64,000 bases of DNA from Olavius algarvensis Delta 4 endosymbiont (lineage in GTDB: Bacteria; Desulfobacterota; Desulfobacteria; Desulfobacterales; CAJINA01). Position 1 is the stretch's first letter. Each line of letters begins with the position of its first letter. The notes beneath the pieces are model-generated. The model made no database searches, was not told the origin of the DNA, and saw only the letters and a program-made list of their open reading frames with translations. The stretch is taken from positions 36,699-100,698 of the forward strand of contig CAJINA010000104.1 of assembly GCA_905176665.1 (NCBI GenBank), given 5' to 3'. The translations under genes were made by a program, and so were the position numbers. Shown piece after piece: positions 1 to 64,000 of the stretch.

Positions 1-180
1 TACTGGCCTTGCGTTCCAGGGTGACTATTTTTGCAGTCTCATTGATACTCTGCATCGTCAGGTCGTTTATGCAGCTCTTTGAAACCTGTTCCTCAGGACC
101 AGGTTTTTAAAGAACTGAATAAATCAAAAGAAGGTACTTTCAATATCAAAGCAAAGTACTGCCTATACTGACTTTAACTC

Positions 181-2763
181 TCACTCTTTGGGGTATTTTT
201 CAGATTTCTCTATCCGACTTTGTATGTCACCAGCAGGTATTTCTAATGCAGAATTACTATCAATAGTTGAACGTATGTGAATATCGCGCTGTGGAAAGGC
301 GATCTCGATATTGCGTTCCTTGAAAAGGCGATCGATTTCAAAGCGCACGTCTGTTTCGACTTTGAGCATGTAGTCAACAGCGGTCCAAAAACGCAGCCTG
401 AATATCAGCGCGCTATTTCCGAAATCTGTGAACAGGACTTCGGGTGCCGGATGCTTCAAGACACGCTTTGTCTTCCCTGCTATCTCAAGCAGGGTTTCCC
501 GAACGAGTTCAATGTCCGAACCATAGGCAACCCCCACATCCACATTTCGTCGCAGGCGCCTGTCCTTAAAGCTCCAGTTTGTTACCTGGCGGCTGATAAA
601 CTCAGAATTAGGAATTATCAGGGAAGCGTTATCGTAGGATTGAACAACGGTGGAACGTACGTTGATTTTTTTTACGGTTGCCCAGGTACCATTGACTTCA
701 ACATCATCGCCCACCTGGATCGGTCGCTCGAAAAGCAGAATGATGCCGGAAATGAAATTATTGACTATGTTCTGAAGGCCAAAACCAATACCAATACCAA
801 GCCCGCCTAAAACCACGGCCATCGTTGCCATATTCAATCCAAACACGTGCATCGCAATGGTAATACCCAAAAACCAGATGCCATAGACGGTGATAGAGGT
901 TATCGAATCTTGCAGACCAATTTCCATGCCACTGCGATTCAGGAATTTATTTTGAAATACCCAGCGCCAAAGCCGGGTAATGCCGTGGGTCGCCAAAAGA
1001 ATCAATACAGAATAAATCAAACCCAGAAAACTGAACGTCATACTCCCGATTTTCAGTGGATATCCCAGAAACTCATAAATTTTAAACAAGACGGCTCGTT
1101 GGCCGCCCCAGGCAAGGATGAGAACAACCACCAGGGAAAGTGCACAGGCAAGTTGCCCGAAGCGAATCATGAGCCATTGCCAGGGATATTCGTCCTGCAG
1201 CAGTTCATTTTTTTGGCTGACGCTTTTCTCCCGGTAATAATGATCCCACTCCTGCAGCATCGTATAAAAACCGATCCAGCATAAAATCACGATAATGCTC
1301 CGGCCCCACGACACCAGCCAAAGAATTGCCAGGGGCCCATAGCCTACCAAATCCAAAATAAGGGCCGCCCCGCCAATCAGGTAACTGATTGCCTTAAGGG
1401 CGATAACCAGCGGTCGCCGGTTCTGATTTTCCCCAGGTTTGGATTTCAGACCAAAAGACATTCGGCGCCAGAAATTTAAAGCCCAGCCGATTAAAAATAA
1501 TTCAAAGGCGATTCTGATTAGCAGCAATAGGATTGAATCATTCCCCAGACTCCAGTTTGCAATGAGATAAATCCACCAGAAATATTGCACCAGGATTATC
1601 AAGCTCTTTAAGCGGGCTGATGTCTCATCCGACAGGGCCGGCCCCCAGTCCCAGGACTCAAGAAGCAACTTTAAAAAACGAGCACATATTAAAACCAACA
1701 ACAGTTTGGCCAAAAGTTGCAACGCGGCAGTAGATAAATATAAGACATCGAGATGTGAATAGATGTAAATAAGCACGGTAATCCCGGTAGTGAAAAACAA
1801 CGAATTTAACACTTGGACCGCCAGTTGGTGGCAGGGGCCCAATTTCTGTAAGATTACGTGCTCTGAAAGGCGGGTGATGCCCAGGGTCGCCCGTTTAAGC
1901 AAAATGATCAGCGCCCCGAGTAAAAAAAGAAAAGCAATCAGGACATTGCCGGAATTTTTCCAGAACCGCCGCAGGTCGGTTTGCCACTCGTGCGATCGTG
2001 TAAAAGCACCTATTTTCTTTGAAACCGAAGCCCACTCAGCTTCTAAAGCAGGCCTGGTTATATATGAAAACAGCCCCTGGCGGCGTTGAAAAAGATGCTG
2101 CTCATTAAGCTGTTCAAGCATGCCCTTAAATTTAACCGCCAGTTCAGAATACGCTTGATTAAGGTTGTTCAGCTGATCTAAACGCGACGCAATAATTGAA
2201 TTCAGCTGCAACAGCAATTTTTCTTTCTGGACCAGCAAATTAGATATTTCCCGGGTACGTGATTTGAGGCCCTCGACAACACTGGCCGGGGCGCTTATCT
2301 TCATCAGCTCACGCAGCTGTTTCTTATTTAAAGTCTTCTGCTGACCTATGTTTTCTATTGCCTGGGTGATGACATTCAAGCGCGGGGCATTTTCAGCAAC
2401 CATATCACGGACCTCATTGATTGAGGCCTGCAACTCCGTTTGCGCCTTTTGGACTGTAGCGATGGCAACACCCGAAGTCAGCAAAAGGCTCTCGTAGGTC
2501 GAAACCCTTAGCTGATAGCCATTTAGTGCTGCTGTAAAATAGAGCTTATCATGCTTTAGAAGGTTCAACTGCTCTTTAAAGCTCGCCACACTTGCTTTTT
2601 CTGCCGCTATGGACTCATCGACCGCCCGACCTAACTCTGCAAGATTCAGGGTCTGATCAGAGACAGGGGATTGCGCGTCTGCAGCATTTACCCCATATCC
2701 GCAAAGCCATGCAGCTGAGACCAGGATAAGTACCATATATGCAAAGACTTCTTTCTTGATCAT
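181..2763 (-). CDS. Mechanosensitive ion channel, MscS family (MscK/KefA-like, long N-terminal periplasmic coiled-coil domain plus multi-TM plus MscS core)
   Basis: 860-aa ORF; signal peptide; coiled-coil N-terminal half; about 10 TM helices; C-terminal MscS-type block GLQNIVNNFISGIILLFERPIQVGDDVEV...VRSTVV...IPNSEF typical of the MscS pore/beta-domain. Confidence 0.85.
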   Translation of the reverse strand: MIKKEVFAYMVLILVSAAWLCGYGVNAADAQSPVSDQTLNLAELGRAVDESIAAEKASVASFKEQLNLLKHDKLYFTAALNGYQLRVSTYESLLLTSGVAIATVQKAQTELQASINEVRDMVAENAPRLNVITQAIENIGQQKTLNKKQLRELMKISAPASVVEGLKSRTREISNLLVQKEKLLLQLNSIIASRLDQLNNLNQAYSELAVKFKGMLEQLNEQHLFQRRQGLFSYITRPALEAEWASVSKKIGAFTRSHEWQTDLRRFWKNSGNVLIAFLFLLGALIILLKRATLGITRLSEHVILQKLGPCHQLAVQVLNSLFFTTGITVLIYIYSHLDVLYLSTAALQLLAKLLLVLICARFLKLLLESWDWGPALSDETSARLKSLIILVQYFWWIYLIANWSLGNDSILLLLIRIAFELFLIGWALNFWRRMSFGLKSKPGENQNRRPLVIALKAISYLIGGAALILDLVGYGPLAILWLVSWGRSIIVILCWIGFYTMLQEWDHYYREKSVSQKNELLQDEYPWQWLMIRFGQLACALSLVVVLILAWGGQRAVLFKIYEFLGYPLKIGSMTFSFLGLIYSVLILLATHGITRLWRWVFQNKFLNRSGMEIGLQDSITSITVYGIWFLGITIAMHVFGLNMATMAVVLGGLGIGIGFGLQNIVNNFISGIILLFERPIQVGDDVEVNGTWATVKKINVRSTVVQSYDNASLIIPNSEFISRQVTNWSFKDRRLRRNVDVGVAYGSDIELVRETLLEIAGKTKRVLKHPAPEVLFTDFGNSALIFRLRFWTAVDYMLKVETDVRFEIDRLFKERNIEIAFPQRDIHIRSTIDSNSALEIPAGDIQSRIEKSEKYPKE

Positions 2764-2810
2764 GCCTATTGGCCTCTATACAAAATTGTCACTGATTAGA
2801 TTATCAGTAC

Positions 2811-3875
2811 CTAAAACCATTTCTTTTTCTTAAAATACAGTATCATGCCAGCTGCGATGGCTGCCATAGCAGACAGAGCAACAAAGTAACCGTGTTTCAT
2901 CTTCAGCTCAGGCATCCATTCAAAGTTCATCCCGTATATCCCGGCTATGAAAGTCAAGGGAATAAAGATGGTGGCCATAATGGTTAGCACCTGCATCACC
3001 TCGTTCATCCGGTTGCTGACGGTGGAAAGATACAGATCCTGCATACCTGAGAGGATATCTCGGAAAGAATCGATTGTGTCCGTCACCTGAATAAGATGAT
3101 CATATACATCTGAATAAAAGATCCCTGTGGACTCTTGAATTAGCGGGGATTCTGTCTTGATCAGCCGATTTACCATTTCTCGCATGGGCCAAACCTGCTT
3201 TCGAAACAAGATCATCTCGCGTTTTAGCTTGTGGATAGACTCAAGCCGGGAGGCACTCGGATTATCCATCAAATCTTGTTCAAAGCCTTCTATCTTTTCT
3301 CCCAAGCTTTCAAGGACTACAAAATAGTGATCCACGACAGCATCGATCAATGCATAGGCTAAATAACCAGCGCCCGCCGTGCGGATACGGCCTTTTCCTC
3401 TTTTGATCCGTTCACGGACAGGCTCAAATAGGTCACCCTCTGCTTCTTGAATGGAAATCACAAAACCGTCGCCCACAATCAGGCTGGTTTGCTCGGCTTT
3501 AACAACCCCGGCCTGCTGATCGAACACCAGCATTTTAAAGACCAGGTAAAGATAGTCTTCATAGTCATCGATTTTGGGGCGCTGTCGGGTGTTCACGATG
3601 TCTTCTAAGGTTAGTGGATGGATACCCACATCTTTGCCCAGCTGCCCTATGAATTCAACATCATGGATACCATTGACATTGTACCAGACAACCCCGACTT
3701 GCGTGCGAATCTGATTGAATTGCTCAGTCTCAACCGATTCGTTTTCTATCAGGTGACCCTCGTTATAGTGCGTAATTGAAGTGCTAGTCTGTTGAACCTT
3801 TTTTTCACCAACATGGATAAGGGCGCCGGGAGCGCCCCCAACCGGTTTGCGCGACTTTTTAAATAGTTTGGCCAT
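2811..3875 (-). CDS. corA: Magnesium/cobalt transporter CorA
   Basis: 354 aa; C-terminal two TM helices with canonical YGMNFEWMPEL (GMN motif) and a basic tail. Confidence 0.9.
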   Translation of the reverse strand: MAKLFKKSRKPVGGAPGALIHVGEKKVQQTSTSITHYNEGHLIENESVETEQFNQIRTQVGVVWYNVNGIHDVEFIGQLGKDVGIHPLTLEDIVNTRQRPKIDDYEDYLYLVFKMLVFDQQAGVVKAEQTSLIVGDGFVISIQEAEGDLFEPVRERIKRGKGRIRTAGAGYLAYALIDAVVDHYFVVLESLGEKIEGFEQDLMDNPSASRLESIHKLKREMILFRKQVWPMREMVNRLIKTESPLIQESTGIFYSDVYDHLIQVTDTIDSFRDILSGMQDLYLSTVSNRMNEVMQVLTIMATIFIPLTFIAGIYGMNFEWMPELKMKHGYFVALSAMAAIAAGMILYFKKKKWF

Positions 3876-4407
3876 TCGGTATTTGGTTATAATCTATAGA
3901 TTGCGATCTTGCTTTAGGTCTGAGCTTTTCGAATTGCGGTCACCTTGCCAGAAAACCAATATATCATACTTAGCAAAATGTTGTAACATGTGTAAATATG
4001 ACAGTTTTAAGAGAATTTAGGTATCAGGTTTCTTTAGAGAGGGATAGACGTGCATTCTGCTAAAGATATTTGCATAGAACTTTTTACATTTAGACAAGCT
4101 TTGTATATGCGGGCCGCCAATTAATGGGTAACTCCGTAACAATTCCGGATTTCATCGAATTGCTCGCTGCCGGGCTTACCAGCGCGGGATTGACCAAGTT
4201 TGAATGATTCCCTTCCGCATACGCTTCCTCCCATTTTTTTAGGACTGCGGCTCCCTGCCTGAAATAAACGCGGTAATACGCACTTGCCGCAACTGCGGCT
4301 TGCAATTACACCTGAGGTCCCATATTGAGGGGATGGTTTCTTCCAAATATTATGGTTTTATCAGAAAACTGGGCACGGAATCGAACTTGAAAGCATCGGG
4401 TACGAAA

Positions 4408-5733
4408 ATGGAACCACCATCAAACGCAAAGAACCCAATCCCGTCGGCACCTTTCAGGCAGACCCTGAAATTCTGGACCCGTCTGGGGTTCATCAGTTTC
4501 GGCGGCCCGGCCGGCCAGATTGCCATGATGCACCGGGAGGTGGTTGAGAAGCGCGGCTGGCTGGGTGAGAACCAGTTTCTACGGGCCCTCAATTTCTGCA
4601 TGCTCTTGCCCGGTCCTGAGGCCCAGCAGCTGGCCACCTACATCGGCTGGCGGCTGAATGGCGTGCTGGGCGGCCTTGCGGCCGGTGCGCTCTTTGTCAT
4701 CCCGTCGATTTTCGTTATGCTGCTGCTCAGTTACCTGGCGGTGGCCCACTACGATGTCCGGGCTGTTGCGGCGGCCTTCTACGGCATCCAGCCGGTTGTC
4801 GTCGCCGTGGTGATCGAAGCCGTGCTGCGCATCGGCAAAAAGGCGCTCAACCACTGGGCGCTGTATGGATTTGCCGTCCTGGCGTTTGCGGCCATATTTG
4901 TTTTCAAAGCCCCCTTTCCTTACGTGGTTGCCGGGGCGGCCTGCGGCGGTCTACTCATGCAGCGCCGTCTGCCCCAGGTATTTTGCAGGGGTGATTTCGA
5001 TCCGGAGTCCGGCGAATGCCGCATCGCGATCGAGCCGGCTGGCGCCAATAAAATAGCCCCGCCCTCCGGGGCCCACCTGATTCGGGTTTCCCTTATCTGC
5101 TTTGCATTATGGGTCGCAGTGGTAGGCGCTGTCTGGGCCTGGCAGGGCGGCAGCGGCATTTTGACCCAGATCGCCCTCTTTTTCACCAAGGCGGCGTTTG
5201 TCACCTTCGGGGGGGCCTACGCAGTGCTGAGTTACATCAACGAAGTGGCGGTCGGCAGCGGCTGGTTGAGCAGCGGCCAGATGCTCATCGGCCTCGGCCT
5301 GGCGGAAACCACGCCCGGCCCATTGATCATGGTGACGCAGTACGTGGGTTTTCTGGGGGCCTGGCATCTGCCTGGCGGGCTTTCACCGCTGACCGCCGGC
5401 GTCCTGGGCGCCCTGCTGACGACTTATGTCACCTTTTTACCCTGCTTCTTCTTCATCTTCGCCGGCGCGCCCTACATCGAGACGATGGCGGAAAGCGAAA
5501 AACTCCAGGCGGCGCTCACCGGTGTCACAGCTGCCGTGGTCGGGGTTATCCTGAACCTGGCGGTCTGGTTCGGCTACAAGGTAATCTGGCCGGCCCAGGG
5601 CATTGACCTTTATGCCCTGAGCGTGTCAGGGGTCTCCCTGCTCTTGCTCCAGAAATTCCACCTGCCCATCCAGTACCTGATACCCATCGCCGCAGCTGCC
5701 GGAATCATTTGGAAGTTGATGATCGTGGGATAG
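4408..5733 (+). CDS. chrA: Chromate ion transporter (CHR family), duplicated-halves type
   Basis: FGGPAGQIAMMHREVVEKRGWL motif in the first half and FGGAYAVLSYINEVAV... in the second half, about 12 TM helices. Start is uncertain: the ORF opens at 4300, an internal ATG is at 4408. Confidence 0.8.
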   Translation: MEPPSNAKNPIPSAPFRQTLKFWTRLGFISFGGPAGQIAMMHREVVEKRGWLGENQFLRALNFCMLLPGPEAQQLATYIGWRLNGVLGGLAAGALFVIPSIFVMLLLSYLAVAHYDVRAVAAAFYGIQPVVVAVVIEAVLRIGKKALNHWALYGFAVLAFAAIFVFKAPFPYVVAGAACGGLLMQRRLPQVFCRGDFDPESGECRIAIEPAGANKIAPPSGAHLIRVSLICFALWVAVVGAVWAWQGGSGILTQIALFFTKAAFVTFGGAYAVLSYINEVAVGSGWLSSGQMLIGLGLAETTPGPLIMVTQYVGFLGAWHLPGGLSPLTAGVLGALLTTYVTFLPCFFFIFAGAPYIETMAESEKLQAALTGVTAAVVGVILNLAVWFGYKVIWPAQGIDLYALSVSGVSLLLLQKFHLPIQYLIPIAAAAGIIWKLMIVG

Positions 5734-5900
5734 AAAAGCAGCCAGGTTGCCCTGTTCATCCTGCCAGTCCTGTTGGCAGTATTCTTACCGAACTGAAAAA
5801 CAAAAACTCACTGGTGTTGCGTCTCATAAGTTTCTTATTTAATGACACTGCCGTAGTGGTGATTGTGAACACCTTAAAAATTCGAAATCCGAATATCGGC

Positions 5901-6058
5901 ATGTTCTCAAAGCGAACGCCGCAAATTCGAAACAATAAAGCAAATCAGAATGACCAAAAAATTCGAAAAACACCTATTGTAACAGCTACCAAGTTTCTGT
6001 TTTGGTCATTTAGACATTTGAATTTTAGATTTGTTTGGGGCGTTCGCCTTGAGAACAT
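5901..6058. repeat. Nested imperfect palindrome (about 160 nt) containing four TTCGAA-centred mini-palindromes
   Basis: Outer arms atgttctcaaagcgaacgcc (5901-5920) and ggcgttcgccttgagaacat (6039-6058) are 19/20 complementary. Inner arms aatgaccaaaa / ttttggtcatt. AAATTCGAAA-type palindromes recur four times in 5880-6070. Confidence 0.6.
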
Positions 6059-6147
6059 TTCGAAATTAGTCACCTCATTAACTCGATATCGAGCGGGCCG
6101 AATTTATTTGCCTTATTTGCGGCGACGGTAAAGAAAATTGGTGTCGT

Positions 6148-7221
6148 CTAAACGACCCTGCTTTCATCGCGCAATTCTACTTTGGAGATCTTCCAGTAAT
6201 CATTCACCGGGATCAGGGTCACCCCCGCTTTGTAGGTATTGCAGCGATAGTGGATGTGGTCCAGGTGCTTTACGGTGCCATAGGCGTCCCAGTTCACAAC
6301 GACATTGATGGTCCCATTGTGCCTGTGGGTCATGGATTCGATCGATTTGATATCCAAACGATCAATGATGCTCAATGTCCCTTTGCTGGCACCTGTCCGG
6401 AAGGTCTCCCTATTTTGCAGGTAGACCTGCTCTATAAAATCACCCGCGACACTTCTGGATAAAACCGCATAAACTTCATCATCATTTTCCAATATAAAGG
6501 CCCTGTAGGTGTTTAACAAGAGACCCTGTAAAACCCGCTTGGTCTCGGTTTCCGTAAGGTTTCTGGCCCCCCAAAGTTCGCCGGAATCAATGCGGCTCCC
6601 CAGGGCATGCCCGCTGAAACTTCCCGCTATCAGGGCAATAGCGCAGAGCAAAACGCCCCTTTTACGGGCATTCGGGGTCAAGCTCAAAAGATAGGCCACC
6701 ATGAAGAACACGACGTATAGCCAGGGTGTTGCGGCCAGGAAACTGTCTTCTAACGGGTTTACCCTTAAGCTGCCCGATGTCTCGCGAGCCGGAACGACAG
6801 CCTGGGTTTTGGTTGGCCGCAGAACCATACGATGTAGTGAACCGTCCACAAGTTGAATGCGTACCAGGGCATCCGTCGTTGTTTCTTCAAGCCCTGATAT
6901 GCCGATAGTCGACCCGGCCAGAGCCTGCCCGCCGCAAACCATGGTCCATTTTTCGATTTGAGCCCTGGGTACCTGCACCCGGCTTTTAGGAGAGGTGGCA
7001 ATAAACGTTTTCGGGAACTTCGGTCGGACATGCGCTGGTATCTTCTGGTTCAGCGGCACTTTCCAGACAACCCGGAGGGTATCGGGCTTGAACTCTTCGA
7101 TCTCGAGATAAACCGGTTGGACGTTATCGGCCACGCAGACAGCCGGGCCGAAGATTGCGCCAATCAGGAGCAGGAGGCTGACTGCTTTTTGGGTAAGGCT
7201 ATTTTTACTTGCGGTCATCAT
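6148..7221 (-). CDS. Hypothetical secreted/membrane-anchored protein
   Basis: 357-aa ORF with N-terminal signal/TM segment and one internal TM. No recognisable catalytic motif. Translationally coupled to the upstream PPIase-like gene (4-nt overlap). Confidence 0.5.
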   Translation of the reverse strand: MMTASKNSLTQKAVSLLLLIGAIFGPAVCVADNVQPVYLEIEEFKPDTLRVVWKVPLNQKIPAHVRPKFPKTFIATSPKSRVQVPRAQIEKWTMVCGGQALAGSTIGISGLEETTTDALVRIQLVDGSLHRMVLRPTKTQAVVPARETSGSLRVNPLEDSFLAATPWLYVVFFMVAYLLSLTPNARKRGVLLCAIALIAGSFSGHALGSRIDSGELWGARNLTETETKRVLQGLLLNTYRAFILENDDEVYAVLSRSVAGDFIEQVYLQNRETFRTGASKGTLSIIDRLDIKSIESMTHRHNGTINVVVNWDAYGTVKHLDHIHYRCNTYKAGVTLIPVNDYWKISKVELRDESRVV

Positions 7222-8135
7222 TGATTCACATCCAGGTCATAGGGCATCCCCTCAACCAGAACCTGATACCGTGTCCGCATGTTCAGGTAGCCCTGGGCCG
7301 CCAGTTCTCGCTCCCTGGCAGCCAACCAGTCCATTTTGAGACGCTCAGCCAGTTCGCCGAACGCCGGCAGGCTTGATTCCGTCCGCGCTTGAACATAAAC
7401 CGCATGCAGGCCGTACCCGGAAGTGACCGGCCCCTGCCATTTCCCGGACGACAGCTGCCAGATCTCCCTGGCAAAGCGTTCGCCGAATTCGTCCCTTACC
7501 TTAGTGATCGGTTTGTTGGTATGTCGTGCGGGCAGGAGAAGAGCATCACCCAGGGACGACAGATCCGGCGAATTTGATCCATGTTCGTTTAGCCATGCAA
7601 TCAGGTTTTTAGCTGCTTGGGCCGCGTCGGATGGCCCGCGCTTATCCGCATTGAAATAAATTTGGGTAAAGTTGATAAGACGCGGGGTTTCGTAGGCCTG
7701 CCGGTTTCCCCGGAGGTAGGCCCGCAGTTCGCTTTCCGAAGGGTCAGCGATCGCCGACAGGTCTTTGAAGAGAAAATCCATCTTCTGAGCCAGCCGGCGC
7801 CGCACGACCGTATCATCCGTATCCAACCCCATGGCAACCGCTTCACGGCTGAGAATCTGCTCTCGGATGAATTGGTTGACCTGGCCACGCAGTTCTTCTG
7901 TGGTGGGTTGGCGCCCCATCCGTGTATGCCACATGGTGCGGAACCACTCGATTTCGGCCGAGGTCACCTCCACCAATAAAGGATCATCCACCGGTTTGGC
8001 GTTTACACCAAGAAAGCTGTAGAGGCCGAAAACCACCAGGCCCAGAACAAAGAAATGGACAAGCGGCTCCCAAAGCCACCTTTTCAGTAGCGAGCGTTGA
8101 TTTGGTGATGACGGTGGGGACTTCATGCCACCCAC
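7218..8135 (-). CDS. Peptidyl-prolyl cis-trans isomerase, parvulin-like with SurA-N-like chaperone region (membrane anchored)
   Basis: N-terminal TM anchor. C-terminal region WQGPVTSGYGLHAVYV resembles the parvulin G-x-G-x-H-I-I-K-V signature. Confidence 0.5.
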   Translation of the reverse strand: MGGMKSPPSSPNQRSLLKRWLWEPLVHFFVLGLVVFGLYSFLGVNAKPVDDPLLVEVTSAEIEWFRTMWHTRMGRQPTTEELRGQVNQFIREQILSREAVAMGLDTDDTVVRRRLAQKMDFLFKDLSAIADPSESELRAYLRGNRQAYETPRLINFTQIYFNADKRGPSDAAQAAKNLIAWLNEHGSNSPDLSSLGDALLLPARHTNKPITKVRDEFGERFAREIWQLSSGKWQGPVTSGYGLHAVYVQARTESSLPAFGELAERLKMDWLAARERELAAQGYLNMRTRYQVLVEGMPYDLDVNQ

Positions 8136-8181
8136 CGCACATTATCCAGATGACGGCATCTCGACACGCAGGCTCCTCTCT

Positions 8182-10140
8182 TTACTCAGGCGTATACCAG
8201 ATCGGACTGGTATAGGCCCTTTCCTGGGTGGTCATGGGAACCTCTTTGGACAGCTGCACGCCGAAACGCTTGGCGTCATAAGCCGTCCAGCGCGGCGTCG
8301 GTATCTCGATCACGCGGGCATAGTAAATGGCCCTATGCTTTGGATCAAAATCCGGGTCCCGCCAGGTGGTGATCAACTCGGGATCGCCAATGGTGTTGGC
8401 CCAGGTGGCATTCTCCACATTCACCGTGTTACCGACCGGCGTCAGCTTGCCCTGCAGATCCCTTTTGCGGCGATGGGTGTCGCCCCAGGCCACGTTGTAC
8501 ACCTTTTCATGGGTTTTGCCTTTGTTGTCGAGCCAGCCTTTAACAATCTGGATGCGGTCAAGATTGGCGCCGTAAGGATCCTTTAGCGCAGCGACCAGAA
8601 AGGTCGGGGCGCTTACGTCTTTCGGCTTGGCGGACAGGTCGCCCCCCATGGGCACACCTTTGGCGTAGCCGACTTCGGCTGGCAGGCGGCTTTGCGCATC
8701 CGCTTCGACAAAATCCCACCCCCCCCAAAAACGCACCAGCATGCGCGGGCCGGTAGTAGCGTACACTTCCTTGCGCTTCATGGCATCGAATAGGGCCTTG
8801 CGGGTGTTGTCCGTGGCCCATACAGCGGCATAACCTGATGAAGCCATGGCATAACCTTCGTACTGCCGGCCGGCAAATTTGGCCATTGGGTGGTTCCAGC
8901 GATCGGGTGTCGGCTCGGTACCGGCATGCTTACCAATGTAGTTGTCTTCCTCGACCGCAGCCAGGGCCGTGTGGGTGTCACTGGAGCCGACCATGCCGAA
9001 CTTGTAAGGGTTGGTGCCGAGTTTAGTGGCCAACTTGAGCCCGTTTTTTAGTGCTTCGCGGGCGTATTCATACTGCAGCATGCTGTTTTTTTTCGGCACC
9101 GTCAGGTTCAGGTTGCCCAGAGCCAGGGTTTCGTAGTCGGCAAATTCATCGTCCGATGACAGCAATGGGTGGGTCTCGCCGTCGCCCTTGATCTGGGTTA
9201 CCTCGTAAAGCGGCTCCCAACGGATGCGCTCGGCCGCATAGCCCTTGGTAAGCGGTTTGCCGGTGGCCGGATTTCTCTCCACGGGAAACATGATCCCATT
9301 GGACATGTTGCCGTTATGGGCCAGGGCCAGCACCTGTCCGCCGGTGGTCTCCTCGTAGCGACGCATCCATTTCCAAAGATCCTCGGGATTGAAGCTCTCG
9401 GCAGTCGTGTAAGGGACCACCCGGCGGGCGCGTTCGCCGCCATCACGATAGAGGACATTGCGATGCAGGTTGTTGCCTTTCTCGGTCGAGGTCCACTCGT
9501 AGCCGATGATGGTCGTGAAAGTACCTGGATCGTTGAAGCGCTCAGCGATTTCGATATAGTCGTCCCACACCGTCTGCTGAAAAGTCTTATCGAGTATGAC
9601 GGCGGGCACCTTACCCTGGGAAAAGGCGTTGATCACTTCCATCGTGGCATTAAAAGCCGCCTCCCCCCCCTCGCGAAAAGCCTCGTGCCATTTACGGACC
9701 TGGGGGTCTTTCAGCAGGTTGGGATTGCCGGCGATGACTTCCTTCATGGCTCCCATACCGTCGGAGTGGTCCGAAACGACGAGCCAATCGAGCGGGCGGG
9801 AGAGTTTAAACGGCATGCCACTGCTGGTAACAACCTCTTCACCGCGGGCAAAGCGGTATGCTTCCTCCGGCCCAATCGTCACCCCGAATCCCCGTGCATC
9901 CAGCGAGTTGTCAGTGTGTACATGGGTATCGCCCCAATAGACCTGGGTCGGAAAACCGCGACCGGCATAGGGCGAATAACTGGGTTTCTTAATCCCCTGC
10001 TTGACGCTCTTCTGATCAGCCTTAACGGCCCCGGCATAATCAGCATGGGCATATCCGGGTAAGGCTAAAACCAGTAGCACCAGCATCGTGAAAGTCATCG
10101 TCAATGCAGTAATCAATTGCAGTCGCAATGAGGTTACCAT
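8182..10140 (-). CDS. DUF3604 family secreted protein
   Basis: 652 aa, signal peptide, WGDTHVHTDNSLDARGFG metal-binding-like N-terminal motif characteristic of DUF3604, Trp-rich. Confidence 0.7.
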   Translation of the reverse strand: MVTSLRLQLITALTMTFTMLVLLVLALPGYAHADYAGAVKADQKSVKQGIKKPSYSPYAGRGFPTQVYWGDTHVHTDNSLDARGFGVTIGPEEAYRFARGEEVVTSSGMPFKLSRPLDWLVVSDHSDGMGAMKEVIAGNPNLLKDPQVRKWHEAFREGGEAAFNATMEVINAFSQGKVPAVILDKTFQQTVWDDYIEIAERFNDPGTFTTIIGYEWTSTEKGNNLHRNVLYRDGGERARRVVPYTTAESFNPEDLWKWMRRYEETTGGQVLALAHNGNMSNGIMFPVERNPATGKPLTKGYAAERIRWEPLYEVTQIKGDGETHPLLSSDDEFADYETLALGNLNLTVPKKNSMLQYEYAREALKNGLKLATKLGTNPYKFGMVGSSDTHTALAAVEEDNYIGKHAGTEPTPDRWNHPMAKFAGRQYEGYAMASSGYAAVWATDNTRKALFDAMKRKEVYATTGPRMLVRFWGGWDFVEADAQSRLPAEVGYAKGVPMGGDLSAKPKDVSAPTFLVAALKDPYGANLDRIQIVKGWLDNKGKTHEKVYNVAWGDTHRRKRDLQGKLTPVGNTVNVENATWANTIGDPELITTWRDPDFDPKHRAIYYARVIEIPTPRWTAYDAKRFGVQLSKEVPMTTQERAYTSPIWYTPE

Positions 10141-10335
10141 ATCGTTTCCTCCTGTAACTTGTGGCCGTCAAAGGCCGAGGTAGGGTATTTGTGAAAGGCA
10201 GTACAGCCATCTGATCATCTATATTTTAAAAACGATAATTATCATGGGCCGTATAGTCAAACGTTTCTGAAGTCTTAATCTGTTATTAACAGTAGGTTAA
10301 CGGTTTCAGTATAAGCAGCGCGATCGAATGCGCCG

Positions 10336-11226
10336 TTATAATGCTTGGAGGGGTTTTTCTGCCCAGAGCGTTTTATAATCGAATTGCCCCGAACAGATGA
10401 TGTTGTATTTAACGACCTCAAAGTTGGGGCTGATATCAAAATCCCTGGGCACAATTTGGGAAAAATGGCGCATCCGCAGCTTTGAGCCGCAAGGGTCGCT
10501 AGTCTGCCGTTTGTTAATTGCAGCATTCGGCAACAGGGCGGGGACAATGGGATAGCCCACTTTCTGGAAAGCACTGGCAATCATCCCGGAGCAGATCACT
10601 TTGTACTCCGTGCAGCCGCCCAGGCAGGCTTGGATGGTGCGCTTTCTAAAGGGATTTAAAAGAGGCGGCATAGCCAGCAGCGCCAGATCCAGCAGGTTTT
10701 CGTGATCATAATGTTTGCCCAGGTTGGCAATGGCATCATCAATGACCCTGGACAGGTCGTGGAGAGTGATGCCGAAGGGCCGGCAGATGCGGATGTTGAA
10801 ATCCCGGTACTTGGCCAAAGGCACGGCGATGACCCCGTTGCCGCCATCGGCTTCCACCAGCATGTGCTTTATATCTCGTTCGGTGAGGTTTTCCTGTTCG
10901 ACAACGACATGGGGACTGCCCGCCATTTCCGGCCGGTCACCCACATACAGGGCCGAGTGACTCCAGGAACTCTTGGTCAGCAATTGGATGATGCGGCTGA
11001 CCTGGGAGTTGCCTTCAACCAGCAGGACATCACCCGGCCGGATCTCGCGGTACAGGTTGTCCATGTTGTTGATGATGCGCTGCTCATAAGTTGAGATCGG
11101 CCGTTCCAGGCGCTTGAGGAAATAACGACCGATTTTTTTCAAGAGTCTGTTGAGTGGTTTTTCAGTGTTTGCAGCCATAGGTTGCCTTTCATTTGTCTGT
11201 GGCCTTAGTCTTACACTGGGTGTCAT
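10336..11226 (-). CDS. Permuted papain-fold (NlpC/P60 superfamily, YiiX/YaeF-like C92) putative amidase/peptidase
   Basis: GDVLLVEGNSQVSRIIQLLTKSSWSHSALYVGD (His region) precedes the C-terminal YKVICSGMIASAF (Cys region), which is the circularly permuted order. Confidence 0.5.
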   Translation of the reverse strand: MTPSVRLRPQTNERQPMAANTEKPLNRLLKKIGRYFLKRLERPISTYEQRIINNMDNLYREIRPGDVLLVEGNSQVSRIIQLLTKSSWSHSALYVGDRPEMAGSPHVVVEQENLTERDIKHMLVEADGGNGVIAVPLAKYRDFNIRICRPFGITLHDLSRVIDDAIANLGKHYDHENLLDLALLAMPPLLNPFRKRTIQACLGGCTEYKVICSGMIASAFQKVGYPIVPALLPNAAINKRQTSDPCGSKLRMRHFSQIVPRDFDISPNFEVVKYNIICSGQFDYKTLWAEKPLQAL

Positions 11227-11290
11227 CCCGGACTTGATCCGGGATCCAGGGAAGATTCTGGATGCCGGGTCGAGCCCGGCATGACGCGTT
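11215..11290 (-). terminator. Tandem GC-rich hairpins downstream of the 11324-11671 gene
   Basis: tcatCCCGGActtgaTCCGGGat and atGCCGGGtcgaGCCCGGCat palindromes directly 3' of the minus-strand ORF stop. Confidence 0.4.
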
Positions 11291-11323
11291 GAAAACCGCA
11301 GACCGCCATGAAAAGGTCACGAC

Positions 11324-11671
11324 CTATCCGGTGCCATTTTGAACCCAATAGAGAATACTGGCGACCATGAAATAAAGGCCGATCAATTCAACGCCCAAAA
11401 ACATCCAGTAGTACCAGAGCTTGCGGATCAATGTGGTTGGGATCAGACTCCCCATGGCCACGATGCCGAGGCAGATCAAAGAGTAGAAGGTAAAATAGTA
11501 GCCTCGCGCCACCAAACCGGTCAGAAAAAACATACTGATATTCATGATGACCAGCAGGTTGTTGACCCGGCTCAGGTTGCCCCAGAAATTCATATGGTCG
11601 GCATCGAAGGCGGTGTCTAATTTCTCATATCGGGTTGCCAGCATGGATGGGTTCCTCTCTATTGCAAGCAT
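11324..11671 (-). CDS. Small hypothetical membrane protein (3 TM)
   Basis: 115-aa ORF, hydrophobic helices, no motif. Confidence 0.4.
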   Translation of the reverse strand: MLAIERNPSMLATRYEKLDTAFDADHMNFWGNLSRVNNLLVIMNISMFFLTGLVARGYYFTFYSLICLGIVAMGSLIPTTLIRKLWYYWMFLGVELIGLYFMVASILYWVQNGTG

Positions 11672-11863
11672 TTAAATTTTCGTCGCAGATTGCCGGTAAA
11701 CCTTACAGGATACTGTTATCTTTTACAAAGATGACAGGCTGAGGGGTTATATGAGGGATTTAAAAAATTCAAAGGTGCTAATCTGTAAGGCATAGCCCAT
11801 TCAAGCGACAAAATGCTAAACTCAATTTCATTACGATGCGTTCCAGTGAAAAGGAAAAGCAAC

Positions 11864-12640
11864 ATGTCAGTCAAAATAAACTCTATAGCCTTGATCCGGT
11901 TCCGCCCGTGGGTTGTGACCCTGGCGGTACTATTTCTGACACTATGTATATGGACGGCATCTGCAGCGGCAGTGGACCACACCTCGTATACCGACCTGTT
12001 GACCCAATACAATCGTAACGGGAATGTGGATTATGCCGGCCTCAAGAAAGACGAAGCACGCCTGGATGAATATCTGGACCAATTGGCTAAAATCGATCCG
12101 GAAGATTTATCCCGCGACGAGAGATTCGCCTTTTACGCAAACGCTTACAATGCCTGGACCATCAAGCTCATATTAACCGGGTATCCCGGGGTTGGATCGA
12201 TCAAGGACCTGGGCAGCCTGTTTAGAAGTCCCTGGAAGAAGAAGTTCGTCAAACTGGGAGGCAAAGTCATCACCCTGGACCATATCGAACATGATATCCT
12301 TAGACCGCAATTCAAAGATCCCCGGGTGCACATGGCGGTGAACTGTGCTTCGAAGAGTTGCCCGCCACTTTGGAGCGAGCCCTTTACAGGCAGCCGTCTC
12401 AATGATCAACTGAACACTGCCACCCGTAACTTCATCAACAATCCTGGATTTAACCGGCTGGAAGGCAACACACTTTATGTCAGCCGAATCTTTAAATGGT
12501 TCAGCGAAGACTTCGACGACGATGTTATCGGCTTCGTTGAAAAATACGCGGAGGGCGAACTCAAACGTAACATCACAGCCAACCGGTCAGCCATCGAAGT
12601 AGAGTATCTGGATTATGACTGGTCACTCAATGGCCGCTAA
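11864..12640 (+). CDS. DUF547 family protein (secreted)
   Basis: FAFYANAYNAWTIKLIL matches the DUF547 core (F-W-I-N-x-Y-N). N-terminal signal peptide. ATG at 11864 with an upstream aaaggaaaag SD; the ORF opens at 11813. Confidence 0.7.
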   Translation: MSVKINSIALIRFRPWVVTLAVLFLTLCIWTASAAAVDHTSYTDLLTQYNRNGNVDYAGLKKDEARLDEYLDQLAKIDPEDLSRDERFAFYANAYNAWTIKLILTGYPGVGSIKDLGSLFRSPWKKKFVKLGGKVITLDHIEHDILRPQFKDPRVHMAVNCASKSCPPLWSEPFTGSRLNDQLNTATRNFINNPGFNRLEGNTLYVSRIFKWFSEDFDDDVIGFVEKYAEGELKRNITANRSAIEVEYLDYDWSLNGR

Positions 12641-12754
12641 AGTTGCTCGCTATTAAACCCGGATAAACCGGTTTGATATTCCAGCTTGCATTCCATCACC
12701 AGTTTGGTACCCTTACTGCAATCACACTACTTCTCAAAAAGGGTACCCACCGGC

Positions 12755-13336
12755 ATGAAAGATGGCCCGCAAATAGATCCTGAGTCCTGGGTAGACCGCT
12801 ATGGTGACGCGCTATTTCATTTTGCTCTGGCGCGCGTCAAAGACAGAGAGATCGCTGAAGATCTTGTTCAGGAAACCTTCCTGGCGGCTGTCAAAGCCAA
12901 GGACCGCTTCAAAGGAAAATCCACGGAAAAGACTTGGTTGTTCGGTATCCTGAAGCACAAAGTGATCGATCACTACCGCAAGAAAAGGTCAGTCATTTAT
13001 GAACAGGACCTCAGTAAGGGAACCGAAGACCTGGATGCTTTTTTTAACGCCAAAGGCGCCTGGTCAACCATGCCGGAAAACTGGCGCTTGAATCCCGGCA
13101 AATCCCAGGAGGTCAGAGAGTTTATTGATCATTTCTACCAGTGCCTGGCCGACTTGCCCAAGAAAACAGCTGAGGTATTCGCCTTTCGGGAAATCGACGG
13201 GCTGAGTACCAAGGAAATATGTAAGCGCCTGAACATCACCGCCAGCAATTGTCGGGTGATTTTGTACCGGGCTAGAATGCTGTTGCGTAAATGCCTCGAG
13301 TTGGCCGGTCTTGGGCCAAGCGGGGCTGCAGAATAA
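12755..13336 (+). CDS. RNA polymerase ECF-type sigma-70 factor
   Basis: Region 2 (DLVQETFLAAVKA...) and region 4 HTH (STKEICKRLNITASNCRVILYRARMLLRK). Confidence 0.85.
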   Translation: MKDGPQIDPESWVDRYGDALFHFALARVKDREIAEDLVQETFLAAVKAKDRFKGKSTEKTWLFGILKHKVIDHYRKKRSVIYEQDLSKGTEDLDAFFNAKGAWSTMPENWRLNPGKSQEVREFIDHFYQCLADLPKKTAEVFAFREIDGLSTKEICKRLNITASNCRVILYRARMLLRKCLELAGLGPSGAAE

Positions 13337-13365
13337 GGGTAAACCTTGTTTTAGGATAGAAGAAA

Positions 13366-13632
13366 ATGATGAACCATTGGATGTTTCGATGCAAAGACAT
13401 TTCCCGGAAGGTATCACTGGGTATGGATGCCGGGCTGCCCTTCCATGAGCGCCTGGCGGTTGAGTTTCGCCTGGTGATGTGCCGCTATTGTGCCCGCTAT
13501 CGCAAACAGCTGCGACAGCTGCGCGAAATAAGCGGCCAGATCGACACCGATCTTCCCGGATGTGAACCCTCAGAACTCCTGTCCGAAGAGTGTAAAGACC
13601 GTATCAAAGAAGCGCTGCGAAGCTATCAGTAA
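13366..13632 (+). CDS. Anti-sigma factor, zinc-finger (zf-HC2/RsrA-ChrR-like), cytoplasmic
   Basis: Immediately downstream of the ECF sigma gene. H-x3-C-x2-C motif (HERLAVEFRLVMCRYCARY), 88 aa. Confidence 0.7.
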   Translation: MMNHWMFRCKDISRKVSLGMDAGLPFHERLAVEFRLVMCRYCARYRKQLRQLREISGQIDTDLPGCEPSELLSEECKDRIKEALRSYQ

Positions 13633-13801
13633 ATCACGTCCCGGTTTTTCTCCTGGTACTGCCCCTCCCCTTGAGCAATATGGTTAGCCCCAATTTTCCT
13701 GTAAGGAATTTGGCCAGTAACTGACAAAATTAATAGAAGCTATTAACTCATATCGTAAGTCACTGCCTATGACTGCAGCGGCTCACGGAAATGGGGGTCC
13801 C

Positions 13802-14452
13802 ATGAAAACCAAACTAAAAAGAAAATGGATCTTGTTCGTGATCCTGTTTGCCTTCGCAGGCCTGCTGCTGGTGTCCCAGTCATCCGGGACGGCCGCCCTG
13901 AAAGAAGGTGAAAAAACATATATTGTCGATCAAACCGGCGAGCGCTGGAACATCACCCAGGCGGTATCCCTGGGGTTCAATCCGCGCTATTTTGAATTCG
14001 GCATCGGGCGCAATGCGTTCACGCCCCTGGGGGAGGACAACTGGCAGGAAAGCCCGGTGGACGAATATTCCCAGATGCGGGTTATCGGCATAACCGGCAA
14101 CGGTGAGGCCCACGCCTATTCCATAGCGAAACTCTGGTCACACGAAACCGCCAATACCCATTTGGGTTCCCAGCCGATCGTCGCCGGCTACTGACCGCTT
14201 GTCAATCTGGCGGCTGTGTACAGCCGCGAAATCGATGGACAGGCGCTCACGCTGGCGCCCTCGGGGTGGACCTATCGGCGCACGTTTGTGCTCTATGACA
14301 AGGAAACCGGCACGCTCTGGTATCCGGATAGGGGCAGCCTGATGGGCATCCAGGGCAAGCATTTCAAGCGGCGGCTGCCCATGTTGGAGTCGACCGACAC
14401 CAAGTTCAATAAATGGGTAAAGGAGAATCCAGCGACCAAGTTGATGAAGTAG
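13802..14452 (+). CDS. DUF3179-family secreted protein, predicted selenoprotein (in-frame UGA at 14192-14194 read as Sec)
   Basis: ORFs 13769-14194 and 14216-14452 are in the same frame, separated only by TGA. Joined translation ...VIGITGNGEAHAY...SQPIVAGY-U-PLVNLAAVYSREIDGQALTLAPSG...VLYDKETGTLW matches the DUF3179 core (…AVTYCPLC…DGxxLTF…YDRETxSLW) with Sec at the first Cys of YCPLC. Stem-loop 15 nt downstream of the UGA. Confidence 0.7.
14207..14228 (+). other. SECIS-like stem-loop downstream of the DUF3179 UGA
   Basis: ggcggctg-tgta-cagccgc: 7-bp stem, 4-nt G/U-containing loop, starting 15 nt 3' of the UGA. Confidence 0.5.
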
Positions 14453-14603
14453 AAAAGCGGGCCAGGAATTTTGAGCGGCCGGTTGCCAGGCGGATGTACC
14501 ACCGGTTACCGGCCAGAGTAAAGCATCCTGGCCCAGAGGGCCAGGCTTTGAGGTACCCCTAAAAGGAGCCTCCCCATCAAAACAAGATGACAAAACTATG
14601 CAT

Positions 14604-14761
14604 CGCGCTGAGGCGCAGAGTCGCAGAGAAAGGCAAGAACAGATTTTCGTCGCGCTATCGCGCGAAAACCGTTTCAGGTTTCAGACTCAATGGCCCTTCT
14701 GGTTTTAACCGGCGAAGCCGGATATATGCATGGGTTCTCTGCGTCTCTGCGCCTCTGCGCG
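14604..14761. repeat. 26-nt inverted repeat pair flanking about 105 nt in a convergent intergenic region
   Basis: cgcgctgaggcgcagagtcgcagaga (14604-14629) versus the reverse complement of tctctgcgtctctgcgcctctgcgcg (14736-14761), 24/26 match. Additional terminator-like hairpin cctggccc-aga-gggccagg at about 14507-14527. Confidence 0.55.
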
Positions 14762-14852
14762 AGAATCCTGTTTTACGGTATAGCCATAGACTCTGACCTG
14801 ATTACGAAGACCAGGTTTTAAAGGCAAAATATCGGCTTTTTTGTTTGGGGGC

Positions 14853-15731
14853 CTACCCCGGCGCCTGCTCCTGCTTCCGGTCAACTTTATTGATCAGTAC
14901 GCCGACCTGTTGGGTCAACAAATCCACTTTCCTGTTCAGATCGGTAATCGCGCCTGATCCGCATTGGTCCTCGTCCTCATTCTCGGATTGACACTCTGCC
15001 ATAACCTGGTCATAGTTATTGACCACGGCGCCGACCACAAGGTTAATCAGCAGGAAGGCCGACAGCCCCAGCCATGAGACATGGTAGGCTGTGATCAGCC
15101 AGTCCGTTGCCCCAACGACCTGCCCGCCAAGCATGTTGTACCTCAGATCCGTCCAGTCCTCGCCGGTCATAATCCGAAAGAGGGTAAAAAAGGATTCGGT
15201 GATCGTCCCGTATGGATCGGGGCTGGTCGGTCCCATAGCCGGCCCGTTGGCGGCCACCGGCCCTCCTTTGAAGAGTATGACCCCGATGATGGCGTACATG
15301 TACATGAATATGAACAGCAGGATGAAGGTGTAACCGAGGGATTTGAGTGACCTCAGCAGCACACTAACAATGATTTTCAGTTCCGGAAGCGTCTTGACAA
15401 GCCGCAGGATCCGGAAAACACGCATGATCCGGAAAACGCTTAAGGCGGCGCTGTTTTCAAAAAGCGAATCGGGGATATAGGAAATACTCACGATCACAAT
15501 ATCGAACAGGTTCCAACCATCCGAAAAATAGGCCTTGATGGAGGTCCGGCCGATAAAACGCAAGGCGATCTCGAGTGTAAAGATGCCGAGTATAACCCTT
15601 TGCGTATACCCGATCAGCGTGCTGGTATAATAGGTCTCAATCCCGATTAAGGTGGCATTGATCACAATGATCAGGTTTATCCAGAGAGCAAAGGCAAGCG
15701 AGTTGACCATATAATGAATTTTTCCGCGCAT
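14853..15731 (-). CDS. Bacterial voltage-gated cation channel (BacNav/NaChBac family), single 6-TM domain
   Basis: S4 with Arg every third residue (VFRIMRVFRILRLVK). Pore region ESFFTLFRIMTGEDWTD aligns to the NaChBac FxTLFQVMTLESWS selectivity-filter region. Confidence 0.85.
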   Translation of the reverse strand: MRGKIHYMVNSLAFALWINLIIVINATLIGIETYYTSTLIGYTQRVILGIFTLEIALRFIGRTSIKAYFSDGWNLFDIVIVSISYIPDSLFENSAALSVFRIMRVFRILRLVKTLPELKIIVSVLLRSLKSLGYTFILLFIFMYMYAIIGVILFKGGPVAANGPAMGPTSPDPYGTITESFFTLFRIMTGEDWTDLRYNMLGGQVVGATDWLITAYHVSWLGLSAFLLINLVVGAVVNNYDQVMAECQSENEDEDQCGSGAITDLNRKVDLLTQQVGVLINKVDRKQEQAPG

Positions 15732-16280
15732 CTTCTCAATCCTCTTATATCTGGTTCGGCCCTAAGCGGGGTGACCCAAGGCGTTCTATATAACGACAGC
15801 CAGTTTGGTCGGATAAGAACGTGCAGGTACCCATTTAGAAACCAAACGCAGAAACTGATTTTTATCAGAAAATGTTATATTGTGTATTGAATGCAACCTG
15901 TCCGAATACCGACTCCGCGGGAGCCTGCACCGGTAAGCTGATAGAAAAGGCCATTTGCCGAAATGGACAGGTCTAAACAGATAGAATATTAGGAGGACCT
16001 ACTGTCTTGTCAAATCCTGGGTTGGAATGATGCTGCCTGCTCCGCCGGTTAACCGCATTATGAAACGAAGCCAGGGCCGCTAGCGGGTGCTTCTCTTCTA
16101 TATGGCCAACCAGTGTCGCGCTGTTGCTATAGCGCTTTGCGCAAATTCCTGTGATTTTCGGCTTTTAATCAACGCGCCGATAGTCCGAGTATTCTTTGTA
16201 GGGTTTCAACACCGATATTGAACGCTTCCCGCAGCAAGCGGCGGGGAATGCGCGTGGTGATCGGTTCAGGACAGCAGGTT

Positions 16281-18461
16281 TTATGTTTCATCGAGTATGT
16301 GCCGTACCTTTTCAGAAAGGGTAGCTACGGAAAATGGTTTCTGAATGAAGCCGTTACACCCGCTTTGCATGATTTCTGCGGCTTGACCGTCAATAGCGTA
16401 GCCGCTCGAGAGCAACACTGCCATTTGTGGGTAAAGCTCACGGATGCGGCTGAACACCATCCCGCCATCCATGCCCGGCATGACCAGATCGAGGATAACC
16501 AGATCAATCTCATCACCGTCCTGTTCTATTTGAGCAACCGCCTGCTTGCCGCTTTTGGCAGCAAGAACCCGATATCCCAGTTTCTCCATCATACCCTGCC
16601 CCACGTCCAGGATCATCTGCTCATCATCGACCAGCAGGATGGTTTCCGATCCCCGCAGATACGTTTCGGCTTTTTGTGCTTCCCGCCGGGCTTTTGTATC
16701 TGACAGGGGCAGATGGATATTGAAGCTCGCACCCTGACCGATCTCGCTGGTCACGGTTATAAATCCATCGTGATTTTTGATAATCCCGTATGTGGAAGCC
16801 AGCCCAAGACCGGTCCCGCGTTCTTTCTCCTTGGTTGTGAAAAAGGGGTCGAAAATGCGTTGCCGGGTCTCCGCCTCCATGCCTGTGCCGGTATCGGTCA
16901 CGATGATATTGACATAGTGCCCTGGATTTACCTGGTGGGGGCCGGCCTGGGTACTGTCTACCGTCGTAATCCTGGTTTCCAGGTAAAGGTCGCCACCCAA
17001 CGGCATGGCCTGCCAGGCATTGACATATAGATTGATCATGACCTGTTCTATCTGACTGCGGTCAACTTTAACCACCGGGGCCGGCTTGTGGAATTTGACA
17101 TGAATCTTGAGTTCTTTTTTTGTGCGCCCAAACATGTTCACGCTTTTGCGAATTAGGTCATTGATGTCGGTAGGCTTGACCTCATATTTTCCGCCCCGGG
17201 CAAAGCCCAAGAGTTGTCGGGTAAGATCGGTTGCACTCCGAACGTAGTCCTCAAGGGCTTCAATGTGCTCATTATTTGAAGGCGGTTGCTCGGTATCCAT
17301 AGACATCAGCGATACCCGCCCCTGAATTCCCATGAGAAGATTGTTGAAATCGTGCGCAACACCGCCGGCCAGGGTCCCAATCGCCTCAAATTTCTGGGAC
17401 TGATGCAACTGCTGCTCCATCTCCTTGAGTTGGGTGATATCCGTGGCGATCTGCAGCCTTACAATGCGGCCATCGATCCACTTGACGGCTCTGTCATAGT
17501 TGATATACGTTTCGCCGGTTTTGGGATTCTCTCCCTGCCAAATGACCACCTCACCGGGGTCCCCGTCTTTGTCGAGCAGCCGCTTATTGGTGCAGATTCC
17601 ACAGGGTCGGTCTTCCCCCCTAAAGGCTTTAAAGCAACGTTCACCGGTAAAATTTCCGCCGAATCTGTCAATCATGTATTTGTTCATGAATAAGATCTCA
17701 TGGTTGTCCATGTCGGCAACGTAAACGGTGGCATCGATGCTGTTGAGGACCTTGAGAAAGGTCTGGTGGGTTTCTTTCAAAACCCGCTCTGAACCTTTGC
17801 GCTCGTCGATCTCATTCTCGAGAAGCTCATTCGTCCGCGCCAGCTCACGGGTTCTTTGCAGCACGCGGGACTCCAGTTCATTCTTGGACCGGGTAAGGGC
17901 ACTGAGAAGATAGAGGTTGTCATGCTTGGCTATGGCCATCTCAACCACCTGGTTGAGCAGCATCAGAATCTGCCTGAAACGGAATTCCTCAGGGGCACTG
18001 TCCATGAACAGGAACACGCCATGGGCGACTGTTTGGGAGTTGAACGGAATAAGCGCTATCTGCTGCGGGGCAAAATTCTCTTTGTTGAAACGGTACTGAA
18101 TGTCATTACCGGGGTGGATGATCGTTGGCCCGTATTCCAATTCGCGGGTGATGGCTGGGGTTAACTCAATGGGATAACCGGTGTGTTCCTCTTCGGAAAA
18201 CGCGGCATAGGTGGCGATGGGTTTTAGCGTGGTACCGTTATATTCCGCACAGGTTGCATAGGGGATCGTTTTCAGAATCGAAATACGCTCAAGGGTGTTC
18301 TCTATAATTTCAGTGCCACTGGAAAGGTTCTGAATGTTTTCGGAAACCAGCCCTAACAGTAGAGAGTCTTCCGCCCTCTCGGCCAACTGGGCATTTTCCT
18401 CCTCCAGGACGCGAACCTTATGCTCGAGAACGCCAATTTTTTTCTTCAACTTTTCAAACAT
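16281..18461 (-). CDS. Hybrid sensor histidine kinase/response regulator (coiled-coil, GAF/PAS-like, Cys-rich PAS, HisKA, HATPase_c, REC)
   Basis: HDFNNLLMGIQG H-box; N/G1/G2 boxes (DTGTGM, GTGLGL); C-terminal receiver ILLVDDE...DLVILDLVMPGMDG...K. PAS with C-x10-C-x2-C. Confidence 0.9.
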   Translation of the reverse strand: MFEKLKKKIGVLEHKVRVLEEENAQLAERAEDSLLLGLVSENIQNLSSGTEIIENTLERISILKTIPYATCAEYNGTTLKPIATYAAFSEEEHTGYPIELTPAITRELEYGPTIIHPGNDIQYRFNKENFAPQQIALIPFNSQTVAHGVFLFMDSAPEEFRFRQILMLLNQVVEMAIAKHDNLYLLSALTRSKNELESRVLQRTRELARTNELLENEIDERKGSERVLKETHQTFLKVLNSIDATVYVADMDNHEILFMNKYMIDRFGGNFTGERCFKAFRGEDRPCGICTNKRLLDKDGDPGEVVIWQGENPKTGETYINYDRAVKWIDGRIVRLQIATDITQLKEMEQQLHQSQKFEAIGTLAGGVAHDFNNLLMGIQGRVSLMSMDTEQPPSNNEHIEALEDYVRSATDLTRQLLGFARGGKYEVKPTDINDLIRKSVNMFGRTKKELKIHVKFHKPAPVVKVDRSQIEQVMINLYVNAWQAMPLGGDLYLETRITTVDSTQAGPHQVNPGHYVNIIVTDTGTGMEAETRQRIFDPFFTTKEKERGTGLGLASTYGIIKNHDGFITVTSEIGQGASFNIHLPLSDTKARREAQKAETYLRGSETILLVDDEQMILDVGQGMMEKLGYRVLAAKSGKQAVAQIEQDGDEIDLVILDLVMPGMDGGMVFSRIRELYPQMAVLLSSGYAIDGQAAEIMQSGCNGFIQKPFSVATLSEKVRHILDET

Positions 18462-19295
18462 TTACTTTCCTGCAAAGAAGTCAACCATCGCCGCTGCAAT
18501 TTGCTGAGGCTCGTCTTCCTGGATGAAATGGCTGCCCGTGGGGATTTTGATGAGTGTGTTGTTGGGAATATTGCGAGCCAATTTGCCTGCTATGGCCCCA
18601 CTCAGATAGGGGTCTGCGTCACCGCGGATGATAAGGACCGGCAGTTCAAGCCGATGCAGTTGGTCTGTAATTTCCAGCAGGTCCTGATTGTTCAAGCTGG
18701 CGGCAAAATGCAGAAAGGCTTTACGCCCCTCCCTGGATTTCATCTGGGCCCAGAAATATTCCATTAGTTCCGGGGTCAGATTCTCTTTGTGATACAAGCC
18801 ACGTCGGACAATCATGCGCAACGCGCCCATATCCAGGGTAGCCATCGCCAATTGTCGGACAATCGGGGTCCGCATGGCAATAATCGGCTGTACCGGCCAG
18901 AAATCGTAGGCGACAGAATTAATAACAACGAGGTCAAAAAGCATATCCGGATAATTGACCGCAAAAATCTGACCAATCCCGCCTCCGACATCGTGGCCGA
19001 CAAAGTGAAATTTACCAATCTCAAGTTTTTGCAAGAATTTTTGCAACAAGTGCGCATGGCGTTTTATGGAATAAGGTTGGTCCAGGTTCTTACTGGATAA
19101 GCCGCAGCCCACCAGATCCACCCCGATAAGCTGGTAGCGATCCTCAAGAAACGGGAGCACTTTTCTCCAAATAAACGAATAGGTTGATATGCCATGGACC
19201 AGCAGTAAGGGTTCTCCCTGGCCACGGACAAAATAGGCAAATTGATGCCCCTCGATGTCACAATGCGAAGTTGTAAGGTGTTCCATCATCAGCAC
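18462..19295 (-). CDS. Alpha/beta-fold hydrolase (haloalkane dehalogenase/epoxide hydrolase-like, Asp nucleophile)
   Basis: HGISTYSFIWRKV oxyanion region and VGHDVGGGIG nucleophile elbow with Asp. The stop abuts the kinase start. Confidence 0.8.
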   Translation of the reverse strand: MLMMEHLTTSHCDIEGHQFAYFVRGQGEPLLLVHGISTYSFIWRKVLPFLEDRYQLIGVDLVGCGLSSKNLDQPYSIKRHAHLLQKFLQKLEIGKFHFVGHDVGGGIGQIFAVNYPDMLFDLVVINSVAYDFWPVQPIIAMRTPIVRQLAMATLDMGALRMIVRRGLYHKENLTPELMEYFWAQMKSREGRKAFLHFAASLNNQDLLEITDQLHRLELPVLIIRGDADPYLSGAIAGKLARNIPNNTLIKIPTGSHFIQEDEPQQIAAAMVDFFAGK

Positions 19296-19433
19296 TCGAT
19301 TAGATCGTTCAACGCTATACAGGATAGAATACCATAGCCCTTTTAAAACACAAGGAATTGGGTATTACGCTGCCCAGACGGACCAAAACCTTATTCGAGC
19401 CCCCAGCAAATGAGAGGATTGCATTATTTTGTT

Positions 19434-19470
19434 GACAATTATATAAAATTATATAAAATGTAGCATAATT
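19434..19470 (+). promoter_or_regulatory. Candidate sigma70-type promoter with a tandem AT repeat upstream of the response-regulator gene
   Basis: TTGACA followed by attatataaaattatataaaat (a direct repeat of attatataaaat) giving a TAAAAT -10-like hexamer about 16-17 nt downstream. Confidence 0.3.
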
Positions 19471-19521
19471 TCAAGTTAATTGGATCACGATGAAGGAAAC
19501 TGCGACGTATCAGCTTGATCC

Positions 19522-19914
19522 TTGGATGCTGCCATACTTGGAAATGCCATGTACCGAGTTCTGATCATCGACGACGAAGATGACATCTGCAACCTGCTTC
19601 TTTACGCGTTTTCGCGAAATGGTATTGAGGCAAAAATAGCGACCAATGGTCGTGAAGGATTGGATTGTTTCAATCAGGAGCATTTCGATCTGGTCATCAC
19701 GGATATGTTGATGCCCGGGGTCAACGGCAATAACGTTGCCCGCCAGATACGCAGTTCCAGTAGACCCGAGACGCCCATCATCGGCATTTCGGCGACTGCC
19801 TGGCTGCTTGATCGGAATGATTTTAACGCTGTTTTTGAAAAACCGATGTCGATTCACGCGCTTCTGGATAAAGTGAAGGACCTGGTCATGGCATCCCACG
19901 AAGTTCCGGTCTGA
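19522..19914 (+). CDS. Single-domain response regulator (CheY-like receiver)
   Basis: VLIIDDEDD...DLVITDMLMPGVNG...K receiver signature, 130 aa. Confidence 0.85.
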   Translation: MDAAILGNAMYRVLIIDDEDDICNLLLYAFSRNGIEAKIATNGREGLDCFNQEHFDLVITDMLMPGVNGNNVARQIRSSSRPETPIIGISATAWLLDRNDFNAVFEKPMSIHALLDKVKDLVMASHEVPV

Positions 19915-19970
19915 CGGCACTCCCCTTCAAACAAAATTCTTCAAATTCGCAATATGGGGCTTTGCAATCT

Positions 19971-20843
19971 CTAGTCAAAGCAACCAATTGCCGCTTCAAC
20001 TACCTTTTCCGGCTTGACCGGCTTTTTCACGTACCCGCGAGTCCCCAATGAGGCCGCCGCCATGACCTCTTTCTTGTCCGCCGTGGAGGTCAGCACAAGC
20101 ACCTTTGCCTGGGGCGCGATCTTTCTGATCTGACTGATGGCCTCAAGACCGTCCATATTCGGCATCACCATATCCGTTATGGTCAGTTCGGGCCGCTCCA
20201 CCTTGAACTTTGCGACGGCGTCAGCCCCATCCACGGCCTCTACAATAGTACAACCCTGGTTCTTGAAAGCCTTGACCAGCACTTTGCGAATTGTCCGGGA
20301 ATCATCGACGACGAGTAACTTTTTGCCGGTCAATACGGTTTCCGCAAACTCTTCAAAGGTTGCAAACATGGAAATTGAGTCGCCGGCAACGCGCAGGGTA
20401 ACAATGTGAGTTTCGCGTCTGGTAGGCGCGAGTTTGACTATCTTATTGGAATTCAGCTTTAAAGGCGGGCTGAATTTGGTATCCTTGCCCAGTCTATCCC
20501 ACCCATCAACCGCCTCCCCGACCACCGCGCACAGAAACCTGGTAAGGATGTTCGCAACCTGATTGTCCAGTTCCGATGCCGCAGACAATTTGTCATCCAT
20601 GCCGAGTTCAGATGCCAGGCGGATTGTCTTTTTATAATCCGTCAGGCCCAGGAAGCATTGCCCGGCCAGCTTTTCTTTCCAATCTTCATATGGGACGGCA
20701 ATACCCGTGGCATAATCACCTACCTGGGTGGTCTTGCTGGCTTTGACAACATAGCTGTCGGTCTGCTTTCTGGCCATCTGCGCATATACCTGTTTGCATG
20801 CTTCGGACAGTAACTGGAGATATTTATCATAATTGACAGCCAT
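19971..20843 (-). CDS. Response regulator with C-terminal receiver domain and N-terminal domain of unknown function (possibly CheC/CheX-like)
   Basis: C-terminal KKLLVVDDSRTIRK...ELTITDMVMPNMDGLEAISQIR...K receiver. The N-terminal 170 aa are unassigned. Confidence 0.7.
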   Translation of the reverse strand: MAVNYDKYLQLLSEACKQVYAQMARKQTDSYVVKASKTTQVGDYATGIAVPYEDWKEKLAGQCFLGLTDYKKTIRLASELGMDDKLSAASELDNQVANILTRFLCAVVGEAVDGWDRLGKDTKFSPPLKLNSNKIVKLAPTRRETHIVTLRVAGDSISMFATFEEFAETVLTGKKLLVVDDSRTIRKVLVKAFKNQGCTIVEAVDGADAVAKFKVERPELTITDMVMPNMDGLEAISQIRKIAPQAKVLVLTSTADKKEVMAAASLGTRGYVKKPVKPEKVVEAAIGCFD

Positions 20844-21207
20844 GGAATGTGTCTCGCTTTGTTGTTCAGTGGGCAGTCTGGTTGGTCACAAGCCGCGTGT
20901 ACCCACACCCGGCCATCTTATGTTTTATCGGCATATAGACAAGCAACTTGAGGTAATGATCACGGGAAAACCGCCCTGAAAATTGCAAAAGGTCTAAATT
21001 GTTTTAGTATTAGACAGTTAAAATGTCATTTTCTTTTAAAATGCTATTCATTGGTTGGCACGGGCATTTACGGTATAGCTAATTGCAACGGCAACTGCCG
21101 GCATTGATTTGTTACCGGACCAAAGGATATCTCTATGTATGTAGTTTTTTATGGCTTGTGGCACCTACATGAAGCTATCCTGAGACAGAACTCACCTGAA
21201 AGGACCG

Positions 21208-21945
21208 TTGGGGAACATGTTGACTACCACGACCAATAGTATCGGCATGGAATTCGTTTCGATTCCATCGGGTTTTTTTAAAATGGGCGGGGACAAGGTC
21301 CGCGAGCAGGCCGAGGATCATGAAAATCCTATTCATCGGGTTGATATCAGGAAAGGGTTTTTCATGGGTCGCTTTTCAGTCACCCAGGAACAATGGGCCC
21401 GTGTGATGGAATCCAACCCCAGCGAATTCGCCGGTGGCCAGCGACCGGTGGAATGTGTCTCCTGGCATGACGCCCAGGTGTTCATTGAAAGCCTGAACGC
21501 CAGCGAGAACACCCGGACATACCGCTTGCCAACCGAAGCAGAATGGGAATATGCGGCCCGGGCCAACTCAACGACGGCTTATTCATTTGGGAATGAAACC
21601 AGCTCATTGAGCGCACACGCCTGGTTTAAAAAGAATGCCGGGGACATGACACAGCCGGTTGGACAACTCGAACCGAATGAATGGGGGTTGTATGACATGC
21701 ATGGCAATGTCCATGAATGGTGCCAGGACTGGTTTGATCGAAACTATTATACCCAGAGCCCGAAAACAGATCCCACAGGCCCATCTACAGGCCTGGCCCG
21801 GGCTTTGCGGGGCGGAGACTGGAGCAGTCTTGACTGGTATTGCCGCTGTGCTTCCCGCAGTCTCAGCTCACCGGATCGCCGCAGCAGCCGCGTGGGGTTT
21901 CGCCTGGTTCGTGAGGTAAATGAAAATGATAGCCAAGCTGCGTAA
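21208..21945 (+). CDS. Formylglycine-generating enzyme (FGE/SUMF1) family protein
   Basis: PVECVSWHDAQVF, RLPTEAEWEYAAR, GLYDMHGNVHEWCQDW, RGGDWSS. The full FGE-sulfatase domain signature set. Confidence 0.85.
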   Translation: MGNMLTTTTNSIGMEFVSIPSGFFKMGGDKVREQAEDHENPIHRVDIRKGFFMGRFSVTQEQWARVMESNPSEFAGGQRPVECVSWHDAQVFIESLNASENTRTYRLPTEAEWEYAARANSTTAYSFGNETSSLSAHAWFKKNAGDMTQPVGQLEPNEWGLYDMHGNVHEWCQDWFDRNYYTQSPKTDPTGPSTGLARALRGGDWSSLDWYCRCASRSLSSPDRRSSRVGFRLVREVNENDSQAA

Positions 21946-22468
21946 TCTATATGAGGACCTGGAATACCGACGTTATGCCTTGATAGAGGAACTCGAACTC
22001 TGCTCGAACGCTGTGCTCAGATTTCGACCAGGGCCGGATCGCTGGTCGATCCTCATGGTCGTTGAACACATGATCATGGGCGAAAGAGGTGTTAGGTTGA
22101 AAGGGGCCGAAATCCTTGGCGAACAGATCGAAGCTGACCCGCAATCCGAAAAGCTGTTCAAAATGGTCATTGAGATCCTGGATAAAGACGTGCCGGTGGA
22201 TGTCCCGGATCCGAGCATAGAGCCGGTTGGCAATAAAGACCTGCCGGACCTCCTAAAGCTCTGGGATACTGAACGTGAAAAACTCGGTAATCTCCTGGAG
22301 ACCGTCACACCGGCAGATGTGGGCAAAGTGGTGGCCAGGCATACGGTCACCGGGCCACTGGATCCAGTCAGGACATTAGAATTGGCCCTGGCGCATTTCG
22401 AAACCCACCACCGCCAAATCCGCCGTATTCTCAAAGATAAAAAATCAGGTGCGGCAATCAATCCTTAG
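21920..22468 (+). CDS. DinB/YfiT-like (DinB_2 superfamily) four-helix protein
   Basis: 182 aa. Pattern of conserved His in helices (HMIMGE..., HFETHH) resembles DinB_2. Overlaps the FGE gene by 26 nt. Confidence 0.45.
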   Translation: MKMIAKLRNLYEDLEYRRYALIEELELCSNAVLRFRPGPDRWSILMVVEHMIMGERGVRLKGAEILGEQIEADPQSEKLFKMVIEILDKDVPVDVPDPSIEPVGNKDLPDLLKLWDTEREKLGNLLETVTPADVGKVVARHTVTGPLDPVRTLELALAHFETHHRQIRRILKDKKSGAAINP

Positions 22469-23087
22469 CGCGTTCATGCGCTGAAAGCTTTAAGTCAGGA
22501 TAGAGGGTGTGGACACAATCGGGGCAGAGGCTGTGGGTCAGTTGGGTGCCGGCCTTGCGCCCCAAGTAGTCTTCAATGGTTTCCCACTGATCTTCAGGGC
22601 TTCTTATCTTCTTGCATTGTGAACAGATGGGCACCATTTCTCTCAGAACGACAAGTTCTGTAATGTCTTCCAATGCCAATATGGCGTATGGTTGCCCCTC
22701 GTGTTGAAAGGGCGACCCGGAAACCAGATAAACACACCGGTAAACATCATTCTTTGCCTGTCTTAAAAATTCGACCTTTCTTTTGACAACATGCTGCCCG
22801 GTGCAGCAATCACGAACCGTATTCCTGATCACACAATCGGGACAATGTTCTGCTGTCCCGCAACCAGCCGGGGCATTCATAGCATGGACACAATGCAGAA
22901 TCTCACCGCTCAAACGATGAAGGGAAACATCCTTCATGTTATTGGTAAGTTGAGCGCCGTAATGGTTCATGTCTACAACCCGAGCGTCTTGATCTACAAT
23001 GAATAGCGCGGACGGTATGGTATCGATGACGGTTCGTAGATTCATATCTTTCAGGCTTTTTGGAGACGCCATGGTACAATCCTTCAT
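22458..23087 (-). CDS. Cys-rich PAS-domain sensor protein with C-terminal CxxC…H…H…CPxC zinc-ribbon-like tail
   Basis: PAS fold (IPSALFIVDQDARVVDMN...). Cys cluster CGTAEHCPDC...DCC. C-terminal PICSQCKKIRSPEDQWETIEDYLGRKAGTQLTHSLCPDCVHTLYPD. Confidence 0.7.
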   Translation of the reverse strand: MKDCTMASPKSLKDMNLRTVIDTIPSALFIVDQDARVVDMNHYGAQLTNNMKDVSLHRLSGEILHCVHAMNAPAGCGTAEHCPDCVIRNTVRDCCTGQHVVKRKVEFLRQAKNDVYRCVYLVSGSPFQHEGQPYAILALEDITELVVLREMVPICSQCKKIRSPEDQWETIEDYLGRKAGTQLTHSLCPDCVHTLYPDLKLSAHERAKD

Positions 23088-23232
23088 ATAATTTTCGAGT
23101 CGATGGGTTGCCTACCTCTCTACCCTGGTATCGGCCCTGCCTTGTAATCCTTTAGTTTAACTATAAAAATAAATACAAAACACTACTTGTAAAGGAAACA
23201 GACTTCAGCATTCGCTCTTACTTATCCAGTGG

Positions 23233-26200
23233 CTAGCGTCGACCATCACCTACAATGGCATAGGGCGCCCAGAAAATCGGATGGGCGTATGAAAACCCCT
23301 GGTCATGATTCTTGGCAATCATGGCATTCATTGTCTGACGCAGCGCTTCGGCCCGGTTGATACCCGGGTTTTCCAATTGCCGTTTGAACAGGTCAGTGGT
23401 TAATAGTTTCGCACTCACCGTCTCCACCGGCCAGCCGGTCACCAGCATAGACCGGGCCCCGGCATAGAAAAAGGCTTGTCCCAATCCGGACACTGCTTCG
23501 GCGCCCTCACCTTCGGCCGCCCCGGTGTTGCAGGCCGACAAAACAACCCAGTCGGCATTGAGCCGCAGCCCCATGATTTCACCCATGGTCAGCAGGCCGT
23601 CCTCGTCTGGGTTACCGGTGATATCCGGGGCGCTCAGGGCCAGGGCCGGCTGATCGAGCCCGTCCAGGTCGCCCGGCACCAGGCCGTGGGTGGCAAAGAC
23701 CACCACCTTGCGGTTGCTCAGGTCCAGGGATTTAACAATCTGCTCGCTGGCCTGTTTACCGATGAACACATCCTTTTCAGTGTCCGCATTCAGCGAAACG
23801 GCAATATTGAGGACCTCCTCACGGGTATCCGGCAGACGGTTAAGCATGCTGATGTCAATGGATGCAATCTTCTTCTTGTCGATCCGGCCGGCTTCGGTCA
23901 CCCGGATGCCGCGCATCTGGATGGGAGCATTGCGCATGGCCAGCATCTGGTCCTGCATGGCTTCGTCCTCTGCTTGGGCCAGTTGATCTTTATTGAAGTA
24001 GGGATCACCGAATCCGGCATAGGCGGCCCGTTCAGTTTGCTGGGGAACAATGGAACGCAGGTTGACCAAAGCGGATACCGACGGCAGGACCGTCACCGAA
24101 TGGTGTCTTATCAACCAGTCGACATCCTGATAATTTGAAAAGACCGGTTTGCCGGTTGCGGCTTCGGTTTTGAATTTCGCCTTAGTCGGCAGGATGGAGA
24201 GTGGTATCTGGCCGATCGGTCCCTGGGTGATCACCATCAGATGCTCGGCTTCTTTCCAGCCGGTTTCGACTGGTTTAAGCGTCTGCTTATACAGACTGTA
24301 GGCCAGTTCCAGGTCAAACTGCGGCAACTCCAGGATCCCGAACACCTCACCCGGATTGAGGGCTTTTCGCAATTTGCCCACCACGCCTGCCATTTTTTCT
24401 TTTCCGATGGGAACCTTGGCCAGTGCTACTGGCCCGGTTTTGGGGATGGCCCAGATAAAGGTATAATCTTTTCCCGAGAAGATAGATATCAGGGTCTCGC
24501 TCTCATCCAACGTAGTTCGGACCTTGGCCACATCGGCACTCTCCAGGTTTACGATATTGGCGTACTCGGGAAAACTATTTTTAATCTCCTGTTCCAAAGT
24601 CTTTACTGCCAGATGAACGGTCGTTACCTGGTCGCGCAGTTCATTGATGACTTCGGTATTGATCAACTCTAGTGGTGCAAAAAGGGCATTGTTCAGTCGG
24701 TTTTTAAAAGCGGACAGTTTCAATTCCAAATCCTGACGCTGCCGGATCAGGCCAGCCAGGCCAGGGTCTTTCACTGCAACACGAGCTGAGCTTTGGGCTA
24801 CTGCCCGGCCGATCAGCTTGTCCTGCAAGGCGCTGGTATATTTAAAACTATTTTCGGCGTCCTCAGATTTGCCACTGTCGGCCAGCAGCGCCAGGTAGGC
24901 TTCCAGAATCAGTTTAAACTTAAATGGCCGCGCATTCTCCGAGTTGATGCCCTCCTCCTTGGTTTCCCATTTTTTCAGCAGCATGGGAACATATTGGTCA
25001 AATGTTTTCAGCGCGGTCTTGGGTTGGCCGAACCTTGCCAATGCAATAGCGTGTAACCCTTTCAGTTCAGCCTGTTTATAGGTATCCGCACCTATAATTT
25101 GTTCACTTTGCCGGACGGCGAACTCAAGCTTATCAATGGCCGCCTGAATATCGCCGCTCATCAACAGAGCCAGCCCCCATTCGGCACTCCCTTTAAACCG
25201 ACGATTAAAGGTCGCCGGGTCGGTTTTCAACTCATCCTCGATCAGCTTGAACTGCTCCAGCGCGTCCCTGTACTGACCAAGGGCAAACAGGGCTCGCGCA
25301 TAATCTTCCCGGGCTTTTGCCCTAACAAAGGCGTCAATGGGAGCCCGCAAAGACATGGTCACATGCAACGCCGTCCGCGCACATACGCTGGCATCTTCAA
25401 AGCGGCCCTGTGCGAAAAAAATGCGGCTCAAAGTCAGGAATGCGTGCGGTTGGATGTTTACGTGCCCCAGGCGAACAGCTTCGCGCACCTGTATTTCTGC
25501 TTCCGTTACACGCCCCTGCGCCAGCAGAACCCGAGCAAGATTTACATGGGCTTCGGGTTCATGCGAGGTTGGCTCGGCCAAGCGGCCATTGTGGCGGAAC
25601 TTATCAAGGTCAATCAGAAGCTGTCGATACGCCTGCTCGGCCGCCGCCAAATCCCCGCGGGCAAAATCAACTGCTGCCCTGGACCGGGTGACGACTGCCT
25701 TCATCAGAAGTGATCTGGCGTGGGTACTGTGGTTTCGCCCCGTCCAGGATCTATATTGGCTATAGTAACGATTGGCTGCAGAAAGCGCCGGTTCGGCTGC
25801 TTTGTAATCGCCGGCCTCTGCCAGGATTGAGGTCTTGAAGGCATACGCTTCAGATTTATTCCCAGACATCCTTTCAGGCGCTTTGGAAATTGCCAGGTCT
25901 GCCAACCGGATTGAAAAGCTGAGGTTGCCCAGTAAAAATTCATCATAGGCCCAAGTGGCATAAAATCTGGGCTCATCATACTTGCGTTGTTTCTTTACGC
26001 CTTTATAGAGGTCATTGAGTTCCGCGTCGGTATACCTTTTACGGGGAATCAGGAATTCTGCGGGCACATTGGGTGGGTCTTTATAGTAGGCCACCTTCCG
26101 CTCGATCAACTCCCCCAACCCTCGTGGCGGAACGATCTTATATGTCTCCTGAAACTCAATGGCCACATCCTGGGCCTCTTGAACAGACATAGTGTTGGTT

Positions 26201-26274
26201 TTACACCCGGTGATGATTCCAACCATAGCTATGAATACAAGGATCTTGAGCAACCGCGCAGAAGTCGTATGCAT
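23233..26274 (-). CDS. CHAT-domain (caspase-like) protein with TPR repeats, lipoprotein
   Basis: Lipobox IITGC after a signal peptide. Central TPR-like repeats. C-terminal CHAT with His/Cys dyad context (VVFATHG... VVLSACNTG). Confidence 0.85.
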   Translation of the reverse strand: MHTTSARLLKILVFIAMVGIITGCKTNTMSVQEAQDVAIEFQETYKIVPPRGLGELIERKVAYYKDPPNVPAEFLIPRKRYTDAELNDLYKGVKKQRKYDEPRFYATWAYDEFLLGNLSFSIRLADLAISKAPERMSGNKSEAYAFKTSILAEAGDYKAAEPALSAANRYYSQYRSWTGRNHSTHARSLLMKAVVTRSRAAVDFARGDLAAAEQAYRQLLIDLDKFRHNGRLAEPTSHEPEAHVNLARVLLAQGRVTEAEIQVREAVRLGHVNIQPHAFLTLSRIFFAQGRFEDASVCARTALHVTMSLRAPIDAFVRAKAREDYARALFALGQYRDALEQFKLIEDELKTDPATFNRRFKGSAEWGLALLMSGDIQAAIDKLEFAVRQSEQIIGADTYKQAELKGLHAIALARFGQPKTALKTFDQYVPMLLKKWETKEEGINSENARPFKFKLILEAYLALLADSGKSEDAENSFKYTSALQDKLIGRAVAQSSARVAVKDPGLAGLIRQRQDLELKLSAFKNRLNNALFAPLELINTEVINELRDQVTTVHLAVKTLEQEIKNSFPEYANIVNLESADVAKVRTTLDESETLISIFSGKDYTFIWAIPKTGPVALAKVPIGKEKMAGVVGKLRKALNPGEVFGILELPQFDLELAYSLYKQTLKPVETGWKEAEHLMVITQGPIGQIPLSILPTKAKFKTEAATGKPVFSNYQDVDWLIRHHSVTVLPSVSALVNLRSIVPQQTERAAYAGFGDPYFNKDQLAQAEDEAMQDQMLAMRNAPIQMRGIRVTEAGRIDKKKIASIDISMLNRLPDTREEVLNIAVSLNADTEKDVFIGKQASEQIVKSLDLSNRKVVVFATHGLVPGDLDGLDQPALALSAPDITGNPDEDGLLTMGEIMGLRLNADWVVLSACNTGAAEGEGAEAVSGLGQAFFYAGARSMLVTGWPVETVSAKLLTTDLFKRQLENPGINRAEALRQTMNAMIAKNHDQGFSYAHPIFWAPYAIVGDGRR

Positions 26275-26544
26275 GCCACTTCCTTTCTCTTTACAAACTG
26301 ATGCATGGGAATTTTTGATACCAATCCAAAAGTTGCAGAGGTACTATCGGTATGTTCGGAAAAGGGATGCTTTCTTATACCAAAAACTGTTGAGATTTTC
26401 AATTTTTCCAGAAAAAGTACCCCGGTATGAGTAGCGGTATAGGTAGGCGCCCGCATACGGATCACAGCTTCAGATCTTAAGGGCGGAAATGTGTTTAATT
26501 TCAATCTGCCAAACGGTTATGATCCTAATATTTGAACAAAGCAA

Positions 26545-27945
26545 CTAACGCTCAGGGTCATAACGGTACCAACACCATCTGCCGTCGGACTTTTGGGCCA
26601 TGTGTGAAACCATCAGCGGCGTCCGATACCCCTTGCGCTGGACATATCCGTCTACCCGGGCCCGGTTGCCCTGCCGGTCGAAACGGGTCAGAATGATCTG
26701 GTGGTATTGTATGGGGCGTTTCTGGTAGGCGCGCCGGATGAATCCCATTACCTGCTGCCGATTGTAGATGCCGCTGGACAGATAGTCAGGGGAGAAATAG
26801 TCCTCCAACGCCTTAAAGTCACTGCTCACGAGCAGGCGGGAATAGGCAGTCAAGAAATCCTGCACGTCATGGGGGACGTCTATGCGGTGGGTCTCTATAT
26901 CGCTGGCTCGGGCGACCCTAAACATTTTCATTTGTGATTTCGCTTTCTGAATGAGCCGGCGACGTTTGGAATGTACCGGCACCTGGGCGTGGACAATATT
27001 CAGAAAGCCGCAAATTTTGCCGCTGACCGTGCCATCGCTGCGGATCAAATAATGTTGAGTCAACGCCTCGGGACTCTGGTCAGAAAGCATCTCCAAGCCG
27101 CGCAGGTGTACGAATGTCTCCAAATGCCGAGGATCAATGCCGAAGACATAGGGTTCCCCCTGGAAGGCAACATAGGAAGTCACCCGCCGGGCACCATAGG
27201 CCGAATAGTCCAGGCCCAGGGCTACATCTGCGTGCAGGTAATCGAAAACGACGCCACTGCCGGGTGCTGAGTGTTCCGCGATAAATCGTAATGTGTTGTC
27301 AACGCCCTCCTGGGAGATGTAATAGGTCACACCCTCCCAAACGTAAAAAGTCTTCTGGTCGGTGAGAAAGGTTGCGGCGGCTAGCACGTCCGCCAATGAT
27401 TGGGTATTGAAGTCAATAGGCACGAAATGCACCCAATCGGGCCGCCGGCCCAATAGCTTTTCAACGCGGGCCTGTTTATCCATTGAAGTGGCCGGCAGAT
27501 CGACTTCGAAAAAGCGTGCCTGCGGGTAGGAATCGTGAAAACGGTAGGCCCGGCTGTCGAACCCGGCGCCCAGGATCACCACCTGCCGGCAGCCTTCCTG
27601 GAGGGCCTCTGCAAGCAGCGCATCCATGTGCAGGGTGCGGGCATTGACGTAATAGAACGCCCCGCTTTTCATCTGGTCCATTGCGATCTTGGCCGCCGCA
27701 TAGTCCATGCCCAGACCGGGAAAGCGTCCTTCCCACTCAGGGTTTAGAAAATGCCGGGCCAGATAATCCGGGTTTCTGGTTTTGGGGTCCGGGTCAGTAG
27801 CCCCGATGGTACGAAAAGCGCAGGTTGCTTCGGCCGTACGGGAAATCTGGCCGGGATCGACCCCAAAGGCCTGACCAGGCAGCAGGCTGCCCAACAGGCA
27901 GACCATGCAGATAAATACTGATAGATTGTGCCGGATTCTTTTCAT
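26545..27945 (-). CDS. Secreted class I SAM-dependent methyltransferase (leucine carboxyl methyltransferase, LCM/TcmP-like) with C-terminal SnoaL/DUF4440-like domain
   Basis: Signal peptide. RNPDYLARHF...VVILGAGFDSRAYRF motif of the LCM family. C-terminal about 150 aa small alpha+beta domain. Confidence 0.65.
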   Translation of the reverse strand: MKRIRHNLSVFICMVCLLGSLLPGQAFGVDPGQISRTAEATCAFRTIGATDPDPKTRNPDYLARHFLNPEWEGRFPGLGMDYAAAKIAMDQMKSGAFYYVNARTLHMDALLAEALQEGCRQVVILGAGFDSRAYRFHDSYPQARFFEVDLPATSMDKQARVEKLLGRRPDWVHFVPIDFNTQSLADVLAAATFLTDQKTFYVWEGVTYYISQEGVDNTLRFIAEHSAPGSGVVFDYLHADVALGLDYSAYGARRVTSYVAFQGEPYVFGIDPRHLETFVHLRGLEMLSDQSPEALTQHYLIRSDGTVSGKICGFLNIVHAQVPVHSKRRRLIQKAKSQMKMFRVARASDIETHRIDVPHDVQDFLTAYSRLLVSSDFKALEDYFSPDYLSSGIYNRQQVMGFIRRAYQKRPIQYHQIILTRFDRQGNRARVDGYVQRKGYRTPLMVSHMAQKSDGRWCWYRYDPER

Positions 27946-27998
27946 CAGCTTAAGGATTTATAAGGTAGCAAAAATAAATCTGTTGATAGTTGAAGTTT

Positions 27999-28610
27999 TT
28001 ATTTTCCAGGATAGATGTCGTCGTCGGGAAAACGTTCGGAAGCACATTCCGGGCAGATCCCGTGACTGAATTTGGCTTCAGACCGTCTCTGGATATAGGC
28101 CTCGATTTTATTCCAGTTCCCTTCATCATCTCTTACTTTCTTGCAGTAGGAGCAAACGGGCAGGATGCCTTGCAGGGTCTTGATCTCATTCAAAGCCTCT
28201 TGAAGCTGGTCTATCAGCTTTTCACGTTCCTGTTCAGCCCTTTTTCGTGCGGTGATATCGGTGGCAATTTCAAGTCTCACCATGCGACCATTGATCCAGG
28301 TAATGGCCCTGTCCCGAATGTCATACCAGCGACGGCTTACCGTATTTTGAAATTCCCAGGCATACAGCCCTTTCGGGGTTCCATCGGGTGCAACCAGTTT
28401 GTCGTTGCTGCAAAAATCGCACGGCGCAGCCTGGTTGCTCTGGAGAACCTGCCAGCAAGGCTTCCCAATACCATCTCCGAATATCTCGCGGGCATACTTA
28501 TTTAAAAACAGGAGTTCGTACGTCTGCAGGTCGGCTACGTAGACGATGGCATCCAGGCTGTCCAGAACCGTTAAAAGGATATTATGGGATGCTTCCAGAT
28601 TAGCGTTCAA
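27999..28610 (-). CDS. Cys-rich PAS sensor protein with C-terminal Cys4His2 zinc-ribbon-like tail
   Basis: PAS with C-x11-C-x2-C (GKPCWQVLQSNQAAPCDFCSND). Tail LPVCSYCKKVRDDEGNWNKIEAYIQRRSEAKFSHGICPECASERFPDD. Confidence 0.75.
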   Translation of the reverse strand: MNANLEASHNILLTVLDSLDAIVYVADLQTYELLFLNKYAREIFGDGIGKPCWQVLQSNQAAPCDFCSNDKLVAPDGTPKGLYAWEFQNTVSRRWYDIRDRAITWINGRMVRLEIATDITARKRAEQEREKLIDQLQEALNEIKTLQGILPVCSYCKKVRDDEGNWNKIEAYIQRRSEAKFSHGICPECASERFPDDDIYPGK

Positions 28611-28640
28611 TTACGACTCTCCTCTTCGTATCCGACAACC

Positions 28641-30521
28641 CTATTCAGGATACTCCAAGTCGGGGTATAATTCCCGGGCACATTCCGGACAGATGCTGTG
28701 GCTGAACTGGGCCTCCGAGTGATCCCGGATATAAGATTCGATCTGGTTCCAATAGCCGCCATCATCGCGAATCTTCTTGCATGAAGAGCATATGGGCAGC
28801 AGACCGCTTAAAACGCGCACTTCACTGAGCGCCGCCTGTAATTCGCCGATTAACCGTTCGCGTTCCTTTTCCGATTTTTTAGCAGCCGTCACATCCCGTA
28901 TTGATTCAATGGCGCCAATCGCCTCGCCACGGGTATTGTATAGCCTGGCGGCAGATCCGGCCAGGTAACTACCGCCCTCACCCATTAGCGGATTGAAGGA
29001 CTCGCTGGCCATGATGTCTCCTTCATCCCTGAAACTCAGGTAGGTGCTTTCCCACTTCGGATCGCCTTTCAATACAAGGTCTATCAACAGCGGCCGGGGG
29101 ATGCCATAAAACGGGACGGCATGGGCATGATTGCCTTTACCGAGCATGTTCTGTTTACTTACACCGGAAAGCCGCTCCATGGCCCGATTCCAGGCAACGA
29201 CCCGGCCCTGGGTATCGATCACCCAGGTGGGATCCGGCAGAAACTCAATGATGTCGGCCAGCCGTTGCTCTGAATCGGCCAGGGCCTGCTCAGCCTCTTT
29301 CCGGTGGGTAATGTCCCGGGCGACCACGACAATACGCTTCTGTTCATCAATAGTGGTTAACTCCAACTTCACTTCCGTCCAGAACAGGTCCCCGTTTTTT
29401 CTTCTTGACCGCCATTCAAAAAGTTGCGGCCCCTCTTCAATACCCTTTTGTATATACTTAGCAGCGTCTTGCTGGGTATAGGGCGGCTCACCCTGGGACA
29501 GATCCTCGGCCGTGCAGTTCAGCGCTTCTTCCCGGGTCATCCCGAACATCTCGCTGACCGTCCGGTTGACATCCAGGATCCGGCCTTGCATGTCATGAAT
29601 AAAGACCGCATCGCTGGTAGCGCCGAAAATCTCCCGGTAATACCGCTCGGAGTTGGCCAACTGCTGTTCCATCTGTTTGCGGGCAGTAATGTCGATGATA
29701 ACCCCTTCCGAATATCCTTGGTCAGGATAAAGGATAGCGCTCAGGGCGATATTTATAGGCGTACCGTCTTTTCGGGCCACCTCAATCTCATAGCCTTCCA
29801 CGAACCCGTCTTGTTCCAGCTTTTCAATGAGTTCTTCGCGACGCCTGCGGTCGGTATAGTGTTCCGATGTGATGAATTCAGCAATGAATTCATCAACGGA
29901 ATCATAGCCCATCATTCTGGCCAACGATTCGTTGGCGGCCAGAAACTTACCGTCTTCAATTCTCGTGCGATATATCCCTACCAACGCCGTTTCAAAAAGC
30001 TGGCGATATTTCTGCTCGTTCTCTTTCAGGGACGCTTCGGTCTTTTTCTGCAGCGTTAAATCGGTATGGGCGCCCAGCATGCGCATTGGTTTGCCGGTCT
30101 CATCGCGGATGGCGATACCTCGGCAGCGCACCCAGACCGTCGAACCATCTTTGTGCCGATACCGCACAACTTGATCATAGGGATGCGCAGGATCCTCGCA
30201 ATGCTTGTTGAAATTCTCTAGGGCCACCTGCCGGTCGTCCGGGTGAATGATATCCTGCCATTCAGCGGCCAGGTGTTCTTTGTCTCGGGGGTCATGACCG
30301 AGTAACGTCCAGAACCGATCACTCATCCACTCAATTTCCGGCTTTTCCAGGTCCCAGTACCAGATACCATCCAATGACCCATTTTGCAGAAAATCAAAAA
30401 TGGACGGATCGGACTGGATAAGGGCGTACAATTCCTTTTTTAGGTAATGGGCTTCCGGGTCCAGATGCTGGACTTGGGCGGCCAAATCGGGGTGGGTCGG
30501 CTTCGGAGGCATAATGAGCAC
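28641..30521 (-). CDS. Multi-PAS (about 4 PAS) sensor protein lacking a kinase, with C-terminal Cys4His2 zinc-ribbon-like tail
   Basis: Repeated PAS/PAC blocks. No HisKA/HATPase. Tail LPICSSCKKIRDDGGYWNQIESYIRDHSEAQFSHSICPECARELYPD. Confidence 0.8.
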   Translation of the reverse strand: MLIMPPKPTHPDLAAQVQHLDPEAHYLKKELYALIQSDPSIFDFLQNGSLDGIWYWDLEKPEIEWMSDRFWTLLGHDPRDKEHLAAEWQDIIHPDDRQVALENFNKHCEDPAHPYDQVVRYRHKDGSTVWVRCRGIAIRDETGKPMRMLGAHTDLTLQKKTEASLKENEQKYRQLFETALVGIYRTRIEDGKFLAANESLARMMGYDSVDEFIAEFITSEHYTDRRRREELIEKLEQDGFVEGYEIEVARKDGTPINIALSAILYPDQGYSEGVIIDITARKQMEQQLANSERYYREIFGATSDAVFIHDMQGRILDVNRTVSEMFGMTREEALNCTAEDLSQGEPPYTQQDAAKYIQKGIEEGPQLFEWRSRRKNGDLFWTEVKLELTTIDEQKRIVVVARDITHRKEAEQALADSEQRLADIIEFLPDPTWVIDTQGRVVAWNRAMERLSGVSKQNMLGKGNHAHAVPFYGIPRPLLIDLVLKGDPKWESTYLSFRDEGDIMASESFNPLMGEGGSYLAGSAARLYNTRGEAIGAIESIRDVTAAKKSEKERERLIGELQAALSEVRVLSGLLPICSSCKKIRDDGGYWNQIESYIRDHSEAQFSHSICPECARELYPDLEYPE

Positions 30522-31076
30522 TCATGAGGATGAACGCTTTCTGCTCGCATTAGTGATGTGGTGAGGCCCACCAGACTGCAGAAAGGGGTGTCGCGTAGCA
30601 ACCTTCTCTGTTCAACCTACCAATCATATTAATTATTCTATAGTAAATTCAAACGGAAGACAAGCAGAGAAACGCCCTGCCAAGGTTACATCCGAAAGCG
30701 GTGTGATCCTCAAATACAAAAAGTCCGCAGCCAGCGACCGCGGACTTACATTAAAACGCTTTGTATGGTGATTAAGACAGCATGCAGGCTCGTGAACGTT
30801 TTCCGCTTTCGCGGGCCGCCGCGCGAGAACACCGGTGAAATTCAGCGTAACTCGTAGAACTCATGTCACACTTGCGCAGGTCTTCAACCAAGCGCTTTTT
30901 TTCCATGCTGCAGCATTTGGCACTCTTATTTGCAGAGGATTTCATAAGCAGTACACCCTCTAGTATATCAGGGAAAACCCTGGTGAATGTCAATCAGAAC
31001 TTCACCACCGATAGGTGGTGTGTCTAACCTTAAGATAAACGCCTACCGACCAAAGTCAATTGCAATAGCTTGTTAA

Positions 31077-33095
31077 TCAATGACCTTTCAACCGGGCTTT
31101 GACAAGGTTCAGCACTCCACCTGCCAGCACAATATCAACCTGTCGCTGGTTGAGGTGATGTTCGACCTTGTAAGTTTCTCCCCTGGTTGGATTGATCACC
31201 GTTAAACCTGAATCTGGTCGCAGGTTTACATGGATGTCGGCAATCTCGATCTGATCGCCCTGCTCAACTGCACCGTAATCGGCTGGGTCGGCAAAGGTCA
31301 GCGGCAATATCCCGAAATTGATTAAATTCTGGCGATGAATCCGGGCAAAACTCTTGGCTACGACTGCGCGCAGACCAAGGTAGCGGGGGGCCAGGGCAGC
31401 GTGTTCGCGACTCGAGCCCTGCCCGTAGTTGTCCCCGCCAACCCATAGGAAGCCACTTTCCTGATAAGCCCGGGATCTTTCATAAAGGGTCTCATCGACT
31501 CGGCTGTAAACAAATTTGCTGATCTCCATGATATTGCTGCGATATGGCAAAATTGCCGCCCCGGCCGGCATGATCTCGTCGGTGGACACATCGTCGCCTA
31601 CTTTTAAAAGGACTGGTCCGGATATCGAATCCGGCAACAAGTCGAAAACCGGCAGGGGTTGGATATTGGGTCCCATCTCCAGTTCTACCGGGCCACTCCC
31701 GTTATCCGGCGGCGGCGTCAGCATCTTGGTGTTGATGCGCAGTGTTTTGGGCTCCTTGTAAGTTGGGTAGGGCATATCGAGTGTGCGTGGATCCGTGATA
31801 ACGCCGGTAATAGCGGATGCAGCAGCCGTTTCCGGGCTGCACAAATATACCTGGTCTTCCCTGGTACCGGACCGTCCCGGGAAATTTCGCGGTACCGTAC
31901 GCAGGCTGATCTTACCGGTGGCCGGCGCCTGGCCCATCCCGATGCAGCCGTTGCAGCCCGCCTGGTGAAAGCGCGCCCCGGAATGGAGCAACTTTTCCAC
32001 CATGCCGGCATTTATGAGGTTTTCGAGCATTTGCCGTGACGTAGGGTTGATATCGAAGGAAACGCGTTCAGGTACCTGTCTGCCATCCACCATAAGGGCC
32101 GGGATAGTGAAATCGCGCTGACCGGGATTGGCCGAAGATCCGATGTAAGCCTGGAAGATTTCACGGCCGGCCACTTCGCGCACCGGCACCACGTTTCCCG
32201 GACTGCTGGGCAACGCAATCAGCGGTTCCAGAGTTGACAGATCGATCACGTCTGTAAATTTATACTCGGCATCGGTGTCGGCAGAAAGGGGGCGCCAATC
32301 CGCCCCGCGCCCCTGGACGTTCAAGAACTTTTTTACAACCTCGTCCGATGGAAAGACCGTGGAGGTGGCCCCCAGTTCCGCCCCCATGTTTGCGATGACA
32401 TGGCGGTCCATGACACTTAGACCATCCAAACCGGGCCCGTAGTATTCAAGGACTTTGCCCAGGCCGCCGTTCACGCCGTGCCGCCTGAGCATTTCCAGGA
32501 TGACGTCCTTGGCACTTACCCATTCGGGCAGCTTGCCTTCCAGGCGGACGCCCATCACGGCCGGCATGGGGATATAGATCGGCTCACCGGCCATGGCCAT
32601 GGCCACTTCCAGGCCTCCGGCCCCCATCGCAAACATACCCAGCGCTCCGGCAGCCGGGGTATGACTGTCGGACCCAAGCAGGGTTCGTCCCGGCCTTCCA
32701 AAGCGCTCCATGTGCACTGGATGGCTGATGCCGTTGCCGGGCCGGCTGTACCAGACACCGAACTTTTCACAGGCACTCCGCAAGAACAGGTGGTCGTCGG
32801 CATTTTTATAATCCGTCTGGATCAGATTGTGATCAACATATTGGACCGAAAGCTCTGTTTTTACGTTTTCAATCCCCAGGCTGTCGAACTCCAGCATCAC
32901 CATCGTACCGGTAGCGTCCTGAGTTAGGGTCTGATCGATCTGCAACCCGATTTCCTTTCCTATTTCCATGCTGCCATGCACCAGATGGGCAGCGATCAAT
33001 TTTTCGGTGACGTTGGCTCCCATGTTCACCTCCCGCTGGTTGTATATATGCGACAAAGGTTCGTTCCGCGTTGCAGGCTTATTGAGAATACGCAT
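31077..33095 (-). CDS. Aconitase-family hydratase (aconitate hydratase, mitochondrial/AcnA-type domain order, about 670 aa)
   Basis: GSDSHT, CNGCIGMGQAP (Fe-S ligand region), C-terminal swivel domain VGGDNYGQGSSREHAALAPRYLG. Confidence 0.85.
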   Translation of the reverse strand: MRILNKPATRNEPLSHIYNQREVNMGANVTEKLIAAHLVHGSMEIGKEIGLQIDQTLTQDATGTMVMLEFDSLGIENVKTELSVQYVDHNLIQTDYKNADDHLFLRSACEKFGVWYSRPGNGISHPVHMERFGRPGRTLLGSDSHTPAAGALGMFAMGAGGLEVAMAMAGEPIYIPMPAVMGVRLEGKLPEWVSAKDVILEMLRRHGVNGGLGKVLEYYGPGLDGLSVMDRHVIANMGAELGATSTVFPSDEVVKKFLNVQGRGADWRPLSADTDAEYKFTDVIDLSTLEPLIALPSSPGNVVPVREVAGREIFQAYIGSSANPGQRDFTIPALMVDGRQVPERVSFDINPTSRQMLENLINAGMVEKLLHSGARFHQAGCNGCIGMGQAPATGKISLRTVPRNFPGRSGTREDQVYLCSPETAAASAITGVITDPRTLDMPYPTYKEPKTLRINTKMLTPPPDNGSGPVELEMGPNIQPLPVFDLLPDSISGPVLLKVGDDVSTDEIMPAGAAILPYRSNIMEISKFVYSRVDETLYERSRAYQESGFLWVGGDNYGQGSSREHAALAPRYLGLRAVVAKSFARIHRQNLINFGILPLTFADPADYGAVEQGDQIEIADIHVNLRPDSGLTVINPTRGETYKVEHHLNQRQVDIVLAGGVLNLVKARLKGH

Positions 33096-33345
33096 CGACA
33101 GGTGTCATATCCGCACGGATAACACGCTCCGGAACTGTCGGATTTCGCCAAGATCTTTCAATGATTTCGGTTCTGAAACTTGAGTGCGGAATATGCAGGG
33201 CAAGCACGGGCTTCGCTAGGTTATACGGAGGACGAACCTTGATAAAATTCAGGGAATTGAAAGATCTGATAAAAGATGGATACGCAACCGGTGGATGTCA
33301 AATGGCTGTCAGGTTGCCTGAAAGGCACATTCGCATTTTAAGCCG

Positions 33346-33615
33346 TCATTCGGAATACTTTTTCCACAGGTGCCCATAAGCGCCGTTTTGCTTGATCCGA
33401 TCCAAGGAAGTCTGGAGTTTATTCACAAGAACATCCTCAGTTTTGCGGTTCACCGCCAGGTAATAATCATAGCGGTCATCCAGCAGGATCGTTTTCACTA
33501 CAAGATATTTTGAGGTAGTTGCTTTAAGGTGCGCCGGGTAATTCTCAGCGAGATTGTTTCCCTTAATTTTATCTATTTCGGAAATAGTCCCTGAGCACGC
33601 CCTTGACCAGATCAC
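33346..33615 (-). pseudogene. Relic C-terminal fragment of a solute-binding protein family 3 (amino-acid ABC substrate-binding) gene
   Basis: 89-aa ORF ...YYLAVNRKTEDVLVNKLQTSLDRIKQNGAYGHLWKKYSE matches only the C-terminal about 60 aa of SBP_bac_3 proteins. No N-terminal domain. Overlaps the 3' end of the caspase-like gene. Confidence 0.4.
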
Positions 33616-35278
33616 CGATCACTCCACCGGCTGTATAGTGATTGCCCCGGGCTTTTTTCTTATAGACCTTGGCATTTTCCGTATCATACAGAAATACCGT
33701 GCAACTTTCTTTAATGCTTATCCCTACATCGATGTCAACCAGAACAACCAGATTCGCGCCGACCTGAAGGCCGATGTCACGCACGGTTTTCAAGTCCGGT
33801 TCCAATTTCGAGAACATGTTCTTGCGCTTCCAAAGATTGGGGCTGTTGTGTTTTTCAAATATGCGCGGCTGCGTCAGTTCCACGGGAATGCTATCGGACG
33901 TTTCATATGAGTATTGCAAGGCAACCCGTTCATCACGGTCCAGGGTGGAAACGATCCCCTCCAGGGCGCTACTTTCCACGTTCTTGAGCCAGGCCTCCAG
34001 GTTCGCCTCAGCGGTATAAATGTTGGGGGGCAGGATTGCCAACCGGTAAGCTTCACGGGCGACCCTGCGTGAATTTGTGGTTTGAGGCGAAAGAGCTGCC
34101 TGGAGGCTACTTGCTGTAGCGGTTTTTTCAGCGGTCTTCCTCTTGCGCTCCATCTCCTCCATTTGGGCCTGCAATTTGGCATACTCGATTTCCTGCTTTT
34201 GTTGTTCCAGCTTGAGCTTTTCCAGTTCAATGGTTTTCTGCTGGGCCAGCTGTTCCTTCTCCAGGGCCAGTTTCTGTTTTTCCATTTCAAAACGCTGGCG
34301 TTGGAGTTCCAGTTCAGCCTGGGCCACGGTGGCCTGCTGCCGGGCCCGGTTCTGCTGCTGCCGCTGTGCTTCCAGGGCGACGTGTTTACGGGCATGCTCC
34401 GCGGCCCAGGCCGTGTTGTAAAGCACGAACTGACCGTCCTGGTCCATGGGCGTCTTCAAGCGCCCCACGTTGGGCCGCTGGTCTCCGATCTCGGTCACCT
34501 TGGTCCAGACCCGGGTGTGGAACAGGTTTTCCAGGTCGATCACCTCGCGGTCGTTCTTGCGCAGGGCATCGATCAGGTAAAAGGCAAACAGGCTGTGGCC
34601 TTCGGCGCCGCCGTCCGCCACCGGCTCCACCCCGCCCGACGAGATCACCTGGCGACTGCGCAAGGAGGCTTTCTGGACCAGCTTTTCCTTATAGCGGCGG
34701 TCGTTTAAAGACATCAGCGAGGGACCGCCGCGCAGCATGGACCCGCTGTAGCAGGAGTCGGCAATGACCACCACGTTCTTGGTCTGCAGTTTTTCCGAGC
34801 TGAGCACCGCCTTGATGTAGGAGTTGGCCACCCAGGTCCCGGGGTTTTTCAGGGCACCTTCGGCCGGCACCCAGTAGCCGTCGCCGGTAAAGTCGTCCAA
34901 CTGGCCGTGGCCGGCATAATAGACGAACAGGTTGTCGTGCGCGCCCATGGACTGGGCCAGGTAGCGCAGGTCCTGGATAATCTGCAGGCGGCTGGCCTGG
35001 CGGTCGGTGCGCAGGATGACACTGTCGGGTTTGAACCCGTAGCGGCCGACCAGGGTCTCTTTGATGACCGTGGCGTCCTTTACAGCCGTCTTGAGTCGCG
35101 GCCATTTGGCATAGTCATTTATGCCGATGATCAGGGCGTGGTAGGCACCCCAGGAACCGGACGCTCCGGATTGCGGGACGATGGCCAGGCCGCGCTGTGT
35201 GGATTGAGCTAAAACGGGATGATTGAGAAGAAAAAACAGGGATACTGAAAGGGTCAGAATAAGCCGTTTCAAAAGCAA
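33569..35278 (-). CDS. Secreted caspase-like (peptidase C14/orthocaspase) protein with Q/E/K-rich coiled-coil linker and C-terminal CsgG/LpoB-like(?) domain, paralog 1
   Basis: Signal peptide. HALIIGINDY...YYAGHGQL (His)...VIADSCYSGS (Cys) dyad. Long ELQRQRFEMEKQKLALEKEQL coiled coil. C-terminal about 170-aa domain shared with the paralogs. Confidence 0.85.
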   Translation of the reverse strand: MLLKRLILTLSVSLFFLLNHPVLAQSTQRGLAIVPQSGASGSWGAYHALIIGINDYAKWPRLKTAVKDATVIKETLVGRYGFKPDSVILRTDRQASRLQIIQDLRYLAQSMGAHDNLFVYYAGHGQLDDFTGDGYWVPAEGALKNPGTWVANSYIKAVLSSEKLQTKNVVVIADSCYSGSMLRGGPSLMSLNDRRYKEKLVQKASLRSRQVISSGGVEPVADGGAEGHSLFAFYLIDALRKNDREVIDLENLFHTRVWTKVTEIGDQRPNVGRLKTPMDQDGQFVLYNTAWAAEHARKHVALEAQRQQQNRARQQATVAQAELELQRQRFEMEKQKLALEKEQLAQQKTIELEKLKLEQQKQEIEYAKLQAQMEEMERKRKTAEKTATASSLQAALSPQTTNSRRVAREAYRLAILPPNIYTAEANLEAWLKNVESSALEGIVSTLDRDERVALQYSYETSDSIPVELTQPRIFEKHNSPNLWKRKNMFSKLEPDLKTVRDIGLQVGANLVVLVDIDVGISIKESCTVFLYDTENAKVYKKKARGNHYTAGGVIGDLVKGVLRDYFRNR

Positions 35279-35616
35279 CCTCCAGCCAAGGGAACCATCA
35301 AATGTAGTCTCAATTGAAATGGGTCTGCGGATGCTAATATAGTTTCAAAATAAAGGCAAGTGTGGGCGCTCATGTATCCAATTATCCGTAAACGTTCTTT
35401 GTCAGCCAAGTCAGATGGATTGCTTGAGGTGCCTATTGGCAATGACGATGGACCAAATATCTTAAATTGGAACACTTAAAATGGCTGGCTCATTACTTTG
35501 AAGGCAGGTTTTTAGGAAGCACGATTTTGAGGTAACAATGATGCAATCGGCAGGTAATACAATTAGAAGATAGTTAACCAATGGCCAGTCGATTCTTTAA
35601 AGCCAGGCATCCGATA

Positions 35617-37311
35617 TCATTGGTTCTTAAAATAGTCTTTCATAAGGCTGCGTACATAACCCTCAACGCTGTTAGGATATGCAAGCCAGGCGGGCCTGAA
35701 ATTTTTAGAGTAAATCTTTGCCTTAGCTAAGTCATATAAATAGAAGGTAAAACTTCCGGGATAGATTTCACCTTCTATCATCAAAACAAGATCCACGTCA
35801 ATTTTCAGATTGAGTTTATTAACTTCTTCCCAATCCGGCTTCAATCTGGAGAATATCGATTTCTTTTTCCATACATCATTTTTCGTAATATCACTTAGAA
35901 TTGTTACGCCTTCCGTAAAGTCCTCAAATTCTTCGTAACCATGGGTTAATTTTAATCTATCATCATCAAACGTTACATTGGCGACTGCTTGTATGCTGGC
36001 CAATTGATAACTACGCAGATATCTATCATCATTCGTGGAAGCATATAAATTCTGAGGTAATATCGCCAATTTGTATTCTTCTCGGGAAGCTTTCCGGTTT
36101 AACGCTCCGGGTTGATTTTTTACGGGAGGAGATACTGCCGCGACCATTTGCTGGCCAACCGGCGGGGCGGTTTCTTGAGGTTTGCGCTTCATATCTTCCA
36201 GTCGCGCCTGCAGCTTGGCATATTCGATCTCCTGTTTTTGCTGTTCCAACTTGAGCTTTTCCAGTTCGATGGTTTTCTGCTGAGCCAACTGCTCTTTTCC
36301 CAATGCCAGCTTTTGCTTTTCAATCTCAAAGCGCTGGCGCTGTAGCTCCAGTTCAGCCTGGGCCACCGCGGCCTGCTTTCAGGTCCGGTCCTGCTGCTGC
36401 CGCTCGGCTTCCAAAGCCGTGTGCTTCCGGGCGTGCTCCGCGGCCCAGGCCGTGTTGTAAAGCACGAACTGACCGTCCTGGTCCATGGGCGTCTTCAAAC
36501 GCCCCACGTTGGGCCGCTGGTCGCCGATCTCGGTCACCTTGGTCCAGACCCGGGTGTGGAACAGGTTTTCCAGGTCGATCACCTCGCGGTCGTTCTTGCG
36601 CAGAGCATCGATCAGGTAGTAGGCAAACAGGCTGTGGCCCTCGGCGCCGCCGTCCGCCACCGGCTCCACCCCACCCGACGAGATGACCTGACGCGAACGC
36701 AGAGATGCTTTCTGGACCAGCTTTTCCTTGTAGCGGCGGTCGTTTAGCGACATCAACGACGGTCCGCCTCTCAGCATGGAACCGCTGTAGCAAGAGTCGG
36801 CAATGACCACCACGTTCTTGGCCTGCAGTTTTTCCGAGCTGAGCACCGCGTTGATGTAGGAGTTGGCCACCCAGGTCCCGGGGTTTTTCAGGGCACCTTC
36901 GGCCGGTACCCAGTAACCGTCGCCGGTAAAGTCGTCCAACTGGCCGTGGCCGGCATAATAGACGAACAGGTTGTCGTGCACGCCCATGGACTGGGCCAGG
37001 TACCGCAGGTCTTCGATGATCTGCAGGCGGCTGGCTTTACGGTCGGTACGCAGGATGACGTTATCAGGTTGAAATCCGTAGCGGGAGATAAGAGTCTCTT
37101 TGATAACCGTGGCATCCTTCACTGCGGTCTGCAGCCGCGGCCACTTGGCATAGTCATTTATGCCGATGATCAGGGCGTGGTAGTCACCCCAGGAACCGGA
37201 CGCACCGGATTGCGGGGCGATGGCCAGGCCGCGCTGTGGGGATTGAGCTAAAACAGGATGATTGAGAAGAAAAAGCAGGAATACCAATAAGGTAAGAATT
37301 CTCAAATGCAA
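35617..37311 (-). pseudogene. Caspase-like (C14) paralog 2 interrupted by an in-frame TGA (36379-36381); otherwise the same architecture
   Basis: ORFs 36379-37311 and 35617-36366 are collinear with paralog 1. The TGA AAG replaces the CGG CAG (Arg-Gln) of the paralog inside the coiled coil. No SECIS-like hairpin follows. Confidence 0.6.
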
Positions 37312-37415
37312 GAATAGCCTCCGCTGTAATGTTACCGGCCAACTCCAATGAAAATGATACCCACTCTATTAGTACAATCTGGTGTCAAAGGCAAGTTGCC
37401 GGGTTGGATTGGAGG

Positions 37416-38015
37416 CTATCCTTGCTTATAAAATTTGGGATAATTTTCCTGGGAGCAATCGGGACACATGGAGTGCGGAACTTCTATGTCTGAATAATCT
37501 TTTATATATTGCTCGACGATCACCCAGCGGTTGTCAGGCTCGCGGACTTTGTTGCAACGGATACAGATGGGCGCGATTTCCCCCAGGGCACCCAATATCA
37601 ACTTGTTCATGGCGCGTACCCGCAGGCTCATGCTCTCCAGCAGCTCCAAGGCTAACTCCGGATTTTTCCGGATTTGGTTTTGGAAATCTTCCCGTTCGAT
37701 ACAGACCACTTGCACATAAGTGTCGGCCACTACAGTGGCGGAACGATTTTGCCGGTCAATAAGGGACATCTCTCCAAAATAGCTTTTGGGCCCGAAGGTC
37801 TGAATGTGCTTCTGGTATTTTTCCCCATAGCCAGTATAAATTTTGACCTGACCGTCGATCACGATAAAGAGCCGGTCACCCTGTTCGCCTTCCTGGATGA
37901 TGACATCCTCCCGTTCAAATTCATATTGTTTCGCTTTGTCACTAAGCTGTTTCAGGTCTAGCTCCGGTAGTTTTCCCAGCAAGGGAATTGCTTGAAAAGT
38001 TGCAGACCAGTCCAT
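37416..38015 (-). CDS. Cyclic-nucleotide-binding (cNMP/CAP effector) domain protein with C-terminal Cys4His2 zinc-ribbon-like tail in place of an HTH
   Basis: GEQGDRLFIVIDGQVKIY...YFGEMSLIDRQNRSATVVA cNMP-binding signature. Tail APICIRCNKVREPDNRWVIVEQYIKDYSDIEVPHSMCPDCSQENYP. Confidence 0.8.
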   Translation of the reverse strand: MDWSATFQAIPLLGKLPELDLKQLSDKAKQYEFEREDVIIQEGEQGDRLFIVIDGQVKIYTGYGEKYQKHIQTFGPKSYFGEMSLIDRQNRSATVVADTYVQVVCIEREDFQNQIRKNPELALELLESMSLRVRAMNKLILGALGEIAPICIRCNKVREPDNRWVIVEQYIKDYSDIEVPHSMCPDCSQENYPKFYKQG

Positions 38016-38047
38016 TGAGATCCTATCCTCCCTATTAAATTAAAAGA

Positions 38048-41000
38048 CTATCGATAATCACCAATAACCTGGAATGCAGCCCAATAATAAGGATGCCGGT
38101 ATTCCGGGTTCCCAATCATTTCTAACTGGGCCTGCCGCATGGCGGCAAACTTATTCATGGATTTTGGATTCGCGTAAAAGTGTTTCATCAACACACTGGT
38201 GGACTTGTCGTTCACACTCCAGAAGGTGCTCATGATCGAGGGTGTCCCGGCAAACATGAAGGCCCGGGTCAACCCCATGAGCTCGTCGCCGCTGGCCATT
38301 TTGCCCATAGCGGTGTTGCAGGCGCTAAGTGTAACCAGATAGGCATTCAGATTAAGCTCGAAGATTTCGGCGGTTTCCAGCCGGCCATCCTCATCGTTGC
38401 CCGGGGCCAGCCGCAGGCAGGAGAGCAGCGGGGTGTCCTGGTTGAATTCCCCGTGGGAAGCAATATGCAGAATATCGTAGTTGCCGGCGCTTTGCTTGAA
38501 AGCCGACTCTGAAGCCTGGTTCTGCGTCAAAACTGTGGTCTGATTGAAAAACTGCCTGATGTCCCGGACTTCAACCTCCGCATAGGGCAGCGTCATTTGG
38601 GGGTTACCCAGATTGGGGTTTCCGAGTGCCAGGACCGCCTTTTTAACAGTCTTCTTTTTATCAAAGACATGCCCGAGAACCGAGGCGCTGGGGGAGTAGC
38701 CAATCTCGTAGCTTTCAATCAAATATTTTCCTTCGAGGGTCAGGGCCTGGAAAGGCAGGTAGTGGAGAATCCCGTGCGGAATGATATATATTTTCCCGGC
38801 TGGGATGCCTGATAAAATGTCCGTGACCAGGACATCTTCCAACTGCCGGCTGATGGCCGCCAGGCTTTCCCGGGTTGGGGTCTGACGCGGCGCTTCCTGT
38901 GCGGCGACTTCCAGCCCGCGGACTGTATCCGGCCGACTGATAAGGTCGCGGTAGGCGCTGACAAGCTCAAGCAACTCGCTTGCGTCTATCTGTTTTTGAA
39001 CAAACCGAAAAGATTGCGGCCCGATGATCCAGGCAAATAGGTGCTTATCCCGGAAGTAATATTCCACCAGATGGGCATCCGCCGGAAGCAGTGCCTGGAC
39101 TTTTTCAATCGGCAGGGTGTCCGCTGACCGCAGGGATGCAAAATCTTTATTCCGACGAAACCAGCGCGAAAAGAACTCACCCAGGGCGCCCCGGGCGGCC
39201 GCTATTTCCCGGCTGTTGTCTATAGCCGCACCGCGTTCCTGGAACATACGCGTGTTCATTTCCGTACGGTATTGGACGTTCAACAAGTTCTCCCGCAGCC
39301 TTTTTTCTTCTTCCGTTATCTCCTTGAGGGCTTCGTTTTTTTGGCCGATGATTTTATCCGATCTGGCGATCAAATCAAGAAAGGCGCGTGCTTTTGATTT
39401 TTCTACATAATTATAGGCTGCTTTCGTTCGCTCTAGTTTAACCAAGCACTTTACCATGCGGGCGTAAGGCTCCTGCTTGTCCGACATGAAATTAATTTTA
39501 AGACCATGCGAAGTAAGTCGCGCCCGCGAAAATTCGATGGCATCGATTGCTTTTTGGTAGAATTCCACGGCCAACTCCAGCTTGTTTTCGGACTCGGCGA
39601 TCATCCCCTGGAGCTGGTAGGACCGCCACAGGAAGGCATTGGTCGGGGATTTTACGTTTTGCAAGATTTCCCGCGCCGGCTTGTATTGCCCCTGGTGGTA
39701 TAGTGTTTTGGCGATCCCGATTTGGATGCTGATCATCTGGTCATGGTATATGGCAGGCCGAACCTCGTAGCCAAGATACTTTTCTGCCTCCCTATATAGC
39801 CGCAGCGCCTCTACATAACCGCCGTTGCGCAGAGCGGCATCGCCCATGGTTTGATAGGCGATAGCCAGGGGGACAAACTTACCGATCTCCGTCGTCCGTG
39901 TATTGTAATGCGCCCAGGTGTCGTCAAAATTGTTTATGACCCGGTACGCATAGTATTCGGCCTCAGAACCATCCTGAAGGTGGTAGTGGTTGATGGCCAG
40001 GTAGGCACTTAATAGGAATTCCAGGTAATTCGCTTTGCCGATGATGTGTTTGGGCACCGGTCGTGACAGATTTTCTTTTACCCGCTCGATTTCCTTGAGG
40101 GCCTTTTCGCATTCGGCCACCGAGCTGTGGTAGTCCCCCACGAAGTTGTACGCCAAGGCGAGCCCGGAGCGCACTTTAGGCGTCAAGAGGGTCAGGGGTT
40201 GCTCCGCTTGCAGCCGGCTGGCTTTACGGTGGTAATCCAGGCTCTTATTGTATAGCCCGGTCCAGCGGTAATAATCGCCGATCCGGGCGTAAACATAGCT
40301 CAGGCTGTCGCCGGCCAGACTCCCGGGGTCGCTGATTTCCGCCAACAGATAGGGCAGCTTCACCAAAGCGATATAGAGTTCTTCATCGTTCAGGTCTTTA
40401 AAGAGGGCGAATTGATCCGGGAAGCGACGATCTTCTTTCACCCCGGTTGCCGATAGCTGTGAACGCCCTGATGTATGGGTTCTGATTATCGCCAGGTTTA
40501 TTCTTTTAATTATATACCGCTCATAATTAATCCTACCGCCCCTGTTGGCCGAGCGTACTTTCTGGTGGCCAAACTCGATGGTGTTTTTTCCGGAACGAAA
40601 ATAGGAAGCCGGCAGGTAGCGCTGGGTCCGGGCCTGCTTTTTTCGTTTTTTGGGCCCGGCTTGCCCGGCGTACCATTCGTCCTGATTAATCCCGTATCCT
40701 GCTCGCTTCAAAAAGCCAATCGGATGGCCGTTTAAAAAGAGCGGGTTTTCGGGATGATCTACATCCAGGGTATCGATGCTCAGGTAGGCGTACCGAATCC
40801 GCTGGGTCTCTTTCAGGTTGAAATCAAAGTGGTAGGATTGACGTACGCCGCCCCCGCTGCCTGATGAACCCATCTGCACGCCCAGGTTTCGGCTCTGAAA
40901 AAGCTCCTGCTCGAGGTGCAGGTTCTCCCTACCCTGCGGAATTGTGATTTGAAGGTTGGTGGATGAGCTGACACAGGCCCCTGCAAGCAGCGGCAGCAGG

Positions 41001-41074
41001 AACATCAAGATGATTAGGCGGATATTGTTTTTAAGGGCCTCCATTTGTACCCACCTTCCAATCCGTGTACACAC
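38048..41074 (-). CDS. CHAT-domain protein with TPR repeats, secreted/lipoprotein (paralogous architecture to 23233-26274)
   Basis: Signal peptide ending LLAGAC. TPR-like repeats. C-terminal CHAT (ILHIASHGEF...VTLSACNTAMG). Confidence 0.85.
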   Translation of the reverse strand: MCTRIGRWVQMEALKNNIRLIILMFLLPLLAGACVSSSTNLQITIPQGRENLHLEQELFQSRNLGVQMGSSGSGGGVRQSYHFDFNLKETQRIRYAYLSIDTLDVDHPENPLFLNGHPIGFLKRAGYGINQDEWYAGQAGPKKRKKQARTQRYLPASYFRSGKNTIEFGHQKVRSANRGGRINYERYIIKRINLAIIRTHTSGRSQLSATGVKEDRRFPDQFALFKDLNDEELYIALVKLPYLLAEISDPGSLAGDSLSYVYARIGDYYRWTGLYNKSLDYHRKASRLQAEQPLTLLTPKVRSGLALAYNFVGDYHSSVAECEKALKEIERVKENLSRPVPKHIIGKANYLEFLLSAYLAINHYHLQDGSEAEYYAYRVINNFDDTWAHYNTRTTEIGKFVPLAIAYQTMGDAALRNGGYVEALRLYREAEKYLGYEVRPAIYHDQMISIQIGIAKTLYHQGQYKPAREILQNVKSPTNAFLWRSYQLQGMIAESENKLELAVEFYQKAIDAIEFSRARLTSHGLKINFMSDKQEPYARMVKCLVKLERTKAAYNYVEKSKARAFLDLIARSDKIIGQKNEALKEITEEEKRLRENLLNVQYRTEMNTRMFQERGAAIDNSREIAAARGALGEFFSRWFRRNKDFASLRSADTLPIEKVQALLPADAHLVEYYFRDKHLFAWIIGPQSFRFVQKQIDASELLELVSAYRDLISRPDTVRGLEVAAQEAPRQTPTRESLAAISRQLEDVLVTDILSGIPAGKIYIIPHGILHYLPFQALTLEGKYLIESYEIGYSPSASVLGHVFDKKKTVKKAVLALGNPNLGNPQMTLPYAEVEVRDIRQFFNQTTVLTQNQASESAFKQSAGNYDILHIASHGEFNQDTPLLSCLRLAPGNDEDGRLETAEIFELNLNAYLVTLSACNTAMGKMASGDELMGLTRAFMFAGTPSIMSTFWSVNDKSTSVLMKHFYANPKSMNKFAAMRQAQLEMIGNPEYRHPYYWAAFQVIGDYR

Positions 41075-41141
41075 TCGTTTAAACTTGAATATCGGTTCAG
41101 TTTAAACGTCTTCTAATTTAATCTGTTCCGGTAGTGAACCG

Positions 41142-44100
41142 CTAGCTACCATTCCTTCCGGTGCTTTTACCATCGAGAATCTCCCGGACTTTCTGGGACA
41201 GATCGGAGATATTGTACGGTTTCTGGATAAACCCGTTGCAGCCCTTTTTCATGATCTCGTTCGCCTGGCCGTCGAGGGCGTAGCCACTGGCGAGAATAAC
41301 CGGCATATTCGGCTTGATCTTTTTAATGCGATCGAAGGTCTTGCCTCCATCCATACCCGGCATGATCAGATCCAGGATCACCAGATCGATGGCATGGCCA
41401 TTGTGCTTGATCAGATCCAAGGCCTGTTCTCCGCCATCGGCCACCAGGGAATTATAGCCCAACTTGGTCAGCATGGCCTCGCCCACATCACGGATCATTT
41501 CTTCGTCATCGACCAGAAGGACTGTTTCGGTTCCCCTGACCAGTTTACTTTTGACGGAAACCTCCGGGAGGGCGTCTTTATCGCTCAACGGCAAATGAAG
41601 ATTAAAGGTGGTACCGACGCCGACTTCACTATTTACCACGGTAAAACCGTCGTGATTGTTAATGATGCCGTAAACCGAAGCCAGGCCCAAGCCGGTCCCG
41701 CGCCCCTTCTTTTTGGTGGTGAAAAAGGGGTCGAATATCCGCTGCCTGGTGGCCTCGTCCATGCCGACACCGGTGTCCGTCACCGACAGCTTGACATACC
41801 GCCCGGGTGCGATGTCGTAAGGTTGGCAGTAAGACTCGTCCAGGTCGACAATCTGGGTCGCCAGGTACAGCTCGCCGCCATCGACCATGGCCTGCCAGGC
41901 ATTGATGTACAGATTCAACAATACTTGTTTGATTTGACCACGGTCCACAGCCACTACGGGGGATGGGTCTTGGAACCGGGTATGTATCCGGATTTCTTTC
42001 TTTGTCCGCCCGAACATTTTGGCGCTTTTGCCCACCAGGTCATTGATCTCGGTAGGCTTGACTTCATATTTGCCACCCTTGGCCAGCCCCAGGAGTTGGC
42101 GGGTCAAATCAGTGGCATTGCGAATATAGGTCTCGATCGCCTTGATATTTTCCAAATCCATTTGGGAAGATTCGAGATCTACCGCCAGAAGTGAAGACCG
42201 CCCCTGGATGCCCATGAGAAGATTATTAAAATCGTGGGCAATCCCGCCGGCCAGCGTGCCGATTGCCTCGAACTTCTGGGTTTGCTGAATCTGTTGTTCC
42301 ATTCTTTTAAGATCGGTTATATCGGTCGCAATTTGCAGCCTGACCAGCCGTCCGTCCGTCCATTGAATGGCGCGGTCGTGGTTGATGTACCATTTTCCGG
42401 TAAGGGGATTTTTACCCTGCCAGATGCATACATCCTTTGGTTGACCCTGGGCATCCACCAGTTGGTCATTGGTGCAGTGCGGGCACGGACCGGTCGAGCC
42501 CCGGAATGCTCCCCAGCACAATTGGCCGGTCATATCCCCACCGAAACTCTCCACCATATTTCTATTCATGAATAGGATTTCGGAGGTATCCATATCGGCC
42601 ACATATATGGTCGCATCGATACTGTCCAGTACCGTAAGGAACCTTTCATGGGATATGCGCAGGGCCTCGCGGTTTTTCTTGCGCTCGGTGATATCCAGTG
42701 CGGTGAAGGTAACCCCCTTCGAAAGATCGCTCAGATCCATGGGGGTTGAACTGAGCAGCACATCGAGTATGCGGCCGTCTTTGGTCTGCCAGCGGGTCTC
42801 GACCGTCCCGGTGCCGTGCTCGCTTATCTGGCGGTATTTTTCGCGGCCGACATATTCATAATCTTCATCACTGGGATATAATATCCTGGCATTCTGATCG
42901 ACCAGCTCCTCCTCGGTGTAGCCCGTCATTTCACAGATGCGTGCATTGACCTGTTTGAACATGCGATCGGCGACCACGCCGATATCGGTCGGTGCAATCC
43001 GAAACACACTCGACAACTGCTCTTCACTCTCCTGCAGGGCCAGTTCGGCCTGTTGGCGTTCGCTGATATCCCGAACCACACTGAGTACGGCCGGTGCCCC
43101 GGCATATTCGATATAGGTAGCGGTCGACTCAGCTACCAAAGTCTGACCATCAACTGTCAAATATTGAAATTCCGCTGGATGTAAGGTGATATGTTCTTGG
43201 TATACTTTTTGGATCCGCGCCTTTACGTGTTCATAGAACTGGGGGGACACAAAATTCATCAGATCCTGGCCGTTGAGCTCCTGTGCGTTGGCCGCACCAA
43301 ACATTTCTACACCACTGGGATTGATGTACTTGATGATATTGTCCTGGTGCACAAAAACAGCCTCCGGAAAAAGCTCTACAAGGCTTTTGTACCTGCTTTC
43401 CGATTCCTTTAGCTGATCGATGAGGCTCTGGACCTCCTGGGTCTTCATACTAAGACTGGCGACCATCGAATTGAAGAACGCTGTCAACTGGCCGATTTCA
43501 TTGTCGCGGATCGGGTCGACCGGCAGCAGCTTTCCCGCGGCAACATCCTGAGTCGCCCGGATCAGGCGGTTGAGTGGTTTCGTGAGGGCGTACCGGAACG
43601 TAAGCAACAGCACGAAAAATACGGCAGCCAGCAGCACGATGGTGCTGATGACAACGCTGCGACGGGCCGTCGCCATGGGGGTCTGGAGTTCCTGCATGTA
43701 CACGAAACTGATGATGTGCCAGTCCCAGAAAGGAAAATATTGGACCAGCGCCTGAATCGTTTCCGCGCCCAGCCGAATGTTTTCAAGTTTCCCTTCCTGC
43801 CCTTCCAGGGGCGGCAATTGCCAGACATCATTAGGATAGTCGACCGATATGGTCTTGATGATCTGTTTGTCTTCCAGGACCATGATATGCACGCCCGTCA
43901 CCTGGGTTCCGATTTTTTTTATTGCCGTCAGAGCCTCTTTTTGCAAGGCAGCGTTCATATCCAGGTTGTCTTCCAGGCGCATATCCAGAAGCTGGTTGAA
44001 ATGGCTCTCGCAAACCCCAACCCCCAGACTGGCAGTGAGCCGCAGGTTGTCTTCAAAGTGTTGGTTTACATGGTCTTCTATGTGTGGGGAGATGTAAACA

Positions 44101-44207
44101 ATCAGCAGCCAGGCAATCAGGACGCCGACGAGAAATACCGGTAAAATCAGCCAGAAAATAATTCGCCGGTAAAAAGGCGGGGTGTGAGATTCGCTTGAAG
44201 GTGCCAT
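41142..44207 (-). CDS. Hybrid sensor histidine kinase/response regulator (TM, HAMP, 3 PAS including a Cys-rich PAS, HisKA, HATPase_c, REC)
   Basis: Two TM helices plus HAMP. HDFNNLLMGIQG H-box. ATP lid. C-terminal receiver. Paralog of 16281-18461. Confidence 0.9.
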   Translation of the reverse strand: MAPSSESHTPPFYRRIIFWLILPVFLVGVLIAWLLIVYISPHIEDHVNQHFEDNLRLTASLGVGVCESHFNQLLDMRLEDNLDMNAALQKEALTAIKKIGTQVTGVHIMVLEDKQIIKTISVDYPNDVWQLPPLEGQEGKLENIRLGAETIQALVQYFPFWDWHIISFVYMQELQTPMATARRSVVISTIVLLAAVFFVLLLTFRYALTKPLNRLIRATQDVAAGKLLPVDPIRDNEIGQLTAFFNSMVASLSMKTQEVQSLIDQLKESESRYKSLVELFPEAVFVHQDNIIKYINPSGVEMFGAANAQELNGQDLMNFVSPQFYEHVKARIQKVYQEHITLHPAEFQYLTVDGQTLVAESTATYIEYAGAPAVLSVVRDISERQQAELALQESEEQLSSVFRIAPTDIGVVADRMFKQVNARICEMTGYTEEELVDQNARILYPSDEDYEYVGREKYRQISEHGTGTVETRWQTKDGRILDVLLSSTPMDLSDLSKGVTFTALDITERKKNREALRISHERFLTVLDSIDATIYVADMDTSEILFMNRNMVESFGGDMTGQLCWGAFRGSTGPCPHCTNDQLVDAQGQPKDVCIWQGKNPLTGKWYINHDRAIQWTDGRLVRLQIATDITDLKRMEQQIQQTQKFEAIGTLAGGIAHDFNNLLMGIQGRSSLLAVDLESSQMDLENIKAIETYIRNATDLTRQLLGLAKGGKYEVKPTEINDLVGKSAKMFGRTKKEIRIHTRFQDPSPVVAVDRGQIKQVLLNLYINAWQAMVDGGELYLATQIVDLDESYCQPYDIAPGRYVKLSVTDTGVGMDEATRQRIFDPFFTTKKKGRGTGLGLASVYGIINNHDGFTVVNSEVGVGTTFNLHLPLSDKDALPEVSVKSKLVRGTETVLLVDDEEMIRDVGEAMLTKLGYNSLVADGGEQALDLIKHNGHAIDLVILDLIMPGMDGGKTFDRIKKIKPNMPVILASGYALDGQANEIMKKGCNGFIQKPYNISDLSQKVREILDGKSTGRNGS

Positions 44208-44212
44208 GATTT

Positions 44213-45382
44213 TTAAAAAAGCGCCGGAGCGGTTTGCATTTTATAAGGCCAGACAATCTCTTTTTTGTCTTGCTGCCATTGAATAATGATCGGATTATGC
44301 CCAATCTGCCGGCCGGCCGGATCTACTTTGAAACGGCCAATTACGGTCACCGTATCCAGGGCGGCGATGTAGTTGCGAAGCTTGCGATTGTCCAGAGATC
44401 CGGTGTATCGAACGGCGTCTGCCATCAATTGACAGGCGGCATATGCCGACCCGGCGTGGTAAGATGGAATCTTCCCGGAAAAACGGTTGAACGCATTTAC
44501 AAATTCCCTGGTACCTGGAAAGGGGATCCGTTCATTGGGTTCCCACTGGGATGGGCCGAACACACGGTCGGCCATGGGGCCGGCGTTTTTGGCAAAGTCC
44601 GGATGAACCGGTGCAATGGTCATCCCGAGAACCCGGGGATGGTAGTCAAGCTGCCGCATCAGATCCAGTATCCGGTAACAGTCCGGCGGATAAGCGGAAA
44701 CGATAATCTGGCCCGCCTCCGCCGCTTTTAATTCAGAAACAATCGCCGCCAGTTCCTTTTCGCCATCCTGGTAGGGCTTTTCGTGTGCAACGGAAATCAT
44801 GAATCTCCGGGCCCACTTTTTGGACCCTGCAGCCACGTCCACATTAAAGGGCGAACCTTTGTTGTAGACAAGCGACACGCTGTCGATTCCCTGGCGCGCC
44901 ATCATGTCCAGCAGCCCGATAAAATATCGATTCGCCAGCGCATAGACACCAAAAATGTATTGGAAGTCTCTTTCCCAGATAACTTCACCTGAGGCAGCAC
45001 AGGCCAGCATCAGCAATTCGTGTTGTTCGCTGACTTCCGAGGCAGTGAGGGTCAGCGGGGTACCATAAGGGGACAGGACAAGGTCTACCTGGTCTTCATC
45101 GATCAATTGACGGTAAAGACTTTTTGCCCGCGCCTTTTGACTTTTATCGTCATAGAGGACCAGTTTCACCTGGCGCCCGAGCAGGCCGCCCTGCTGGTTC
45201 ACCTCATGGGCCCATAGTTGATAAGCCTTCTGAATCATCAAAGAAGGCTCTTTGTAGGGCCCCTCCTTCGATATCGTCGCCCCAATCTTAATGGGCGCAT
45301 CTGCAGCAATGCCTGCGGTATGGGAGCCGGACAATAGGCAGAAAGTCACAAACAGGGTTGTCAATGTAAAACATGTTTTCAT
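44213..45382 (-). CDS. Periplasmic substrate-binding protein (LivK/Peripla_BP_6 family), probably a sensor-associated ligand-binding protein
   Basis: Signal peptide. IKIGATISKEGPY...LVLYDDKSQ type I PBP signature. Immediately upstream of the hybrid kinase (5-nt gap). Confidence 0.85.
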   Translation of the reverse strand: MKTCFTLTTLFVTFCLLSGSHTAGIAADAPIKIGATISKEGPYKEPSLMIQKAYQLWAHEVNQQGGLLGRQVKLVLYDDKSQKARAKSLYRQLIDEDQVDLVLSPYGTPLTLTASEVSEQHELLMLACAASGEVIWERDFQYIFGVYALANRYFIGLLDMMARQGIDSVSLVYNKGSPFNVDVAAGSKKWARRFMISVAHEKPYQDGEKELAAIVSELKAAEAGQIIVSAYPPDCYRILDLMRQLDYHPRVLGMTIAPVHPDFAKNAGPMADRVFGPSQWEPNERIPFPGTREFVNAFNRFSGKIPSYHAGSAYAACQLMADAVRYTGSLDNRKLRNYIAALDTVTVIGRFKVDPAGRQIGHNPIIIQWQQDKKEIVWPYKMQTAPALF

Positions 45383-45875
45383 CTAAGGCCCTCCCCAAGG
45401 TCGCGTTTGCAGGCCTTTGCACTTGGGTGGCTAACGAATCCGGATAGTTCAATGCAATGGAAGGTAGGTCGATTTCAGTACCGGATAGGTGGCATTATAC
45501 ATGAATCAATAAAATTTACAGCATAATTGAGACCGCTGTGGTCATCCTGATAAAAATGATTGCTAAACAGTGTCTGGTCTTCATTGAACCGACCGGTTGC
45601 AGCTCTAAAAAATCAGCAGCCCGATCACATCAGGATAAATGAGAAACATGAACTTATCAAAGCGATAGCTATTACTACGGGGAATGTATGCATCAAACGC
45701 TGGGCTTTAGAGGGACGGGTAAATCGATTGGGCTGAAAGGCAGTCGCCTGGCCATCAACCGGGGGGCAGCATGTCTGCTACCTGGCAGGCCAAATCCCCA
45801 GTTTATGAACTCAGGGGGCAAGTTTCCTAAAGGACCCGGCATTAAGATGTTCACCACCATCACCTTTTCGGGCGC

Positions 45876-46304
45876 CTATTTGGCCGTTGTCGGATAGTCT
45901 GCCTCGATCCATTCATCCCAGCCGCCCTTGAGGGCATAAACGTTGTTGTAACCCTGCTCGACTAAATTGAACGCCACACTGGCGCTCGTCTGTTCCCTGG
46001 CTCAGTCGCAACACAACACAATCATCTGGTGCTTGGGGTACTTGTGGATCCAGGAGCCGACTTCCATCGGCTCTTCGCGCACGGCGCCGGCAATCAGGCG
46101 ATCACTCTTTTTCCAGTTTGGGCCATACCGGACATCAATAATGCTGACGGCCGGCTCGCCTAGCTTTTGTTTGAGCTCTTCCTTGGTTATCCTGGGTATG
46201 TGCTCCACCTGTTTGATGGATTTGATACGGTGGTGACAGCCGAAAACGAATACGAGGACGAGCAGGAAGCTTATGCGCAAGACTGCTTTTCGATAATTTC
46301 GCAT
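45876..46304 (-). CDS. Periplasmic single-domain rhodanese, predicted selenoprotein (UGA at 46002-46004 read as Sec; C-x-U active-site loop)
   Basis: ORF 46002-46400 ends IVLCCD at TGA. The frame continues AREQTSASVAFNLVEQGYNNVYALKGGWDEWIEADYPTTAK* to TAG at 45876, completing a rhodanese fold. Signal peptide from ATG 46304. SECIS-like hairpin 13 nt after the UGA. Confidence 0.7.
45969..45987 (-). other. SECIS-like stem-loop (rhodanese 1)
   Basis: Minus-strand gagcgcc-agtgt-ggcgttc, 7-bp stem with one G-U pair, 13-14 nt 3' of the UGA. Confidence 0.5.
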
Positions 46305-46326
46305 AACAATTCCTCGGCAATAAGTT

Positions 46327-46737
46327 TCATTTCTTTTCAGTGGGGTACCCGGCCAGCACCCAGGCATCCCAGCCCCCCTTGAGCGCAAAGACTTGCTCAA
46401 ATCCCAGTTCCTTCAACCGGAGCACCACACTGGCGCTCGTGTATTCGCTGGGTCAGGCGCAGTAGATGACATAGGTGTTCTGTTTGGGCGATTTCGTAGC
46501 CCACGCGCTGACGTTGTGGGGGTCCTTGCGAACAGCGCCGGCAATCTTGCGGTCGCTGCCACGCCAATCCGAAACCCTGCGTACGTCAATCACTGTAAGA
46601 TCCTGTTGATTGAGCATCGCGTTCAACTCGGCGGGTTCTATTCTAAGGGAATCATCGGATGCATAAGCGCCTGCGGACAGAGACAGAATCAAGGCACTGA
46701 GAAACAGTATTTTTAAAAGTGTGCGAGAATATTTCAT
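46327..46737 (-). CDS. Periplasmic single-domain rhodanese, predicted selenoprotein (UGA at 46453-46455 read as Sec), tandem paralog
   Basis: ORF 46453-46737 ends VIYCA at TGA. The frame continues PSEYTSASVVLRLKELGFEQVFALKGGWDAWVLAGYPTEKK* to TGA at 46327. Signal peptide. Same hairpin GAGCGCC-AGUGU-GGUGCUC downstream. Confidence 0.7.
46420..46438 (-). other. SECIS-like stem-loop (rhodanese 2)
   Basis: Minus-strand gagcgcc-agtgt-ggtgctc, 7-bp stem, 13-14 nt 3' of the UGA. The nucleotide block around the UGA is nearly identical between the two paralogs. Confidence 0.5.
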
Positions 46738-47281
46738 TTCAACTCACTTTCCCCGGAAAGGATTCCGCTGCACCCTCAGCCAGCCTGATAAATAGGGCTG
46801 TTCAGCCAACACCCGGAAGAAGTCTGGCGTTGTTTGCCTGGCGCCGGGAAAACCTTTGATCACAGATAGATAGGGCGCAGCATCCTGTAAATAGAGTTAT
46901 ACTCCTTTGCAGCATGTCAAGGCGGCGGCGCGACAAATCAGCCTGCCCGGAGGTGGGCAAGGGCCCACCAGATGTGCCTATCTCGATCTAAATATCCGAC
47001 TGTACTGAATTAATCTGTACCCTCGCCACAGCAGTGAGTCGAAAACGGCCGCTTGACAGCGTGTTCGGGAGAGACGGATTCGCACAATGACATTGATAAA
47101 TTCTATTTAAAAAATTTTTTATATAGATTTTATCTATGATTGGGTGCTATAGTACGTATTCAAAAACCCCACCGGCAAACGGGTCTGAAAACTGCCGGGG
47201 CATTTTTGCTACGTTCAGGTGGCGACGCAAGTTATGTACACAAACGCTTGCCACCGGCGACTTTAGTGGGCATCACGAAAA

Positions 47282-48058
47282 ATGGAAACTTATCTGTTAA
47301 TTGGCTGCATAGGCATTTTTACAGGTTTTACATCGGGACTGCTTGGCATTGGTGGGGGCATCGTCATGGCGCCCCTGCTTCTGTTTTTACCGCCACTATT
47401 CGGCCTGGAACCCTATACCATGCGGATTGTAGCCGGGCTTACCATTGTGATGGGACTATTAGGCTGCCTCTCCGGGGGATTAACCCACCGCAAGTTCGAC
47501 TACGTGTCAACCCGACTTTCCGTTTATATGGGGATCAGTATTTTCATTGCCGCGTTTGTGGGCGGGGCCGCGACGCAATTTATCGCCAACGAGATTCTCC
47601 TGTTCATTTTCGCCAGCATGGCCTTTGCAGCTGCGATTTTGATGTTTGCACCGCTCAACCATGATGTGGAAAACCCGGATACCGCCGCCCTTGTGTTTCG
47701 CAAATCCCGGGCCGTGACGGCAGCCACCGGGGTGGGTCTTTTCGGCGGCCTGGTTGGCCAGGGGGGGTCATTTATTTTGATTCCCCTGATGACGAACTAC
47801 GTCAATATTCCTACCCGCATCGCGATCGGCAGTAATCTGGCTGTCGTCTTTTTATCATCGTTGGCGGCTTTTATCGGCAAGGCCGTTACCGGACAAATCG
47901 AGTGGCTTTTATCCACCCCGATTTTACTGACAGTGCTCCCGGCCGCATCCCTCGGTGGCCATGTCAGCCGCAGGGTCCCGATAAAATGGCTTAGAAGAAT
48001 TCTGGCCGTCCTAATCGCACTGGCCGCTATCCGTATGTGGTATTCCCTCGTGATTTGA
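47282..48058 (+). CDS. TauE/SafE (TSUP, DUF81) family sulfite/anion exporter-type permease
   Basis: 258 aa, 7-8 TM, duplicated GIGGGIVMAPLL / GGSFILIPLM motifs typical of TSUP. Confidence 0.8.
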   Translation: METYLLIGCIGIFTGFTSGLLGIGGGIVMAPLLLFLPPLFGLEPYTMRIVAGLTIVMGLLGCLSGGLTHRKFDYVSTRLSVYMGISIFIAAFVGGAATQFIANEILLFIFASMAFAAAILMFAPLNHDVENPDTAALVFRKSRAVTAATGVGLFGGLVGQGGSFILIPLMTNYVNIPTRIAIGSNLAVVFLSSLAAFIGKAVTGQIEWLLSTPILLTVLPAASLGGHVSRRVPIKWLRRILAVLIALAAIRMWYSLVI

Positions 48059-48245
48059 GATCAGTGAACAAAATTGCATCCTCAAAATCCAGTTTTCGCT
48101 CTACGCGCAGGCTCGAAAGGCAAAGCGGTCTTGTATATCAAATGTGGAGGGACACTGATAGTATTTTGAAGATTTGCTGCCTGCGCCCGACGCCGAGTTT
48201 TAGCCAAGAGAGTTGATTGCGATTGATACCAAGGAGGAAGAAGGA

Positions 48246-48563
48246 ATGAAGATAGCAATGGTCCTGTGCCAGGAAAACGTCGAGGTCATTTGGAACGCCT
48301 TCCGGTTGGCCAATATGATGTTGGAAGGCATGGAAGACGTCAGCATTTTTTTAAATGGTCCGGCTGTTGAATATGAAAAGATGGATTCCGTGACTTTCCC
48401 CCTGCTTGAGTTGGCCAAGGCATTCACCCTTTCCGAAGGAGCGCTTTTTGCCTGAGGGAAGCTAATGGACCTTCACGGTGTGAAGGAAGGTCACCACAAG
48501 AGAGGGACCCAGAAAGTTCTCTACGACTTGATCAAAGAGAGCGATAAGATTTTGGCTTTCTAG
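48246..48563 (+). CDS. DsrE/DsrF-like small sulfur-relay-fold protein, predicted selenoprotein (UGA at 48453-48455 read as Sec)
   Basis: ORF 48213-48455 (MKIAMVLCQENVEVIWNAFRLANMMLEGMEDVSIFLNGPAVEY...GALFA) stops at TGA. The frame continues GKLMDLHGVKEGHHKRGTQKVLYDLIKESDKILAF* to TAG at 48561-48563. Strong SD aaggagga before ATG 48246. Hairpin 15 nt after the UGA. Confidence 0.6.
48470..48486 (+). other. SECIS-like stem-loop (DsrE-like gene)
   Basis: ccttca-cggtg-tgaagg, 6-bp stem, GGUG loop, 15 nt 3' of the UGA. Confidence 0.45.
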
Positions 48564-48660
48564 CCTGTACTAGACATGGATGATTTGAAGTGCAGGCAGG
48601 CCACCGGCAATCAACTTTCAGTGAACCACTCAAAGGCCTTTGTCGCCTTCACCGGCCGAA

Positions 48661-48960
48661 CTAACTTTTCACCACCAGAACCACCAGGTCATCCAATGCC
48701 TGTATCCCGCGGGCTTCATTCGCATTAATGTGGACGTATTCGTGCGGCCCCAGTTCAATTTCCTCTTCTCCATGCGTAAAGATTCCTTTTCCCTGAATGA
48801 CCATGAAAAAGACGGCATGCCCGCCCCGGTGGGGCGGAATGGTCACCCCTTTTCCCAAAGCAATGCGCACCAGAGCAAAATGCTCCTGTTTTAAAATTGG
48901 TGTCTTAATGGGACCATCTATGGAGAAGGTCAACTTTTCAAGTAAGTTATTTGTTTGCAT
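48661..48960 (-). CDS. Cupin-fold small protein
   Basis: 99 aa, PPHRGGHAVFFMVIQGKG...HEYVHINANE two-motif cupin pattern. Confidence 0.7.
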   Translation of the reverse strand: MQTNNLLEKLTFSIDGPIKTPILKQEHFALVRIALGKGVTIPPHRGGHAVFFMVIQGKGIFTHGEEEIELGPHEYVHINANEARGIQALDDLVVLVVKS

Positions 48961-49070
48961 GCTGCCTCGATGGTAGAATCAAGAGAGTTACGGTAAAGAT
49001 TTGTCTGAATTTTCAAGTAAACATCTAAAGATAGGCAACCGATATGTGGCCGGTGAAGCAATGCGACACT

Positions 49071-50807
49071 CTACAAGCTACGTTTGTATTTTTCCAGAAG
49101 CTTGGTAGTATATTTGTCAACCAAATTACCAACGCCGAACCAGGCGCGGGCGCGTATTTTTTCGTTATACATTTTTCCGGTTCTGGCATTATAGACCAGG
49201 ATAGTGACTGTTACGCCGTCAGAGTCGGCGTGAATCTTTATTAAAGCAGCGATATCCATATCCAGCTTCCGGCAGACTTTTCTGATCTGCTCCAAGTCCG
49301 GTTCCGGTTTTGAAAGAAAGGATTTCTTTTTCCAGACGGCAAGTTCTTTTTTGTCGATTTTCTCCGCCAAGGGTGTGATTGTCTCGGGCAAATCGCTGGT
49401 AATTTTGTATGATGCCGCGAATTCAACTGCGTCACTTTTTCCGGTAGCCAGGTACACGCCCTGTATGGCTGCCGCTTCAAAGTTAGCCAGACCCCCGGTG
49501 GCCGATTCGATCACATTTATCGGAAAGAGTGCCAGCTTATAGCGTTCCCGGAAGACGGGGCGCTCGGATTGCAAACTTTTATCTACCGCGGCTAACTGCG
49601 TTTGCTGTTGGGAAAGTTGAGTTTGCTGCTTGGTAAGCTGAGTTCGCTGATCGGCCAATTTGCGGTCGTTCTCCAATTTATCCAGACGCGCCTGCATTTT
49701 GGCATACGCGATCTCCTGTTTTTCCCTTTCCAGCTTGAGCCGTTCCATCTCAAGGCTTTTCTGTTGGGCCAGTTTATCCCTCTCCAGGGCAAGTTTCTGT
49801 TTCTCCATCTGGATACGCTGGCGCTGGAGTTCCAATTCCGCCGATGCGACCGCGGCTTTCTGGCGGGCTTGCTCTTCTTTTTTGGCGGCCGCCTGGGCAG
49901 TTGCTTGGGCAGCCGCTTGCTTGCGGGCCTGCTTTTCAGCCCAGGCCGCGTTGTAAAGCACGAATTGGCCATCCTGGTCCATCGGGATTTTTAAACGGCC
50001 CACGTTGGGTCGTTGGTCGCCGATCTGGGTCACCTTCTCCCACACCCGTGTATGAAAGAGGTTTTCCAGGTCGATGACTTCACGGTCGTTGGTTTTCAGG
50101 GCATTGATGAGGTAGTAAGCAAACAGGCTGTGGCCGTCGGCCCCGCCGTCGGCAACCGGCTCGACGCCGCCCGAAGAGATGACCTGGCGAGATCGCAGGG
50201 CGGCCTTCTGGGCCAGCTTTTCCTTGTAGCGCCGATCTTCCAGGGACATCAAAGACGGCCCGCCGCGCAGCATGGAACCGCTGTAGCAGGAGTCGGCAAT
50301 AACAACCACATTTTTGGCCTGTAATTTTTCGGAACTCAGGACCGCCTTGATATAGGAATTGGCAACCCACGTGGCCGGGTCTTTCAGGGCGCCCTCGGCC
50401 GGCACCCAGTAGCCGTCGCCGGTGAAATCAGCCAATTGCCCGTGACCGGCAAAGTAGACGAGCAGGTTGTCGTTCTGACTCATGGATACAGCCAGATACC
50501 GCAGGTCACCAGTAATCCTGATTCGGTTGGCATCCCGGTCTGTGCGCAGGATGACATTCTGCGGGTTAAAACCGTAATTGGTGATCAGGGTATCCCGGAT
50601 AACGGTGGCGTCTTTCACCGCGGTTTGGAGGCGGGGCCACTTGGCATAATCGTTTATACCGATGATAAGGGCGTAGTACGTACCCCAGGAACCGGCGTTT
50701 ACTTGGGTGGGTGCCACAGCCAGTCCCCTTTGCGGGGATTGGGCCATTGCGGGCGGCACCAGAACTATCAAGGCAAGTACCAGGAAAGGCAGAATTGTCC
50801 GTTTCAA
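49071..50807 (-). CDS. Secreted caspase-like (peptidase C14) protein with coiled-coil linker and shared C-terminal domain, paralog 3
   Basis: Signal peptide. YALIIGINDY...YFAGHGQL...VIADSCYSGS. Q/E/K coiled coil. C-terminal RERYKLALFP...WKKKSFLSKPEPDLEQ...LVYNARTGKMYNEK homologous to paralogs 1 and 2. Confidence 0.85.
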   Translation of the reverse strand: MKRTILPFLVLALIVLVPPAMAQSPQRGLAVAPTQVNAGSWGTYYALIIGINDYAKWPRLQTAVKDATVIRDTLITNYGFNPQNVILRTDRDANRIRITGDLRYLAVSMSQNDNLLVYFAGHGQLADFTGDGYWVPAEGALKDPATWVANSYIKAVLSSEKLQAKNVVVIADSCYSGSMLRGGPSLMSLEDRRYKEKLAQKAALRSRQVISSGGVEPVADGGADGHSLFAYYLINALKTNDREVIDLENLFHTRVWEKVTQIGDQRPNVGRLKIPMDQDGQFVLYNAAWAEKQARKQAAAQATAQAAAKKEEQARQKAAVASAELELQRQRIQMEKQKLALERDKLAQQKSLEMERLKLEREKQEIAYAKMQARLDKLENDRKLADQRTQLTKQQTQLSQQQTQLAAVDKSLQSERPVFRERYKLALFPINVIESATGGLANFEAAAIQGVYLATGKSDAVEFAASYKITSDLPETITPLAEKIDKKELAVWKKKSFLSKPEPDLEQIRKVCRKLDMDIAALIKIHADSDGVTVTILVYNARTGKMYNEKIRARAWFGVGNLVDKYTTKLLEKYKRSL

Positions 50808-51180
50808 AGCGCCCTCCAGCTTGAGCTTTTATGAATTGGGGTTATGTGAAACTGAATATTGAAATGCTAATGCACGAGTTTCACAAATGCAAGGCGGCCT
50901 AATCCCCTTAAGCACCTAACATACCGGTATAATGACTCATACGCAATTGGCTGAGCACCGCCATGCTTCTATCAGGAAGGTCATAGAAGAACACTTAGCC
51001 GTTCAGTTTGGTGAGAGAATAGCTGAAAAATTATAGATATATACAGATTTCATATGTGATATAAAAAAGCTGGCCCCGCAAAAAACCAGATTCTGGTTGG
51101 GGCATTTCATGAACACCCGACTAGCGAAGCTGCACTCGGTGCAGCTTTTAAGTGCGACAAATGATTGAGGAGGGCATCCA

Positions 51181-51632
51181 TGGCCTATCAGCTTACAACC
51201 TACGACGACCTGAAAGTGGGGCAAACCGCATCATTACAAAAGACGATTACCGAGAAGGATTTAGACCTTTTTATTCAGATCACGGGCGATGAAAATCCGC
51301 TGCATATTGATGATGACTTTGCCCGGCAAACATTTTTCGGCCAAAGGATCGCCCACGGCATGCTGTCCGCAGCCTTTTTTTCAACGTTGGTGGGCATGCA
51401 TCTGCCCGGTATTGGAGCAATTTACAAATCACAAACGCTTGAATTTCTGCGGCCGGTCTTTGTGGGGGATACCCTCACGGCCTTTTTTGAAATCATCGCC
51501 ATAGACCCTGAGCAGGAACGGATTGAAATTAAGAGCTGGATTGATAATCAGGCCGGTGAAAATGTAATTGAGGGAAAAACAGTAGCCAGCCTGTTGCGCG
51601 GGTTAAAAAAAATGAAGCGGGGGCGACAATAG
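51181..51632 (+). CDS. MaoC-like (R)-specific enoyl-CoA hydratase/dehydratase, hot-dog fold
   Basis: ITGDENPLHIDDDFARQTFFGQRIAHGML hot-dog hydratase motif. SD gaggaggg before ATG 51181; the ORF opens at 51165. Confidence 0.85.
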
Positions 51633-51704
51633 AAATAAACCCTTTTAGCGATTCTGAAGCTTCACTTTATAGCCAGGCCAGCCAGCAGAAGCTGTGGCAT
51701 CGGT

Positions 51705-51800
51705 TGGTGGTGGCGGATAGAGTCAAAACTGCGCCCCACTCTGATTGTAAATGGAATATTACCGTTTAAATTTTCAGGGGGGATACCCCCGGGATATCTA
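51705..51800 (-). repeat. Degraded tmRNA/tRNA 3'-end-like fragment plus GGGAYACC-N4-GGAYAYMT motif (copy 1)
   Basis: tggtggtggcgg-atagagtcaaaactgcgcc resembles tggtggaggcggcgggagtcgaacccgcagcc (63761). Followed by tttaaattttcaggggggatacccccgggatatct. Confidence 0.5.
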
Positions 51801-51880
51801 TGCGAGGGTCTGCTAATATCCAAAAGAGATCAAGTTTACCACTTTCAATATATCAAGCAACTACACCGGCAATTTTACCT

Positions 51881-52990
51881 TCAAGGTTCCCCTCGCCGCT
51901 TTTTAACCATCCAATAAGGCGCCTGGCTGTCTCTACTCAAGATCAATTCAGCCACCTTTAAAAATCCATTTTCCCTGGCATACATCAGGGCGGTTTTGCG
52001 TTTGTAGCATTCGGCGTTTACATTTGCACCGTTATCCAGCGGCAGCCGGACAATCCCTAAGTGACCGTGTTTCGCGGCTAGAATCAATGGTGTCCGGCCA
52101 CTTGCGTTGGTGGGTTCGATATGAGCCCCTTTCTTTAATAGTGTTTGGACAACATGGGTACGGCCCCAGGTCGCGGCAGCGCCGATTGGGGTAACGCCGT
52201 TTTCGTTAGATTTATTTAACTTGGCACCCGCCGATATAAGTGTGAGCACCACGTCCAGATGCCCCCTCTGGGCCGCAAGTATCAGCGCAGTCGAATCATT
52301 ACCTTTTTCACGTTTGTGAACATCCGCGCCTTTCTCGATCAAAAGGATCACAATTTTGATACGGCCGGAATAGGACGCCGCTATAAGGGGCGTAAAACCG
52401 ATAGTTCCACCGTTGGAATTAATGGGAACACCATCGGCCAACAGTTTTGAGACCTGATCGATATCACCTTTTCTCGCCGCATTCACCAGCTGATCGCTGG
52501 GGCTGGGACGATACTTTGTAATCACCGGGTTCAGCCGCTTGCGCAGTAAAAATACCAAAAACCCCATCACGGCACCTGCAAACATCCTCGGTGGCGTCGC
52601 CCGGATATGTTTTGTGATGTCAGCCCAGAATGGATTCTCCCAGAGGATGATCAGAGCCGCTATACCGGCAACCACCGCCCCAAGCCCAATAGCCCCTATG
52701 CCGACCATCCCATCGGGGGCCTGGGGGCCCTCAAGGTCTAAAGCTGAATATAGAATGCCCAGCACCATTCTACCCAGGGGATTATTATATGATGCCAGTC
52801 CACCCAAAATCATGCCCAGGAGGGTTGGCGCAATCAGCCAGAAGCGCGTGTAATGAAGGGCCGCACCCAAAAATGCTCCCAACATCGCACCAGCCGAAGC
52901 ATAGGTGAACGCTATCAGAATCTTTTCGAAGCCATCTTCAGATTTTGATCCGCGTCCGCCCGAATTGGAAAATTGATGGTTCGCCTTCAT
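51881..52990 (-). CDS. Ankyrin-repeat protein with N-terminal multi-TM region
   Basis: About 5 ANK repeats (TALILAAQRGHLDVVLTLISAGAKLN, TPLILAAKHGHLGIVRL..., TALMYARENGF...) after 4-5 hydrophobic helices. Confidence 0.8.
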   Translation of the reverse strand: MKANHQFSNSGGRGSKSEDGFEKILIAFTYASAGAMLGAFLGAALHYTRFWLIAPTLLGMILGGLASYNNPLGRMVLGILYSALDLEGPQAPDGMVGIGAIGLGAVVAGIAALIILWENPFWADITKHIRATPPRMFAGAVMGFLVFLLRKRLNPVITKYRPSPSDQLVNAARKGDIDQVSKLLADGVPINSNGGTIGFTPLIAASYSGRIKIVILLIEKGADVHKREKGNDSTALILAAQRGHLDVVLTLISAGAKLNKSNENGVTPIGAAATWGRTHVVQTLLKKGAHIEPTNASGRTPLILAAKHGHLGIVRLPLDNGANVNAECYKRKTALMYARENGFLKVAELILSRDSQAPYWMVKKRRGEP

Positions 52991-53224
52991 TTGACTTACT
53001 CAAAGTCGGCTAAGAAAATAGTGAGTATCTATTATAGAATTTGTTCTACCTTTTGTCATCCAGTAACGCAGTCCCTGAGTTATACATATCATTGTGGGCC
53101 ATCATCATCGCTAAATAACTCCTTCGATATTCATATATGAAAGGCCTAACTCATTAAATATATTAGTTTTGTCCAATTTTCACGGACCTAAACTGCCTCA
53201 ATGGAGATACAGTTTTTGGGGGGA

Positions 53225-53303
53225 GAAGGTAGCGACGGGAGTCGAACCGGCTACCCTTTTTGAAATCATTGAAGATATTGATATGGCCACGGTACATTCG
53301 CAG
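53225..53303 (-). repeat. tmRNA/tRNA 3'-end-like fragment, variant sharing island-side sequence with copy at 62933 (copy 2)
   Basis: ggtagcgacgggagtcgaaccggctaccc then tttttgaaatcattgaagatattg...gtacattcgcag, the same downstream block as 62965-63012. Confidence 0.55.
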
Positions 53304-53696
53304 AACCGGACACGCTTTATTCATAAAAAGTTTACAGAAAATCCAAATCTTTAGCAGATATCGTGACCGGCAAGAGTAATCGAACACTTGATTATTTGTT
53401 GCCTAAACGACAATTTGAGTTCCTAAATAACTTTCTGACTGGTCGATTATTTGACAAATTAGGCACTTATAGTATATAGTGCCGGTTATGAATATTTTCG
53501 GAGTCGACTTCACATCATCTGACTTTGTGCTGCTGGGGATATGCGGCGGAATTGTAATCTTCCTAATTGCCAACCGCATAGTCGGTGCACGGAAAAAAGG
53601 GGAGAATTAGGATCCCTGCCAAGAATTCTGTTTCACCAGTATTCATAAGGCAGGAGACGCCTCTTTCCAATCTTCAAGCCTCTCCATCTTAAAATT

Positions 53697-53728
53697 GGAG
53701 TGAAGGTTCGATTCCTTCACGGCCCACC
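53697..53728 (+). repeat. Plus-strand tRNA 3'-half fragment (T-arm plus acceptor plus CCA) without a 5' half
   Basis: GAAGG-TTCGATT-CCTTC perfect T-arm, then ACGGCCC-A-CCA. No complementary GGGCCGT acceptor 5' strand within 100 nt upstream. Confidence 0.5.
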
Positions 53729-53939
53729 ACTCTACTATTTGTAATTACAACATAAAGAATTGAAACGCCCTGCCAACACGGTGCCAACAGGTGCCAACAA
53801 ATGGTGGGTTTTTTTATGAAGAAAGGCCTGTGAAGTTGAATCCTAATAGGCCAGATATTCAATGCATATCTCAGGGTGGGGTAACCTGTAACTTAGCGAA
53901 TAGATGCGTAACGCTCGATCCCGCGAGCCAGGCAAGATA

Positions 53940-55289
53940 TTAAGAATCTTCAAAACACCAGGCCGTCATCTCAACGCCTAATTCTTTGACCCGGGCGTTG
54001 ACTTCTTTTAGCACGGCATCAAAGGATGATTCACTGACAAACTCATTCTCGATGCTGAATTTATTCGTGCCGTCTTTCAATATCTTTTGTAGATCTGTTT
54101 GCGGCAGCCTGGATACCCGGTCGCGTAATTGGCTTTGCAGGAGGTGCTCCAGGCGTCGACTAACGAGTTGGGGTTGACTGGCTGTGGTCCGCAGGTAAGT
54201 GTCGGCGTTCACGACATGCCAGGAGGCGGCATACTTTATTGAGACGTTGCCCTTATCGATAGTAAAGAATTTTCCGTTTCCTTCTAGTTTGTAGAATTTC
54301 TCCTCTGAAACCCGTTTGGTTTGCTCAAAAAATGGAATTTTAATATTGAAACCGGATTTGGATTGAACCCGATCGGGTTTTCCAAACCTGGATATAATGA
54401 CTTGTTGTCCGGGCTCAACTTTATACACCGCATCAAATGCCATCGCCAGGCCGATACCAGCTGCCAGGATTAAAACCGCAGGCCACAGAAATCGTGAACC
54501 CAGAATTTGATTCGAAATAGATTTAAGGCTCGCTTTTCCCTGCACCCGCCGGCCCGTCAATTCTGCATATGAAAGGGCGAGAATGGACAGGTACCATAAG
54601 ATAAAATAAGTTTCCAGGATGCCTGCCAGAAGTTTTATCAAGGTCTGGTTCACGTACATCTCGAAAGCTATACTAATAGAGCCGTTGATCAATCCCGGAA
54701 TAAGTACAAGCAGTATAAGAAGTTTGAACCCGCTGCCCTTTGACAGGTTCCATATACGCCTGGGGGTGACGTCGTGCCTGGCCGAAATGGCCGGAAGTGC
54801 CAAGGCAAAGCGAACCACGGGGTATGCCGCTGCGCCCACCACCAAAACCCAAATCAAGACGGATCCAGATGCCAACCAGGGTTTCGGGCTGTTGATTGCC
54901 ATGGAAAACCAGACAATTGCAGGAAGGACCAAATACAAAAGCAGTCCCAGAAATAGTGCCAGGAACAGACACAGTAACACCAACACCAGTAAAAAGAGGC
55001 CATACCGGCGCCACATCCCGGGTTCGGATTCGTGTCCTGAAGGGCCGATCACCAAGTGGCGCTGATATTCCAAACCAAACCAGGCGATTGATGTCCATAC
55101 GGGAAGCTGGGCAAACAATTGAAAGGTAGCGTTTAGCTTGAAATAGCTGGCTGTTAACAGCACAGCGATAGAGACAGCCAGAGCAAATCCTGGCCTCAAA
55201 AGTGCCTGCCATGATGTTGCGCTCAAACTGAATGGTGCAATAAGTGCTCTGGCTAAAATCGACCATATGCTCAATTGAGGAGTAGTCAC
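53940..55289 (-). CDS. Polytopic membrane protein with C-terminal SPFH/band-7 (HflC/K-like) domain
   Basis: About 8 TM helices then VEPGQQVIISRFGK...GFNIKIPFFEQ SPFH-like core. Confidence 0.55.
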   Translation of the reverse strand: MTTPQLSIWSILARALIAPFSLSATSWQALLRPGFALAVSIAVLLTASYFKLNATFQLFAQLPVWTSIAWFGLEYQRHLVIGPSGHESEPGMWRRYGLFLLVLVLLCLFLALFLGLLLYLVLPAIVWFSMAINSPKPWLASGSVLIWVLVVGAAAYPVVRFALALPAISARHDVTPRRIWNLSKGSGFKLLILLVLIPGLINGSISIAFEMYVNQTLIKLLAGILETYFILWYLSILALSYAELTGRRVQGKASLKSISNQILGSRFLWPAVLILAAGIGLAMAFDAVYKVEPGQQVIISRFGKPDRVQSKSGFNIKIPFFEQTKRVSEEKFYKLEGNGKFFTIDKGNVSIKYAASWHVVNADTYLRTTASQPQLVSRRLEHLLQSQLRDRVSRLPQTDLQKILKDGTNKFSIENEFVSESSFDAVLKEVNARVKELGVEMTAWCFEDS

Positions 55290-55630
55290 TGAACGATAGC
55301 CCCCTGAGAGTATAGGATGATCATTACATTTACCTTAGATCATAAGATAATTCCAGATCCCTTGCAAGAATCCTCGCATAAGGGCTCCAGTGTGTTTAAC
55401 TCTCAATCAATATGAGATCCGGCCGAACCTTTAGGTGCAATTGAGTGTGGTTTTGACGTGACTATTGGATGGAGGGTTTTTGCTAGCGTCTTTGTTGAAA
55501 TGCGTACAGCGAGAACCGGTATGTTTGGTGTTTGTAAGGTGCATATTTAGGCAAAAAATAAAATTCCGATAATTGCGCTAAAGTCCATACTGGAGAAAAT
55601 ACCACGTTTGATTAACGTAACTTTTGAAGT

Positions 55631-55665
55631 TGATGACGGCGGCGGGGTTCGAACCCGAGGTAGCC
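55631..55665 (-). repeat. Degraded tmRNA/tRNA 3'-end-like fragment (copy 3); a second T-arm-like remnant lies at about 55753-55775
   Basis: gacggcggcggggttcgaacccgaggtagcc versus gaggcggcgggagtcgaacccgcagcctacc. ggggatttgaacc at 55755. Confidence 0.4.
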
Positions 55666-56012
55666 TATAGAGGATAAGGGTTTTCTGTGGCACACCACCA
55701 CATAGATACCACCAATAGAATATCAAAGGGAAGATTAGTAATAGATGTGAAAAAGATAGCACGGGGATTTGAACCTATACCTCCGTATTCCCTTGGTTTG
55801 CTGAAAGGGCTCTGTTTCAGACCTACCTGTCTGCTTTGATTGCAAAACCTTATAATAAAAAAATGATGTAAAAACTATGGGTTATATGTTATGTTTTTCA
55901 AGAACATTACCGTCAGCAACATCGGTAACATTTGCTTGGCCGAGTACGTTGGTTTCGAATACGATACATTTACAATCTTCAGGTGTATAACTAAAGCTGG
56001 TCTTAGAATCAT

Positions 56013-56276
56013 ATGATAAGTTTTCTCTTTATAACCGGGATCGTACTAATATTTATAATTATCCTGGTGCTATTATGGCTTAAAATGGAAAAAGTGTATG
56101 ATTCGCAAATTAATATCGAGAATATCGATAGTTTTTACTTTTTTCTCTTTGGCATTAGCAAGGATGTCTACGACAAAGAAACTTGGATAAAAAACCAAAA
56201 ACGATACTTAATTAAATTAGCGATATTTACAGCATGTATCACCATGTCAGGAACATTATTGATATTGTTTATTTGA
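56013..56276 (+). CDS. Small hydrophobic hypothetical protein inside a low-GC islet
   Basis: 87-aa ORF, two TM, codon usage very A/T-rich relative to surrounding genes. Confidence 0.25.
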   Translation: MISFLFITGIVLIFIIILVLLWLKMEKVYDSQINIENIDSFYFFLFGISKDVYDKETWIKNQKRYLIKLAIFTACITMSGTLLILFI

Positions 56277-56462
56277 GACAATCAAGCAGTATTGGCAATT
56301 TGTTAATACCGGTATAACAGATACGAAAAATTTCTATCAGGGTTACTGTATTTGTGATATCTCCCGCCATTGCAAATTACGGTGAATTCTTGCCGGGAGT
56401 TAAGGCCAAGATTAGGAAGGTACTTACTGTTCTTACATAATTACGGGAGTATGATTTTATAA

Positions 56463-56849
56463 GTGAAAATTCTATTGATTGAGGATGTTCGGGTAGAAAG
56501 AAGGAAAATAAAAAGATGGCTGGAAAGGTTTGGATACGAGGTCATCGAGGCTTCCAATGGCATTGAAGGGCTCAAACTCTATCATGACCATGCACCGGAC
56601 CTGGTAATATCAGACATCGTGATGCCCGAGAGTGAAGGTATCCAATTGATAACTGATCTCAAAACCGCTGACCCCCACGCGACGATATTCGCTATGTCGG
56701 GTGCCGGCAGAGAGCGAGGCGAATACCTTTCCCTGGCAGAGGGCATCGGCGCTGTCCGTTCGTTTGTCAAACCGATCGATAAGAATGCACTCTTGAAGGC
56801 AATTAAGGAGTTTTTTCCAGATAAGCCGTTATTGGATGAACAAGATTAG
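56463..56849 (+). CDS. Single-domain response regulator (CheY-like), GTG start
   Basis: ILLIEDVRVERRKI...DLVISDIVMPESEG...K receiver motifs. Confidence 0.8.
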   Translation: MKILLIEDVRVERRKIKRWLERFGYEVIEASNGIEGLKLYHDHAPDLVISDIVMPESEGIQLITDLKTADPHATIFAMSGAGRERGEYLSLAEGIGAVRSFVKPIDKNALLKAIKEFFPDKPLLDEQD

Positions 56850-58084
56850 ATCTTCTTTGTGCCATCGCTTTCGAGAGTGTATGCCGGAAGCCGTACCGTA
56901 AATGTGGTACCCTTTCCACGTTCCGACCGAACTTGCACCTCTCCATTGTAAGCAGCGACCATAGACCGCACACTGGCAAGCCCCAGCCCCGTGCCTTTGT
57001 CCCTGGGTTTTGTACTAAAATCAGGTTTAAATATTTTCTCAAAATTGTCACTTTCGATCCCCTCACCGGTATCTTCAATCTCGATAATAACCCCCCCTTC
57101 GCTGCTGCGGGTCTTGATCCTGAGAAATTTTAGCGGGGTTGCTTCCATGGCATCAATGGCATTTTTTATAAGATTGTCAAAAATCTGTTTGAGTTGAATA
57201 TAATTGCCATGGACAGGTAAAAGGTCTTTCTGGAGATCCAGCTTCTTTTCTATTTCATTTTTAAAAGTTGCGTTAAGATTGAAGAACTCCATTTCGTCAT
57301 CTATAATTTCATTGATATCCACTGGCTCCGGTTGATAGAGAGCACGGTTTTTTGAATGCGCGAGCACTGAATCAATAATCTTCTCAAGTTTATCGGCACC
57401 GCTAAGCAGCACGCTATGCATTCTGTTCAACAAGTCTTCATCCGGAGGGCTGGGCTCCAAAGCAATTTGAGAGATGTGCAAAGCACCAAATATAGCTTGC
57501 AAGGGATTGTTCAGATTGTGCACAAGCTGCGCGGCGTATTTTCCAATCTCCGCCTGATTATACAAATCCAACACCTGGTTTGTGCGATATTGAACAGTCT
57601 TGTGAAGCTGGCGGTTGGCTTGTTCCAATTCCATCAAAATTCGCTGTCTATCTTGCTGGATAATGGACATCTCCAAAGACTGACGTACCACAATTTTGAG
57701 CTCATCTGTCTTGTAGGGTTTCAAAACGTAGCGATAAACTGACCCCCTATTGATTGCATCAAGCAGAGAATCGGTATCGCTGGCGCTCGACACGATCACA
57801 CGCAAGACCTCCGGCTTTTTTTCTTTGAGCCGCTCCAGCAGTTCAAGCCCATCCATCACAGGCATCATTAGATCAGTCACGACAACATCGATTTTTTCAG
57901 AATCAAGTATTTCAATGGCCTGGGCACCATTTTCAGTGAATATTGCCTGGTACGGTTCCGCGGCCACTGTCTTTCTGATTTTGGCCAACGTAATGCGATC
58001 ATCTTCGACAAAGAGGACTTTTCGATTTTTCATTAACTTACCGTTTTTTATAGAGTTTATAACTGGGCAGAGACCAACAAGCAA
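56846..58084 (-). CDS. Response-regulator/histidine-kinase hybrid (N-terminal REC, HisKA, HATPase_c)
   Basis: N-terminal KVLFVEDDRITLAK...DVVVTDLMMPVMDG. H-box AQLVHNLNNPLQAI. G-boxes DTGEGI / GTGLGL. Confidence 0.85.
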   Translation of the reverse strand: MLVGLCPVINSIKNGKLMKNRKVLFVEDDRITLAKIRKTVAAEPYQAIFTENGAQAIEILDSEKIDVVVTDLMMPVMDGLELLERLKEKKPEVLRVIVSSASDTDSLLDAINRGSVYRYVLKPYKTDELKIVVRQSLEMSIIQQDRQRILMELEQANRQLHKTVQYRTNQVLDLYNQAEIGKYAAQLVHNLNNPLQAIFGALHISQIALEPSPPDEDLLNRMHSVLLSGADKLEKIIDSVLAHSKNRALYQPEPVDINEIIDDEMEFFNLNATFKNEIEKKLDLQKDLLPVHGNYIQLKQIFDNLIKNAIDAMEATPLKFLRIKTRSSEGGVIIEIEDTGEGIESDNFEKIFKPDFSTKPRDKGTGLGLASVRSMVAAYNGEVQVRSERGKGTTFTVRLPAYTLESDGTKKI

Positions 58085-58223
58085 TCATCCTGAAAGATTG
58101 GAATCCGAATGAAAGACCATGAACTTATCGAGGCGATAGAAATGAATAAAAAATGAGTGCACAGGTGACACAGGTGAATCCAATATCTATCCACGCCCAA
58201 TACCCAGTATCAGTCGGAGCCAC

Positions 58224-58925
58224 TTAAAGCGTCCCCGGTTGACTGATAGCCTCATCCTTAATACGAATGGCATCGAAAAGTATAGCCTTTAGTCCACCTT
58301 TGAGTTTTTTTTCGGTTATTGCGCATTCGTCTTGAATGGAAATTGTGACGTGGTCCCAGGCCAATATTTCATAGGCCGATTCAATACCTTGGCGGTCGTT
58401 GATCCGCGCATCCATAAAATCCCCATTGTGGAAGAATAGGACGCCCTGTTTTTGGGTATCTCTGTTGACAACTCTTACGGTGCAGGTTTTATGATCCATC
58501 TCGATAAGTTGAATGAACATTTCCATCGAAACGGTCTGGAGAGTACCGCCTTCGTTTTCTTTCTTCAACATTTGTAGAATTTGGTCCGCCAGTTCCTCCA
58601 CAACGAAGGGTTTTTCTAAATAAGCTATCGCACCGGTGTCCATGACCCTCTTTTCGGACGTCGGACTCCCGTACGCGGTCAAGATAACTACCTGAATATC
58701 GGGATATTTATCTGAAATTTCGGATAGTAAAGCATAGCCGTCCATTCTCGGCATCTGAAGGTCTGTAACAACTATGGAAATGTGATTTTCCTTTAAAATC
58801 TGCTGGGCTTCTATCCCATCTGCTGCCAGGAATGTAGTAACTATCTCTGAATAAGGCTTGAGTTTCTTGCTGACCAAGTTCCTCAAGACTCTATCATCAT
58901 CGACAAATAGGATTTTTTTGTTCAC
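58224..58925 (-). CDS. Response regulator: REC plus DUF4388-like output domain
   Basis: KILFVDDDRVLRN...IVVTDLQMPRMDG receiver. C-terminal GTLQTVSMEMFIQLIE...GVLFFHNGDFMDAR...ESAYEILAWDHVT resembles DUF4388. Confidence 0.65.
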   Translation of the reverse strand: MNKKILFVDDDRVLRNLVSKKLKPYSEIVTTFLAADGIEAQQILKENHISIVVTDLQMPRMDGYALLSEISDKYPDIQVVILTAYGSPTSEKRVMDTGAIAYLEKPFVVEELADQILQMLKKENEGGTLQTVSMEMFIQLIEMDHKTCTVRVVNRDTQKQGVLFFHNGDFMDARINDRQGIESAYEILAWDHVTISIQDECAITEKKLKGGLKAILFDAIRIKDEAISQPGTL

Positions 58926-59429
58926 GCGAGCTCCTAAAAGTGATGAAACAAGTATACAATTACCTTTTACCGGTTTTCAAATCATCATGGATTAATTTAG
59001 TATTTACAAAGCAATCATTGTGCCACTTCATACAGAACACACAAAAATCCCCGGCAGGCGGTTGTTCCCTCAGTTTCTAACGGGAAATTTGTTTTAAATG
59101 AAATTCAGTGGATACTTACCAAATAGCTTCCACCTTTTTTATCTCAGCAAGACCAGGATAACTGTCGGTCAGACAATACGGCAACCATGGAAAGAGATTC
59201 CAAAGTTCTAACATTTTACCCGGTATGTCGCCTGTTGACATAATATCTGATTGCGGGCATAAAAGTTCCTACCGGTGACTGCAGCGCGATATTCGGAGCG
59301 CGGAATCCGGTCCACTAAATATCGGGGTCAATCCTGCTACGTCGCATACTGTGAAGTTTATCTTTTTCCGTTCCTGAAAAACGAATTCTTAAAACCCGCA
59401 AGCGATTCCAACGGACAGGTGGTGTCGCG

Positions 59430-60272
59430 ATGAGTCAAAGAAACTATATTTGGATGCTTGGGTGGAAGCTCCTGTTGCTTCCCGCCTCTGCGGATGCCTG
59501 CTCCATGTGCGTGACCGCCTCTGCCGACAAGATTCTGCCGCCTGTTGAGACTTGGGCGCTTTGGCTGACTATACTTTTTTTGCTGATATCTCTAATCGGT
59601 TCAATAACCGGAGAGAGATTAAGCGGTATTCCCTCCTTCCTGAGGGCGTTTATAGTTATTAGCGTGCTGCTTTTGGCCGGTGCCGGATTCCTTGGGATCT
59701 GGTTTATGGTGGTCCTTGCCCTTCCATTGATGATTTTTTGTGCCGGTGTCCTCAGGACACACCTGCGCTCGCAAGAGCGTCGCTTCCATGTGTTGAAGGT
59801 GTCGCTGGCCTTTGTGGTTATCGCTGTTTTTATAGGGCTTGGCGGATTAACCGCCCATGTGCATCTGACTCGCACACCCGCAGAATACGCAATCAAGTGG
59901 GCGCATACGGCTCCGGGTCGGCTGACCATGGAAGCCTTGAAAGGAGAGGGGCGGTCGGCATTGCCGCAGTTTCGCCGGATTGCGGCGGAGATAGAACCAC
60001 GCAGGTCGGGGGTGGCCAGCGACGTCATCGCGCGCTACGGCGATCCTGAACGGGATGTGCCGCTTCTCATCGACGTGCTAAGACGCGACGGGGGAGAATC
60101 GCTCGCCTCGCGAGATATCGAAGCCGCATTGACCCGACTCACCGGTCTCACACTGCCGCCCGGCTCAAATTATGTCCAATGGAGTAACGCCTGGAAAAAG
60201 AGCGGAAATCCTTTCAAACTGGAAGAATCGCTACCTGACACAAGGTCGCCGGGACCGGTAGGATTAAAATGA
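59430..60272 (+). CDS. Hypothetical polytopic membrane protein
   Basis: 280-aa ORF, 4-5 TM helices, Arg/Asp-rich C-terminal soluble domain, no motif recognised. Confidence 0.45.
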   Translation: MSQRNYIWMLGWKLLLLPASADACSMCVTASADKILPPVETWALWLTILFLLISLIGSITGERLSGIPSFLRAFIVISVLLLAGAGFLGIWFMVVLALPLMIFCAGVLRTHLRSQERRFHVLKVSLAFVVIAVFIGLGGLTAHVHLTRTPAEYAIKWAHTAPGRLTMEALKGEGRSALPQFRRIAAEIEPRRSGVASDVIARYGDPERDVPLLIDVLRRDGGESLASRDIEAALTRLTGLTLPPGSNYVQWSNAWKKSGNPFKLEESLPDTRSPGPVGLK

Positions 60273-60278
60273 AAAAAA

Positions 60279-60380
60279 GTGCGGTGGCGGCGGTGAAGGC
60301 GCGCTGGCGTACCACTCGTATTTTCCGAGCAACATTATATAGTTAAATTTTATAGTGGGACACCTCCGGGACACACAAGT
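60279..60380 (-). repeat. Degraded tmRNA/tRNA 3'-end-like fragment plus GGGACACC-N4-GGACACAC motif (copy 4)
   Basis: gtgcggtggcggcggtgaaggcgcgc followed by ...tagttaaattttatagtgggacacctccgggacacaca. Confidence 0.5.
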
Positions 60381-60477
60381 AAGATTTGGACCTAACCCCA
60401 CCGAATCACAAGAATTTTATACTACTCGTAGAACCCCACCGCCAACCGCATGTTCGAGTCGATTCAGGTAAATTGAT

Positions 60478-61146
60478 TCATTTAAGTTTCATTTCGTATT
60501 TCTTGTAGCTTATAGAAACGCCGGCCCGGCTCGAATGGTTGATGGTTGTCTGAAAATCCGGGCGGCTGTGAACATAATCCATAAAGTCCTGTATCCCTCT
60601 GCTCCACCCTGCCATAGACATATTATGGGCGGTAAAACAGCCCCCGACTGTCAGCTTCGGTGCGATAGCCTTGAAGTAATTGGTATACCAGTCCTTGTCT
60701 GCGTCGCTGAACACAAAGTCGAAAGGTCCTTCCAAATCTTTTACCAGAGCATGAGCATCGGCGAGCCGGGCATCTATATATTGGGATAGGCCGGCCTTAT
60801 CGAAATTATTTAAAGCTTCTTTATATCTGCGCTGATCAATTTCGATGGTGATGAGTTTCCCACCGGTTTTGCTCAGCGCCCATGCAATCCAAATTGCTGA
60901 GTGGCCTGTGGATGTTCCTATTTCAAGGGCTCTCCGGTAGTTGTGTTTTACAATGATGTCATACAGGAGCTTGCCGTCCGCCATGGGCACGTTCATATCT
61001 CGCCAGCTCGATCGGTGGCTTTCTAAAAACGCTGTCACCCTGCCGTCCAGTTCAGGATTCCGATTGATTTCACCAGCCTCAGCAAAACCGATAAGACCAG
61101 CCAGGGCCACTGTCAGCAGCAGGCACCTCATTTTGATTGTTTTCAT
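60478..61146 (-). CDS. Secreted class I SAM-dependent O-methyltransferase (family 3, caffeoyl-CoA OMT-like)
   Basis: Signal peptide MKTIKMRCLLLTVALAGLIGFAEA. ALEIGTSTGHSAIWIA (motif I), ITIEID, FDFVFSDADKDWY. The ORF extends to 61248. Confidence 0.8.
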   Translation of the reverse strand: MKTIKMRCLLLTVALAGLIGFAEAGEINRNPELDGRVTAFLESHRSSWRDMNVPMADGKLLYDIIVKHNYRRALEIGTSTGHSAIWIAWALSKTGGKLITIEIDQRRYKEALNNFDKAGLSQYIDARLADAHALVKDLEGPFDFVFSDADKDWYTNYFKAIAPKLTVGGCFTAHNMSMAGWSRGIQDFMDYVHSRPDFQTTINHSSRAGVSISYKKYEMKLK

Positions 61147-61542
61147 TAGAATTGCTACCTCCAAAAACTTAATAATCCCCAATGGATCCTCGACGCTGCG
61201 GATCATTATATTTGTCGAATCCCTGTTAGTCGGCGTACCATATTCCAATGATGGTTATTGATCTGATGACAATCAAGCGGAAAAGAGAGACACAGTGATA
61301 GAAGTGCTAAAGATAATTGATACTACATCTCGACCTGTCCATCGCCCTTTACGGAAAAGCCGTGAGCGAATTCGAAAGATTGGAAAGCGAAGGCAGACTT
61401 TATTACTATAGCAAATTTAGGGGCGAAAATGGGCGATTAAGCCTGTTTCAGAGGAATTTTTACGCTATTCTGCGGGCAATGTATGTTACTTAGCGTGGCC
61501 CGCACCATAGCTGCCTAAGAAGCAGATATGTTAATGATTTAA

Positions 61543-61640
61543 GTGGAGGACCGCGGGAGTCGAACCTGTGTCCTACCCATTTTTTTCAATTATATCTGAA
61601 GGATAACATTTGGGGCGGGGTACCTCGGGGATACATGTAC
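61543..61640 (-). repeat. tmRNA 3'-portion-like fragment (about 100 nt) with GGGGTACC-N4-GGATACAT motif (copy 5)
   Basis: gtggaggaccgcgggagtcgaacctgtgtcctaccc ... gaaggataacatttggggcggggtacctcggggatacat parallels 63761-63860. Confidence 0.6.
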
Positions 61641-61750
61641 ATAGCAGATAGTTGTAGTTAAACGCCAAACTGTGCGGCGCGCCCCTTGCGTCCGCACCAC
61701 TGACATGCTAGGCATCGTCGTCAATAGATTTATTCAAAATCGAAGATCCA

Positions 61751-62272
61751 CTATTCAAAGGTAGTCTCAATAGGTGGCGGTGACTTGAGAGTTTGCTGAA
61801 CAACACAACACTCCTTCGCGGCAGCCTGGAGGTGCTCTAACAGTCTCGGCTGAGTTCCTTCCTTCACGTTCATCTTTACCTCGCATTTCATGGCCTGAAA
61901 TCCAACAGGCACATTCCGATCCATCATCAAAGCACCACGAACATCTGCGGTAGCCGTTACTCGGACCTCCAAGTCAATGAGTTCGATGTTCATCAAGTTT
62001 GCGACCATCCGAATGGTCGAGTCTTGGCAGGCCGCTAACGCGGCGCAAAGCAGATCTCCAGGTGTCGGAGCATCGTGTTTTCCGCCGACCGCTGCATGGA
62101 CGCCAACCGGCACCGAAACGCCACAGCCATCCATAGGTTCGACCTTTGAATGAAAAGGATCTGAAGCAATATCACCGGATGTCTTTGCATGGTCTGTAAC
62201 CATGGCCAGCTCTGGTTCTCGCGTATACTGTGCCCTAAGAGGTTTTTGCGCTTCTAACACACTTGGTTGCAT
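61751..62272 (-). CDS. OsmC/Ohr family peroxiredoxin-like protein
   Basis: Two conserved Cys in the expected context (MDGCGVSV...GDLLCAALAACQDSTIR). Start taken at ATG 62272; the ORF extends to 62440. Confidence 0.75.
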   Translation of the reverse strand: MQPSVLEAQKPLRAQYTREPELAMVTDHAKTSGDIASDPFHSKVEPMDGCGVSVPVGVHAAVGGKHDAPTPGDLLCAALAACQDSTIRMVANLMNIELIDLEVRVTATADVRGALMMDRNVPVGFQAMKCEVKMNVKEGTQPRLLEHLQAAAKECCVVQQTLKSPPPIETTFE

Positions 62273-62932
62273 GTTGAAATCTCCTTTGTTGTGATACCTA
62301 TCGCGGTCTCTATTTCGAGCAAGAGCGTCTAATCTTGTTTCACCGGGAAAAGAAAGGGGAGTAGGGACTGAATGCAGTATTTCTGTGTCAGCGTGCAAGC
62401 GATTATTAGCCCTTGCTTCTATTCTCGACATTCTTATCAAGCCGACAAATCAGGTATTAAAAACTTTTAATTACTATTGGTGTAGGAAATGGGAATGAAG
62501 TCTTTTGAAAGATTTATCAGTACCACGTTGTGGCATACATATACTGAGGAGGTTTTTTGTTTTGTCAAGGATGGACTGGAAAACACTTATTCGGCCAATA
62601 TTACAAATAGGGGCAATTCAATAGTGGTAACGTTTTCAATTTTGCCTCACAAGTACTATGATAAAGAAAGAGTTGACAATGGAAGAAGTTTGAAACAGGA
62701 AAACATTATGTAACCCACCTAATTTATATGATATATTAGAGTTTATGTCGTACAGCTTGCCAGAAAACCAATATATCATTCTTAGCAAGATATGGTGATA
62801 TTATCAAATTATGACAGGTTTAAATTGCTCCTGCGATCGTGCAGGATTCAATGGTAGGATTACACTGCTGATGGGATACCACTTTTGAGCAATGAATATA
62901 TATATAACAACCTGATTTTGTTAAATATTTAA

Positions 62933-63012
62933 TGGTGGAGGCGGCGGGAGTCGAACCCGCTGTCCCCCTTGAAATCATTGAAGATATTGGCGGGGCCGCA
63001 GTACATTCGCAG
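62933..63012 (-). repeat. tmRNA 3'-end-like fragment (29 nt identical to 63761-63789) plus variant island-side block (copy 6)
   Basis: tggtggaggcggcgggagtcgaacccgc identical to the copy at 63761, then diverges into tgtcccccttgaaatcattgaagatattg...gtacattcgcag, the block also found at 53253-53303. Confidence 0.65.
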
Positions 63013-63102
63013 TAACGTATTGAAAAACGAACCCAGCGTGAACAGCTACCAAGATAGAATATAGCGTTGACAAATGGTAACATAAATGTTACCTTCTTGG
63101 CC

Positions 63103-63432
63103 ATGATCGTAGTCAAGGAATATATCAATTCTAAAGGCCAAAGCCCTTACGCCAAGTGGTTCAACCGCCTCAATGTTGTGGCAGCCGCGAAAGTCGCCAC
63201 CGCTTTAATCAGAATGGAGCAGGGCAACTCTTCCAACTCCAAACGTCTTGGTAGCGGAGTTTTGGAATATAGAATTGATTTTGGTCCAGGATACCGCATC
63301 TATTTTGGTCGCGATGGCGACAGGATTGTGATCTTGTTAGGGGGCGGTACCAAAAAGCGCCAGCAAAGTGACATAGAAAACGCAAAGGTGCTTTGGAAAG
63401 AATACAAAAGGCGAAAACGCCAGGAGGGCTAA
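63103..63432 (+). CDS. Type II toxin, RelE/ParE superfamily (HigB-like addiction-module killer protein, HI1419-like)
   Basis: KEYINSKGQSPYAKWF...GVLEYRIDFGPGYRIYFGRDGDRIVILLGGGTKKRQQSDIENAK matches the killer-protein family. Paired with a downstream antidote gene. Confidence 0.75.
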   Translation: MIVVKEYINSKGQSPYAKWFNRLNVVAAAKVATALIRMEQGNSSNSKRLGSGVLEYRIDFGPGYRIYFGRDGDRIVILLGGGTKKRQQSDIENAKVLWKEYKRRKRQEG

Positions 63433-63434
63433 AA

Positions 63435-63752
63435 ATGGCACTCACGAGAGATTTTAAAGAGACTATTAAAAACCGGATTGAACGTGAACCGGCATTTCGC
63501 GAAGCGTTACTCAAAGAAGGGATAGAGTGCCTTTTAAACGGAGAAGTGGATACCGGTAAAGCTATTTTGCGTGATTATATAAACGCCACAATCGGTTTCG
63601 ATGCTTTAGGCACGGCCACGGCCAAATCCCCTAAAAGCCTTATGCGCATGTTTGGCCCTAAAGGAAACCCTCAAGCTCGCAACATTTTTGAAATCATCGC
63701 ACATCTGCAAAAACAGGAAGGGTTCCATTTCAAGGTTCAGACGGTTCGTTGA
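63435..63752 (+). CDS. Addiction-module antidote protein (HigA-like, HI1420-like)
   Basis: MALTRDFKETIKNRIEREPAFREALLKEGIECLLNGEVDTGKAILRDYINATIGF. Overlapping/coupled to the toxin gene. SD ggaggg. Confidence 0.7.
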   Translation: MALTRDFKETIKNRIEREPAFREALLKEGIECLLNGEVDTGKAILRDYINATIGFDALGTATAKSPKSLMRMFGPKGNPQARNIFEIIAHLQKQEGFHFKVQTVR

Positions 63753-63760
63753 TAATTTTG

Positions 63761-64000
63761 TGGTGGAGGCGGCGGGAGTCGAACCCGCAGCCTACCCAAA
63801 TTTTATTAACAATTATAGAAGGTTAACATATTGAACGGGATACCGCCAGGATACATAAGCGGTATTAGTGGGATATTTTAAGCGTATCACAAGGTATCTT
63901 AAGCTGTAAAAGTCAAAGACCTCCCGGACAGTCAGCCCTCTCGGGTCAGTGATTATTAGGCGGCCTCCTTTGACAATTCTTCTCGACGTTTTTTACCAAG
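63761..64000 (-). ncRNA. ssrA: Probable tmRNA gene (ssrA), 3' about 240 nt; the 5' part lies beyond the window end
   Basis: Minus-strand 3' end ...GCGGGTTCGACTCCCGCCGCCTCCACCA: 5-bp T-stem, TTCGACT loop, acceptor 3' strand CGCCTCC with U70-type wobble position and discriminator A plus CCA (tRNA-Ala/tmRNA-like). No matching 5' acceptor within 100 nt, so not a tRNA. GCC GCC TAA TAA lies about 195 nt upstream of the 3' end, as for a tag-ORF end. Confidence 0.4.

Follow-up and report, generated by a model that had tools for sequence, protein, structure and literature searches.

Two neighbouring open reading frames in the DNA analysed here, a stretch of 64,000 nucleotides referred to as the window, lie in one frame and are separated by a single TGA. 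The question raised by this locus is whether the triplet ends translation or is decoded, and, if decoded, as which amino acid. A sequence-only reading, made without database searches, had proposed a probable selenoprotein of the DUF3179 family with a bacterial SECIS element. We consider it highly probable that a single gene spans 13802-14452, that it encodes an exported DUF3179 selenoprotein with one module, and that its UGA is recoded via a SECIS element.

Gene continuity and position of the UGA

The ORF list holds two entries in the same frame (13769..14194 and 14216..14452), and gene callers cut the locus into ORFs of 130 and 78 aa. As the sequence-only reading had stated and translation bears out, the stretches 13802-14191 and 14195-14452 share one frame, with the TGA as their sole separator. 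The plus strand around this triplet reads GTC GCC GGC TAC TGA CCG CTT GTC AAT CTG GCG GCT GTG TAC AGC CGC. Translation of 13802-14455 yields 216 residues with one internal stop (...SQPIVAGY*PLVNLAAVYSREIDG..., the asterisk marking the TGA). As start codon, the ATG at 13802 is backed by the N-termini of homologs and by the JGI gene call. The features of the locus are collected in the table.

Features of the DUF3179 locus and its upstream neighbours (window coordinates)
Feature	Position	Strand	Remarks
ECF promoter motif copy, before small membrane-protein ORF	11682..11706	-	
ECF promoter motif, second copy, before DUF547/sigma/anti-sigma operon	11785..11809	+	
DUF547 gene (PF04784), first of upstream operon	11813..12640	+	
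ECF sigma factor, TIGR02943 family	12755..13336	+	177.3 bits vs cutoff 162.2
Small Cys-rich anti-sigma, 88 aa	13366..13632	+	NF052368, 50.9 bits vs cutoff 50
ECF-type promoter motif GTAAGGAATTTGGCCAGTAACTGAC, -35 GTAAGG, -10 TGAC	13701..13725	+	~76 nt before start codon
Predicted DUF3179 selenoprotein CDS, complete	13802..14452	+	216 aa, U = residue 131, TAG stop 14450-14452
Probable N-terminal signal peptide or membrane anchor MKTKLKRKWILFVILFAFAGLLLVSQSSGTAA	13802..13897	+	read by eye; homologs comparable
Single DUF3179 module, residues 91-215	14072..14446	+	Pfam profile 25-147 of 292
In-frame UGA, probably read as selenocysteine, motif Y-U-P-L-V	14192..14194	+	
Putative SECIS upper stem-loop, 7-bp stem GCGGCUG/CAGCCGC, apical loop UGUA	14210..14227	+	
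Extended predicted SECIS, lower stem back to UGA	14192..14249	+	RNAfold

The Pfam search that had been suggested for the joined translation returned PF11376 (DUF3179) with 97.1 bits (E 1.6e-27, cutoff 27). The two parts also match this profile separately. Since the N part covers profile positions 25-64 and the C part positions 66-147, the TGA occupies profile position 65. In a BLASTP alignment with the canonical 352-aa DUF3179 protein P0286, it lies opposite the first Cys of WCPLC. Thus, the proposed placement of the TGA at the first Cys of the family motif is supported by both the profile and the pairwise alignment. Cys is absent from the window protein, so that selenocysteine (Sec) would be its sole Cys-type residue. 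None of the NCBIfam models matched the joined protein, P0036 (a Cys form), or the C-terminal fragment P0128, and a PDB sequence search found no relative. A simple terminator scan downstream of the gene gave nothing convincing.

Comparative evidence for decoding of the UGA

A search of the joined sequence against a set of 5.8 billion proteins retrieved 97 homologs, about 90 of which are 126-130 aa long and end in ...(A/G)Y, the residue directly before the TGA. Three homologs carry W at the TGA position, apparently from gene calls that decode TGA as Trp; for one of these W forms, P0008, the codon is TGA at the DNA level. Cys takes this position in the homolog P0036 (motif YCPLV). Further Cys forms with YCPLV/A are P0238-P0241, and together they establish a Sec/Cys pair at the UGA position. 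One locus (L082) carries P0036 in tandem with a Sec paralog.

Scanning one genome per GTDB species yielded 78 loci, with the full gene in 76 and C-terminal remnants in two. If tandem paralogs and the gene of the window are counted, these make 82 distinct copies from about 75 species and at least seven phyla, and the TGA is kept at the Sec codon in every one (82/82). The carriers belong to Desulfobacterota (many families), Nitrospirota/Thermodesulfovibrionia, Latescibacterota, Calditrichota, Gemmatimonadota, KSB1, and Deferribacteres, and include the cultured species Desulfoluna butyratoxydans and D. spongiiphila. Immediately 3' of the TGA, the sequence P-L-V-(D/N)-L-A-A-V-Y-S-R-E-I-D-G is strongly conserved among the copies. 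Farther downstream, the codon alignment shows SGWTY, TFVLYDKET, and LWYP to be conserved while their synonymous sites are free, with normalised codon entropies of 0.75-1.0. Such a pattern, protein conservation with free synonymous sites, is typical of a reading frame that is translated beyond the UGA. Conservation beyond the TGA, which had been named as a check on the proposal, is hence found both in this alignment and in the Pfam match of the C part (66-147). A global reassignment of TGA was considered and rejected, since TGA is the ordinary stop of 10 of the 41 other window ORFs, among them the Pfam-matched MscS, aconitase, TauE, and O-methyltransferase genes.

The hairpin that had been read from the sequence, with a 7-bp stem and a 4-nt loop, was recovered as GCGGCUG-UGUA-CAGCCGC; it begins 15 nt after the TGA and places its loop 22 nt after the UGA. 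RNAfold gives a minimum free energy of -30.6 kcal/mol (z = -2.5) for the whole 69-nt stretch. In a gap-free alignment of the 60 nt from the UGA on in all 82 copies, columns 25-29 (GUGUA) are invariant (82/82); this extends to the third base of the Val codon, a four-fold degenerate site, and to the apical-loop G and U. The collapse of synonymous entropy is confined to the hairpin codons, +7 to +11 counted from the UGA (Ala GCT, 0.32; Val GTG, 0.00 with 82/82; Tyr TAC, 0.17; Ser, 0.21). Here, Ser is encoded by AGC/AGT and never by TCN, and Arg is restricted to CGN. Nearly all 82 copies can form the upper stem (columns 19-25 with 30-36), in which compensatory changes are seen at the outermost pair, 19:36 (GC 43, GU 13, AU 7, UA 3). 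In a divergent group from Latescibacterota, Calditrichota, KSB1, and Gemmatimonadota, the Ala codons are GCU GCC rather than GCG GCU; their hairpin has a 5-6-bp stem, is shifted in register by 3 nt, and still presents GU in a 7-nt loop. The lower stem shows no covariation beyond shuffles (76.4% of cells paired vs 76.2%), and RNAalifold retains only four pairs. Rfam gave no match at the gathering threshold in the window, nor at E<=10 within 14150-14300. Both the position directly after the UGA and the loop G recur in bacterial SECIS elements, which sit immediately 3' of the UGA (PMC9312934) and have a conserved apical-loop G according to the legend of Fig. 5 in PMC1976440. Because the one Cys paralog examined, that of L082, keeps a similar hairpin, the structure is not strictly tied to a UGA; the hairpin of this Cys copy may be a fossil SECIS.

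Within the 64-kb window, a tRNA search and Pfam scans found no selA, selB, selC, or selD and no tRNA. A second window gene, a rhodanese-domain ORF of 142 aa (45876-46304, minus strand), also contains an in-frame TGA. This TGA (46002-46004) lies in the active-site loop, ...MIVLCCD*AREQTS..., and a hairpin with the loop GUG comes after it. With C at the TGA, this ORF scores 148.9 bits (cutoff 115) on the NCBIfam model NF041203, named 'rhodanese-related (seleno)protein'. As two independent genes of selenoprotein families carry TGA at the family Sec position, the host genome very likely decodes Sec. Thermodesulfobacteriota rank with the organisms in which selenoprotein genes are most enriched (PMC13188914). 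The TGA of a caspase-like paralog in the window was also weighed as a possible third Sec site and dismissed, as it aligns with Arg in a low-complexity linker.

The sequence-only reading had assumed that DUF3179 is not listed as a selenoprotein family and that the locus might represent a new one. This does not hold. DUF3179 (pfam11376) appears with the motif UxxC/T in the selenoprotein tables of two reviews, one from 2022 (PMC9312934, example MBW1804167.1) and one from 2026 (PMC13188914, example MDJ0986319.1), both of which refer to the work of Zhang & Gladyshev 2007 on the Olavius algarvensis symbionts (PMC1976440). Moreover, a search with the C-terminal half retrieved 83-84-aa fragments of 64-73% identity that NCBI names 'DUF3179 domain-containing (seleno)protein' (P0128, P0196, P0198, P0202). 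Because the reviews list DUF3179 and NCBI gives close homologs this name, the claim of a new family fails; the gene belongs to a known selenoprotein family, listed since 2007. No link was found between the example accessions of the reviews and the clusters retrieved here.

Taken together, the universal TGA, the hairpin-limited loss of synonymous variation, and the Sec/Cys pairs strongly support a reading of UGA 14192-14194 as selenocysteine, in line with the probable selenoprotein with SECIS that had been proposed. Three other explanations were weighed against it. The UGA might be read as Trp, Cys, or Gly without selenium, with the hairpin acting as a generic read-through stimulator or being conserved for another reason. 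Such decoding would fit the similar hairpin of the L082 Cys paralog, the W produced by some gene callers, and the lack of Sec machinery within the 64-kb window, but it leaves aside that a UGA opposite the motif Cys is the classic Sec/Cys pair, that hairpin position and apical-loop G are those of bacterial SECIS elements (PMC9312934; for the loop G, the figure legend in PMC1976440), and that other genes of the window use TGA as their regular stop codon. The phyla of the carriers are those with the most selenoproteins (PMC13188914), the window contains another gene of a selenoprotein family that has an in-frame TGA, and curated sources already treat DUF3179 as a selenoprotein family, all of which renders decoding by a standard amino acid improbable.

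Even less probable is that translation stops at the UGA and that the C part is made separately from GTG 14216, giving a split protein of two chains. This in-frame GTG does open a 78-aa ORF with a Pfam match of its own. However, the residues PLVNLAA between UGA and GTG are among the most conserved of the family, the Cys forms and the canonical members are single chains, and the second ORF lacks a conserved start, since fragments from homologs open at differing residues and are 78, 83, or 84 aa long. Finally, a sequencing error or inactivating mutation that left a pseudogene or two unrelated ORFs has next to no probability, for although gene callers split the locus into 130-aa and 78-aa ORFs and the window's caspase-like paralog shows that a real nonsense-type TGA, opposite Arg, does occur, the same TGA recurs in 82/82 copies from at least seven phyla and in independent assemblies of the source organism (at least 43 contigs), and the part downstream of it is under purifying selection at the protein level.

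Architecture of the clade and regulatory context

The joined protein had been described as aligning end to end with DUF3179 proteins. Instead, it covers one of two modules, profile positions 25-147 of 292, and a full two-module match is absent. Window residues 94-212 align to both halves of P0286, and canonical proteins of 330-430 aa show two matched stretches each when the Cys form serves as HMMER query. As the single module aligns to both halves, canonical DUF3179 proteins are two-module tandems with CPLC in the first module only. Ahead of the single module, some 60 conserved residues (YIVDQTGERWDITQAVSxGFxPxxFxFGIGRNAF) lie outside the Pfam coverage. The single-module relatives include Cys forms as well as forms that have lost the residue and carry Q, S, D, E, or R in its place. 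The sequence-only reading had also considered a rare Sec form of the family; within the single-module clade, it is Sec that prevails, and Cys occurs only exceptionally.

N-terminal signal peptides or lipoboxes (e.g. LLVAGC, VIAAC) were recognized by eye in all forms, and the DUF3179 selenoprotein is presumably exported. An AlphaFold2 model of the Cys homolog P0036, built from a 51-sequence alignment, is all-beta with a pLDDT of 70.8 and a pTM of 0.58 and is weak around the Cys loop. Because this model is moderate and poor around that loop, it does not constrain the chemistry.

Upstream of the gene, an ECF sigma factor (12755-13336) with Sigma70_r2 and r4_2 domains in Pfam is followed by a small anti-sigma factor (13366-13632) in which no hydrophobic membrane-spanning stretch is visible by eye. 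The sequence-only reading had placed an ECF sigma/zinc anti-sigma pair directly upstream. Both genes are indeed present, but the zinc assignment is not matched: the window anti-sigma reads R-L-V-M-C-R-Y-C, with Arg replacing the His of the HxxxCxxC zinc motif, and gives no Pfam zf-HC2 match at E<=1. Its ortholog at another locus (L061) reads H-L-G-M-C-K-Y-C. Among 76 homologous loci, for which flanks of ±3 kb were considered, recurrent neighbours are the sigma/anti-sigma pair (~12 loci), an Lpd-like flavoprotein disulfide reductase (11), and DUF547 (8), and an ArsS-type radical SAM (seleno)protein (TIGR04167, 402 bits) adjoins in 13.

Alignment of the intergenic regions revealed a motif of fixed spacing, TGTAAGG-N16-CGAC. 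In the form GTAAG-N17-GAC, it precedes the selenoprotein gene in 35/77 loci, at a density 26x the background in the same loci and always 440-530 nt before the UGA. Matches across all loci number 54, of which 32 stand before the DUF3179 gene, four before DUF547, two before the anti-sigma gene, and one before the Lpd-like gene. The window itself contains five copies, where 0.85 are expected and 0/100 shuffles reach five; three of them cluster at the DUF3179 locus. The arrangement matches an autoregulated ECF sigma factor with its target promoters, and we infer that the adjacent sigma factor would use them. Literature searches on DUF547 with ArsS, DUF547 with ECF, and Desulfoluna with selenocysteine returned nothing useful.

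Proposed mechanism, significance, and comparison with known systems

In the mechanism that we propose, transcription would most likely start from the ECF-type promoter next to the gene, served by the adjacent sigma/anti-sigma pair. The SECIS hairpin directly downstream of the UGA would recruit SelB and Sec-tRNA(Sec), which would recode the UGA to Sec. Sec would then take the place of the first Cys in CPLC, giving U-P-L-V. Because it would be the sole Cys-type residue of the protein, Sec is most likely the reactive centre, and it could serve outside the cytoplasm as a redox nucleophile or as a metal or metalloid ligand. More speculatively, the single-module U-P-L-V clade might represent a branch of DUF3179, exported and nearly always dependent on Sec, that is the conserved target of an undescribed ECF regulon (GTAAGG-N16-CGAC) in which DUF547, ArsS, and an Lpd-like reductase would recur. 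All of them together might make up a module for envelope thiol/selenol stress or for the handling of metalloids (As/Se) in anaerobes; we regard this wider scheme as doubtful, though conceivable.

The locus is a clean example of a mis-annotated Sec gene. The annotation gap that had been suspected is real: in JGI, ENA, and Logan, the gene and most of its homologs are stored as two ORFs, and public protein sets contain hundreds of homologs that are either broken into two truncated ORFs of ~130 aa and 78-84 aa or given a false Trp. The present data could guide experiments on DUF3179 by pointing to a clade in which Sec is nearly always present, to a probable export with Sec as the sole Cys-type residue, and to a conserved ECF-type promoter in the company of DUF547 and, elsewhere, of ArsS and the flavoprotein reductase. 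The cultured Desulfoluna species carry the gene and are possible experimental hosts.

Compared with the DUF3179 selenoproteins already published, the window protein belongs to the same Pfam family, is predicted to have Sec at the first position of a CxxC-type motif with a SECIS hairpin 3' of it, and occurs in carriers that are likewise Desulfobacterota-type anaerobes. In contrast to the published motif UxxC/T, the fourth residue in the window clade is mostly V and otherwise A, Q, S, or I, while C/T is found in 0/82 copies. With the canonical Cys-type proteins (~330-430 aa, WCPLC), it has in common HE-x-x-N and CPL, and their module 1 is 38% identical to window residues 94-212. Unlike the window protein, however, they have Cys rather than Sec, keep the second Cys of CPLC, and carry a degenerate second module that lacks the Cys motif and is 23% identical to the same segment.

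The hairpin resembles the fdhF-type SECIS and the bSECISearch consensus in being a stem-loop within the coding sequence directly 3' of the UGA, with a loop G followed by U about 22 nt on. It differs in that two alternative stem registers exist among the DUF3179 homologs.

RsrA-SigR is a pair of a small, redox-sensing ZAS anti-sigma and an ECF sigma factor. The window operon resembles this pair in that an ECF sigma gene is followed by that of a small Cys-rich anti-sigma without an obvious membrane segment, and it too is apparently autoregulated, with a neighbouring target gene behind the same promoter motif. In contrast to RsrA, the window anti-sigma lacks the His of HxxxCxxC and a zf-HC2 match.

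Promoter motif and neighbouring genes of the Sec-DUF3179 locus

The conserved ECF-type promoter motif GTAAGG-N16-CGAC is found in the window and in the homologous loci L004-L066, and three copies in the window are grouped around the locus formed by DUF547, the sigma factor, the anti-sigma factor, and the DUF3179 selenoprotein (Table). In 35 of 77 loci it precedes the homologous selenoprotein gene, at 26 times the background, and in some loci it also lies upstream of DUF547, the anti-sigma gene, and a gene for an Lpd-like flavoprotein disulfide reductase. Its distribution suggests a regulon. No description of such a regulon was found in the literature on subjects adjoining the motif. The window anti-sigma factor contains five Cys in 88 residues, and its zinc motif HxxxCxxC has Arg at the His position, where orthologs (e.g., in locus L061) keep His; by eye, it has no obvious hydrophobic membrane segment.

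In 13 homologous loci (L007, L012, L016, L027, L038, L048, L051, L059, L061, L070, L071, L073, and L074), a gene for an ArsS-type radical SAM (seleno)protein is located no more than 3 kb from the Sec-DUF3179 gene; the L061 protein matches TIGR04167 with 402 bits. The Lpd-like reductase often accompanies this gene at Sec-DUF3179 loci. The 64-kb window contains neither of the two.

Other in-frame TGA codons in the window

The rhodanese-domain ORF is probably a second selenoprotein gene of the window. Its TGA sits within the active-site loop (LCCD-U-AREQTS) and is followed by a hairpin with a GUG loop, and the protein matches NF041203, "rhodanese-related (seleno)protein", with 148.9 bits (cutoff 115). 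This family is already known; the window copy is unannotated in ORF terms.

The TGA that splits a caspase-domain gene probably does not encode Sec, since the unsplit paralog, 70% identical over the whole length, has Arg at this position, inside a coiled-coil linker. A CGA-to-TGA nonsense mutation is the probable origin suggested by this alignment.

Separately, two CHAT-TPR proteins, each ~1000 aa long, form an unusual concentration in the window together with three caspase-domain paralogs, their genes being interspersed with PAS, histidine-kinase, and response-regulator genes.

Features of the window discussed in this part
Feature	Position	Strand	Remark
ECF-type promoter motif copy	11682-11706	(-)	pattern match
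ECF-type promoter motif copy	11785-11809	(+)	pattern match
ECF-type promoter motif copy	13701-13725	(+)	pattern match
Anti-sigma factor	13366-13632		
CHAT-TPR/caspase concentration	23233-26274, 33569-37311, 38048-41074, 49071-50807		
Unsplit caspase paralog	33569-35278		
Split caspase-domain (Peptidase_C14) gene	35617-37311	minus	in-frame TGA at 36379-36381
Rhodanese-domain ORF, 142 aa	45876-46304	minus	in-frame TGA at 46002-46004

DUF3179 paralogs and module architecture

The single-module DUF3179 gene has tandem paralogs in loci L082 (3132-3812 and 4001-4753), L070, L071, L072, and L078. In L082, a Cys copy that still carries a SECIS-like hairpin lies directly downstream of the Sec copy. The loci from Latescibacterota and Calditrichota have two or three Sec copies in tandem, as does L078, which derives from an unclassified uncultured bacterium.

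Several hundred public protein entries of the single-module clade are either artefactual halves (N parts of ~128-130 aa, C parts of 78-84 aa) or carry a false Trp from gene calls that apparently decoded the TGA as Trp. In canonical DUF3179 (PF11376), judged from sequence comparison of the window protein with the database proteins P0276, P0286, and P0290, a ~120-aa module is duplicated internally, and CPLC is confined to the first module. The PF11376 model covers both modules, and consequently single-module proteins match its first half only.

Follow-up and report, generated by a model that had tools for sequence, protein, structure and literature searches.

To our knowledge, one native prokaryotic Ca2+ channel, CavMr from Meiothermus ruber, and one Ca2+-blocked relative, NavPp from Plesiocystis pacifica (AnclNav group), have been characterised to date. 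Both are single-domain channels. CavMr lies outside the canonical BacNavs and possesses a filter (TLEGWVD) which copies that of a eukaryotic Cav repeat, namely repeat I of Cav3.1/3.2. Its high Ca2+ selectivity depends on the Gly residue at position 4 of the filter, and the replacement of this residue by Asp (G4D) lowers PCa/PNa to 7.7. Transfer of the NavPp filter (TLEDWTD) into the CavMr scaffold (CavMr-Pp) results in a PCa/PNa of 13.8, and CavMr-Pp, together with several filter mutants, loses the discrimination between monovalent cations. Native NavPp prefers Na+ (PCa/PNa 0.31), and external Ca2+ blocks its current (Shimomura et al. 2020, eLife 9:e52828); the block is retained when the channel is refitted with TLEDWSD or TLEDWAD (Shimomura et al. 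2020). In the same study, two relatives of NavPp with TFEDWTD filters yielded no current. Since one and the same filter gives opposite preferences in the NavPp and CavMr scaffolds, the outcome depends on the scaffold; according to Shimomura et al., the number of charges alone is insufficient for selectivity.

Among the canonical BacNavs, acidic filters have been introduced by engineering, e.g., in CavAb (TLDDWSD, TLEDWSD) and in the NaChBac mutants TLEDWAD and TLDDWAD. An earlier note on the locus described below had invoked such additions of Asp as converting Na+ to Ca2+ selectivity, in agreement with NaChBac TLEDWAD and NavAb TLEDWSD as cited in Shimomura et al. (2020). The rule that more Asp residues lead to Ca2+ selectivity applies to NaChBac, to NavAb and to the scaffold of CavMr but fails in NavPp. 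According to the so-called "beacon" rule, an Asp residue at the HFS+1 position characterizes channels that are either Ca2+-selective or strongly Ca2+-blocked. A different change, the replacement of Leu by Gly at position 2 of the NavAb filter (L176G), abolishes about half of the current at 40 mM Ca2+ with a low Ca2+ permeability, and the corresponding crystals contain an extra water-filled cavity beneath the filter, in which Ca2+ density accumulates (Irie et al. 2023, Nat Commun 14:4236).

The window analysed here, i.e., the whole stretch of 64,000 nucleotides, contains an intact gene that encodes a channel protein of this superfamily. The ORF (292 amino acids plus stop) starts with an ATG, and the N-termini of homologs align from the same Met residue. 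The protein matches the Pfam model Ion_trans over residues 13-243 (E = 4.6e-47), whereas the NCBIfam models give no match to it, leaving the channel devoid of a curated subfamily. The gene and the signals located upstream are as follows:

14853..15731, minus strand: complete channel gene (ORF, Ion_trans match, AF2 BacNav fold, dN/dS)
15740..15746, minus strand: Shine-Dalgarno sequence AAGAGGA, 8 nt upstream of the ATG, read from the sequence
15986..16013, minus strand: weak sigma-70-like promoter candidate, TTGACA-16 nt-TAATAT, about 255 nt upstream of the ATG

The promoter candidate results from a consensus scan and matches 10 of 12 positions, the scan having returned five sites where 2.1 were expected. 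Compared to an 86%-identical relative, the channel gene shows a dN/dS of 0.16 and is under purifying selection. An identical protein is recorded in approximately 100 blocks of the metagenome collection, and the nearest named relative occurs in Desulfococcaceae bacterium HSG8 (66% identity). A search of the 64,000-nt window for a second Ion_trans gene or a paralog found none. An Rfam scan of the 549-bp upstream region and of the downstream region for a riboswitch or another known RNA gave no match at E <= 1.

The channel gene is monocistronic. It is preceded by 549 bp of non-coding DNA, beyond which lies a gene for a hybrid histidine kinase/response regulator, and it is followed, in convergent orientation, by the two ORFs of a split DUF3179 gene and by an ECF sigma/anti-sigma pair. 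The hybrid histidine kinase was considered as an operon partner and rejected, as it is missing in the 86%-identical relative. Across 80 loci, the search for conserved operon partners found none conserved beyond the family level, so that the genomic context gives no clue to the physiological role. Nine Bacteroidota loci share a small membrane protein and an SPFH-like gene upstream of the channel gene.

The three-dimensional model was built with AF2 on an alignment of 24 sequences of the clade, with a mean pLDDT of 85.5. It consists of the helices S1 (residues 12-34), S2 (38-61), S3 (65-84) and S4 (94-114), a S4-S5 linker continuous with S5 (116-154), a turret of low pLDDT (155-176), the pore helices P1 (177-188) and P2 (193-202), and S6, which continues as a single long helix (210-289). 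The S1-S4 voltage sensor and the S5-P-S6 pore thus lie within one polypeptide of 292 residues, the arrangement that defines the BacNav superfamily (about 250-300 aa). Foldseek matched the model to NavMs, NavAb, NaChBac and CavAb, with a target-normalised TM of about 0.8 for NavAb and NaChBac, and the best single-domain sequence matches in the PDB are NaChBac, NavCt, NavRh, NavMs and NavAb. The identification of a BacNav homolog with an acidic filter, put forward in the earlier note, is therefore borne out by the Ion_trans match, the PDB matches, the AF2 model and Foldseek. The features of the protein distribute along the gene as follows:

15390..15698, minus strand: voltage-sensor domain S1-S4 (residues 12-114; AF2 helices, NavAb alignment)
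15390..15452, minus strand: S4 helix (residues 94-114) with the gating charges R101, R104, R107, R110 and K113 (NavAb alignment)
15270..15368, minus strand: S5 pore-lining outer helix (residues ~122-154; AF2 helix 116-154)
15204..15269, minus strand: extended S5-P1 turret (residues 155-176), ending in PDPYG (171-175) (alignment; low pLDDT)
15168..15203, minus strand: P1 pore helix (residues 177-188, ITESFFTLFRIM; AF2 helix), with F182 and R186 invariant in the clade
15147..15167, minus strand: selectivity filter T189-G190-E191-D192-W193-T194-D195, aligned to NavAb 175-181
15126..15155, minus strand: P2 helix (residues 193-202, WTDLRYNMLG; AF2 helix 193-202, alignment)
15003..15104, minus strand: S6 inner helix and gate (residues ~210-243), with the NNY motif (AF2, alignment)
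14874..14948, minus strand: C-terminal amphipathic helix (residues 262-286, ITDLNRKVDLLTQQVGVLINKVDRK; AF2 and alignment)

In the voltage sensor, residues E32, Q44, F51, E54, R58, D77 and V81 align to E32, N49, F56, E59, R63, D80 and V84 of NavAb. According to this alignment, E32 and Q44 occupy the positions of the extracellular negative cluster, E54 and D77 those of the intracellular negative cluster, and F51 and V81 those of the hydrophobic constriction; most of the functional residues of the voltage sensor are invariant across the clade. The S4 arginines R101, R104, R107 and R110 correspond to R99, R102, R105 and R108 of NavAb (R1-R4), R104 and R110 being invariant in the clade, with a conservation of at least 90% for R101 and R107. 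An 18-nt direct repeat (15396-15431) reflects the RxxRxx coding periodicity of S4. On the pore side, N230 (equivalent to N211 of NavAb), G234 and N239 of S6 are invariant in the clade. Residues 262-286 align with the segments that form the coiled coils in NaChBac and NavAb, and the C-terminal helix is predicted to form a putative four-helix coiled coil located after an acidic neck, as expected for a BacNav; this helix is missing from many members of the clade and is not clade-defining.

Residues 179-195, which read ESFFTLFRIMTGEDWTD, contain the T-x-[E/D]-x-W filter usual for BacNavs, located between P1 and P2. In the MAFFT alignment, T189, G190, E191, D192, W193 and T194 correspond to T175, L176, E177, S178, W179 and S180 of NavAb, with the P1 helix and the filter in register. 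The earlier note had aligned the same region with NaChBac; the register stands, but the LESWSM quoted as the NaChBac filter belongs to NavAb, NaChBac reading TLESWAS. Residues E191, D192 and D195 bring 12 carboxylates into the filter of a tetramer. Relative to canonical BacNavs, the P2 helix lacks one residue, a trait shared with the AnclNavs and with repeat II of eukaryotic Cavs, and the S5-P1 turret exceeds those of NavAb, NaChBac, NavPp and CavMr by 12 residues. The PDPYG motif ending the turret is clade-specific, with an invariant P173 and a conservation of at least 90% at D172 and G175.

The filter is shared by a large set of homologs, hereafter the TG clade. A word-seeded search found TGEDWTD in 113 of its 120 top homologs, the identities reaching down to 42% and the sources being Desulfobacterota, Methylococcales, SAR324, Bacteroidota, Elusimicrobiota, Campylobacterota and Alphaproteobacteria. 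The clade is also represented in gut Bacteroidales and Akkermansia, with Prevotella, Alistipes and Muribaculaceae among the gut commensal members. As a check on the word-seeded search, 1.84 billion representatives were scanned exhaustively with phmmer. The output was dominated by four-repeat eukaryotic channels and left 18 single-domain representatives near the query, which confirms the motif and is poorly suited to counting: 15 of the 18 possess T-G-[E/D]-D-W-T-D or a one-residue variant, and the other three are two proteins with degenerate filters (P0229 and P0267) and a 189-residue fragment stopping before the filter. When one genome per GTDB species was scanned, 332 loci were confirmed, so that at least 332 species genomes carry a channel of the clade; cultured hosts among them are Elusimicrobium posterum, Succinimonas amylolytica DSM 2873, Dysgonomonas and Flavobacterium sp. 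PL11. In the best 80 of these 332 loci, the filter reads TGEDWTD (58 loci), TGDDWTD (15), TGDDWSD (6) or SGDDWTD (1), and all six TGDDWSD loci belong to Akkermansia. Identity to the window protein ranges from 40 to 99% within the clade, in which G190, at filter position 2, is invariant. In all likelihood, the clade is defined by a signature consisting of the filter T-G-[E/D]-D-W-[T/S]-D, the PDPYG turret and the WTDLRY segment of P2. The Gly residue before the Glu, regarded as unusual in the earlier note, is unusual with respect to the characterised BacNavs, but it is invariant in its own clade and the usual residue in repeat II of the eukaryotic Cav1 and Cav2 channels.

In the searchable literature, no publication was found with GEDWTD, and TGEDW appears there solely for eukaryotic Cav repeat II. 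The sequence set of Shimomura et al. (2020) contains no member of the clade and no GEDWTD, and a 2026 screen of 50 BacNav orthologues had a TLESW-type filter as its entry requirement. The type of channel is already known, and what is new is a widespread, uncharacterised clade with a distinctive, invariant filter, which joins two features each experimentally shown to change the handling of divalent cations. Several proteins of the clade are annotated by JGI as "voltage-gated sodium channel", a label that is unwarranted without evidence.

The position of the clade was examined with respect to the Bacillus, NavAb-like and AnclNav groups of Shimomura et al. (2020) and to six human Cav repeats. A bootstrapped NJ tree computed from 215 aligned columns recovers the TG clade as monophyletic (93% bootstrap), with none of the references inside. 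The window protein shares 26-34% identity with every reference. Profile-profile comparison by hhalign scores the TG clade at 431 against AnclNav, 347 against the NavAb-like group and 336 against the Bacillus group, while the three known groups score 495-505 with one another (505 for the canonical pair). Owing to these lower scores, to the low identities and to the 93% monophyly, the TG clade is best described as a fourth group, apparently more divergent than the three described ones are from each other, with AnclNav as the nearest; this deep branching rests on NJ and hhalign. In the NJ tree, the clade lies outside the NavAb-like and Bacillus groups and excludes all 15 AnclNav references, the bipartition uniting it with AnclNav reaching 3.5% and AnclNav itself not being recovered as monophyletic (5%). 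The earlier note had held that clustering of the filter with known Na+-selective homologs would speak against its prediction; the protein groups with no characterised channel, and the point stands neither confirmed nor contradicted.

Neither the canonical filter TLESW[AS][SM] nor the additional P2 residue of canonical BacNavs (WSMGIV/WASGVM) occurs in the channel. The AnclNav filter T-[L/F]-E-[D/G]-W-x-[D/E/Q], with a bulky residue at position 2, does not cover Gly190, but the short AnclNav P2 (W-x-D-V-x-Y) is found again, WT-DLRY aligning with WT-DVMY of NavPp, and the TG clade and AnclNav have in common the TLFR motif of P1 and the P2 shorter by one residue. The Gly at position 4 distinguishing CavMr-type filters is replaced by Asp192. 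The acidic residues of CavAb-type filters are present (E191, D192, D195), but with a Gly at position 2 and on a non-canonical scaffold. The single repeat of 292 residues separates the channel from the four-repeat eukaryotic Cavs. A special likeness to eukaryotic Cavs was considered and rejected, since the top PDB scores add up the contributions of four repeats, at about 77 bits per repeat. Queries with NavPp and NaChBac give the same ranking with eukaryotic Cavs first, and Cav3.2 scores 300 bits with NaChBac versus 241 bits with the window protein. The hhalign scores to eukaryotic Cav repeats are 276 for AnclNav, 254 for the TG clade, 241 for the NavAb-like and 223 for the Bacillus group, so that the TG clade is no closer to these repeats than the AnclNavs are; the bipartition uniting the TG clade and eukaryotic repeats has a support of 44.5% in the NJ tree.

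Compared one by one, the described channels resemble the window protein in different respects. NavPp, likewise a native single-domain channel, has a filter identical at six of seven positions, the same 12 carboxylates per tetramer, a P2 of the form W-T-D-[VL]-x-Y and the TLFR segment in P1. It differs by the Leu at position 2, by an overall identity of 31%, by its phylogenetic group, by a long Cys-containing loop after P2 in place of the short Gly-rich one, and by the lack of the PDPYG turret. CavMr (33% identity) copies repeat I of a Cav3, whereas the filter of the window protein corresponds to repeat II of Cav1/Cav2, with Asp instead of the Gly at position 4 that determines Ca2+ selectivity, and with Gly at position 2. 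The double mutant NavAb N49K/L176G (PDB codes 8HA1 and 8HA2; TM 0.81 to the model) possesses the same exchange of Leu for Gly at position 2 but is otherwise canonical (TGESWSM), devoid of Asp at positions 4 and 7. The engineered Ca2+-selective channels derived from NavAb and NaChBac share the Asp residues at positions 4 and 7 and the carboxylate at position 3, but they are artificial mutants built on canonical scaffolds with Leu at position 2, and their filters confer no Ca2+ selectivity once placed in NavPp. Repeat II of eukaryotic Cav1/Cav2 exhibits the same T-G-E-D-W, a longer S5-P1 turret and a P2 of the form W-x-x-[VM]-M-Y, but it belongs to a protein of 24 transmembrane segments built from four non-identical repeats, and the identity per repeat is only about 26-27%. 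NaChBac (Bacillus halodurans) is the closest solved structure by sequence (33% identity, 110 bits) and shares the six transmembrane helices, the four S4 arginines, the S6 motif NLxxGxxVNN and the C-terminal coiled coil, while differing in its filter, in a P2 longer by one residue and in its short turret.

Taken together, the product of the gene is in all likelihood a subunit of the BacNav superfamily, four identical copies of which would assemble into a cation channel activated by depolarisation, and a member of a distinct deep clade; we infer tetramerisation and gating from homology. Upon depolarisation, S4, with its four Arg and one Lys, would move outward past the charge-transfer centre formed by F51, E54 and D77 and pull on the S4-S5 linker, which would open the S6 bundle. 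The four E191 side chains would form the high-field-strength ring, with the four D192 one position above it, at the "beacon" position, and the four D195 as an outer ring. Residue G190 would replace the Leu that packs under the filter and thereby create a water-filled space where the filter meets the central cavity, similar to that seen in the NavAb L176G crystals. Tight binding of divalent cations by the filter is very probable, a retention suggested by the structures and currents of NavAb L176G. External Ca2+ would therefore enter the filter, permeate measurably and suppress the monovalent current. The phenotype we favour, with a probability of roughly 0.4, is that of a Ca2+-permeable channel with a moderate preference for Ca2+ (PCa/PNa > 1, probably in the tens rather than in the hundreds), the Na+ current of which would be blocked by Ca2+. 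The preference is suggested by the Ca2+ selectivity of E-D...D filters in NaChBac TLEDWAD and NavAb TLEDWSD, by the PCa/PNa values of TLEDWTD in the CavMr scaffold and of CavMr G4D, by the "beacon" rule, and by the identity of TGEDW to the repeat-II filter of Cav1/Cav2. Conversely, the preference of NavPp for Na+, the absence of current in its two TFEDWTD relatives, the low PCa of NavAb L176G and the occurrence of Asp192 at the place of the position-4 Gly argue against it, as does the scaffold dependence of the outcome, the present scaffold being unlike any of those tested. All these lines point to strong binding of divalent cations by a pore of this type, and they diverge as to whether conduction or block results.

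The same data bear on other readings of the filter. As the main alternative, only slightly less probable, the channel would behave like NavPp and conduct mainly Na+ (PCa/PNa < 1), with millimolar external Ca2+ or Mg2+ blocking the pore and shifting the gating. Divalent cations would then be trapped, instead of passed, by the acidic filter together with the cavity at Gly190. The single residue separating the filter from that of NavPp, the persistent block of the T6S and T6A variants of NavPp, the partial divalent block with low PCa gained by NavAb L176G and the rank of AnclNav as the nearest known group in the profile comparison all point in this direction. However, the protein stands outside the NavPp lineage, at 31% identity, the very TLEDWTD filter prefers Ca2+ 13.8-fold once in the CavMr scaffold, and repeats II and IV of eukaryotic Cavs conduct Ca2+ in spite of a Gly at position 2. 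At the opposite end, a highly Ca2+-selective native prokaryotic Cav (PCa/PNa > 100), comparable to CavMr or to the engineered CavAb and thus the strong version of what the earlier note predicted, seems improbable: the 12 carboxylates per tetramer equal those of CavAb, TGEDW is identical to repeat II of Cav1/Cav2 with the "beacon" rule applying, and the TGDDWSD filter of Akkermansia reproduces the TLDDWSD of CavAb except for L2G, but CavMr needs its position-4 Gly, the swap to Asp reducing PCa/PNa to 7.7, NavPp has the same charge pattern and is not Ca2+-selective, and Shimomura et al. concluded that the number of charges is insufficient. The prediction of the earlier note, a Ca2+-selective or non-selective variant, is plausible and in part supported. 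The Asp rule on which it relied breaks down in NavPp, and the Leu-to-Gly change led to a partial block in NavAb.

There is but a slim chance that the channel is non-selective in the manner of NsvBa or EukCatA, letting Na+, K+ and Ca2+ through with no strong divalent block. A position-2 Gly may relax the geometry of the filter, and CavMr-Pp and several filter mutants do lose monovalent discrimination; yet the strict invariance of the filter across phyla argues for fine tuning rather than looseness, and all the tested filters with Asp at position 4 show either Ca2+ preference or Ca2+ block. That the gene gives no functional plasma-membrane channel, either as a decaying gene or as a subunit requiring another partner, is highly improbable. 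Two of the four AnclNavs tested in Sf9 cells were indeed silent, and the clade members P0229 and P0267 have degenerate filters, but the ORF is intact and preceded by a good ribosome-binding site, the dN/dS is 0.16, all gating and filter residues are conserved, the identical protein recurs in the approximately 100 metagenome blocks, and no conserved partner gene accompanies the channel across the 80 loci.

With respect to the family as a whole, it is on balance unlikely, though worth considering, that the TGEDWTD clade consists of native bacterial voltage-gated Ca2+ channels with a repeat-II-type (E-D) filter. If this were true, both filter types of the asymmetric eukaryotic Cav pore, the repeat-I/III type (E-G) being represented by CavMr, would have pre-existed as separate prokaryotic homotetramers, and voltage-gated Ca2+ entry would be common in bacteria, including the abundant gut inhabitants Akkermansia, the natural TGDDWSD of which nearly equals the engineered CavAb, Prevotella, Alistipes and Muribaculaceae. 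The spread of the clade over gut and marine bacteria raises the question of the purpose that voltage-gated cation entry serves in such organisms. With hundreds of orthologues sharing an invariant filter, the natural variants TGEDWTD, TGDDWTD and TGDDWSD, and a Gly residue placed where a divalent-holding cavity has been seen in a structure, the clade offers natural material on how a homotetrameric E-D filter conducts Ca2+ or becomes blocked by it, and a simple homotetrameric model for the repeat-II filter of animal Cav1/Cav2.

The vicinity of the channel gene, which encodes the 292-residue BacNav-superfamily subunit with the TGEDWTD filter, comprises the following features in the window:

12686-13632, plus strand: gene of an ECF sigma factor (216 aa) and, behind it, a Cys-rich ORF of 88 aa
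13769-14194 and 14216-14452, plus strand: DUF3179 homolog in two ORFs, which match separate parts of the Pfam model
14603-14762: inverted repeat (hairpin) in the stretch that separates the channel gene from the DUF3179 gene, which is convergent with it
15396-15431, minus strand: tandem direct repeat of 18 nt (78% identity) inside the coding region of S4, the voltage-sensor helix

The 88-aa Cys-rich ORF resembles a zf-HC2 anti-sigma factor, and the pair that it forms with the ECF sigma factor is conserved near the channel gene, but this is confined to close relatives. Since the same two-ORF gene calls for DUF3179 recur in identical and 86%-identical relatives, the split corresponds either to a conserved frameshift or pseudogene, or to a short two-gene form. 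The inverted repeat (28 nt, 93% complementary, with 104 nt separating the arms) is predicted to fold into a long hairpin of -79 kcal/mol (z = -5.9) and occurs as a single copy across the 64-kb window. A stretch of about 300 bp enclosing this hairpin is missing from L083, the 86%-identical relative. Possible explanations of the hairpin are an insertion specific to this lineage, a MITE-like element and a bidirectional terminator. The direct repeat inside the S4 coding region is the DNA trace of the RxxRxx periodicity of the gating charges rather than an element in its own right. With respect to base composition, the G+C content amounts to 0.43-0.47 at the window ends (1-4000 and 52000-64000) versus about 0.52 in the middle, which could reflect islands or a differing gene content.

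Another gene neighbourhood occurs in nine Bacteroidota loci (L006, L016, L025, L039, L040, L053, L060, L074 and L077), where the channel gene has, 20-72 bp upstream, a co-oriented gene whose product is a conserved membrane protein (about 115 aa). At most of these loci, two further genes precede the latter, one for an SPFH/'virion-core'-like protein (about 455 aa) and one for a Zn-ribbon protein (about 248 aa), an arrangement that may represent a lineage-specific operon.

Several members of the TG clade, the channel gene's own clade, are labelled 'voltage-gated sodium channel' by JGI and 'ion transporter' by NCBI; within this clade, the Na+ specificity that the JGI label implies is putative. 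Two proteins from the representative search, P0229 and P0267, are nested within the clade and possess degenerate filters (TLGYEWWQ and TTDMGFAE), which suggests that pore function has been lost or altered. Among P0121-P0269 from the representative library, the four-repeat channels usually display the repeat motif TGEDWN, but a few, presumably eukaryotic, possess instead the full TGEDWTD (three channels) or SGEDWTD (one channel) in one repeat.

Within the TG clade, the Akkermansia MAG loci L030, L051, L064, L069, L072 and L075 exhibit the filter TGDDWSD, which differs only by the replacement of Leu2 by Gly from the TLDDWSD of CavAb, the engineered, highly Ca2+-selective derivative of NavAb. These proteins are candidates for naturally occurring Ca2+ channels of bacteria, in this case of a major gut commensal.

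Follow-up and report, generated by a model that had tools for sequence, protein, structure and literature searches.

To our knowledge, only a handful of PAS domains with a cysteine-ligated metal centre have been described (NreB, OrpR). NreB and OrpR each brought to light a sensing chemistry not seen before, directed at O2, redox potential or sulfide. PAS domains in which three conserved cysteines bind an Fe-S cluster are represented by OrpR (PMC8359166) and by NreB of B. licheniformis (PMC13478379). OrpR, a sigma54 activator of Desulfovibrio vulgaris Hildenborough, is a [4Fe-4S] redox sensor with the motif C-x8-C-x3-C (PMC8359166). The NreB of S. carnosus carries a [4Fe-4S] cluster on CX2CX11CX2C, and that of B. 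licheniformis, which ties the PAS cysteine site to sulfide sensing, holds a [2Fe-2S] cluster by three Cys plus a labile sulfur (CX2CX11C, PDB 9WEX) (PMC13478379).

Here we analysed a stretch of 64,000 nucleotides from the Olavius algarvensis Delta 4 endosymbiont, referred to as a whole as the window. Three of its proteins, encoded at 16281-18461, 41142-44207 and 27999-28610, each contain one Cys-triad PAS module of ~124 residues, comprising C-x10/11-C-x2-C and a downstream motif. The three modules form part of one discrete, large and unnamed PAS subfamily of the Desulfobacterota, built around an invariant Cys triad. The four open reading frames named in the preliminary description of this DNA (these three and 22458-23087) were confirmed on the minus strand with their coordinates, and the peptides quoted there are exact. 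The relevant features are the following.

16281-18461, minus strand: HK1, a hybrid histidine kinase of 726 aa (N-terminal region, Cys-triad PAS, HisKA, HATPase_c, REC)
17433-17759, minus strand: Cys-triad PAS module of HK1, aa 235-343, x10 subtype
17634-17636, 17601-17603, 17592-17594, minus strand: codons of the HK1 triad C276/C287/C290
17352-17354, minus strand: phospho-His H370 of HK1, 26 residues beyond the DIT motif
41142-44207, minus strand: HK2, a hybrid histidine kinase of 1021 aa (TM/periplasmic region, HAMP, PAS, PAS, Cys-triad PAS, HisKA, HATPase_c, REC)
42315-42641, minus strand: Cys-triad PAS module of HK2, aa 523-631, x10 subtype
42516-42518, 42483-42485, 42474-42476, minus strand: codons of the HK2 triad C564/C575/C578
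42234-42236, minus strand: phospho-His H658 of HK2
27999-28610, minus strand: small one-component-like protein of 203 aa, TTG start, GAGGAG Shine-Dalgarno sequence (Cys-triad PAS, 32-aa coiled-coil linker, CxxC...CxxC tail)
28251-28577, minus strand: Cys-triad PAS module of the small protein, aa 12-120, x11 subtype
28455-28457, 28419-28421, 28410-28412, minus strand: codons of the small-protein triad C52/C64/C67
28044-28154, minus strand: CxxC-x29-CxxC tail of the small protein, aa 153-189
22458-23087, minus strand: Cys4 PAS protein, of a family separate from the triad modules; tail at 22515-22625
22890-22892, 22860-22862, 22842-22844, 22833-22835, minus strand: codons of the invariant Cys of the Cys4 PAS protein
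28641-30521, minus strand: multi-PAS protein of 626 aa with four ordinary PAS domains and no triad; tail at 28680-28790
37416-38015, minus strand: cNMP-binding protein of 199 aa; C-terminal tail at 37455-37565

A six-frame scan of the window for C-x(8-14)-C-x2-C followed by [AGS]xD[IVL][TS] gave exactly three occurrences. Exactly three matches (222, 207 and 166 bits) were likewise obtained when a module-only hidden Markov model (HMM) was run against the window's open reading frames, bearing out the earlier proposal that these proteins share a three-Cys cluster and a downstream strand; the other PAS domains of the window gave no match to it, even at E<=10. Of the curated PAS models, only PAS_8 (17.8-21.9 bits; cut-off 21.8) and TIGR00229 (17.7-20.4 bits; cut-off 22.9) come close to or reach their thresholds, both mainly over the N-terminal third. 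Searches of Pfam, NCBIfam, the PDB and the literature yielded no name for a Cys-triad PAS family, and literature searches on the motif spacing, on 'Cys-rich PAS' and on the signature of the tail returned nothing specific.

The cysteines are conserved among relatives, the check that the preliminary description had proposed. Each of the 259 distinct modules from other organisms carries all three cysteines, and since these modules share a mean pairwise identity of only ~52%, the invariance of the triad is far beyond chance. C2 and C3 are missing from P0205, a member scoring 102 bits. Between C1 and C2 lie 9 to 12 residues across the family, in most members 10 or 11, and the C-x2-C spacing of the second pair does not vary. 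Further conserved positions include the Pro of PCxxC (P56, 88%) and the Asp of the Y-x-N-x-D-R-A strand (97%). No fourth Cys or His is conserved across the 259 modules. Thus, of the 'three to four' clustered cysteines reported earlier, three are invariant and the fourth is facultative: the additional Cys of HK2, in 'DVCIW', recurs in 29% of members only. A Cys or His occurs at column 59 or 76 in 62% of members, but 98 of the 259 (38%) have neither, which rules out a conserved fourth protein ligand at these columns. The family also shows no conserved Cys two to three residues ahead of C1, and its alignment contains no invariant His.

A word-indexed homologue search had returned 5 matches, suggesting a rare module. 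This view was overturned by a genome scan, whose confirmed loci in species-representative genomes number at least 583 and lie almost entirely in Desulfobacterota, and by an exhaustive HMM search, which gave 3,187 clusters at 50% identity at E<=1e-30; the 5 matches therefore reflect the limited sensitivity of word-indexed search. The profile of the exhaustive search (202 positions) contained ~78 HisKA columns, so that counts at E<=1e-3 and E<=1e-10 are inflated by generic kinases; only the count at E<=1e-30 is used here, and conservation was re-derived with the module-only HMM. The hosts are sulfate reducers, with many Cys-triad paralogues per genome. When the flanks of 80 loci were clustered all against all, no conserved neighbour, genomic partner or operon emerged, and the genomic contexts of two homologues of the small protein differ from each other. 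The homologue P0165 is 99% identical to the small protein and of equal length. The 'block' in the window is a matter of paralogue density rather than an operon. It is no functional unit either, given the vast expansion of the family, the scatter of its loci and the lack of any conserved neighbour.

The AlphaFold (AF2) model of the HK1 module is a confident PAS fold (pLDDT 92.7), with the five-stranded antiparallel sheet (A, B, G, H, I), helices and likeness to solved PAS domains. Within the modelled module, beta2 ends at residue 31, the cysteines lie at 48, 59 and 62, and G-beta begins at 78. C1 aligns with the photoactive Cys of LOV domains in E-alpha, and the CxxC takes the place of the start of F-alpha. 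The triad thereby occupies the region of the PAS fold where cofactors are usually bound.

We compared the module with known Cys-ligated PAS domains, as had been suggested earlier. In common with NreB, it belongs to histidine kinases and has its Cys between B-beta and G-beta; in the B. licheniformis protein beta2 ends at 43, the Cys are at 63, 66 and 78, and beta3 begins at 89. That protein also has three Cys only and an open fourth site. The motif definitions, however, do not fit. C-x10/11-C-x2-C equals the spacing of the last three Cys in S. carnosus NreB, but the first Cys of that motif is missing from the module; in B. licheniformis NreB the CxxC comes first, whereas the module begins with the single Cys. 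Moreover, NreB joins an N-terminal PAS to HisKA_3, whereas the triad module usually stands beside HisKA (PF00512) in a hybrid kinase. OrpR resembles the family as a cytoplasmic PAS of a sulfate-reducing deltaproteobacterium that controls an output domain, has three conserved Cys in the same fold region and has a nearby conserved acidic residue proposed as fourth ligand. Judged by its published description, it differs in its spacing (C-x8-C-x3-C) and in its output, a sigma54 AAA+ domain with HTH rather than HisKA or the CxxC tail. Sequence and structure searches with the module established no link to any known Fe-S PAS and did not retrieve NreB, although 9WEX possibly lies outside the copies searched. 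An identical C-x10-C-x2-C spacing with known [2Fe-2S] ligation is found in FhuF (C-C-x10-C-x2-C; PMC8068687), which has an unrelated helical-bundle fold and a fourth, vicinal Cys and is thus a motif precedent only.

The closest solved structures by Foldseek are LOV domains (YtvA, PpSB1-LOV; TM about 0.66). Among PDB sequences, too, the family profile matches YtvA LOV best (E 0.011 over the full length), which places C1 on Cys62. Relative to the LOV motif GKNC-RFLQG, the family G-x-x-C-[WF]-x-x-[FL]-[RQ]-G has a one-residue insertion and an aromatic residue for the Arg after the Cys. Unlike LOV domains, the module has F-alpha swapped for the PCxxC loop and carries two extra invariant Cys. A heme-c PAS of the Geobacter-type periplasmic kind was rejected, as CXXCH is absent: the window copies read CGICT, CPHCT and CDFCS, and the family consensus has T-N after C3.

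The linker from the module to the kinase His measures 26 or 33 residues and that from the module to the CxxC...CxxC tail 25 or 32; as each pair differs by a heptad, the linkers are heptad-quantised. An x10 spacing goes with HisKA kinases, an x11 spacing with non-kinase outputs. Modules of the x10 subtype are mostly the kinase-adjacent PAS (177 of 217), behind variable N-terminal sensors. The triad module usually adjoins the DHp helix directly (70/83 and 132/174). It has also been shuffled between outputs that are unrelated and into internal positions of domain arrays; none of the family matches showed a sigma54 architecture. The common input proposed earlier for kinase and zinc-ribbon outputs is hence upheld in so far as the module precedes both through heptad linkers, but not as the property of a functional block.

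The tail, CxxC-x29-CxxC with invariant P, C, C, R, W, C and C, is common to the proteins at 27999-28610, 22458-23087, 28641-30521 and 37416-38015. Since the 28641-30521 protein, with ordinary PAS domains and no triad, ends in it as well, the tail is an output for different inputs. Its AF2 model has short strands at both CxxC motifs, at a pLDDT of 71 only. Pfam zinc-ribbon matches to the tail are at noise level (E 0.05-0.1), Foldseek against the PDB gave nothing below E 0.1, and no matching Pfam or NCBIfam family or solved fold was found; from its motifs, the designation 'zinc ribbon' is plausible.

The further Cys cluster that had been pointed out at 22458-23087 is real but belongs to another subtype, with 21% identity to the triad module. 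Four Cys of the PAS core are invariant in this family (C66, C76 in G-C-G, C82 and C85), kept down to 36% identity, and a CPxC motif is present, whereas the 'DCC' pair (C94, C95) is not conserved among homologues. The true start of this protein is likely the ATG at 23072, as homologues begin MASPKS.

Our tentative reading, quite possibly correct if somewhat short of probable, is that the module is a metal-centre sensor PAS, most likely with an Fe-S centre and an open fourth site. That metal is bound, which metal it is and what signal is sensed are all inferred. In such a sensor, E-alpha and the usual F-alpha segment would be rebuilt around the C-x10/11-(P)C-x2-C triad, which would ligate a metal centre, likeliest [4Fe-4S] or [2Fe-2S]; the fourth ligand would be non-Cys, with the 97%-conserved Asp as candidate, or exogenous and labile. 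Were the centre oxidised, its cluster lost or converted, or a ligand exchanged through O2, NO, sulfide or redox potential, the PAS core would change, and the signal would then travel down the heptad-phased coiled-coil linker, to the phospho-acceptor helix of HisKA in the x10 hybrid kinases and to non-kinase outputs, the CxxC...CxxC tail included, in x11 proteins. Against a sensor, thousands of paralogues, several per genome, would be highly redundant for one signal, and the restriction to anaerobes may reflect phylogeny rather than oxygen lability. The wider proposal, that the triad PAS is an unrecognised Fe-S sensor with an open or labile fourth site that forms a phylum-wide redox/sulfide/O2 gate on a large share of Desulfobacterota hybrid kinases, with x11 gating one-component proteins whose tail would be an undescribed output and NreB and OrpR as convergent cases, is possible but rather doubtful.

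The best-surviving alternative, which we consider unlikely, is structural or regulatory zinc. Three cysteines with Asp or water could equally bind Zn(II); completed in this way or by a facultative Cys or His, the triad would staple the loop that replaces F-alpha, as a folding or dimerisation unit of an expanded kinase family, either non-sensing or an Hsp33/RsrA-type Zn-thiolate switch. A folding-essential site inherited by paralogues would explain the invariance of the triad equally well. The conserved PCxxC resembles a zinc or rubredoxin knuckle, AF2 models its loop confidently without any cofactor, the module usually lies beside the DHp helix in genomes with many paralogues, and the sister family at 22458-23087 has CPxC and four Cys. 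Structural zinc sites normally have four conserved protein ligands, which columns 59 and 76 could complete in the 62% of members noted above but not in the remaining 38%. Furthermore, the triad sits in the canonical cofactor pocket rather than in a peripheral loop, the module is shuffled among outputs and array positions as sensor PAS domains are, and the three-Cys PAS precedents bind Fe-S, not Zn.

CxxC is a classical redox-active dithiol motif, and the module could instead be a metal-free thiol switch: oxidants or sulfane sulfur, signals abundant in sulfide-producing bacteria, would drive the CxxC pair, with C1 as third or resolving thiol, to form disulfides, persulfides or polysulfide bridges. 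The sulfate-reducing hosts and the precedent of sulfide sensing by B. licheniformis NreB are consistent with this, but we judge it improbable: strict invariance of three Cys at fixed spacing in all 259 modules is more than a thiol switch commonly requires, the four invariant Cys of the sister family are typical of metal ligation, and the documented precedents use clusters. Least credible, and very unlikely, is a LOV-derived organic-cofactor PAS, with flavin or another chromophore, C1 as adduct Cys and the other Cys incidental, or its variant with a thiolate-ligated heme: the LOV matches speak for it, but the LOV flavin-contact residues R63, Q66, R79, N94, N104 and Q123 of YtvA pair with variable residues, Tyr or Ala in the module (HMMER alignment to 2pr5), whereby the flavin reading was rejected, CXXCH and an invariant His are missing, and the invariance of C2 and C3 is left unexplained.

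Taken as a whole, the triad modules make up a sharply delimited family of no fewer than 3,000 sequence clusters, for which neither Pfam nor NCBIfam has a model and the literature searched gave no description; in most members found, the triad site directly precedes a kinase transmitter. Both the isolated module and the 203-aa protein are small and look soluble, so that the cofactor question can be tested directly. Even if the site is structural zinc, the definition of the family and of its x10 (kinase) and x11 (non-kinase) subtypes would improve the annotation of thousands of 'PAS domain-containing' proteins. If the Fe-S reading is true, a single cofactor chemistry would be wired into thousands of signalling proteins, and much of the two-component signalling of marine sulfate reducers would be gated by one redox/sulfide-sensitive cofactor.

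The four ORFs singled out in the preliminary description are present on the minus strand, and the peptides quoted from them are exact in the four translations:

16281-18461, minus strand, hybrid kinase HK1
41142-44207, minus strand, hybrid kinase HK2
27999-28610, minus strand, small protein of 203 aa
22458-23087, minus strand, fourth protein

The proposal that a PAS domain with a Cys triad (C1, C2 and C3) is common to HK1, HK2 and the small protein was confirmed by a pattern scan and by an HMM built on this ~124-aa module only. The full pattern, C-x(8-14)-C-x2-C ... xD[IVL][TS], occurs exactly three times in a six-frame scan of the window, and exactly three window ORFs match the HMM (222, 207 and 166 bits). 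None of the ~10 other PAS domains of the window matched it, even at E≤10. Together, these results mark the module as a discrete PAS subtype rather than the tail of a continuum. The HK1 module is 60% identical to that of HK2 and 40% identical to that of the small protein; ten residues separate C1 from C2 in both kinases (x10) and eleven in the small protein (x11).

The preliminary description had made its cofactor proposal depend on conservation of the Cys among relatives. The triad was kept in 259 of 259 distinct modules (all sources pooled, E≤1e-15) and in all 83 modules of the best 80 genome loci. Among 167 distinct modules from representatives (mean pairwise identity ~52%, minimum 13%), C46, C57 and C60 (HMM columns) were each found in 164 rows, and the Cys-less hits identified in this set were ordinary PAS domains (19 bits). 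Asn30 is the sole other position as invariant as the triad, while D20, G43, D93, W98, D111 and E119 are 95-99% conserved. No fourth conserved Cys or His was detected across the 259 modules: column 76 holds C (29%), Y (23%), V (11%) or H (11%), column 59, within the CxxC, holds H (39%), F (25%) or C (6%), and 98 modules have neither Cys nor His at these two columns. A metagenomic fragment of 173 aa (P0205, 102 bits; SPHSDGDFTEND) keeps C1 but carries D and T at C2 and C3, and is a natural triad-loss variant.

An AlphaFold2 model of the module (six-sequence alignment; pLDDT 92.7, pTM 0.84) has canonical PAS topology. C1 (model residue 48) starts E-alpha (48-53), and the loop that carries C2 and C3 (residues 59 and 62), modelled with confidence (block pLDDT 88-91), stands in place of the long F-alpha helix; G-beta begins at residue 78. 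The best PDB sequence match of the family profile was the YtvA LOV domain (E 0.011, matched over its full length); there C1 falls on the photoactive Cys62, and the CxxC on the N-terminal end of helix F-alpha. This alignment and the model place the triad in the canonical PAS cofactor site. The module was ruled out as a LOV domain, since the LOV flavin-contact positions are not conserved in the profile alignment to YtvA. The three ligand Cys in the NreB [2Fe-2S] crystal structure lie, like the triad, in the B-beta to G-beta segment.

We infer a metal centre at the triad. The candidate tentatively favoured, at somewhat below even chances, is an Fe-S cluster whose fourth ligand is labile or not a Cys, because the only characterised three-Cys PAS domains, those of OrpR (PMC8359166) and Bacillus licheniformis NreB (PMC13478379), both bind Fe-S clusters, the triad spacing equals that of known cluster motifs, no fourth protein ligand is conserved and the site fills the cofactor pocket. 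That the triad is a zinc site is rather unlikely, and a metal-free thiol switch is improbable. An organic cofactor held by the module is very improbable. The comparison with known Cys-ligated PAS sensors, also suggested in the preliminary description, gave no match to any NreB or OrpR motif definition: the Staphylococcus carnosus NreB motif needs four Cys, B. licheniformis NreB has the reversed Cys order and a HisKA_3 kinase, and OrpR, set apart by motif description, has C-x8-C-x3-C and a sigma54 output. The heme-c PAS motif definition failed as well, and the module departs from LOV domains at the flavin-contact positions. In its general plan the module resembles the Fe-S PAS sensors, yet it belongs to none of these families.

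A further Cys cluster had been noted in the fourth protein. Four PAS Cys (C66, C76, C82 and C85) are indeed invariant in its homologues, down to 36% identity, whereas the 'DCC' pair is not conserved. C76 lies within G-C-G, and C82/C85 form C-P-x-C; aligned to triad modules, C66 corresponds to C1 and C82/C85 to the CxxC, with C76 in a 5-residue insertion. Identity to the HK1 module is only 21%, and this protein belongs to a different family built on a related idea. Its apparently complete four-ligand Cys site supports a metal-binding reading for that fold region.

A word-indexed search with one module returned 5 metagenomic fragments, a sensitivity artefact. Scanning one genome per GTDB species by pattern and tblastn yielded at least 596 stretches, at least 583 of them confirmed as module loci, and an HMM run exhaustively against 1.84 billion cluster representatives retrieved 3,187 at E≤1e-30. 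The profile of the latter also spanned ~78 HisKA columns. A hit to HisKA alone scores ~47 bits, so this threshold requires the module, whereas counts at looser E do not. The module was present in all of the top 150 representatives. The best 80 of the at least 583 loci belong almost all to Desulfobacterales, Desulfobulbales or Syntrophobacterales, and include the isolates Desulfobacter curvatus, Desulfospira joergensenii and Desulfosediminicola flagellatus, a MAG assigned to Desulforapulum autotrophicum and, within these 80 alone, several MAGs with two loci each. The family is confined mainly to strict anaerobes. Top identity to the window was only 66% among the genome matches listed, indicating that the genome of the window itself is absent from the representatives; Logan contig L081 encodes a small protein 99% identical, with the same neighbours. 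Pfam matches are limited to PAS_8 over the N-terminal stretch of the module, sub-threshold or borderline, and those in NCBIfam to TIGR00229, sub-threshold. No specific family for the module was found in either, even at E≤10, nor any Cys-metal PAS among PDB sequences by profile searches, nor a description in the literature searched.

The sensor block also holds aconitase, LCM methyltransferase, cNMP-binding and other genes, together with:

23233-26274 and 38048-41074, minus strand, TPR-CHAT proteins, ~1,010 aa each
33569-35278 and 36379-37311, minus strand, caspase-like Peptidase_C14 proteins

The view of this block as one unit did not hold. Clustering of flanking ORFs at the best 80 loci revealed no recurrent neighbour besides the kinase family itself, and the genomic contexts of two small-protein homologues differ, so the three copies within 28 kb reflect a density of paralogues rather than an operon. 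In the two caspase-like proteins, the C14 matches cover almost the same profile and residue positions, suggesting that a duplication took place recently. A response regulator (19971-20843, minus strand, 290 aa) has its receiver domain C-terminal (aa 177-284), after a 175-aa N-terminal region without a Pfam match. GC content is 0.43-0.47 at the window ends (1-4000, 52000-64000) versus ~0.52 centrally, around the sensor block.

Four different sensor proteins of the window end in a C-terminal tail of ~45 aa, CxxC-x29-CxxC, with the consensus LP[IV]C[SA]xCKK[IV]RDDxGxWxx[IV]ExY...[FV][ST]H[GS][IL]CP[ED]C.

Tails in the window and the input domains of their proteins
28044-28154, minus strand, tail of the small protein; Cys-triad PAS
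22515-22625, minus strand, tail of the 22458-23087 protein; Cys4 PAS
28680-28790, minus strand, tail of a multi-PAS protein; four ordinary PAS domains
37455-37565, minus strand, tail of a cNMP-binding protein; cNMP-binding domain

Eleven more small Cys-PAS proteins with a tail were found, making this architecture recurrent. From DIT, the motif ending I-beta of the module, to the phospho-His of kinases there are 26 (131 cases), 33 (58) or 23 (3) residues, and to the first tail Cys 25 (4 cases) or 32 (7). Seven-residue steps mark a coiled-coil signalling helix, and their occurrence in these linkers indicates that, in kinases and tail proteins alike, the module is probably wired as a sensor that transmits. 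HisKA comes next in 177 of 217 x10 modules and in 1 of 46 x11 modules, and 11 of 12 tail proteins have x11; C1-C2 spacing partitions by output. The module is mobile: it is further combined with HisKA_2/HWE kinases, a STAS domain and GGDEF fragments, lies inside multi-PAS arrays and can be repeated in tandem, at most three times over. HK1 aa 1-223, upstream of the Cys-PAS, lacks any Pfam domain, nor was a predicted membrane segment noted there. Neither Pfam nor NCBIfam has a family for the tail, solved structures gave no match, and the literature searched does not describe it. The tail seems to be an output or partner-binding domain of one-component sensors that has so far gone undescribed, and it may rival the PAS module in interest.

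Follow-up and report, generated by a model that had tools for sequence, protein, structure and literature searches.

What do bacterial sensor proteins do that carry no recognizable output domain and end instead with a shared cysteine-containing tail? Four such proteins are encoded in a 64,000-nucleotide stretch of DNA from the Olavius algarvensis Delta 4 endosymbiont, which is referred to here as the window. Censuses of signal transduction sort bacterial sensors by their output, and those that apparently have none are left as 'PAS domain protein' or 'hypothetical'. In this study, we revisited the tail of these four proteins and its relatives in other bacteria, and we suggest that it is very probably a metal-binding output module that is driven through a coiled coil.

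Four sensor proteins with one C-terminal tail

An earlier note, made by a model from the letters of the window, had listed four open reading frames that end with the same tail, and all four were found, on the minus strand (Table 1). In agreement with that note, no match to a kinase, GGDEF or HTH family of Pfam-A or NCBIfam was obtained in any of the four proteins.

Table 1. Tail-bearing proteins of the window and their stalk and tail segments
Feature	Position	Strand	Evidence or detail
PAS protein, 209 aa, with C-terminal tail	22458..23087	minus	ORF; PAS_8 24.9 bits, E=1.8e-5, above Pfam cut-off
Short stalk and Cys4 tail of the 209-aa protein	22461..22667	minus	Cys span 22515-22625
PAS protein, 203 aa, with C-terminal tail	27999..28610	minus	ORF; sub-threshold PAS
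35-residue coiled-coil stalk (DITARK...LQGILPV) and Cys4 tail of the 203-aa protein	28002..28259	minus	Cys span 28044-28154
Protein of 626 aa with four PAS domains and C-terminal tail	28641..30521	minus	ORF; four PAS stretches
35-residue coiled-coil stalk (DVTAAK...LSGLLPI) and Cys4 tail of the 626-aa protein	28644..28895	minus	Cys span 28680-28790
Cyclic-nucleotide-binding (cNMP) protein, 199 aa, with C-terminal tail	37416..38015	minus	ORF; cNMP_binding (PF00027) E=5.7e-23, aa 32-118
C-helix/stalk and Cys4 tail of the cNMP protein, at the CRP hinge/HTH position	37419..37640	minus	Cys span 37455-37565

All four tails have the form C-x2-C-x29-C-P-x-C with the same 37-residue Cys span, and a six-frame regular-expression scan of the 64-kb window found precisely four copies, where the number expected per shuffled window is 0.0 for the full motif, 0.05 for the first knuckle and 0.25 for the second. 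The columns that are invariant across the four copies (L, P, C, C, K, R, W, E, Y, H, C, P, C, P) agree with the consensus that had been written for the tail. Its description as a Cys4His2 module holds in part: the four Cys and one His, that of H-x2-C-P-x-C, are invariant in the window, whereas the second His (tail position 24) is found in one of the four window copies, yet in 79% of family members.

The tail profile HMM matches residues 148-198 of the 209-aa PAS protein. In the 203-aa protein, residues 12-128 score 20.1 bits with PAS_8 and 19.5 bits with TIGR00229, both sub-threshold, and 89 public contigs encode the identical protein sequence. The gene for the 626-aa protein lies 30 nt upstream of that for the 203-aa protein; the two are probably co-transcribed, and the pair is kept in relatives (loci L081-L084 and L086).

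The 199-aa protein shares with CRP/FNR proteins the cNMP beta-barrel and the C-helix (PRK11753, E=7.4e-13), and the NCBIfam CRP model aligns with it only over model positions 16-134 of 214. Tail residues 144-194 take the place of the CRP hinge and HTH, as had been proposed. No HTH_Crp_2 or Crp match was found in this protein; genuine CRP homologues recovered by that search do have PF13545 or PF00325. As the HTH_Crp domain is missing and the Cys4 tail is found instead, the protein falls outside the CRP/FNR transcription-factor family as this is defined.

A very large family in the output position

The tail had been thought to be a lineage-expanded signalling output, and this view is not supported, since the family is very large and extends over many phyla. 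It is matched by 23,721 clusters at 50% identity, 18,703 of them (79%) at E<=1e-10. Members come from more than 12 phyla, between which tails are 63-85% identical in a sequence sample that leans toward the best-scoring family members. The family is commonest in anaerobic lineages, namely Thermodesulfobacteriota, anammox Planctomycetota and Nitrospirota, and is also found in aerobic groups (Nitrospira, Verrucomicrobiota and Bacteriovoracaceae); Desulfosudis oleivorans and Desulfurivibrio are examples of carriers in culture, and the genome loci with a tail that were listed are all bacterial. Profile searches found no model of the tail in Pfam-A (2025) or NCBIfam r20, PDB sequences include no relative of it, fold searches gave no significant match and the searchable full-text literature holds no description. 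The suspicion that the tail belongs to no named domain and may be undescribed is borne out by these searches: this is a very large cross-phylum family without a name or a solved structure.

Conservation of the cysteines in orthologues had been named beforehand as a check, and all four are kept, both there and in each of the 387 unique copies examined (100%). The spacer between the Cys pairs is 29 residues in 120 of the 120 best matches, as it is in the window, and the tail ends 8-19 residues before the protein C-terminus in 117 of these 120. Twelve polar positions (K5, K6, R8, D9, D10, Y13, Q16, E18, H24, S25, S30 and H31) are conserved to 79-97%, the aromatic residues W14 and Y20 to 100% and 93%, and G(-4) and P(-1), which precede the first Cys, to 95-99%. 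Orthologues of the cNMP protein are 59-99% identical, with 88% identity in the tail as against 67-87% in the cNMP domain, and by this comparison the tail changes more slowly than the ligand-binding domain. Part of the high conservation can be structural, the domain being tiny, and D9-D10-x-G12 looks like a beta-turn.

The tail follows many unrelated input domains. Among 144 representatives, the Pfam partners were PAS (51), MASE6 (24), REC (Response_reg) and GAF (7 each), SBP_bac_3 (5), and PocR and HAMP (4 each), with 4HB_MCP, CHASE and 5TMR-LYT also present; in the REC cases (7/144) the tail is fused C-terminally to the receiver, which gives a response-regulator form. The 25 most frequent of the 38 partner families matched are all input modules, with no HATPase_c, kinase, GGDEF, EAL or HTH among them, and the nine longest members likewise contain no HATPase_c, GGDEF, EAL or HTH family. 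These longest members have the architectures Reg_prop/Y_Y_Y-tail, dCache-HAMP-tail, CHASE4-HAMP-PAS-tail and MEDS-PAS-tail, and since they consist of extracytoplasmic or input modules and the tail, the latter is their only candidate for a cytoplasmic transmitter. At least one transmembrane segment was predicted, by a crude hydropathy window, in 41 of 107 representatives and 44 of 81 genome-locus ORFs (38-54%). Tandem proteins were also found, with P0142 arranged as REC-stalk-tail-tail, P0134 as two REC-stalk-tail units and others as two sensor-stalk-tail units.

The tail is preceded by a conserved three-heptad helix (L-x3-AL-x2-VK-x-L-x-G-LLP-I), referred to here as the stalk, so that the module as a whole has about 70 residues, of which the Cys4 knot makes up about 45. 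A short coiled coil ahead of the tail had already been suspected, and the hydrophobic 3-4 repeat, which reaches the LP-I-C junction, backs it. In 95 unique PAS-tail junctions, the distance from the DIT motif to the first Cys was 35 residues in 86, 21 in four and 14 in one. Linkers in whole heptads (35, 21, 14) imply a dimeric coiled-coil stalk. The 209-aa protein of the window, in which 14 residues separate the PAS 'DIT' motif from the first Cys as read from its sequence, agrees with the lone offset-14 case.

Taken together, the tail occupies the output position as a conserved module of its own. The effector role that the earlier note had assigned to it is strengthened by the input-only partners, by the heptad-quantized linkers and by the REC-tail proteins and sensor-TM-HAMP-tail receptors in which the tail stands alone in the cytoplasm. 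It might be argued that the knot is a structural cap only, which clamps the end of the coiled coil and stabilizes the dimer, the output then coming from heteromers that the sensor domains or the stalk form with further signalling proteins. PAS and LOV proteins that are short and have no effector domain are known to signal by protein contacts, and the occurrence of mini-proteins made up of a helix and a tail (P0254 and P0185) and of a pair of tail genes that probably share one transcript, both here and in relatives, would be consistent with this idea. However, a clamp needs neither the observed cross-phylum identity nor conserved exposed polar and aromatic residues, and it would leave unexplained why the tail is the best-conserved part of orthologues and the lone cytoplasmic module of transmembrane receptors, which makes a mere cap quite unlikely.

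Predicted fold and metal site

An AlphaFold2 (AF2) model of a 79-aa construct, comprising the stalk and tail of the 626-aa protein, had a mean pLDDT of 84.9. Its elements run in the order knuckle, beta-hairpin and helix, followed by the second Cys pair, which is placed where a helix begins; in construct numbering, C64 and C67 lie at the start of helix 65-71, outside any hairpin. Set against treble-clef fingers and rubredoxin knuckles, the tail has two knuckles, with CxxC predicted to lie in a beta-hairpin and CPxC at the N-terminus of a helix, and the modelled order would be treble-clef-like rather than one of two beta-hairpin knuckles. The zinc ribbon that had been proposed does not agree with this position of the second Cys pair, Pfam zinc-ribbon models remain sub-threshold and there is no significant fold match. 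The four Cys would most likely be the ligands of a single metal ion (Zn, possibly Fe), their predicted nearness in the model being read only from the order of the secondary-structure elements. A model of a tandem unit, which bears on tail-tail packing, was weak (mean pLDDT 69).

The Cys spacing of rubredoxin is that of the tail, C-x2-C-x29-C-P-x-C. Profile searches gave no homology to rubredoxin: hhalign gave a probability of 0.85% over 7 columns in which the CPxC knuckle alone was aligned, and no match to Pfam Rubredoxin (PF00301) was obtained at E<=1. The rubredoxin cysteines in the alignment are C6/C9/C39/C42, with the CPxC knuckle common to both, and the Gly residues that follow the rubredoxin knuckles are replaced in the tail by K5 (95%) and by A/V/L.

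A Cys4 centre might itself be a second input, a redox or metal switch that contains Zn as in Hsp33 and RsrA or Fe as in rubredoxin, would be oxidized or demetallated in response to O2, ROS or metal stress, and in doing so would alter the oligomeric state of the protein. The spacing that is shared with rubredoxin, the prevalence of the family in anaerobic lineages and the four invariant Cys together with a His conserved to 91% would suit such a switch, but the near-zero hhalign probability, the missing Pfam match and the presence of the family in aerobic groups do not. Furthermore, a pure switch gives no reason for the conservation of some 15 positions other than Cys and would leave the dCache-HAMP-tail and REC-tail proteins without any output, and we regard it as unlikely that this is what the tail is for.

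Cysteine-rich modules in an output position have been described before. HalOD2 and TackOD1 are archaeal Cys-rich outputs of response regulators with predicted Zn-binding CXXC motifs; in HalOD2, 20-25 residues separate the CXXC pairs, the N-terminal part is HalX-like and the occurrence is limited to a few halobacteria, whereas TackOD1 has 11 Cys (Galperin et al., 2018; PMC5847659). The tail resembles both as a predicted Zn-binding module that takes the output position in REC proteins, but differs in its fixed spacer of 29 residues, its bacterial distribution and an abundance that is greater by orders of magnitude; the spacer and the bacterial loci do not fit HalOD2. The anti-sigma domains of the ZAS type, which sequester a partner, resemble the tail in that a His-Cys-Cys metal motif lies in a cytoplasmic domain with, in many cases, a membrane tether. 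However, their motif is H-x3-C-x2-C and that of the tail H-x2-C-x2-C, and they are far longer than the tail, which in the AF2 model is not all-helical. The ZAS assignment was rejected, as there is no zf-HC2 match, no adjacent sigma-factor gene and no recurring neighbour.

How the tail may act

In its position, the tail resembles HisKA-type kinases, GGDEF cyclases and MCP signalling domains, which are likewise placed C-terminal to diverse inputs (PAS, HAMP, GAF or REC) by way of a signalling helix. It shares with these transmitters the heptad-phase linkers, the many paralogues, the membrane location of about half of the proteins and the lack of a conserved neighbour, but has no sequence or fold similarity to them and consists of about 45 residues past the helix that are built on four Cys. 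No neighbouring gene family recurs at the loci examined (best, 5 of 80). The CHAT-TPR and caspase-like genes next to the window copies had been put forward as possible partners; such genes are missing from the syntenic relative and from 80 other loci, which speaks against this link, and they are lineage-specific insertions.

Nucleic-acid binding had been considered as well. Dimeric Cys4 knots would then bind DNA or RNA, the tail proteins would be one-component regulators of transcription or of RNA, and the cNMP protein would be an analogue of CRP that has a Zn finger instead of the HTH. This would be consistent with the location of the tail at the CRP hinge/HTH position, with the conserved basic K-K-I-R patch beside the first knuckle and with the frequent occurrence of Cys4 knuckles in proteins that bind nucleic acids, and DNA or RNA binding has been proposed for the archaeal HalOD2 (PMC5847659). 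However, many of the proteins are membrane-anchored, often with extracytoplasmic sensors, the near-identical tails of many paralogues would all have to recognize one site, and there is no significant fold match to DNA-binding fingers. In addition, the tail is net acidic (mean charge -1.4; window copies -1 to -3, all four negative), and no shared k-mer or palindrome that might be an operator was found upstream of 74 tail genes. DNA binding by the tail looks unlikely because of the membrane anchoring, the acidic tail and the lack of a common operator motif, and a nucleic-acid-binding zinc finger is on the whole an improbable reading.

Paired tails could also form a mini-domain for which a nucleotide second messenger or some other small molecule would be the ligand or substrate; the proteins would then share a chemical currency as GGDEF and EAL proteins do. 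The many paralogues, the roughly half of members that are membrane-bound, the lack of a conserved neighbour and the very high conservation form a pattern seen with second-messenger enzymes, and R8, D9, D10, Y13, W14, E18, H24 and H31 are candidates for a ligand or second-metal site. However, about 45 residues are very few for an active site, a number of the conserved residues may well be kept for the sake of the beta-turn and the fold, and no likeness to enzyme or receptor families was found in Pfam, NCBIfam or the PDB; this possibility seems to us a decidedly poor one.

An output module driven through its stalk could work as follows. A signal would be taken up by the N-terminal sensor, which, as follows from the domain content, is PAS or cNMP in the window and GAF, REC, HAMP or others elsewhere, and would pass down a parallel dimeric coiled coil of whole-heptad length, as the linker statistics suggest. 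The two metal knots at the end of the stalk may then shift in relative position or exposure and, hypothetically, bind to or let go of a single conserved partner, encoded elsewhere and common to all paralogues. That the tail acts by protein-protein contact with a common partner and not on nucleic acid is a tentative proposal, and we hold equally provisionally the explanation as a whole, a self-contained transmitter module with a partner encoded elsewhere for all paralogues. One common partner would mean that many different sensors converge on a single target, which may be likened to chemoreceptor tips on CheA/CheW and to RsbR STAS domains in the stressosome. Points counted for a common target were the cross-phylum identity, the conserved polar and aromatic positions, the slower change of the tail and the lack of a recurring neighbour; counted against it was the K-K-I-R patch, which could contact nucleic acid or a nucleotide.

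One unnamed module of about 70 residues ends at least 23,721 clusters of apparently output-less sensors in many phyla, and in many transmembrane receptors nothing else lies in the cytoplasm. If it is a true transmitter, a large share of sensing in sulfate reducers, anammox bacteria, nitrite oxidizers and spirochaetes uses an undescribed pathway. With an HMM for the module, and with its metal and target defined, these proteins could be annotated and the role of effector-less PAS, GAF and REC proteins would become directly testable, and the tail could give synthetic sensors a very small coiled-coil-coupled output. It is conceivable, though rather doubtful at present, that the stalk and Cys4 knot represent an unrecognized major class of bacterial transmitters that feeds one common pathway or signalling currency. 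In that case, one downstream route would be common to sensors that number in the tens of thousands, response regulators and transmembrane receptors among them, and the class would rank beside the kinase, cyclase/phosphodiesterase, MCP and DNA-binding outputs in phyla that include Thermodesulfobacteriota, Planctomycetota, Nitrospirota and Spirochaetota.

The tail in the four window proteins

The earlier note described four open reading frames that encode sensors with a common C-terminal tail, and these are present on the minus strand exactly as described. C-x2-C-x29-C-P-x-C closes all four proteins with an identical 37-residue Cys span, and 14 columns are invariant among their tails. A six-frame scan found the full tail motif exactly four times in the 64-kb window, compared with 0.0 times in shuffled windows. 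Pfam and NCBIfam searches detected no kinase, GGDEF or HTH domain in any of the four proteins, and the cNMP protein does carry its tail at the site of the HTH of CRP. The core of the earlier reading, an unnamed effector module in place of the usual output, holds. The designation Cys4His2 is correct for the four Cys and for one His that is invariant in the window; however, the second His (tail position 24) is present in only one of the four window copies, while 79% of the wider family have it. Within the PAS core, the two small PAS proteins also have stretches rich in Cys and His (HCVHAMNAPAGCGTAEHCPDCVIRNTVRDCC and CWQVLQSNQAAPCDFCSND, respectively), with which the sensor itself might bind a metal or a cofactor; a Cys-containing PocR sensory domain is matched by 4 of 144 family representatives.

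Features of the window and of two putative viral contigs
Feature	Position	Strand	Remarks
PAS protein with tail (209 aa)	22458-23087	-	PAS above threshold (Pfam, NCBIfam)
PAS protein with tail (203 aa)	27999-28610	-	PAS full-length but sub-threshold (Pfam, NCBIfam)
PAS protein with tail (626 aa)	28641-30521	-	Four PAS domains (Pfam, NCBIfam)
cNMP protein with tail (199 aa)	37416-38015	-	Cyclic-nucleotide-binding domain (Pfam, NCBIfam)
Two CHAT-TPR genes and caspase genes	23233-26274, 33569-37311, 38048-41074		Among the tail genes
Caspase-like (Peptidase_C14) genes	33569-37311	-	Tandem duplication
Caspase parts	36379-37311, 33569-35278	-	94% identical
C-terminal part	35617-36366	-	Only 43% identical
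LCM-type protein (466 aa)	26545-27945	-	Leucine carboxyl methyltransferase domain, weak SnoaL-like C-terminal region
Peripla_BP_6 protein, then hybrid histidine kinase	41142-45382	-	Kinase HAMP-PAS-PAS with REC
Window ends	1-4000, 52000-64000		G+C 0.43-0.47 (about 0.52 centrally)
Small tail variant, contig L092	3001-3156		Putative viral contig
Small tail variant, contig L093	3001-3129		Putative viral contig

No significant Pfam-A (2025 copy) or NCBIfam r20 model was found on the tail in searches with the four proteins, the isolated tails, the 144 representatives and distant variants, so that the module, which the earlier note could not name, has no named domain in either collection. No description was found in the searchable full-text literature, motif strings included, and other literature may contain one. 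In the structural model the order of the tail elements resembles a treble clef, unlike the two hairpins of the classical zinc ribbon that had been proposed, with a metal geometry that we infer. Rubredoxin has the same Cys spacing, but the profile-profile probability was only 0.85%. The nearest precedents are the Cys-rich output domains HalOD2 and TackOD1 of archaeal response regulators, which differ from the tail in Cys spacing and are likewise without an assigned function (PMC5847659).

All of the 387 unique tail copies have the four Cys (100%), and W14 is all but invariant, followed by P(-1) (99%), R8 and G12 (97%), D10 and E18 (96%), K5 (95%), Y20 (93%), H31 (91%), and D9 and P35 (89%). Among true orthologues of the cNMP protein, identity is 88% in the tail and decreases to 67-71% in the ligand-binding domain. 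All four Cys are kept in these orthologues; the orthologue P0279 has Gln for His31 and Cys for Arg8. We think it unlikely that the centre is a redox switch, based on thiols or metal, that provides a further input, and a small-ligand or catalytic mini-domain is quite improbable. Conservation extends into the preceding helix (L-16, A-13, L-12, V-9, K-8, L-6, G-4), and the module therefore consists of stalk and knot, about 70 residues in all. The stalk shows a 3-4 repeat of hydrophobic positions. In 95 unique junctions, the offset of the first Cys from the PAS 'DIT-x-RK' motif was 35 residues 86 times, 21 four times and 14 once (35, 35 and 14 in the window PAS proteins), all multiples of seven. 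Such heptad-quantised linkers are to be expected for signal transfer along a rigid coiled-coil dimer of the kind known from PAS-kinase and PAS-cyclase proteins. In our view the tail is likely to be an output module that binds metal and is driven by way of a dimeric coiled coil.

Family spread and gene neighbourhood

An exhaustive HMM search over 1.84 billion cluster representatives retrieved 23,721 tail proteins at E<=1e-3 and 18,703 at E<=1e-10, and at least 595 tail loci were confirmed in reference genomes. The best 80 of these (63-85% identity to the window tails) are in the majority from Thermodesulfobacteriota, and also include Planctomycetota (Scalindua, Anammoxibacter), Nitrospirota, Nitrospinota, Calditrichota, Spirochaetota, Chloroflexota, Acidobacteriota, Verrucomicrobiota, Lentisphaerota, Bacteroidota, Hydrogenedentota, Bdellovibrionota and Pseudomonadota. 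Given this spread and family size, the tail is not a lineage-specific expansion, as had been supposed. The cNMP-tail combination is rare (about six orthologues, one of them 69% identical and labelled as from a Desulfobacterales MAG). The tail is nearly absent from viral contigs (five loci) and plasmids (one remnant). Distant small variants on two putative viral contigs, each encoded by a short ORF of its own (about 80-120 aa), have a shorter Cys spacing and the same hallmarks, C-x2-C-x-R-[IV]...G-x-W...SHG[IL]CP[ED]C, which hints at a wider superfamily that likewise has no name.

No gene family recurs next to the tail genes (at best in 5 of the 80 reference loci), and hence there is no operon-encoded partner of the tail. 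The suggested link to the CHAT-TPR and caspase-like proteins was not borne out: neither kind of gene occurs in the 84%-identical syntenic relative L086, at the P0278 locus or in the 80 reference loci, and these genes stand outside the tail system. They look like an island inserted into a sensor gene cluster. The second caspase-like copy is divided at the coiled-coil junction into two ORFs, and this hints at a frameshift, a pseudogene or a true split. L086 has three tail genes in the order Peripla_BP_6, hybrid kinase, cNMP-tail, SBP_bac_3 protein, aconitase, 626-aa PAS-tail, PAS-tail, LCM methyltransferase; its cNMP-tail gene directly follows the hybrid kinase, with no CHAT or caspase genes. 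The Peripla_BP_6 and hybrid kinase pair thus precedes the cNMP-tail gene in both loci, suggesting a conserved sensory neighbourhood. The LCM-type gene lies directly downstream of the PAS-tail pair, an arrangement kept in L081-L084 and in L086; in L034 a distant LCM homologue lies near a tail gene. The low-G+C window ends could mark the borders of an island or stretches with another origin.

Fusion partners and possible mode of action

In the 144 representatives the tail is fused to PAS (51), MASE6 (24), REC and GAF (7 each), SBP_bac_3 (5), PocR and HAMP (4 each), 4HB_MCP, CHASE, 5TMR-LYT and others, and no known output domain is among the 25 partner families listed. The longest members are Reg_prop/Y_Y_Y propeller receptors, dCache-HAMP, CHASE4-HAMP-PAS, SBP-PAS and MEDS-PAS proteins, in which the tail alone follows the last input module; in the transmembrane receptors among them it is the sole candidate for a cytoplasmic transmitter. 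REC-stalk-tail proteins exist, and the tail therefore also works as a response-regulator output. Helix-plus-tail mini-proteins occur, as do natural tandems with two sensor-stalk-tail units in one chain. Forty of 147 fetched representatives carry two complete units (P0128-P0166; e.g. P0132, P0144), many being MASE6-tail-MASE6-tail proteins of about 520 aa, and P0134 is a doubled REC-stalk-tail protein. Modelling of a natural tandem for tail-tail packing reached a pLDDT of only 69. A purely structural dimer clamp is, in our estimation, rather unlikely. Double-unit proteins are natural single-chain 'dimers' that could serve structural work.

With regard to DISCRIMINATING mechanisms, four results weigh against a general function of the tail in nucleic-acid binding, one of the outputs considered in the earlier note. 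At least one transmembrane segment is predicted in 41 of 107 single-copy representatives and in 44 of 81 tail ORFs of reference loci. The tail is net acidic (mean charge -1.4; -1 to -3 in the window tails, leaving aside the further negative charge that a metal-(Cys)4 centre would bring). The regions upstream of 74 tail genes have no k-mer or palindrome in common, and the near-identical tails of many paralogues would all have to recognise one site. We therefore regard nucleic-acid binding as improbable. A large number of paralogues, of which about half are membrane-bound, extreme conservation and no linked partner together form what we read as the pattern of outputs converging on one target or currency, much as MCP tips, STAS domains in stressosomes and GGDEF domains do. 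Tentatively, the likeliest mode of action of the tail would be to touch, under regulation, a conserved partner whose gene lies elsewhere. It appears to represent an undescribed and very abundant transmitter family within a familiar plan, that of a modular sensor with a C-terminal transmitter.
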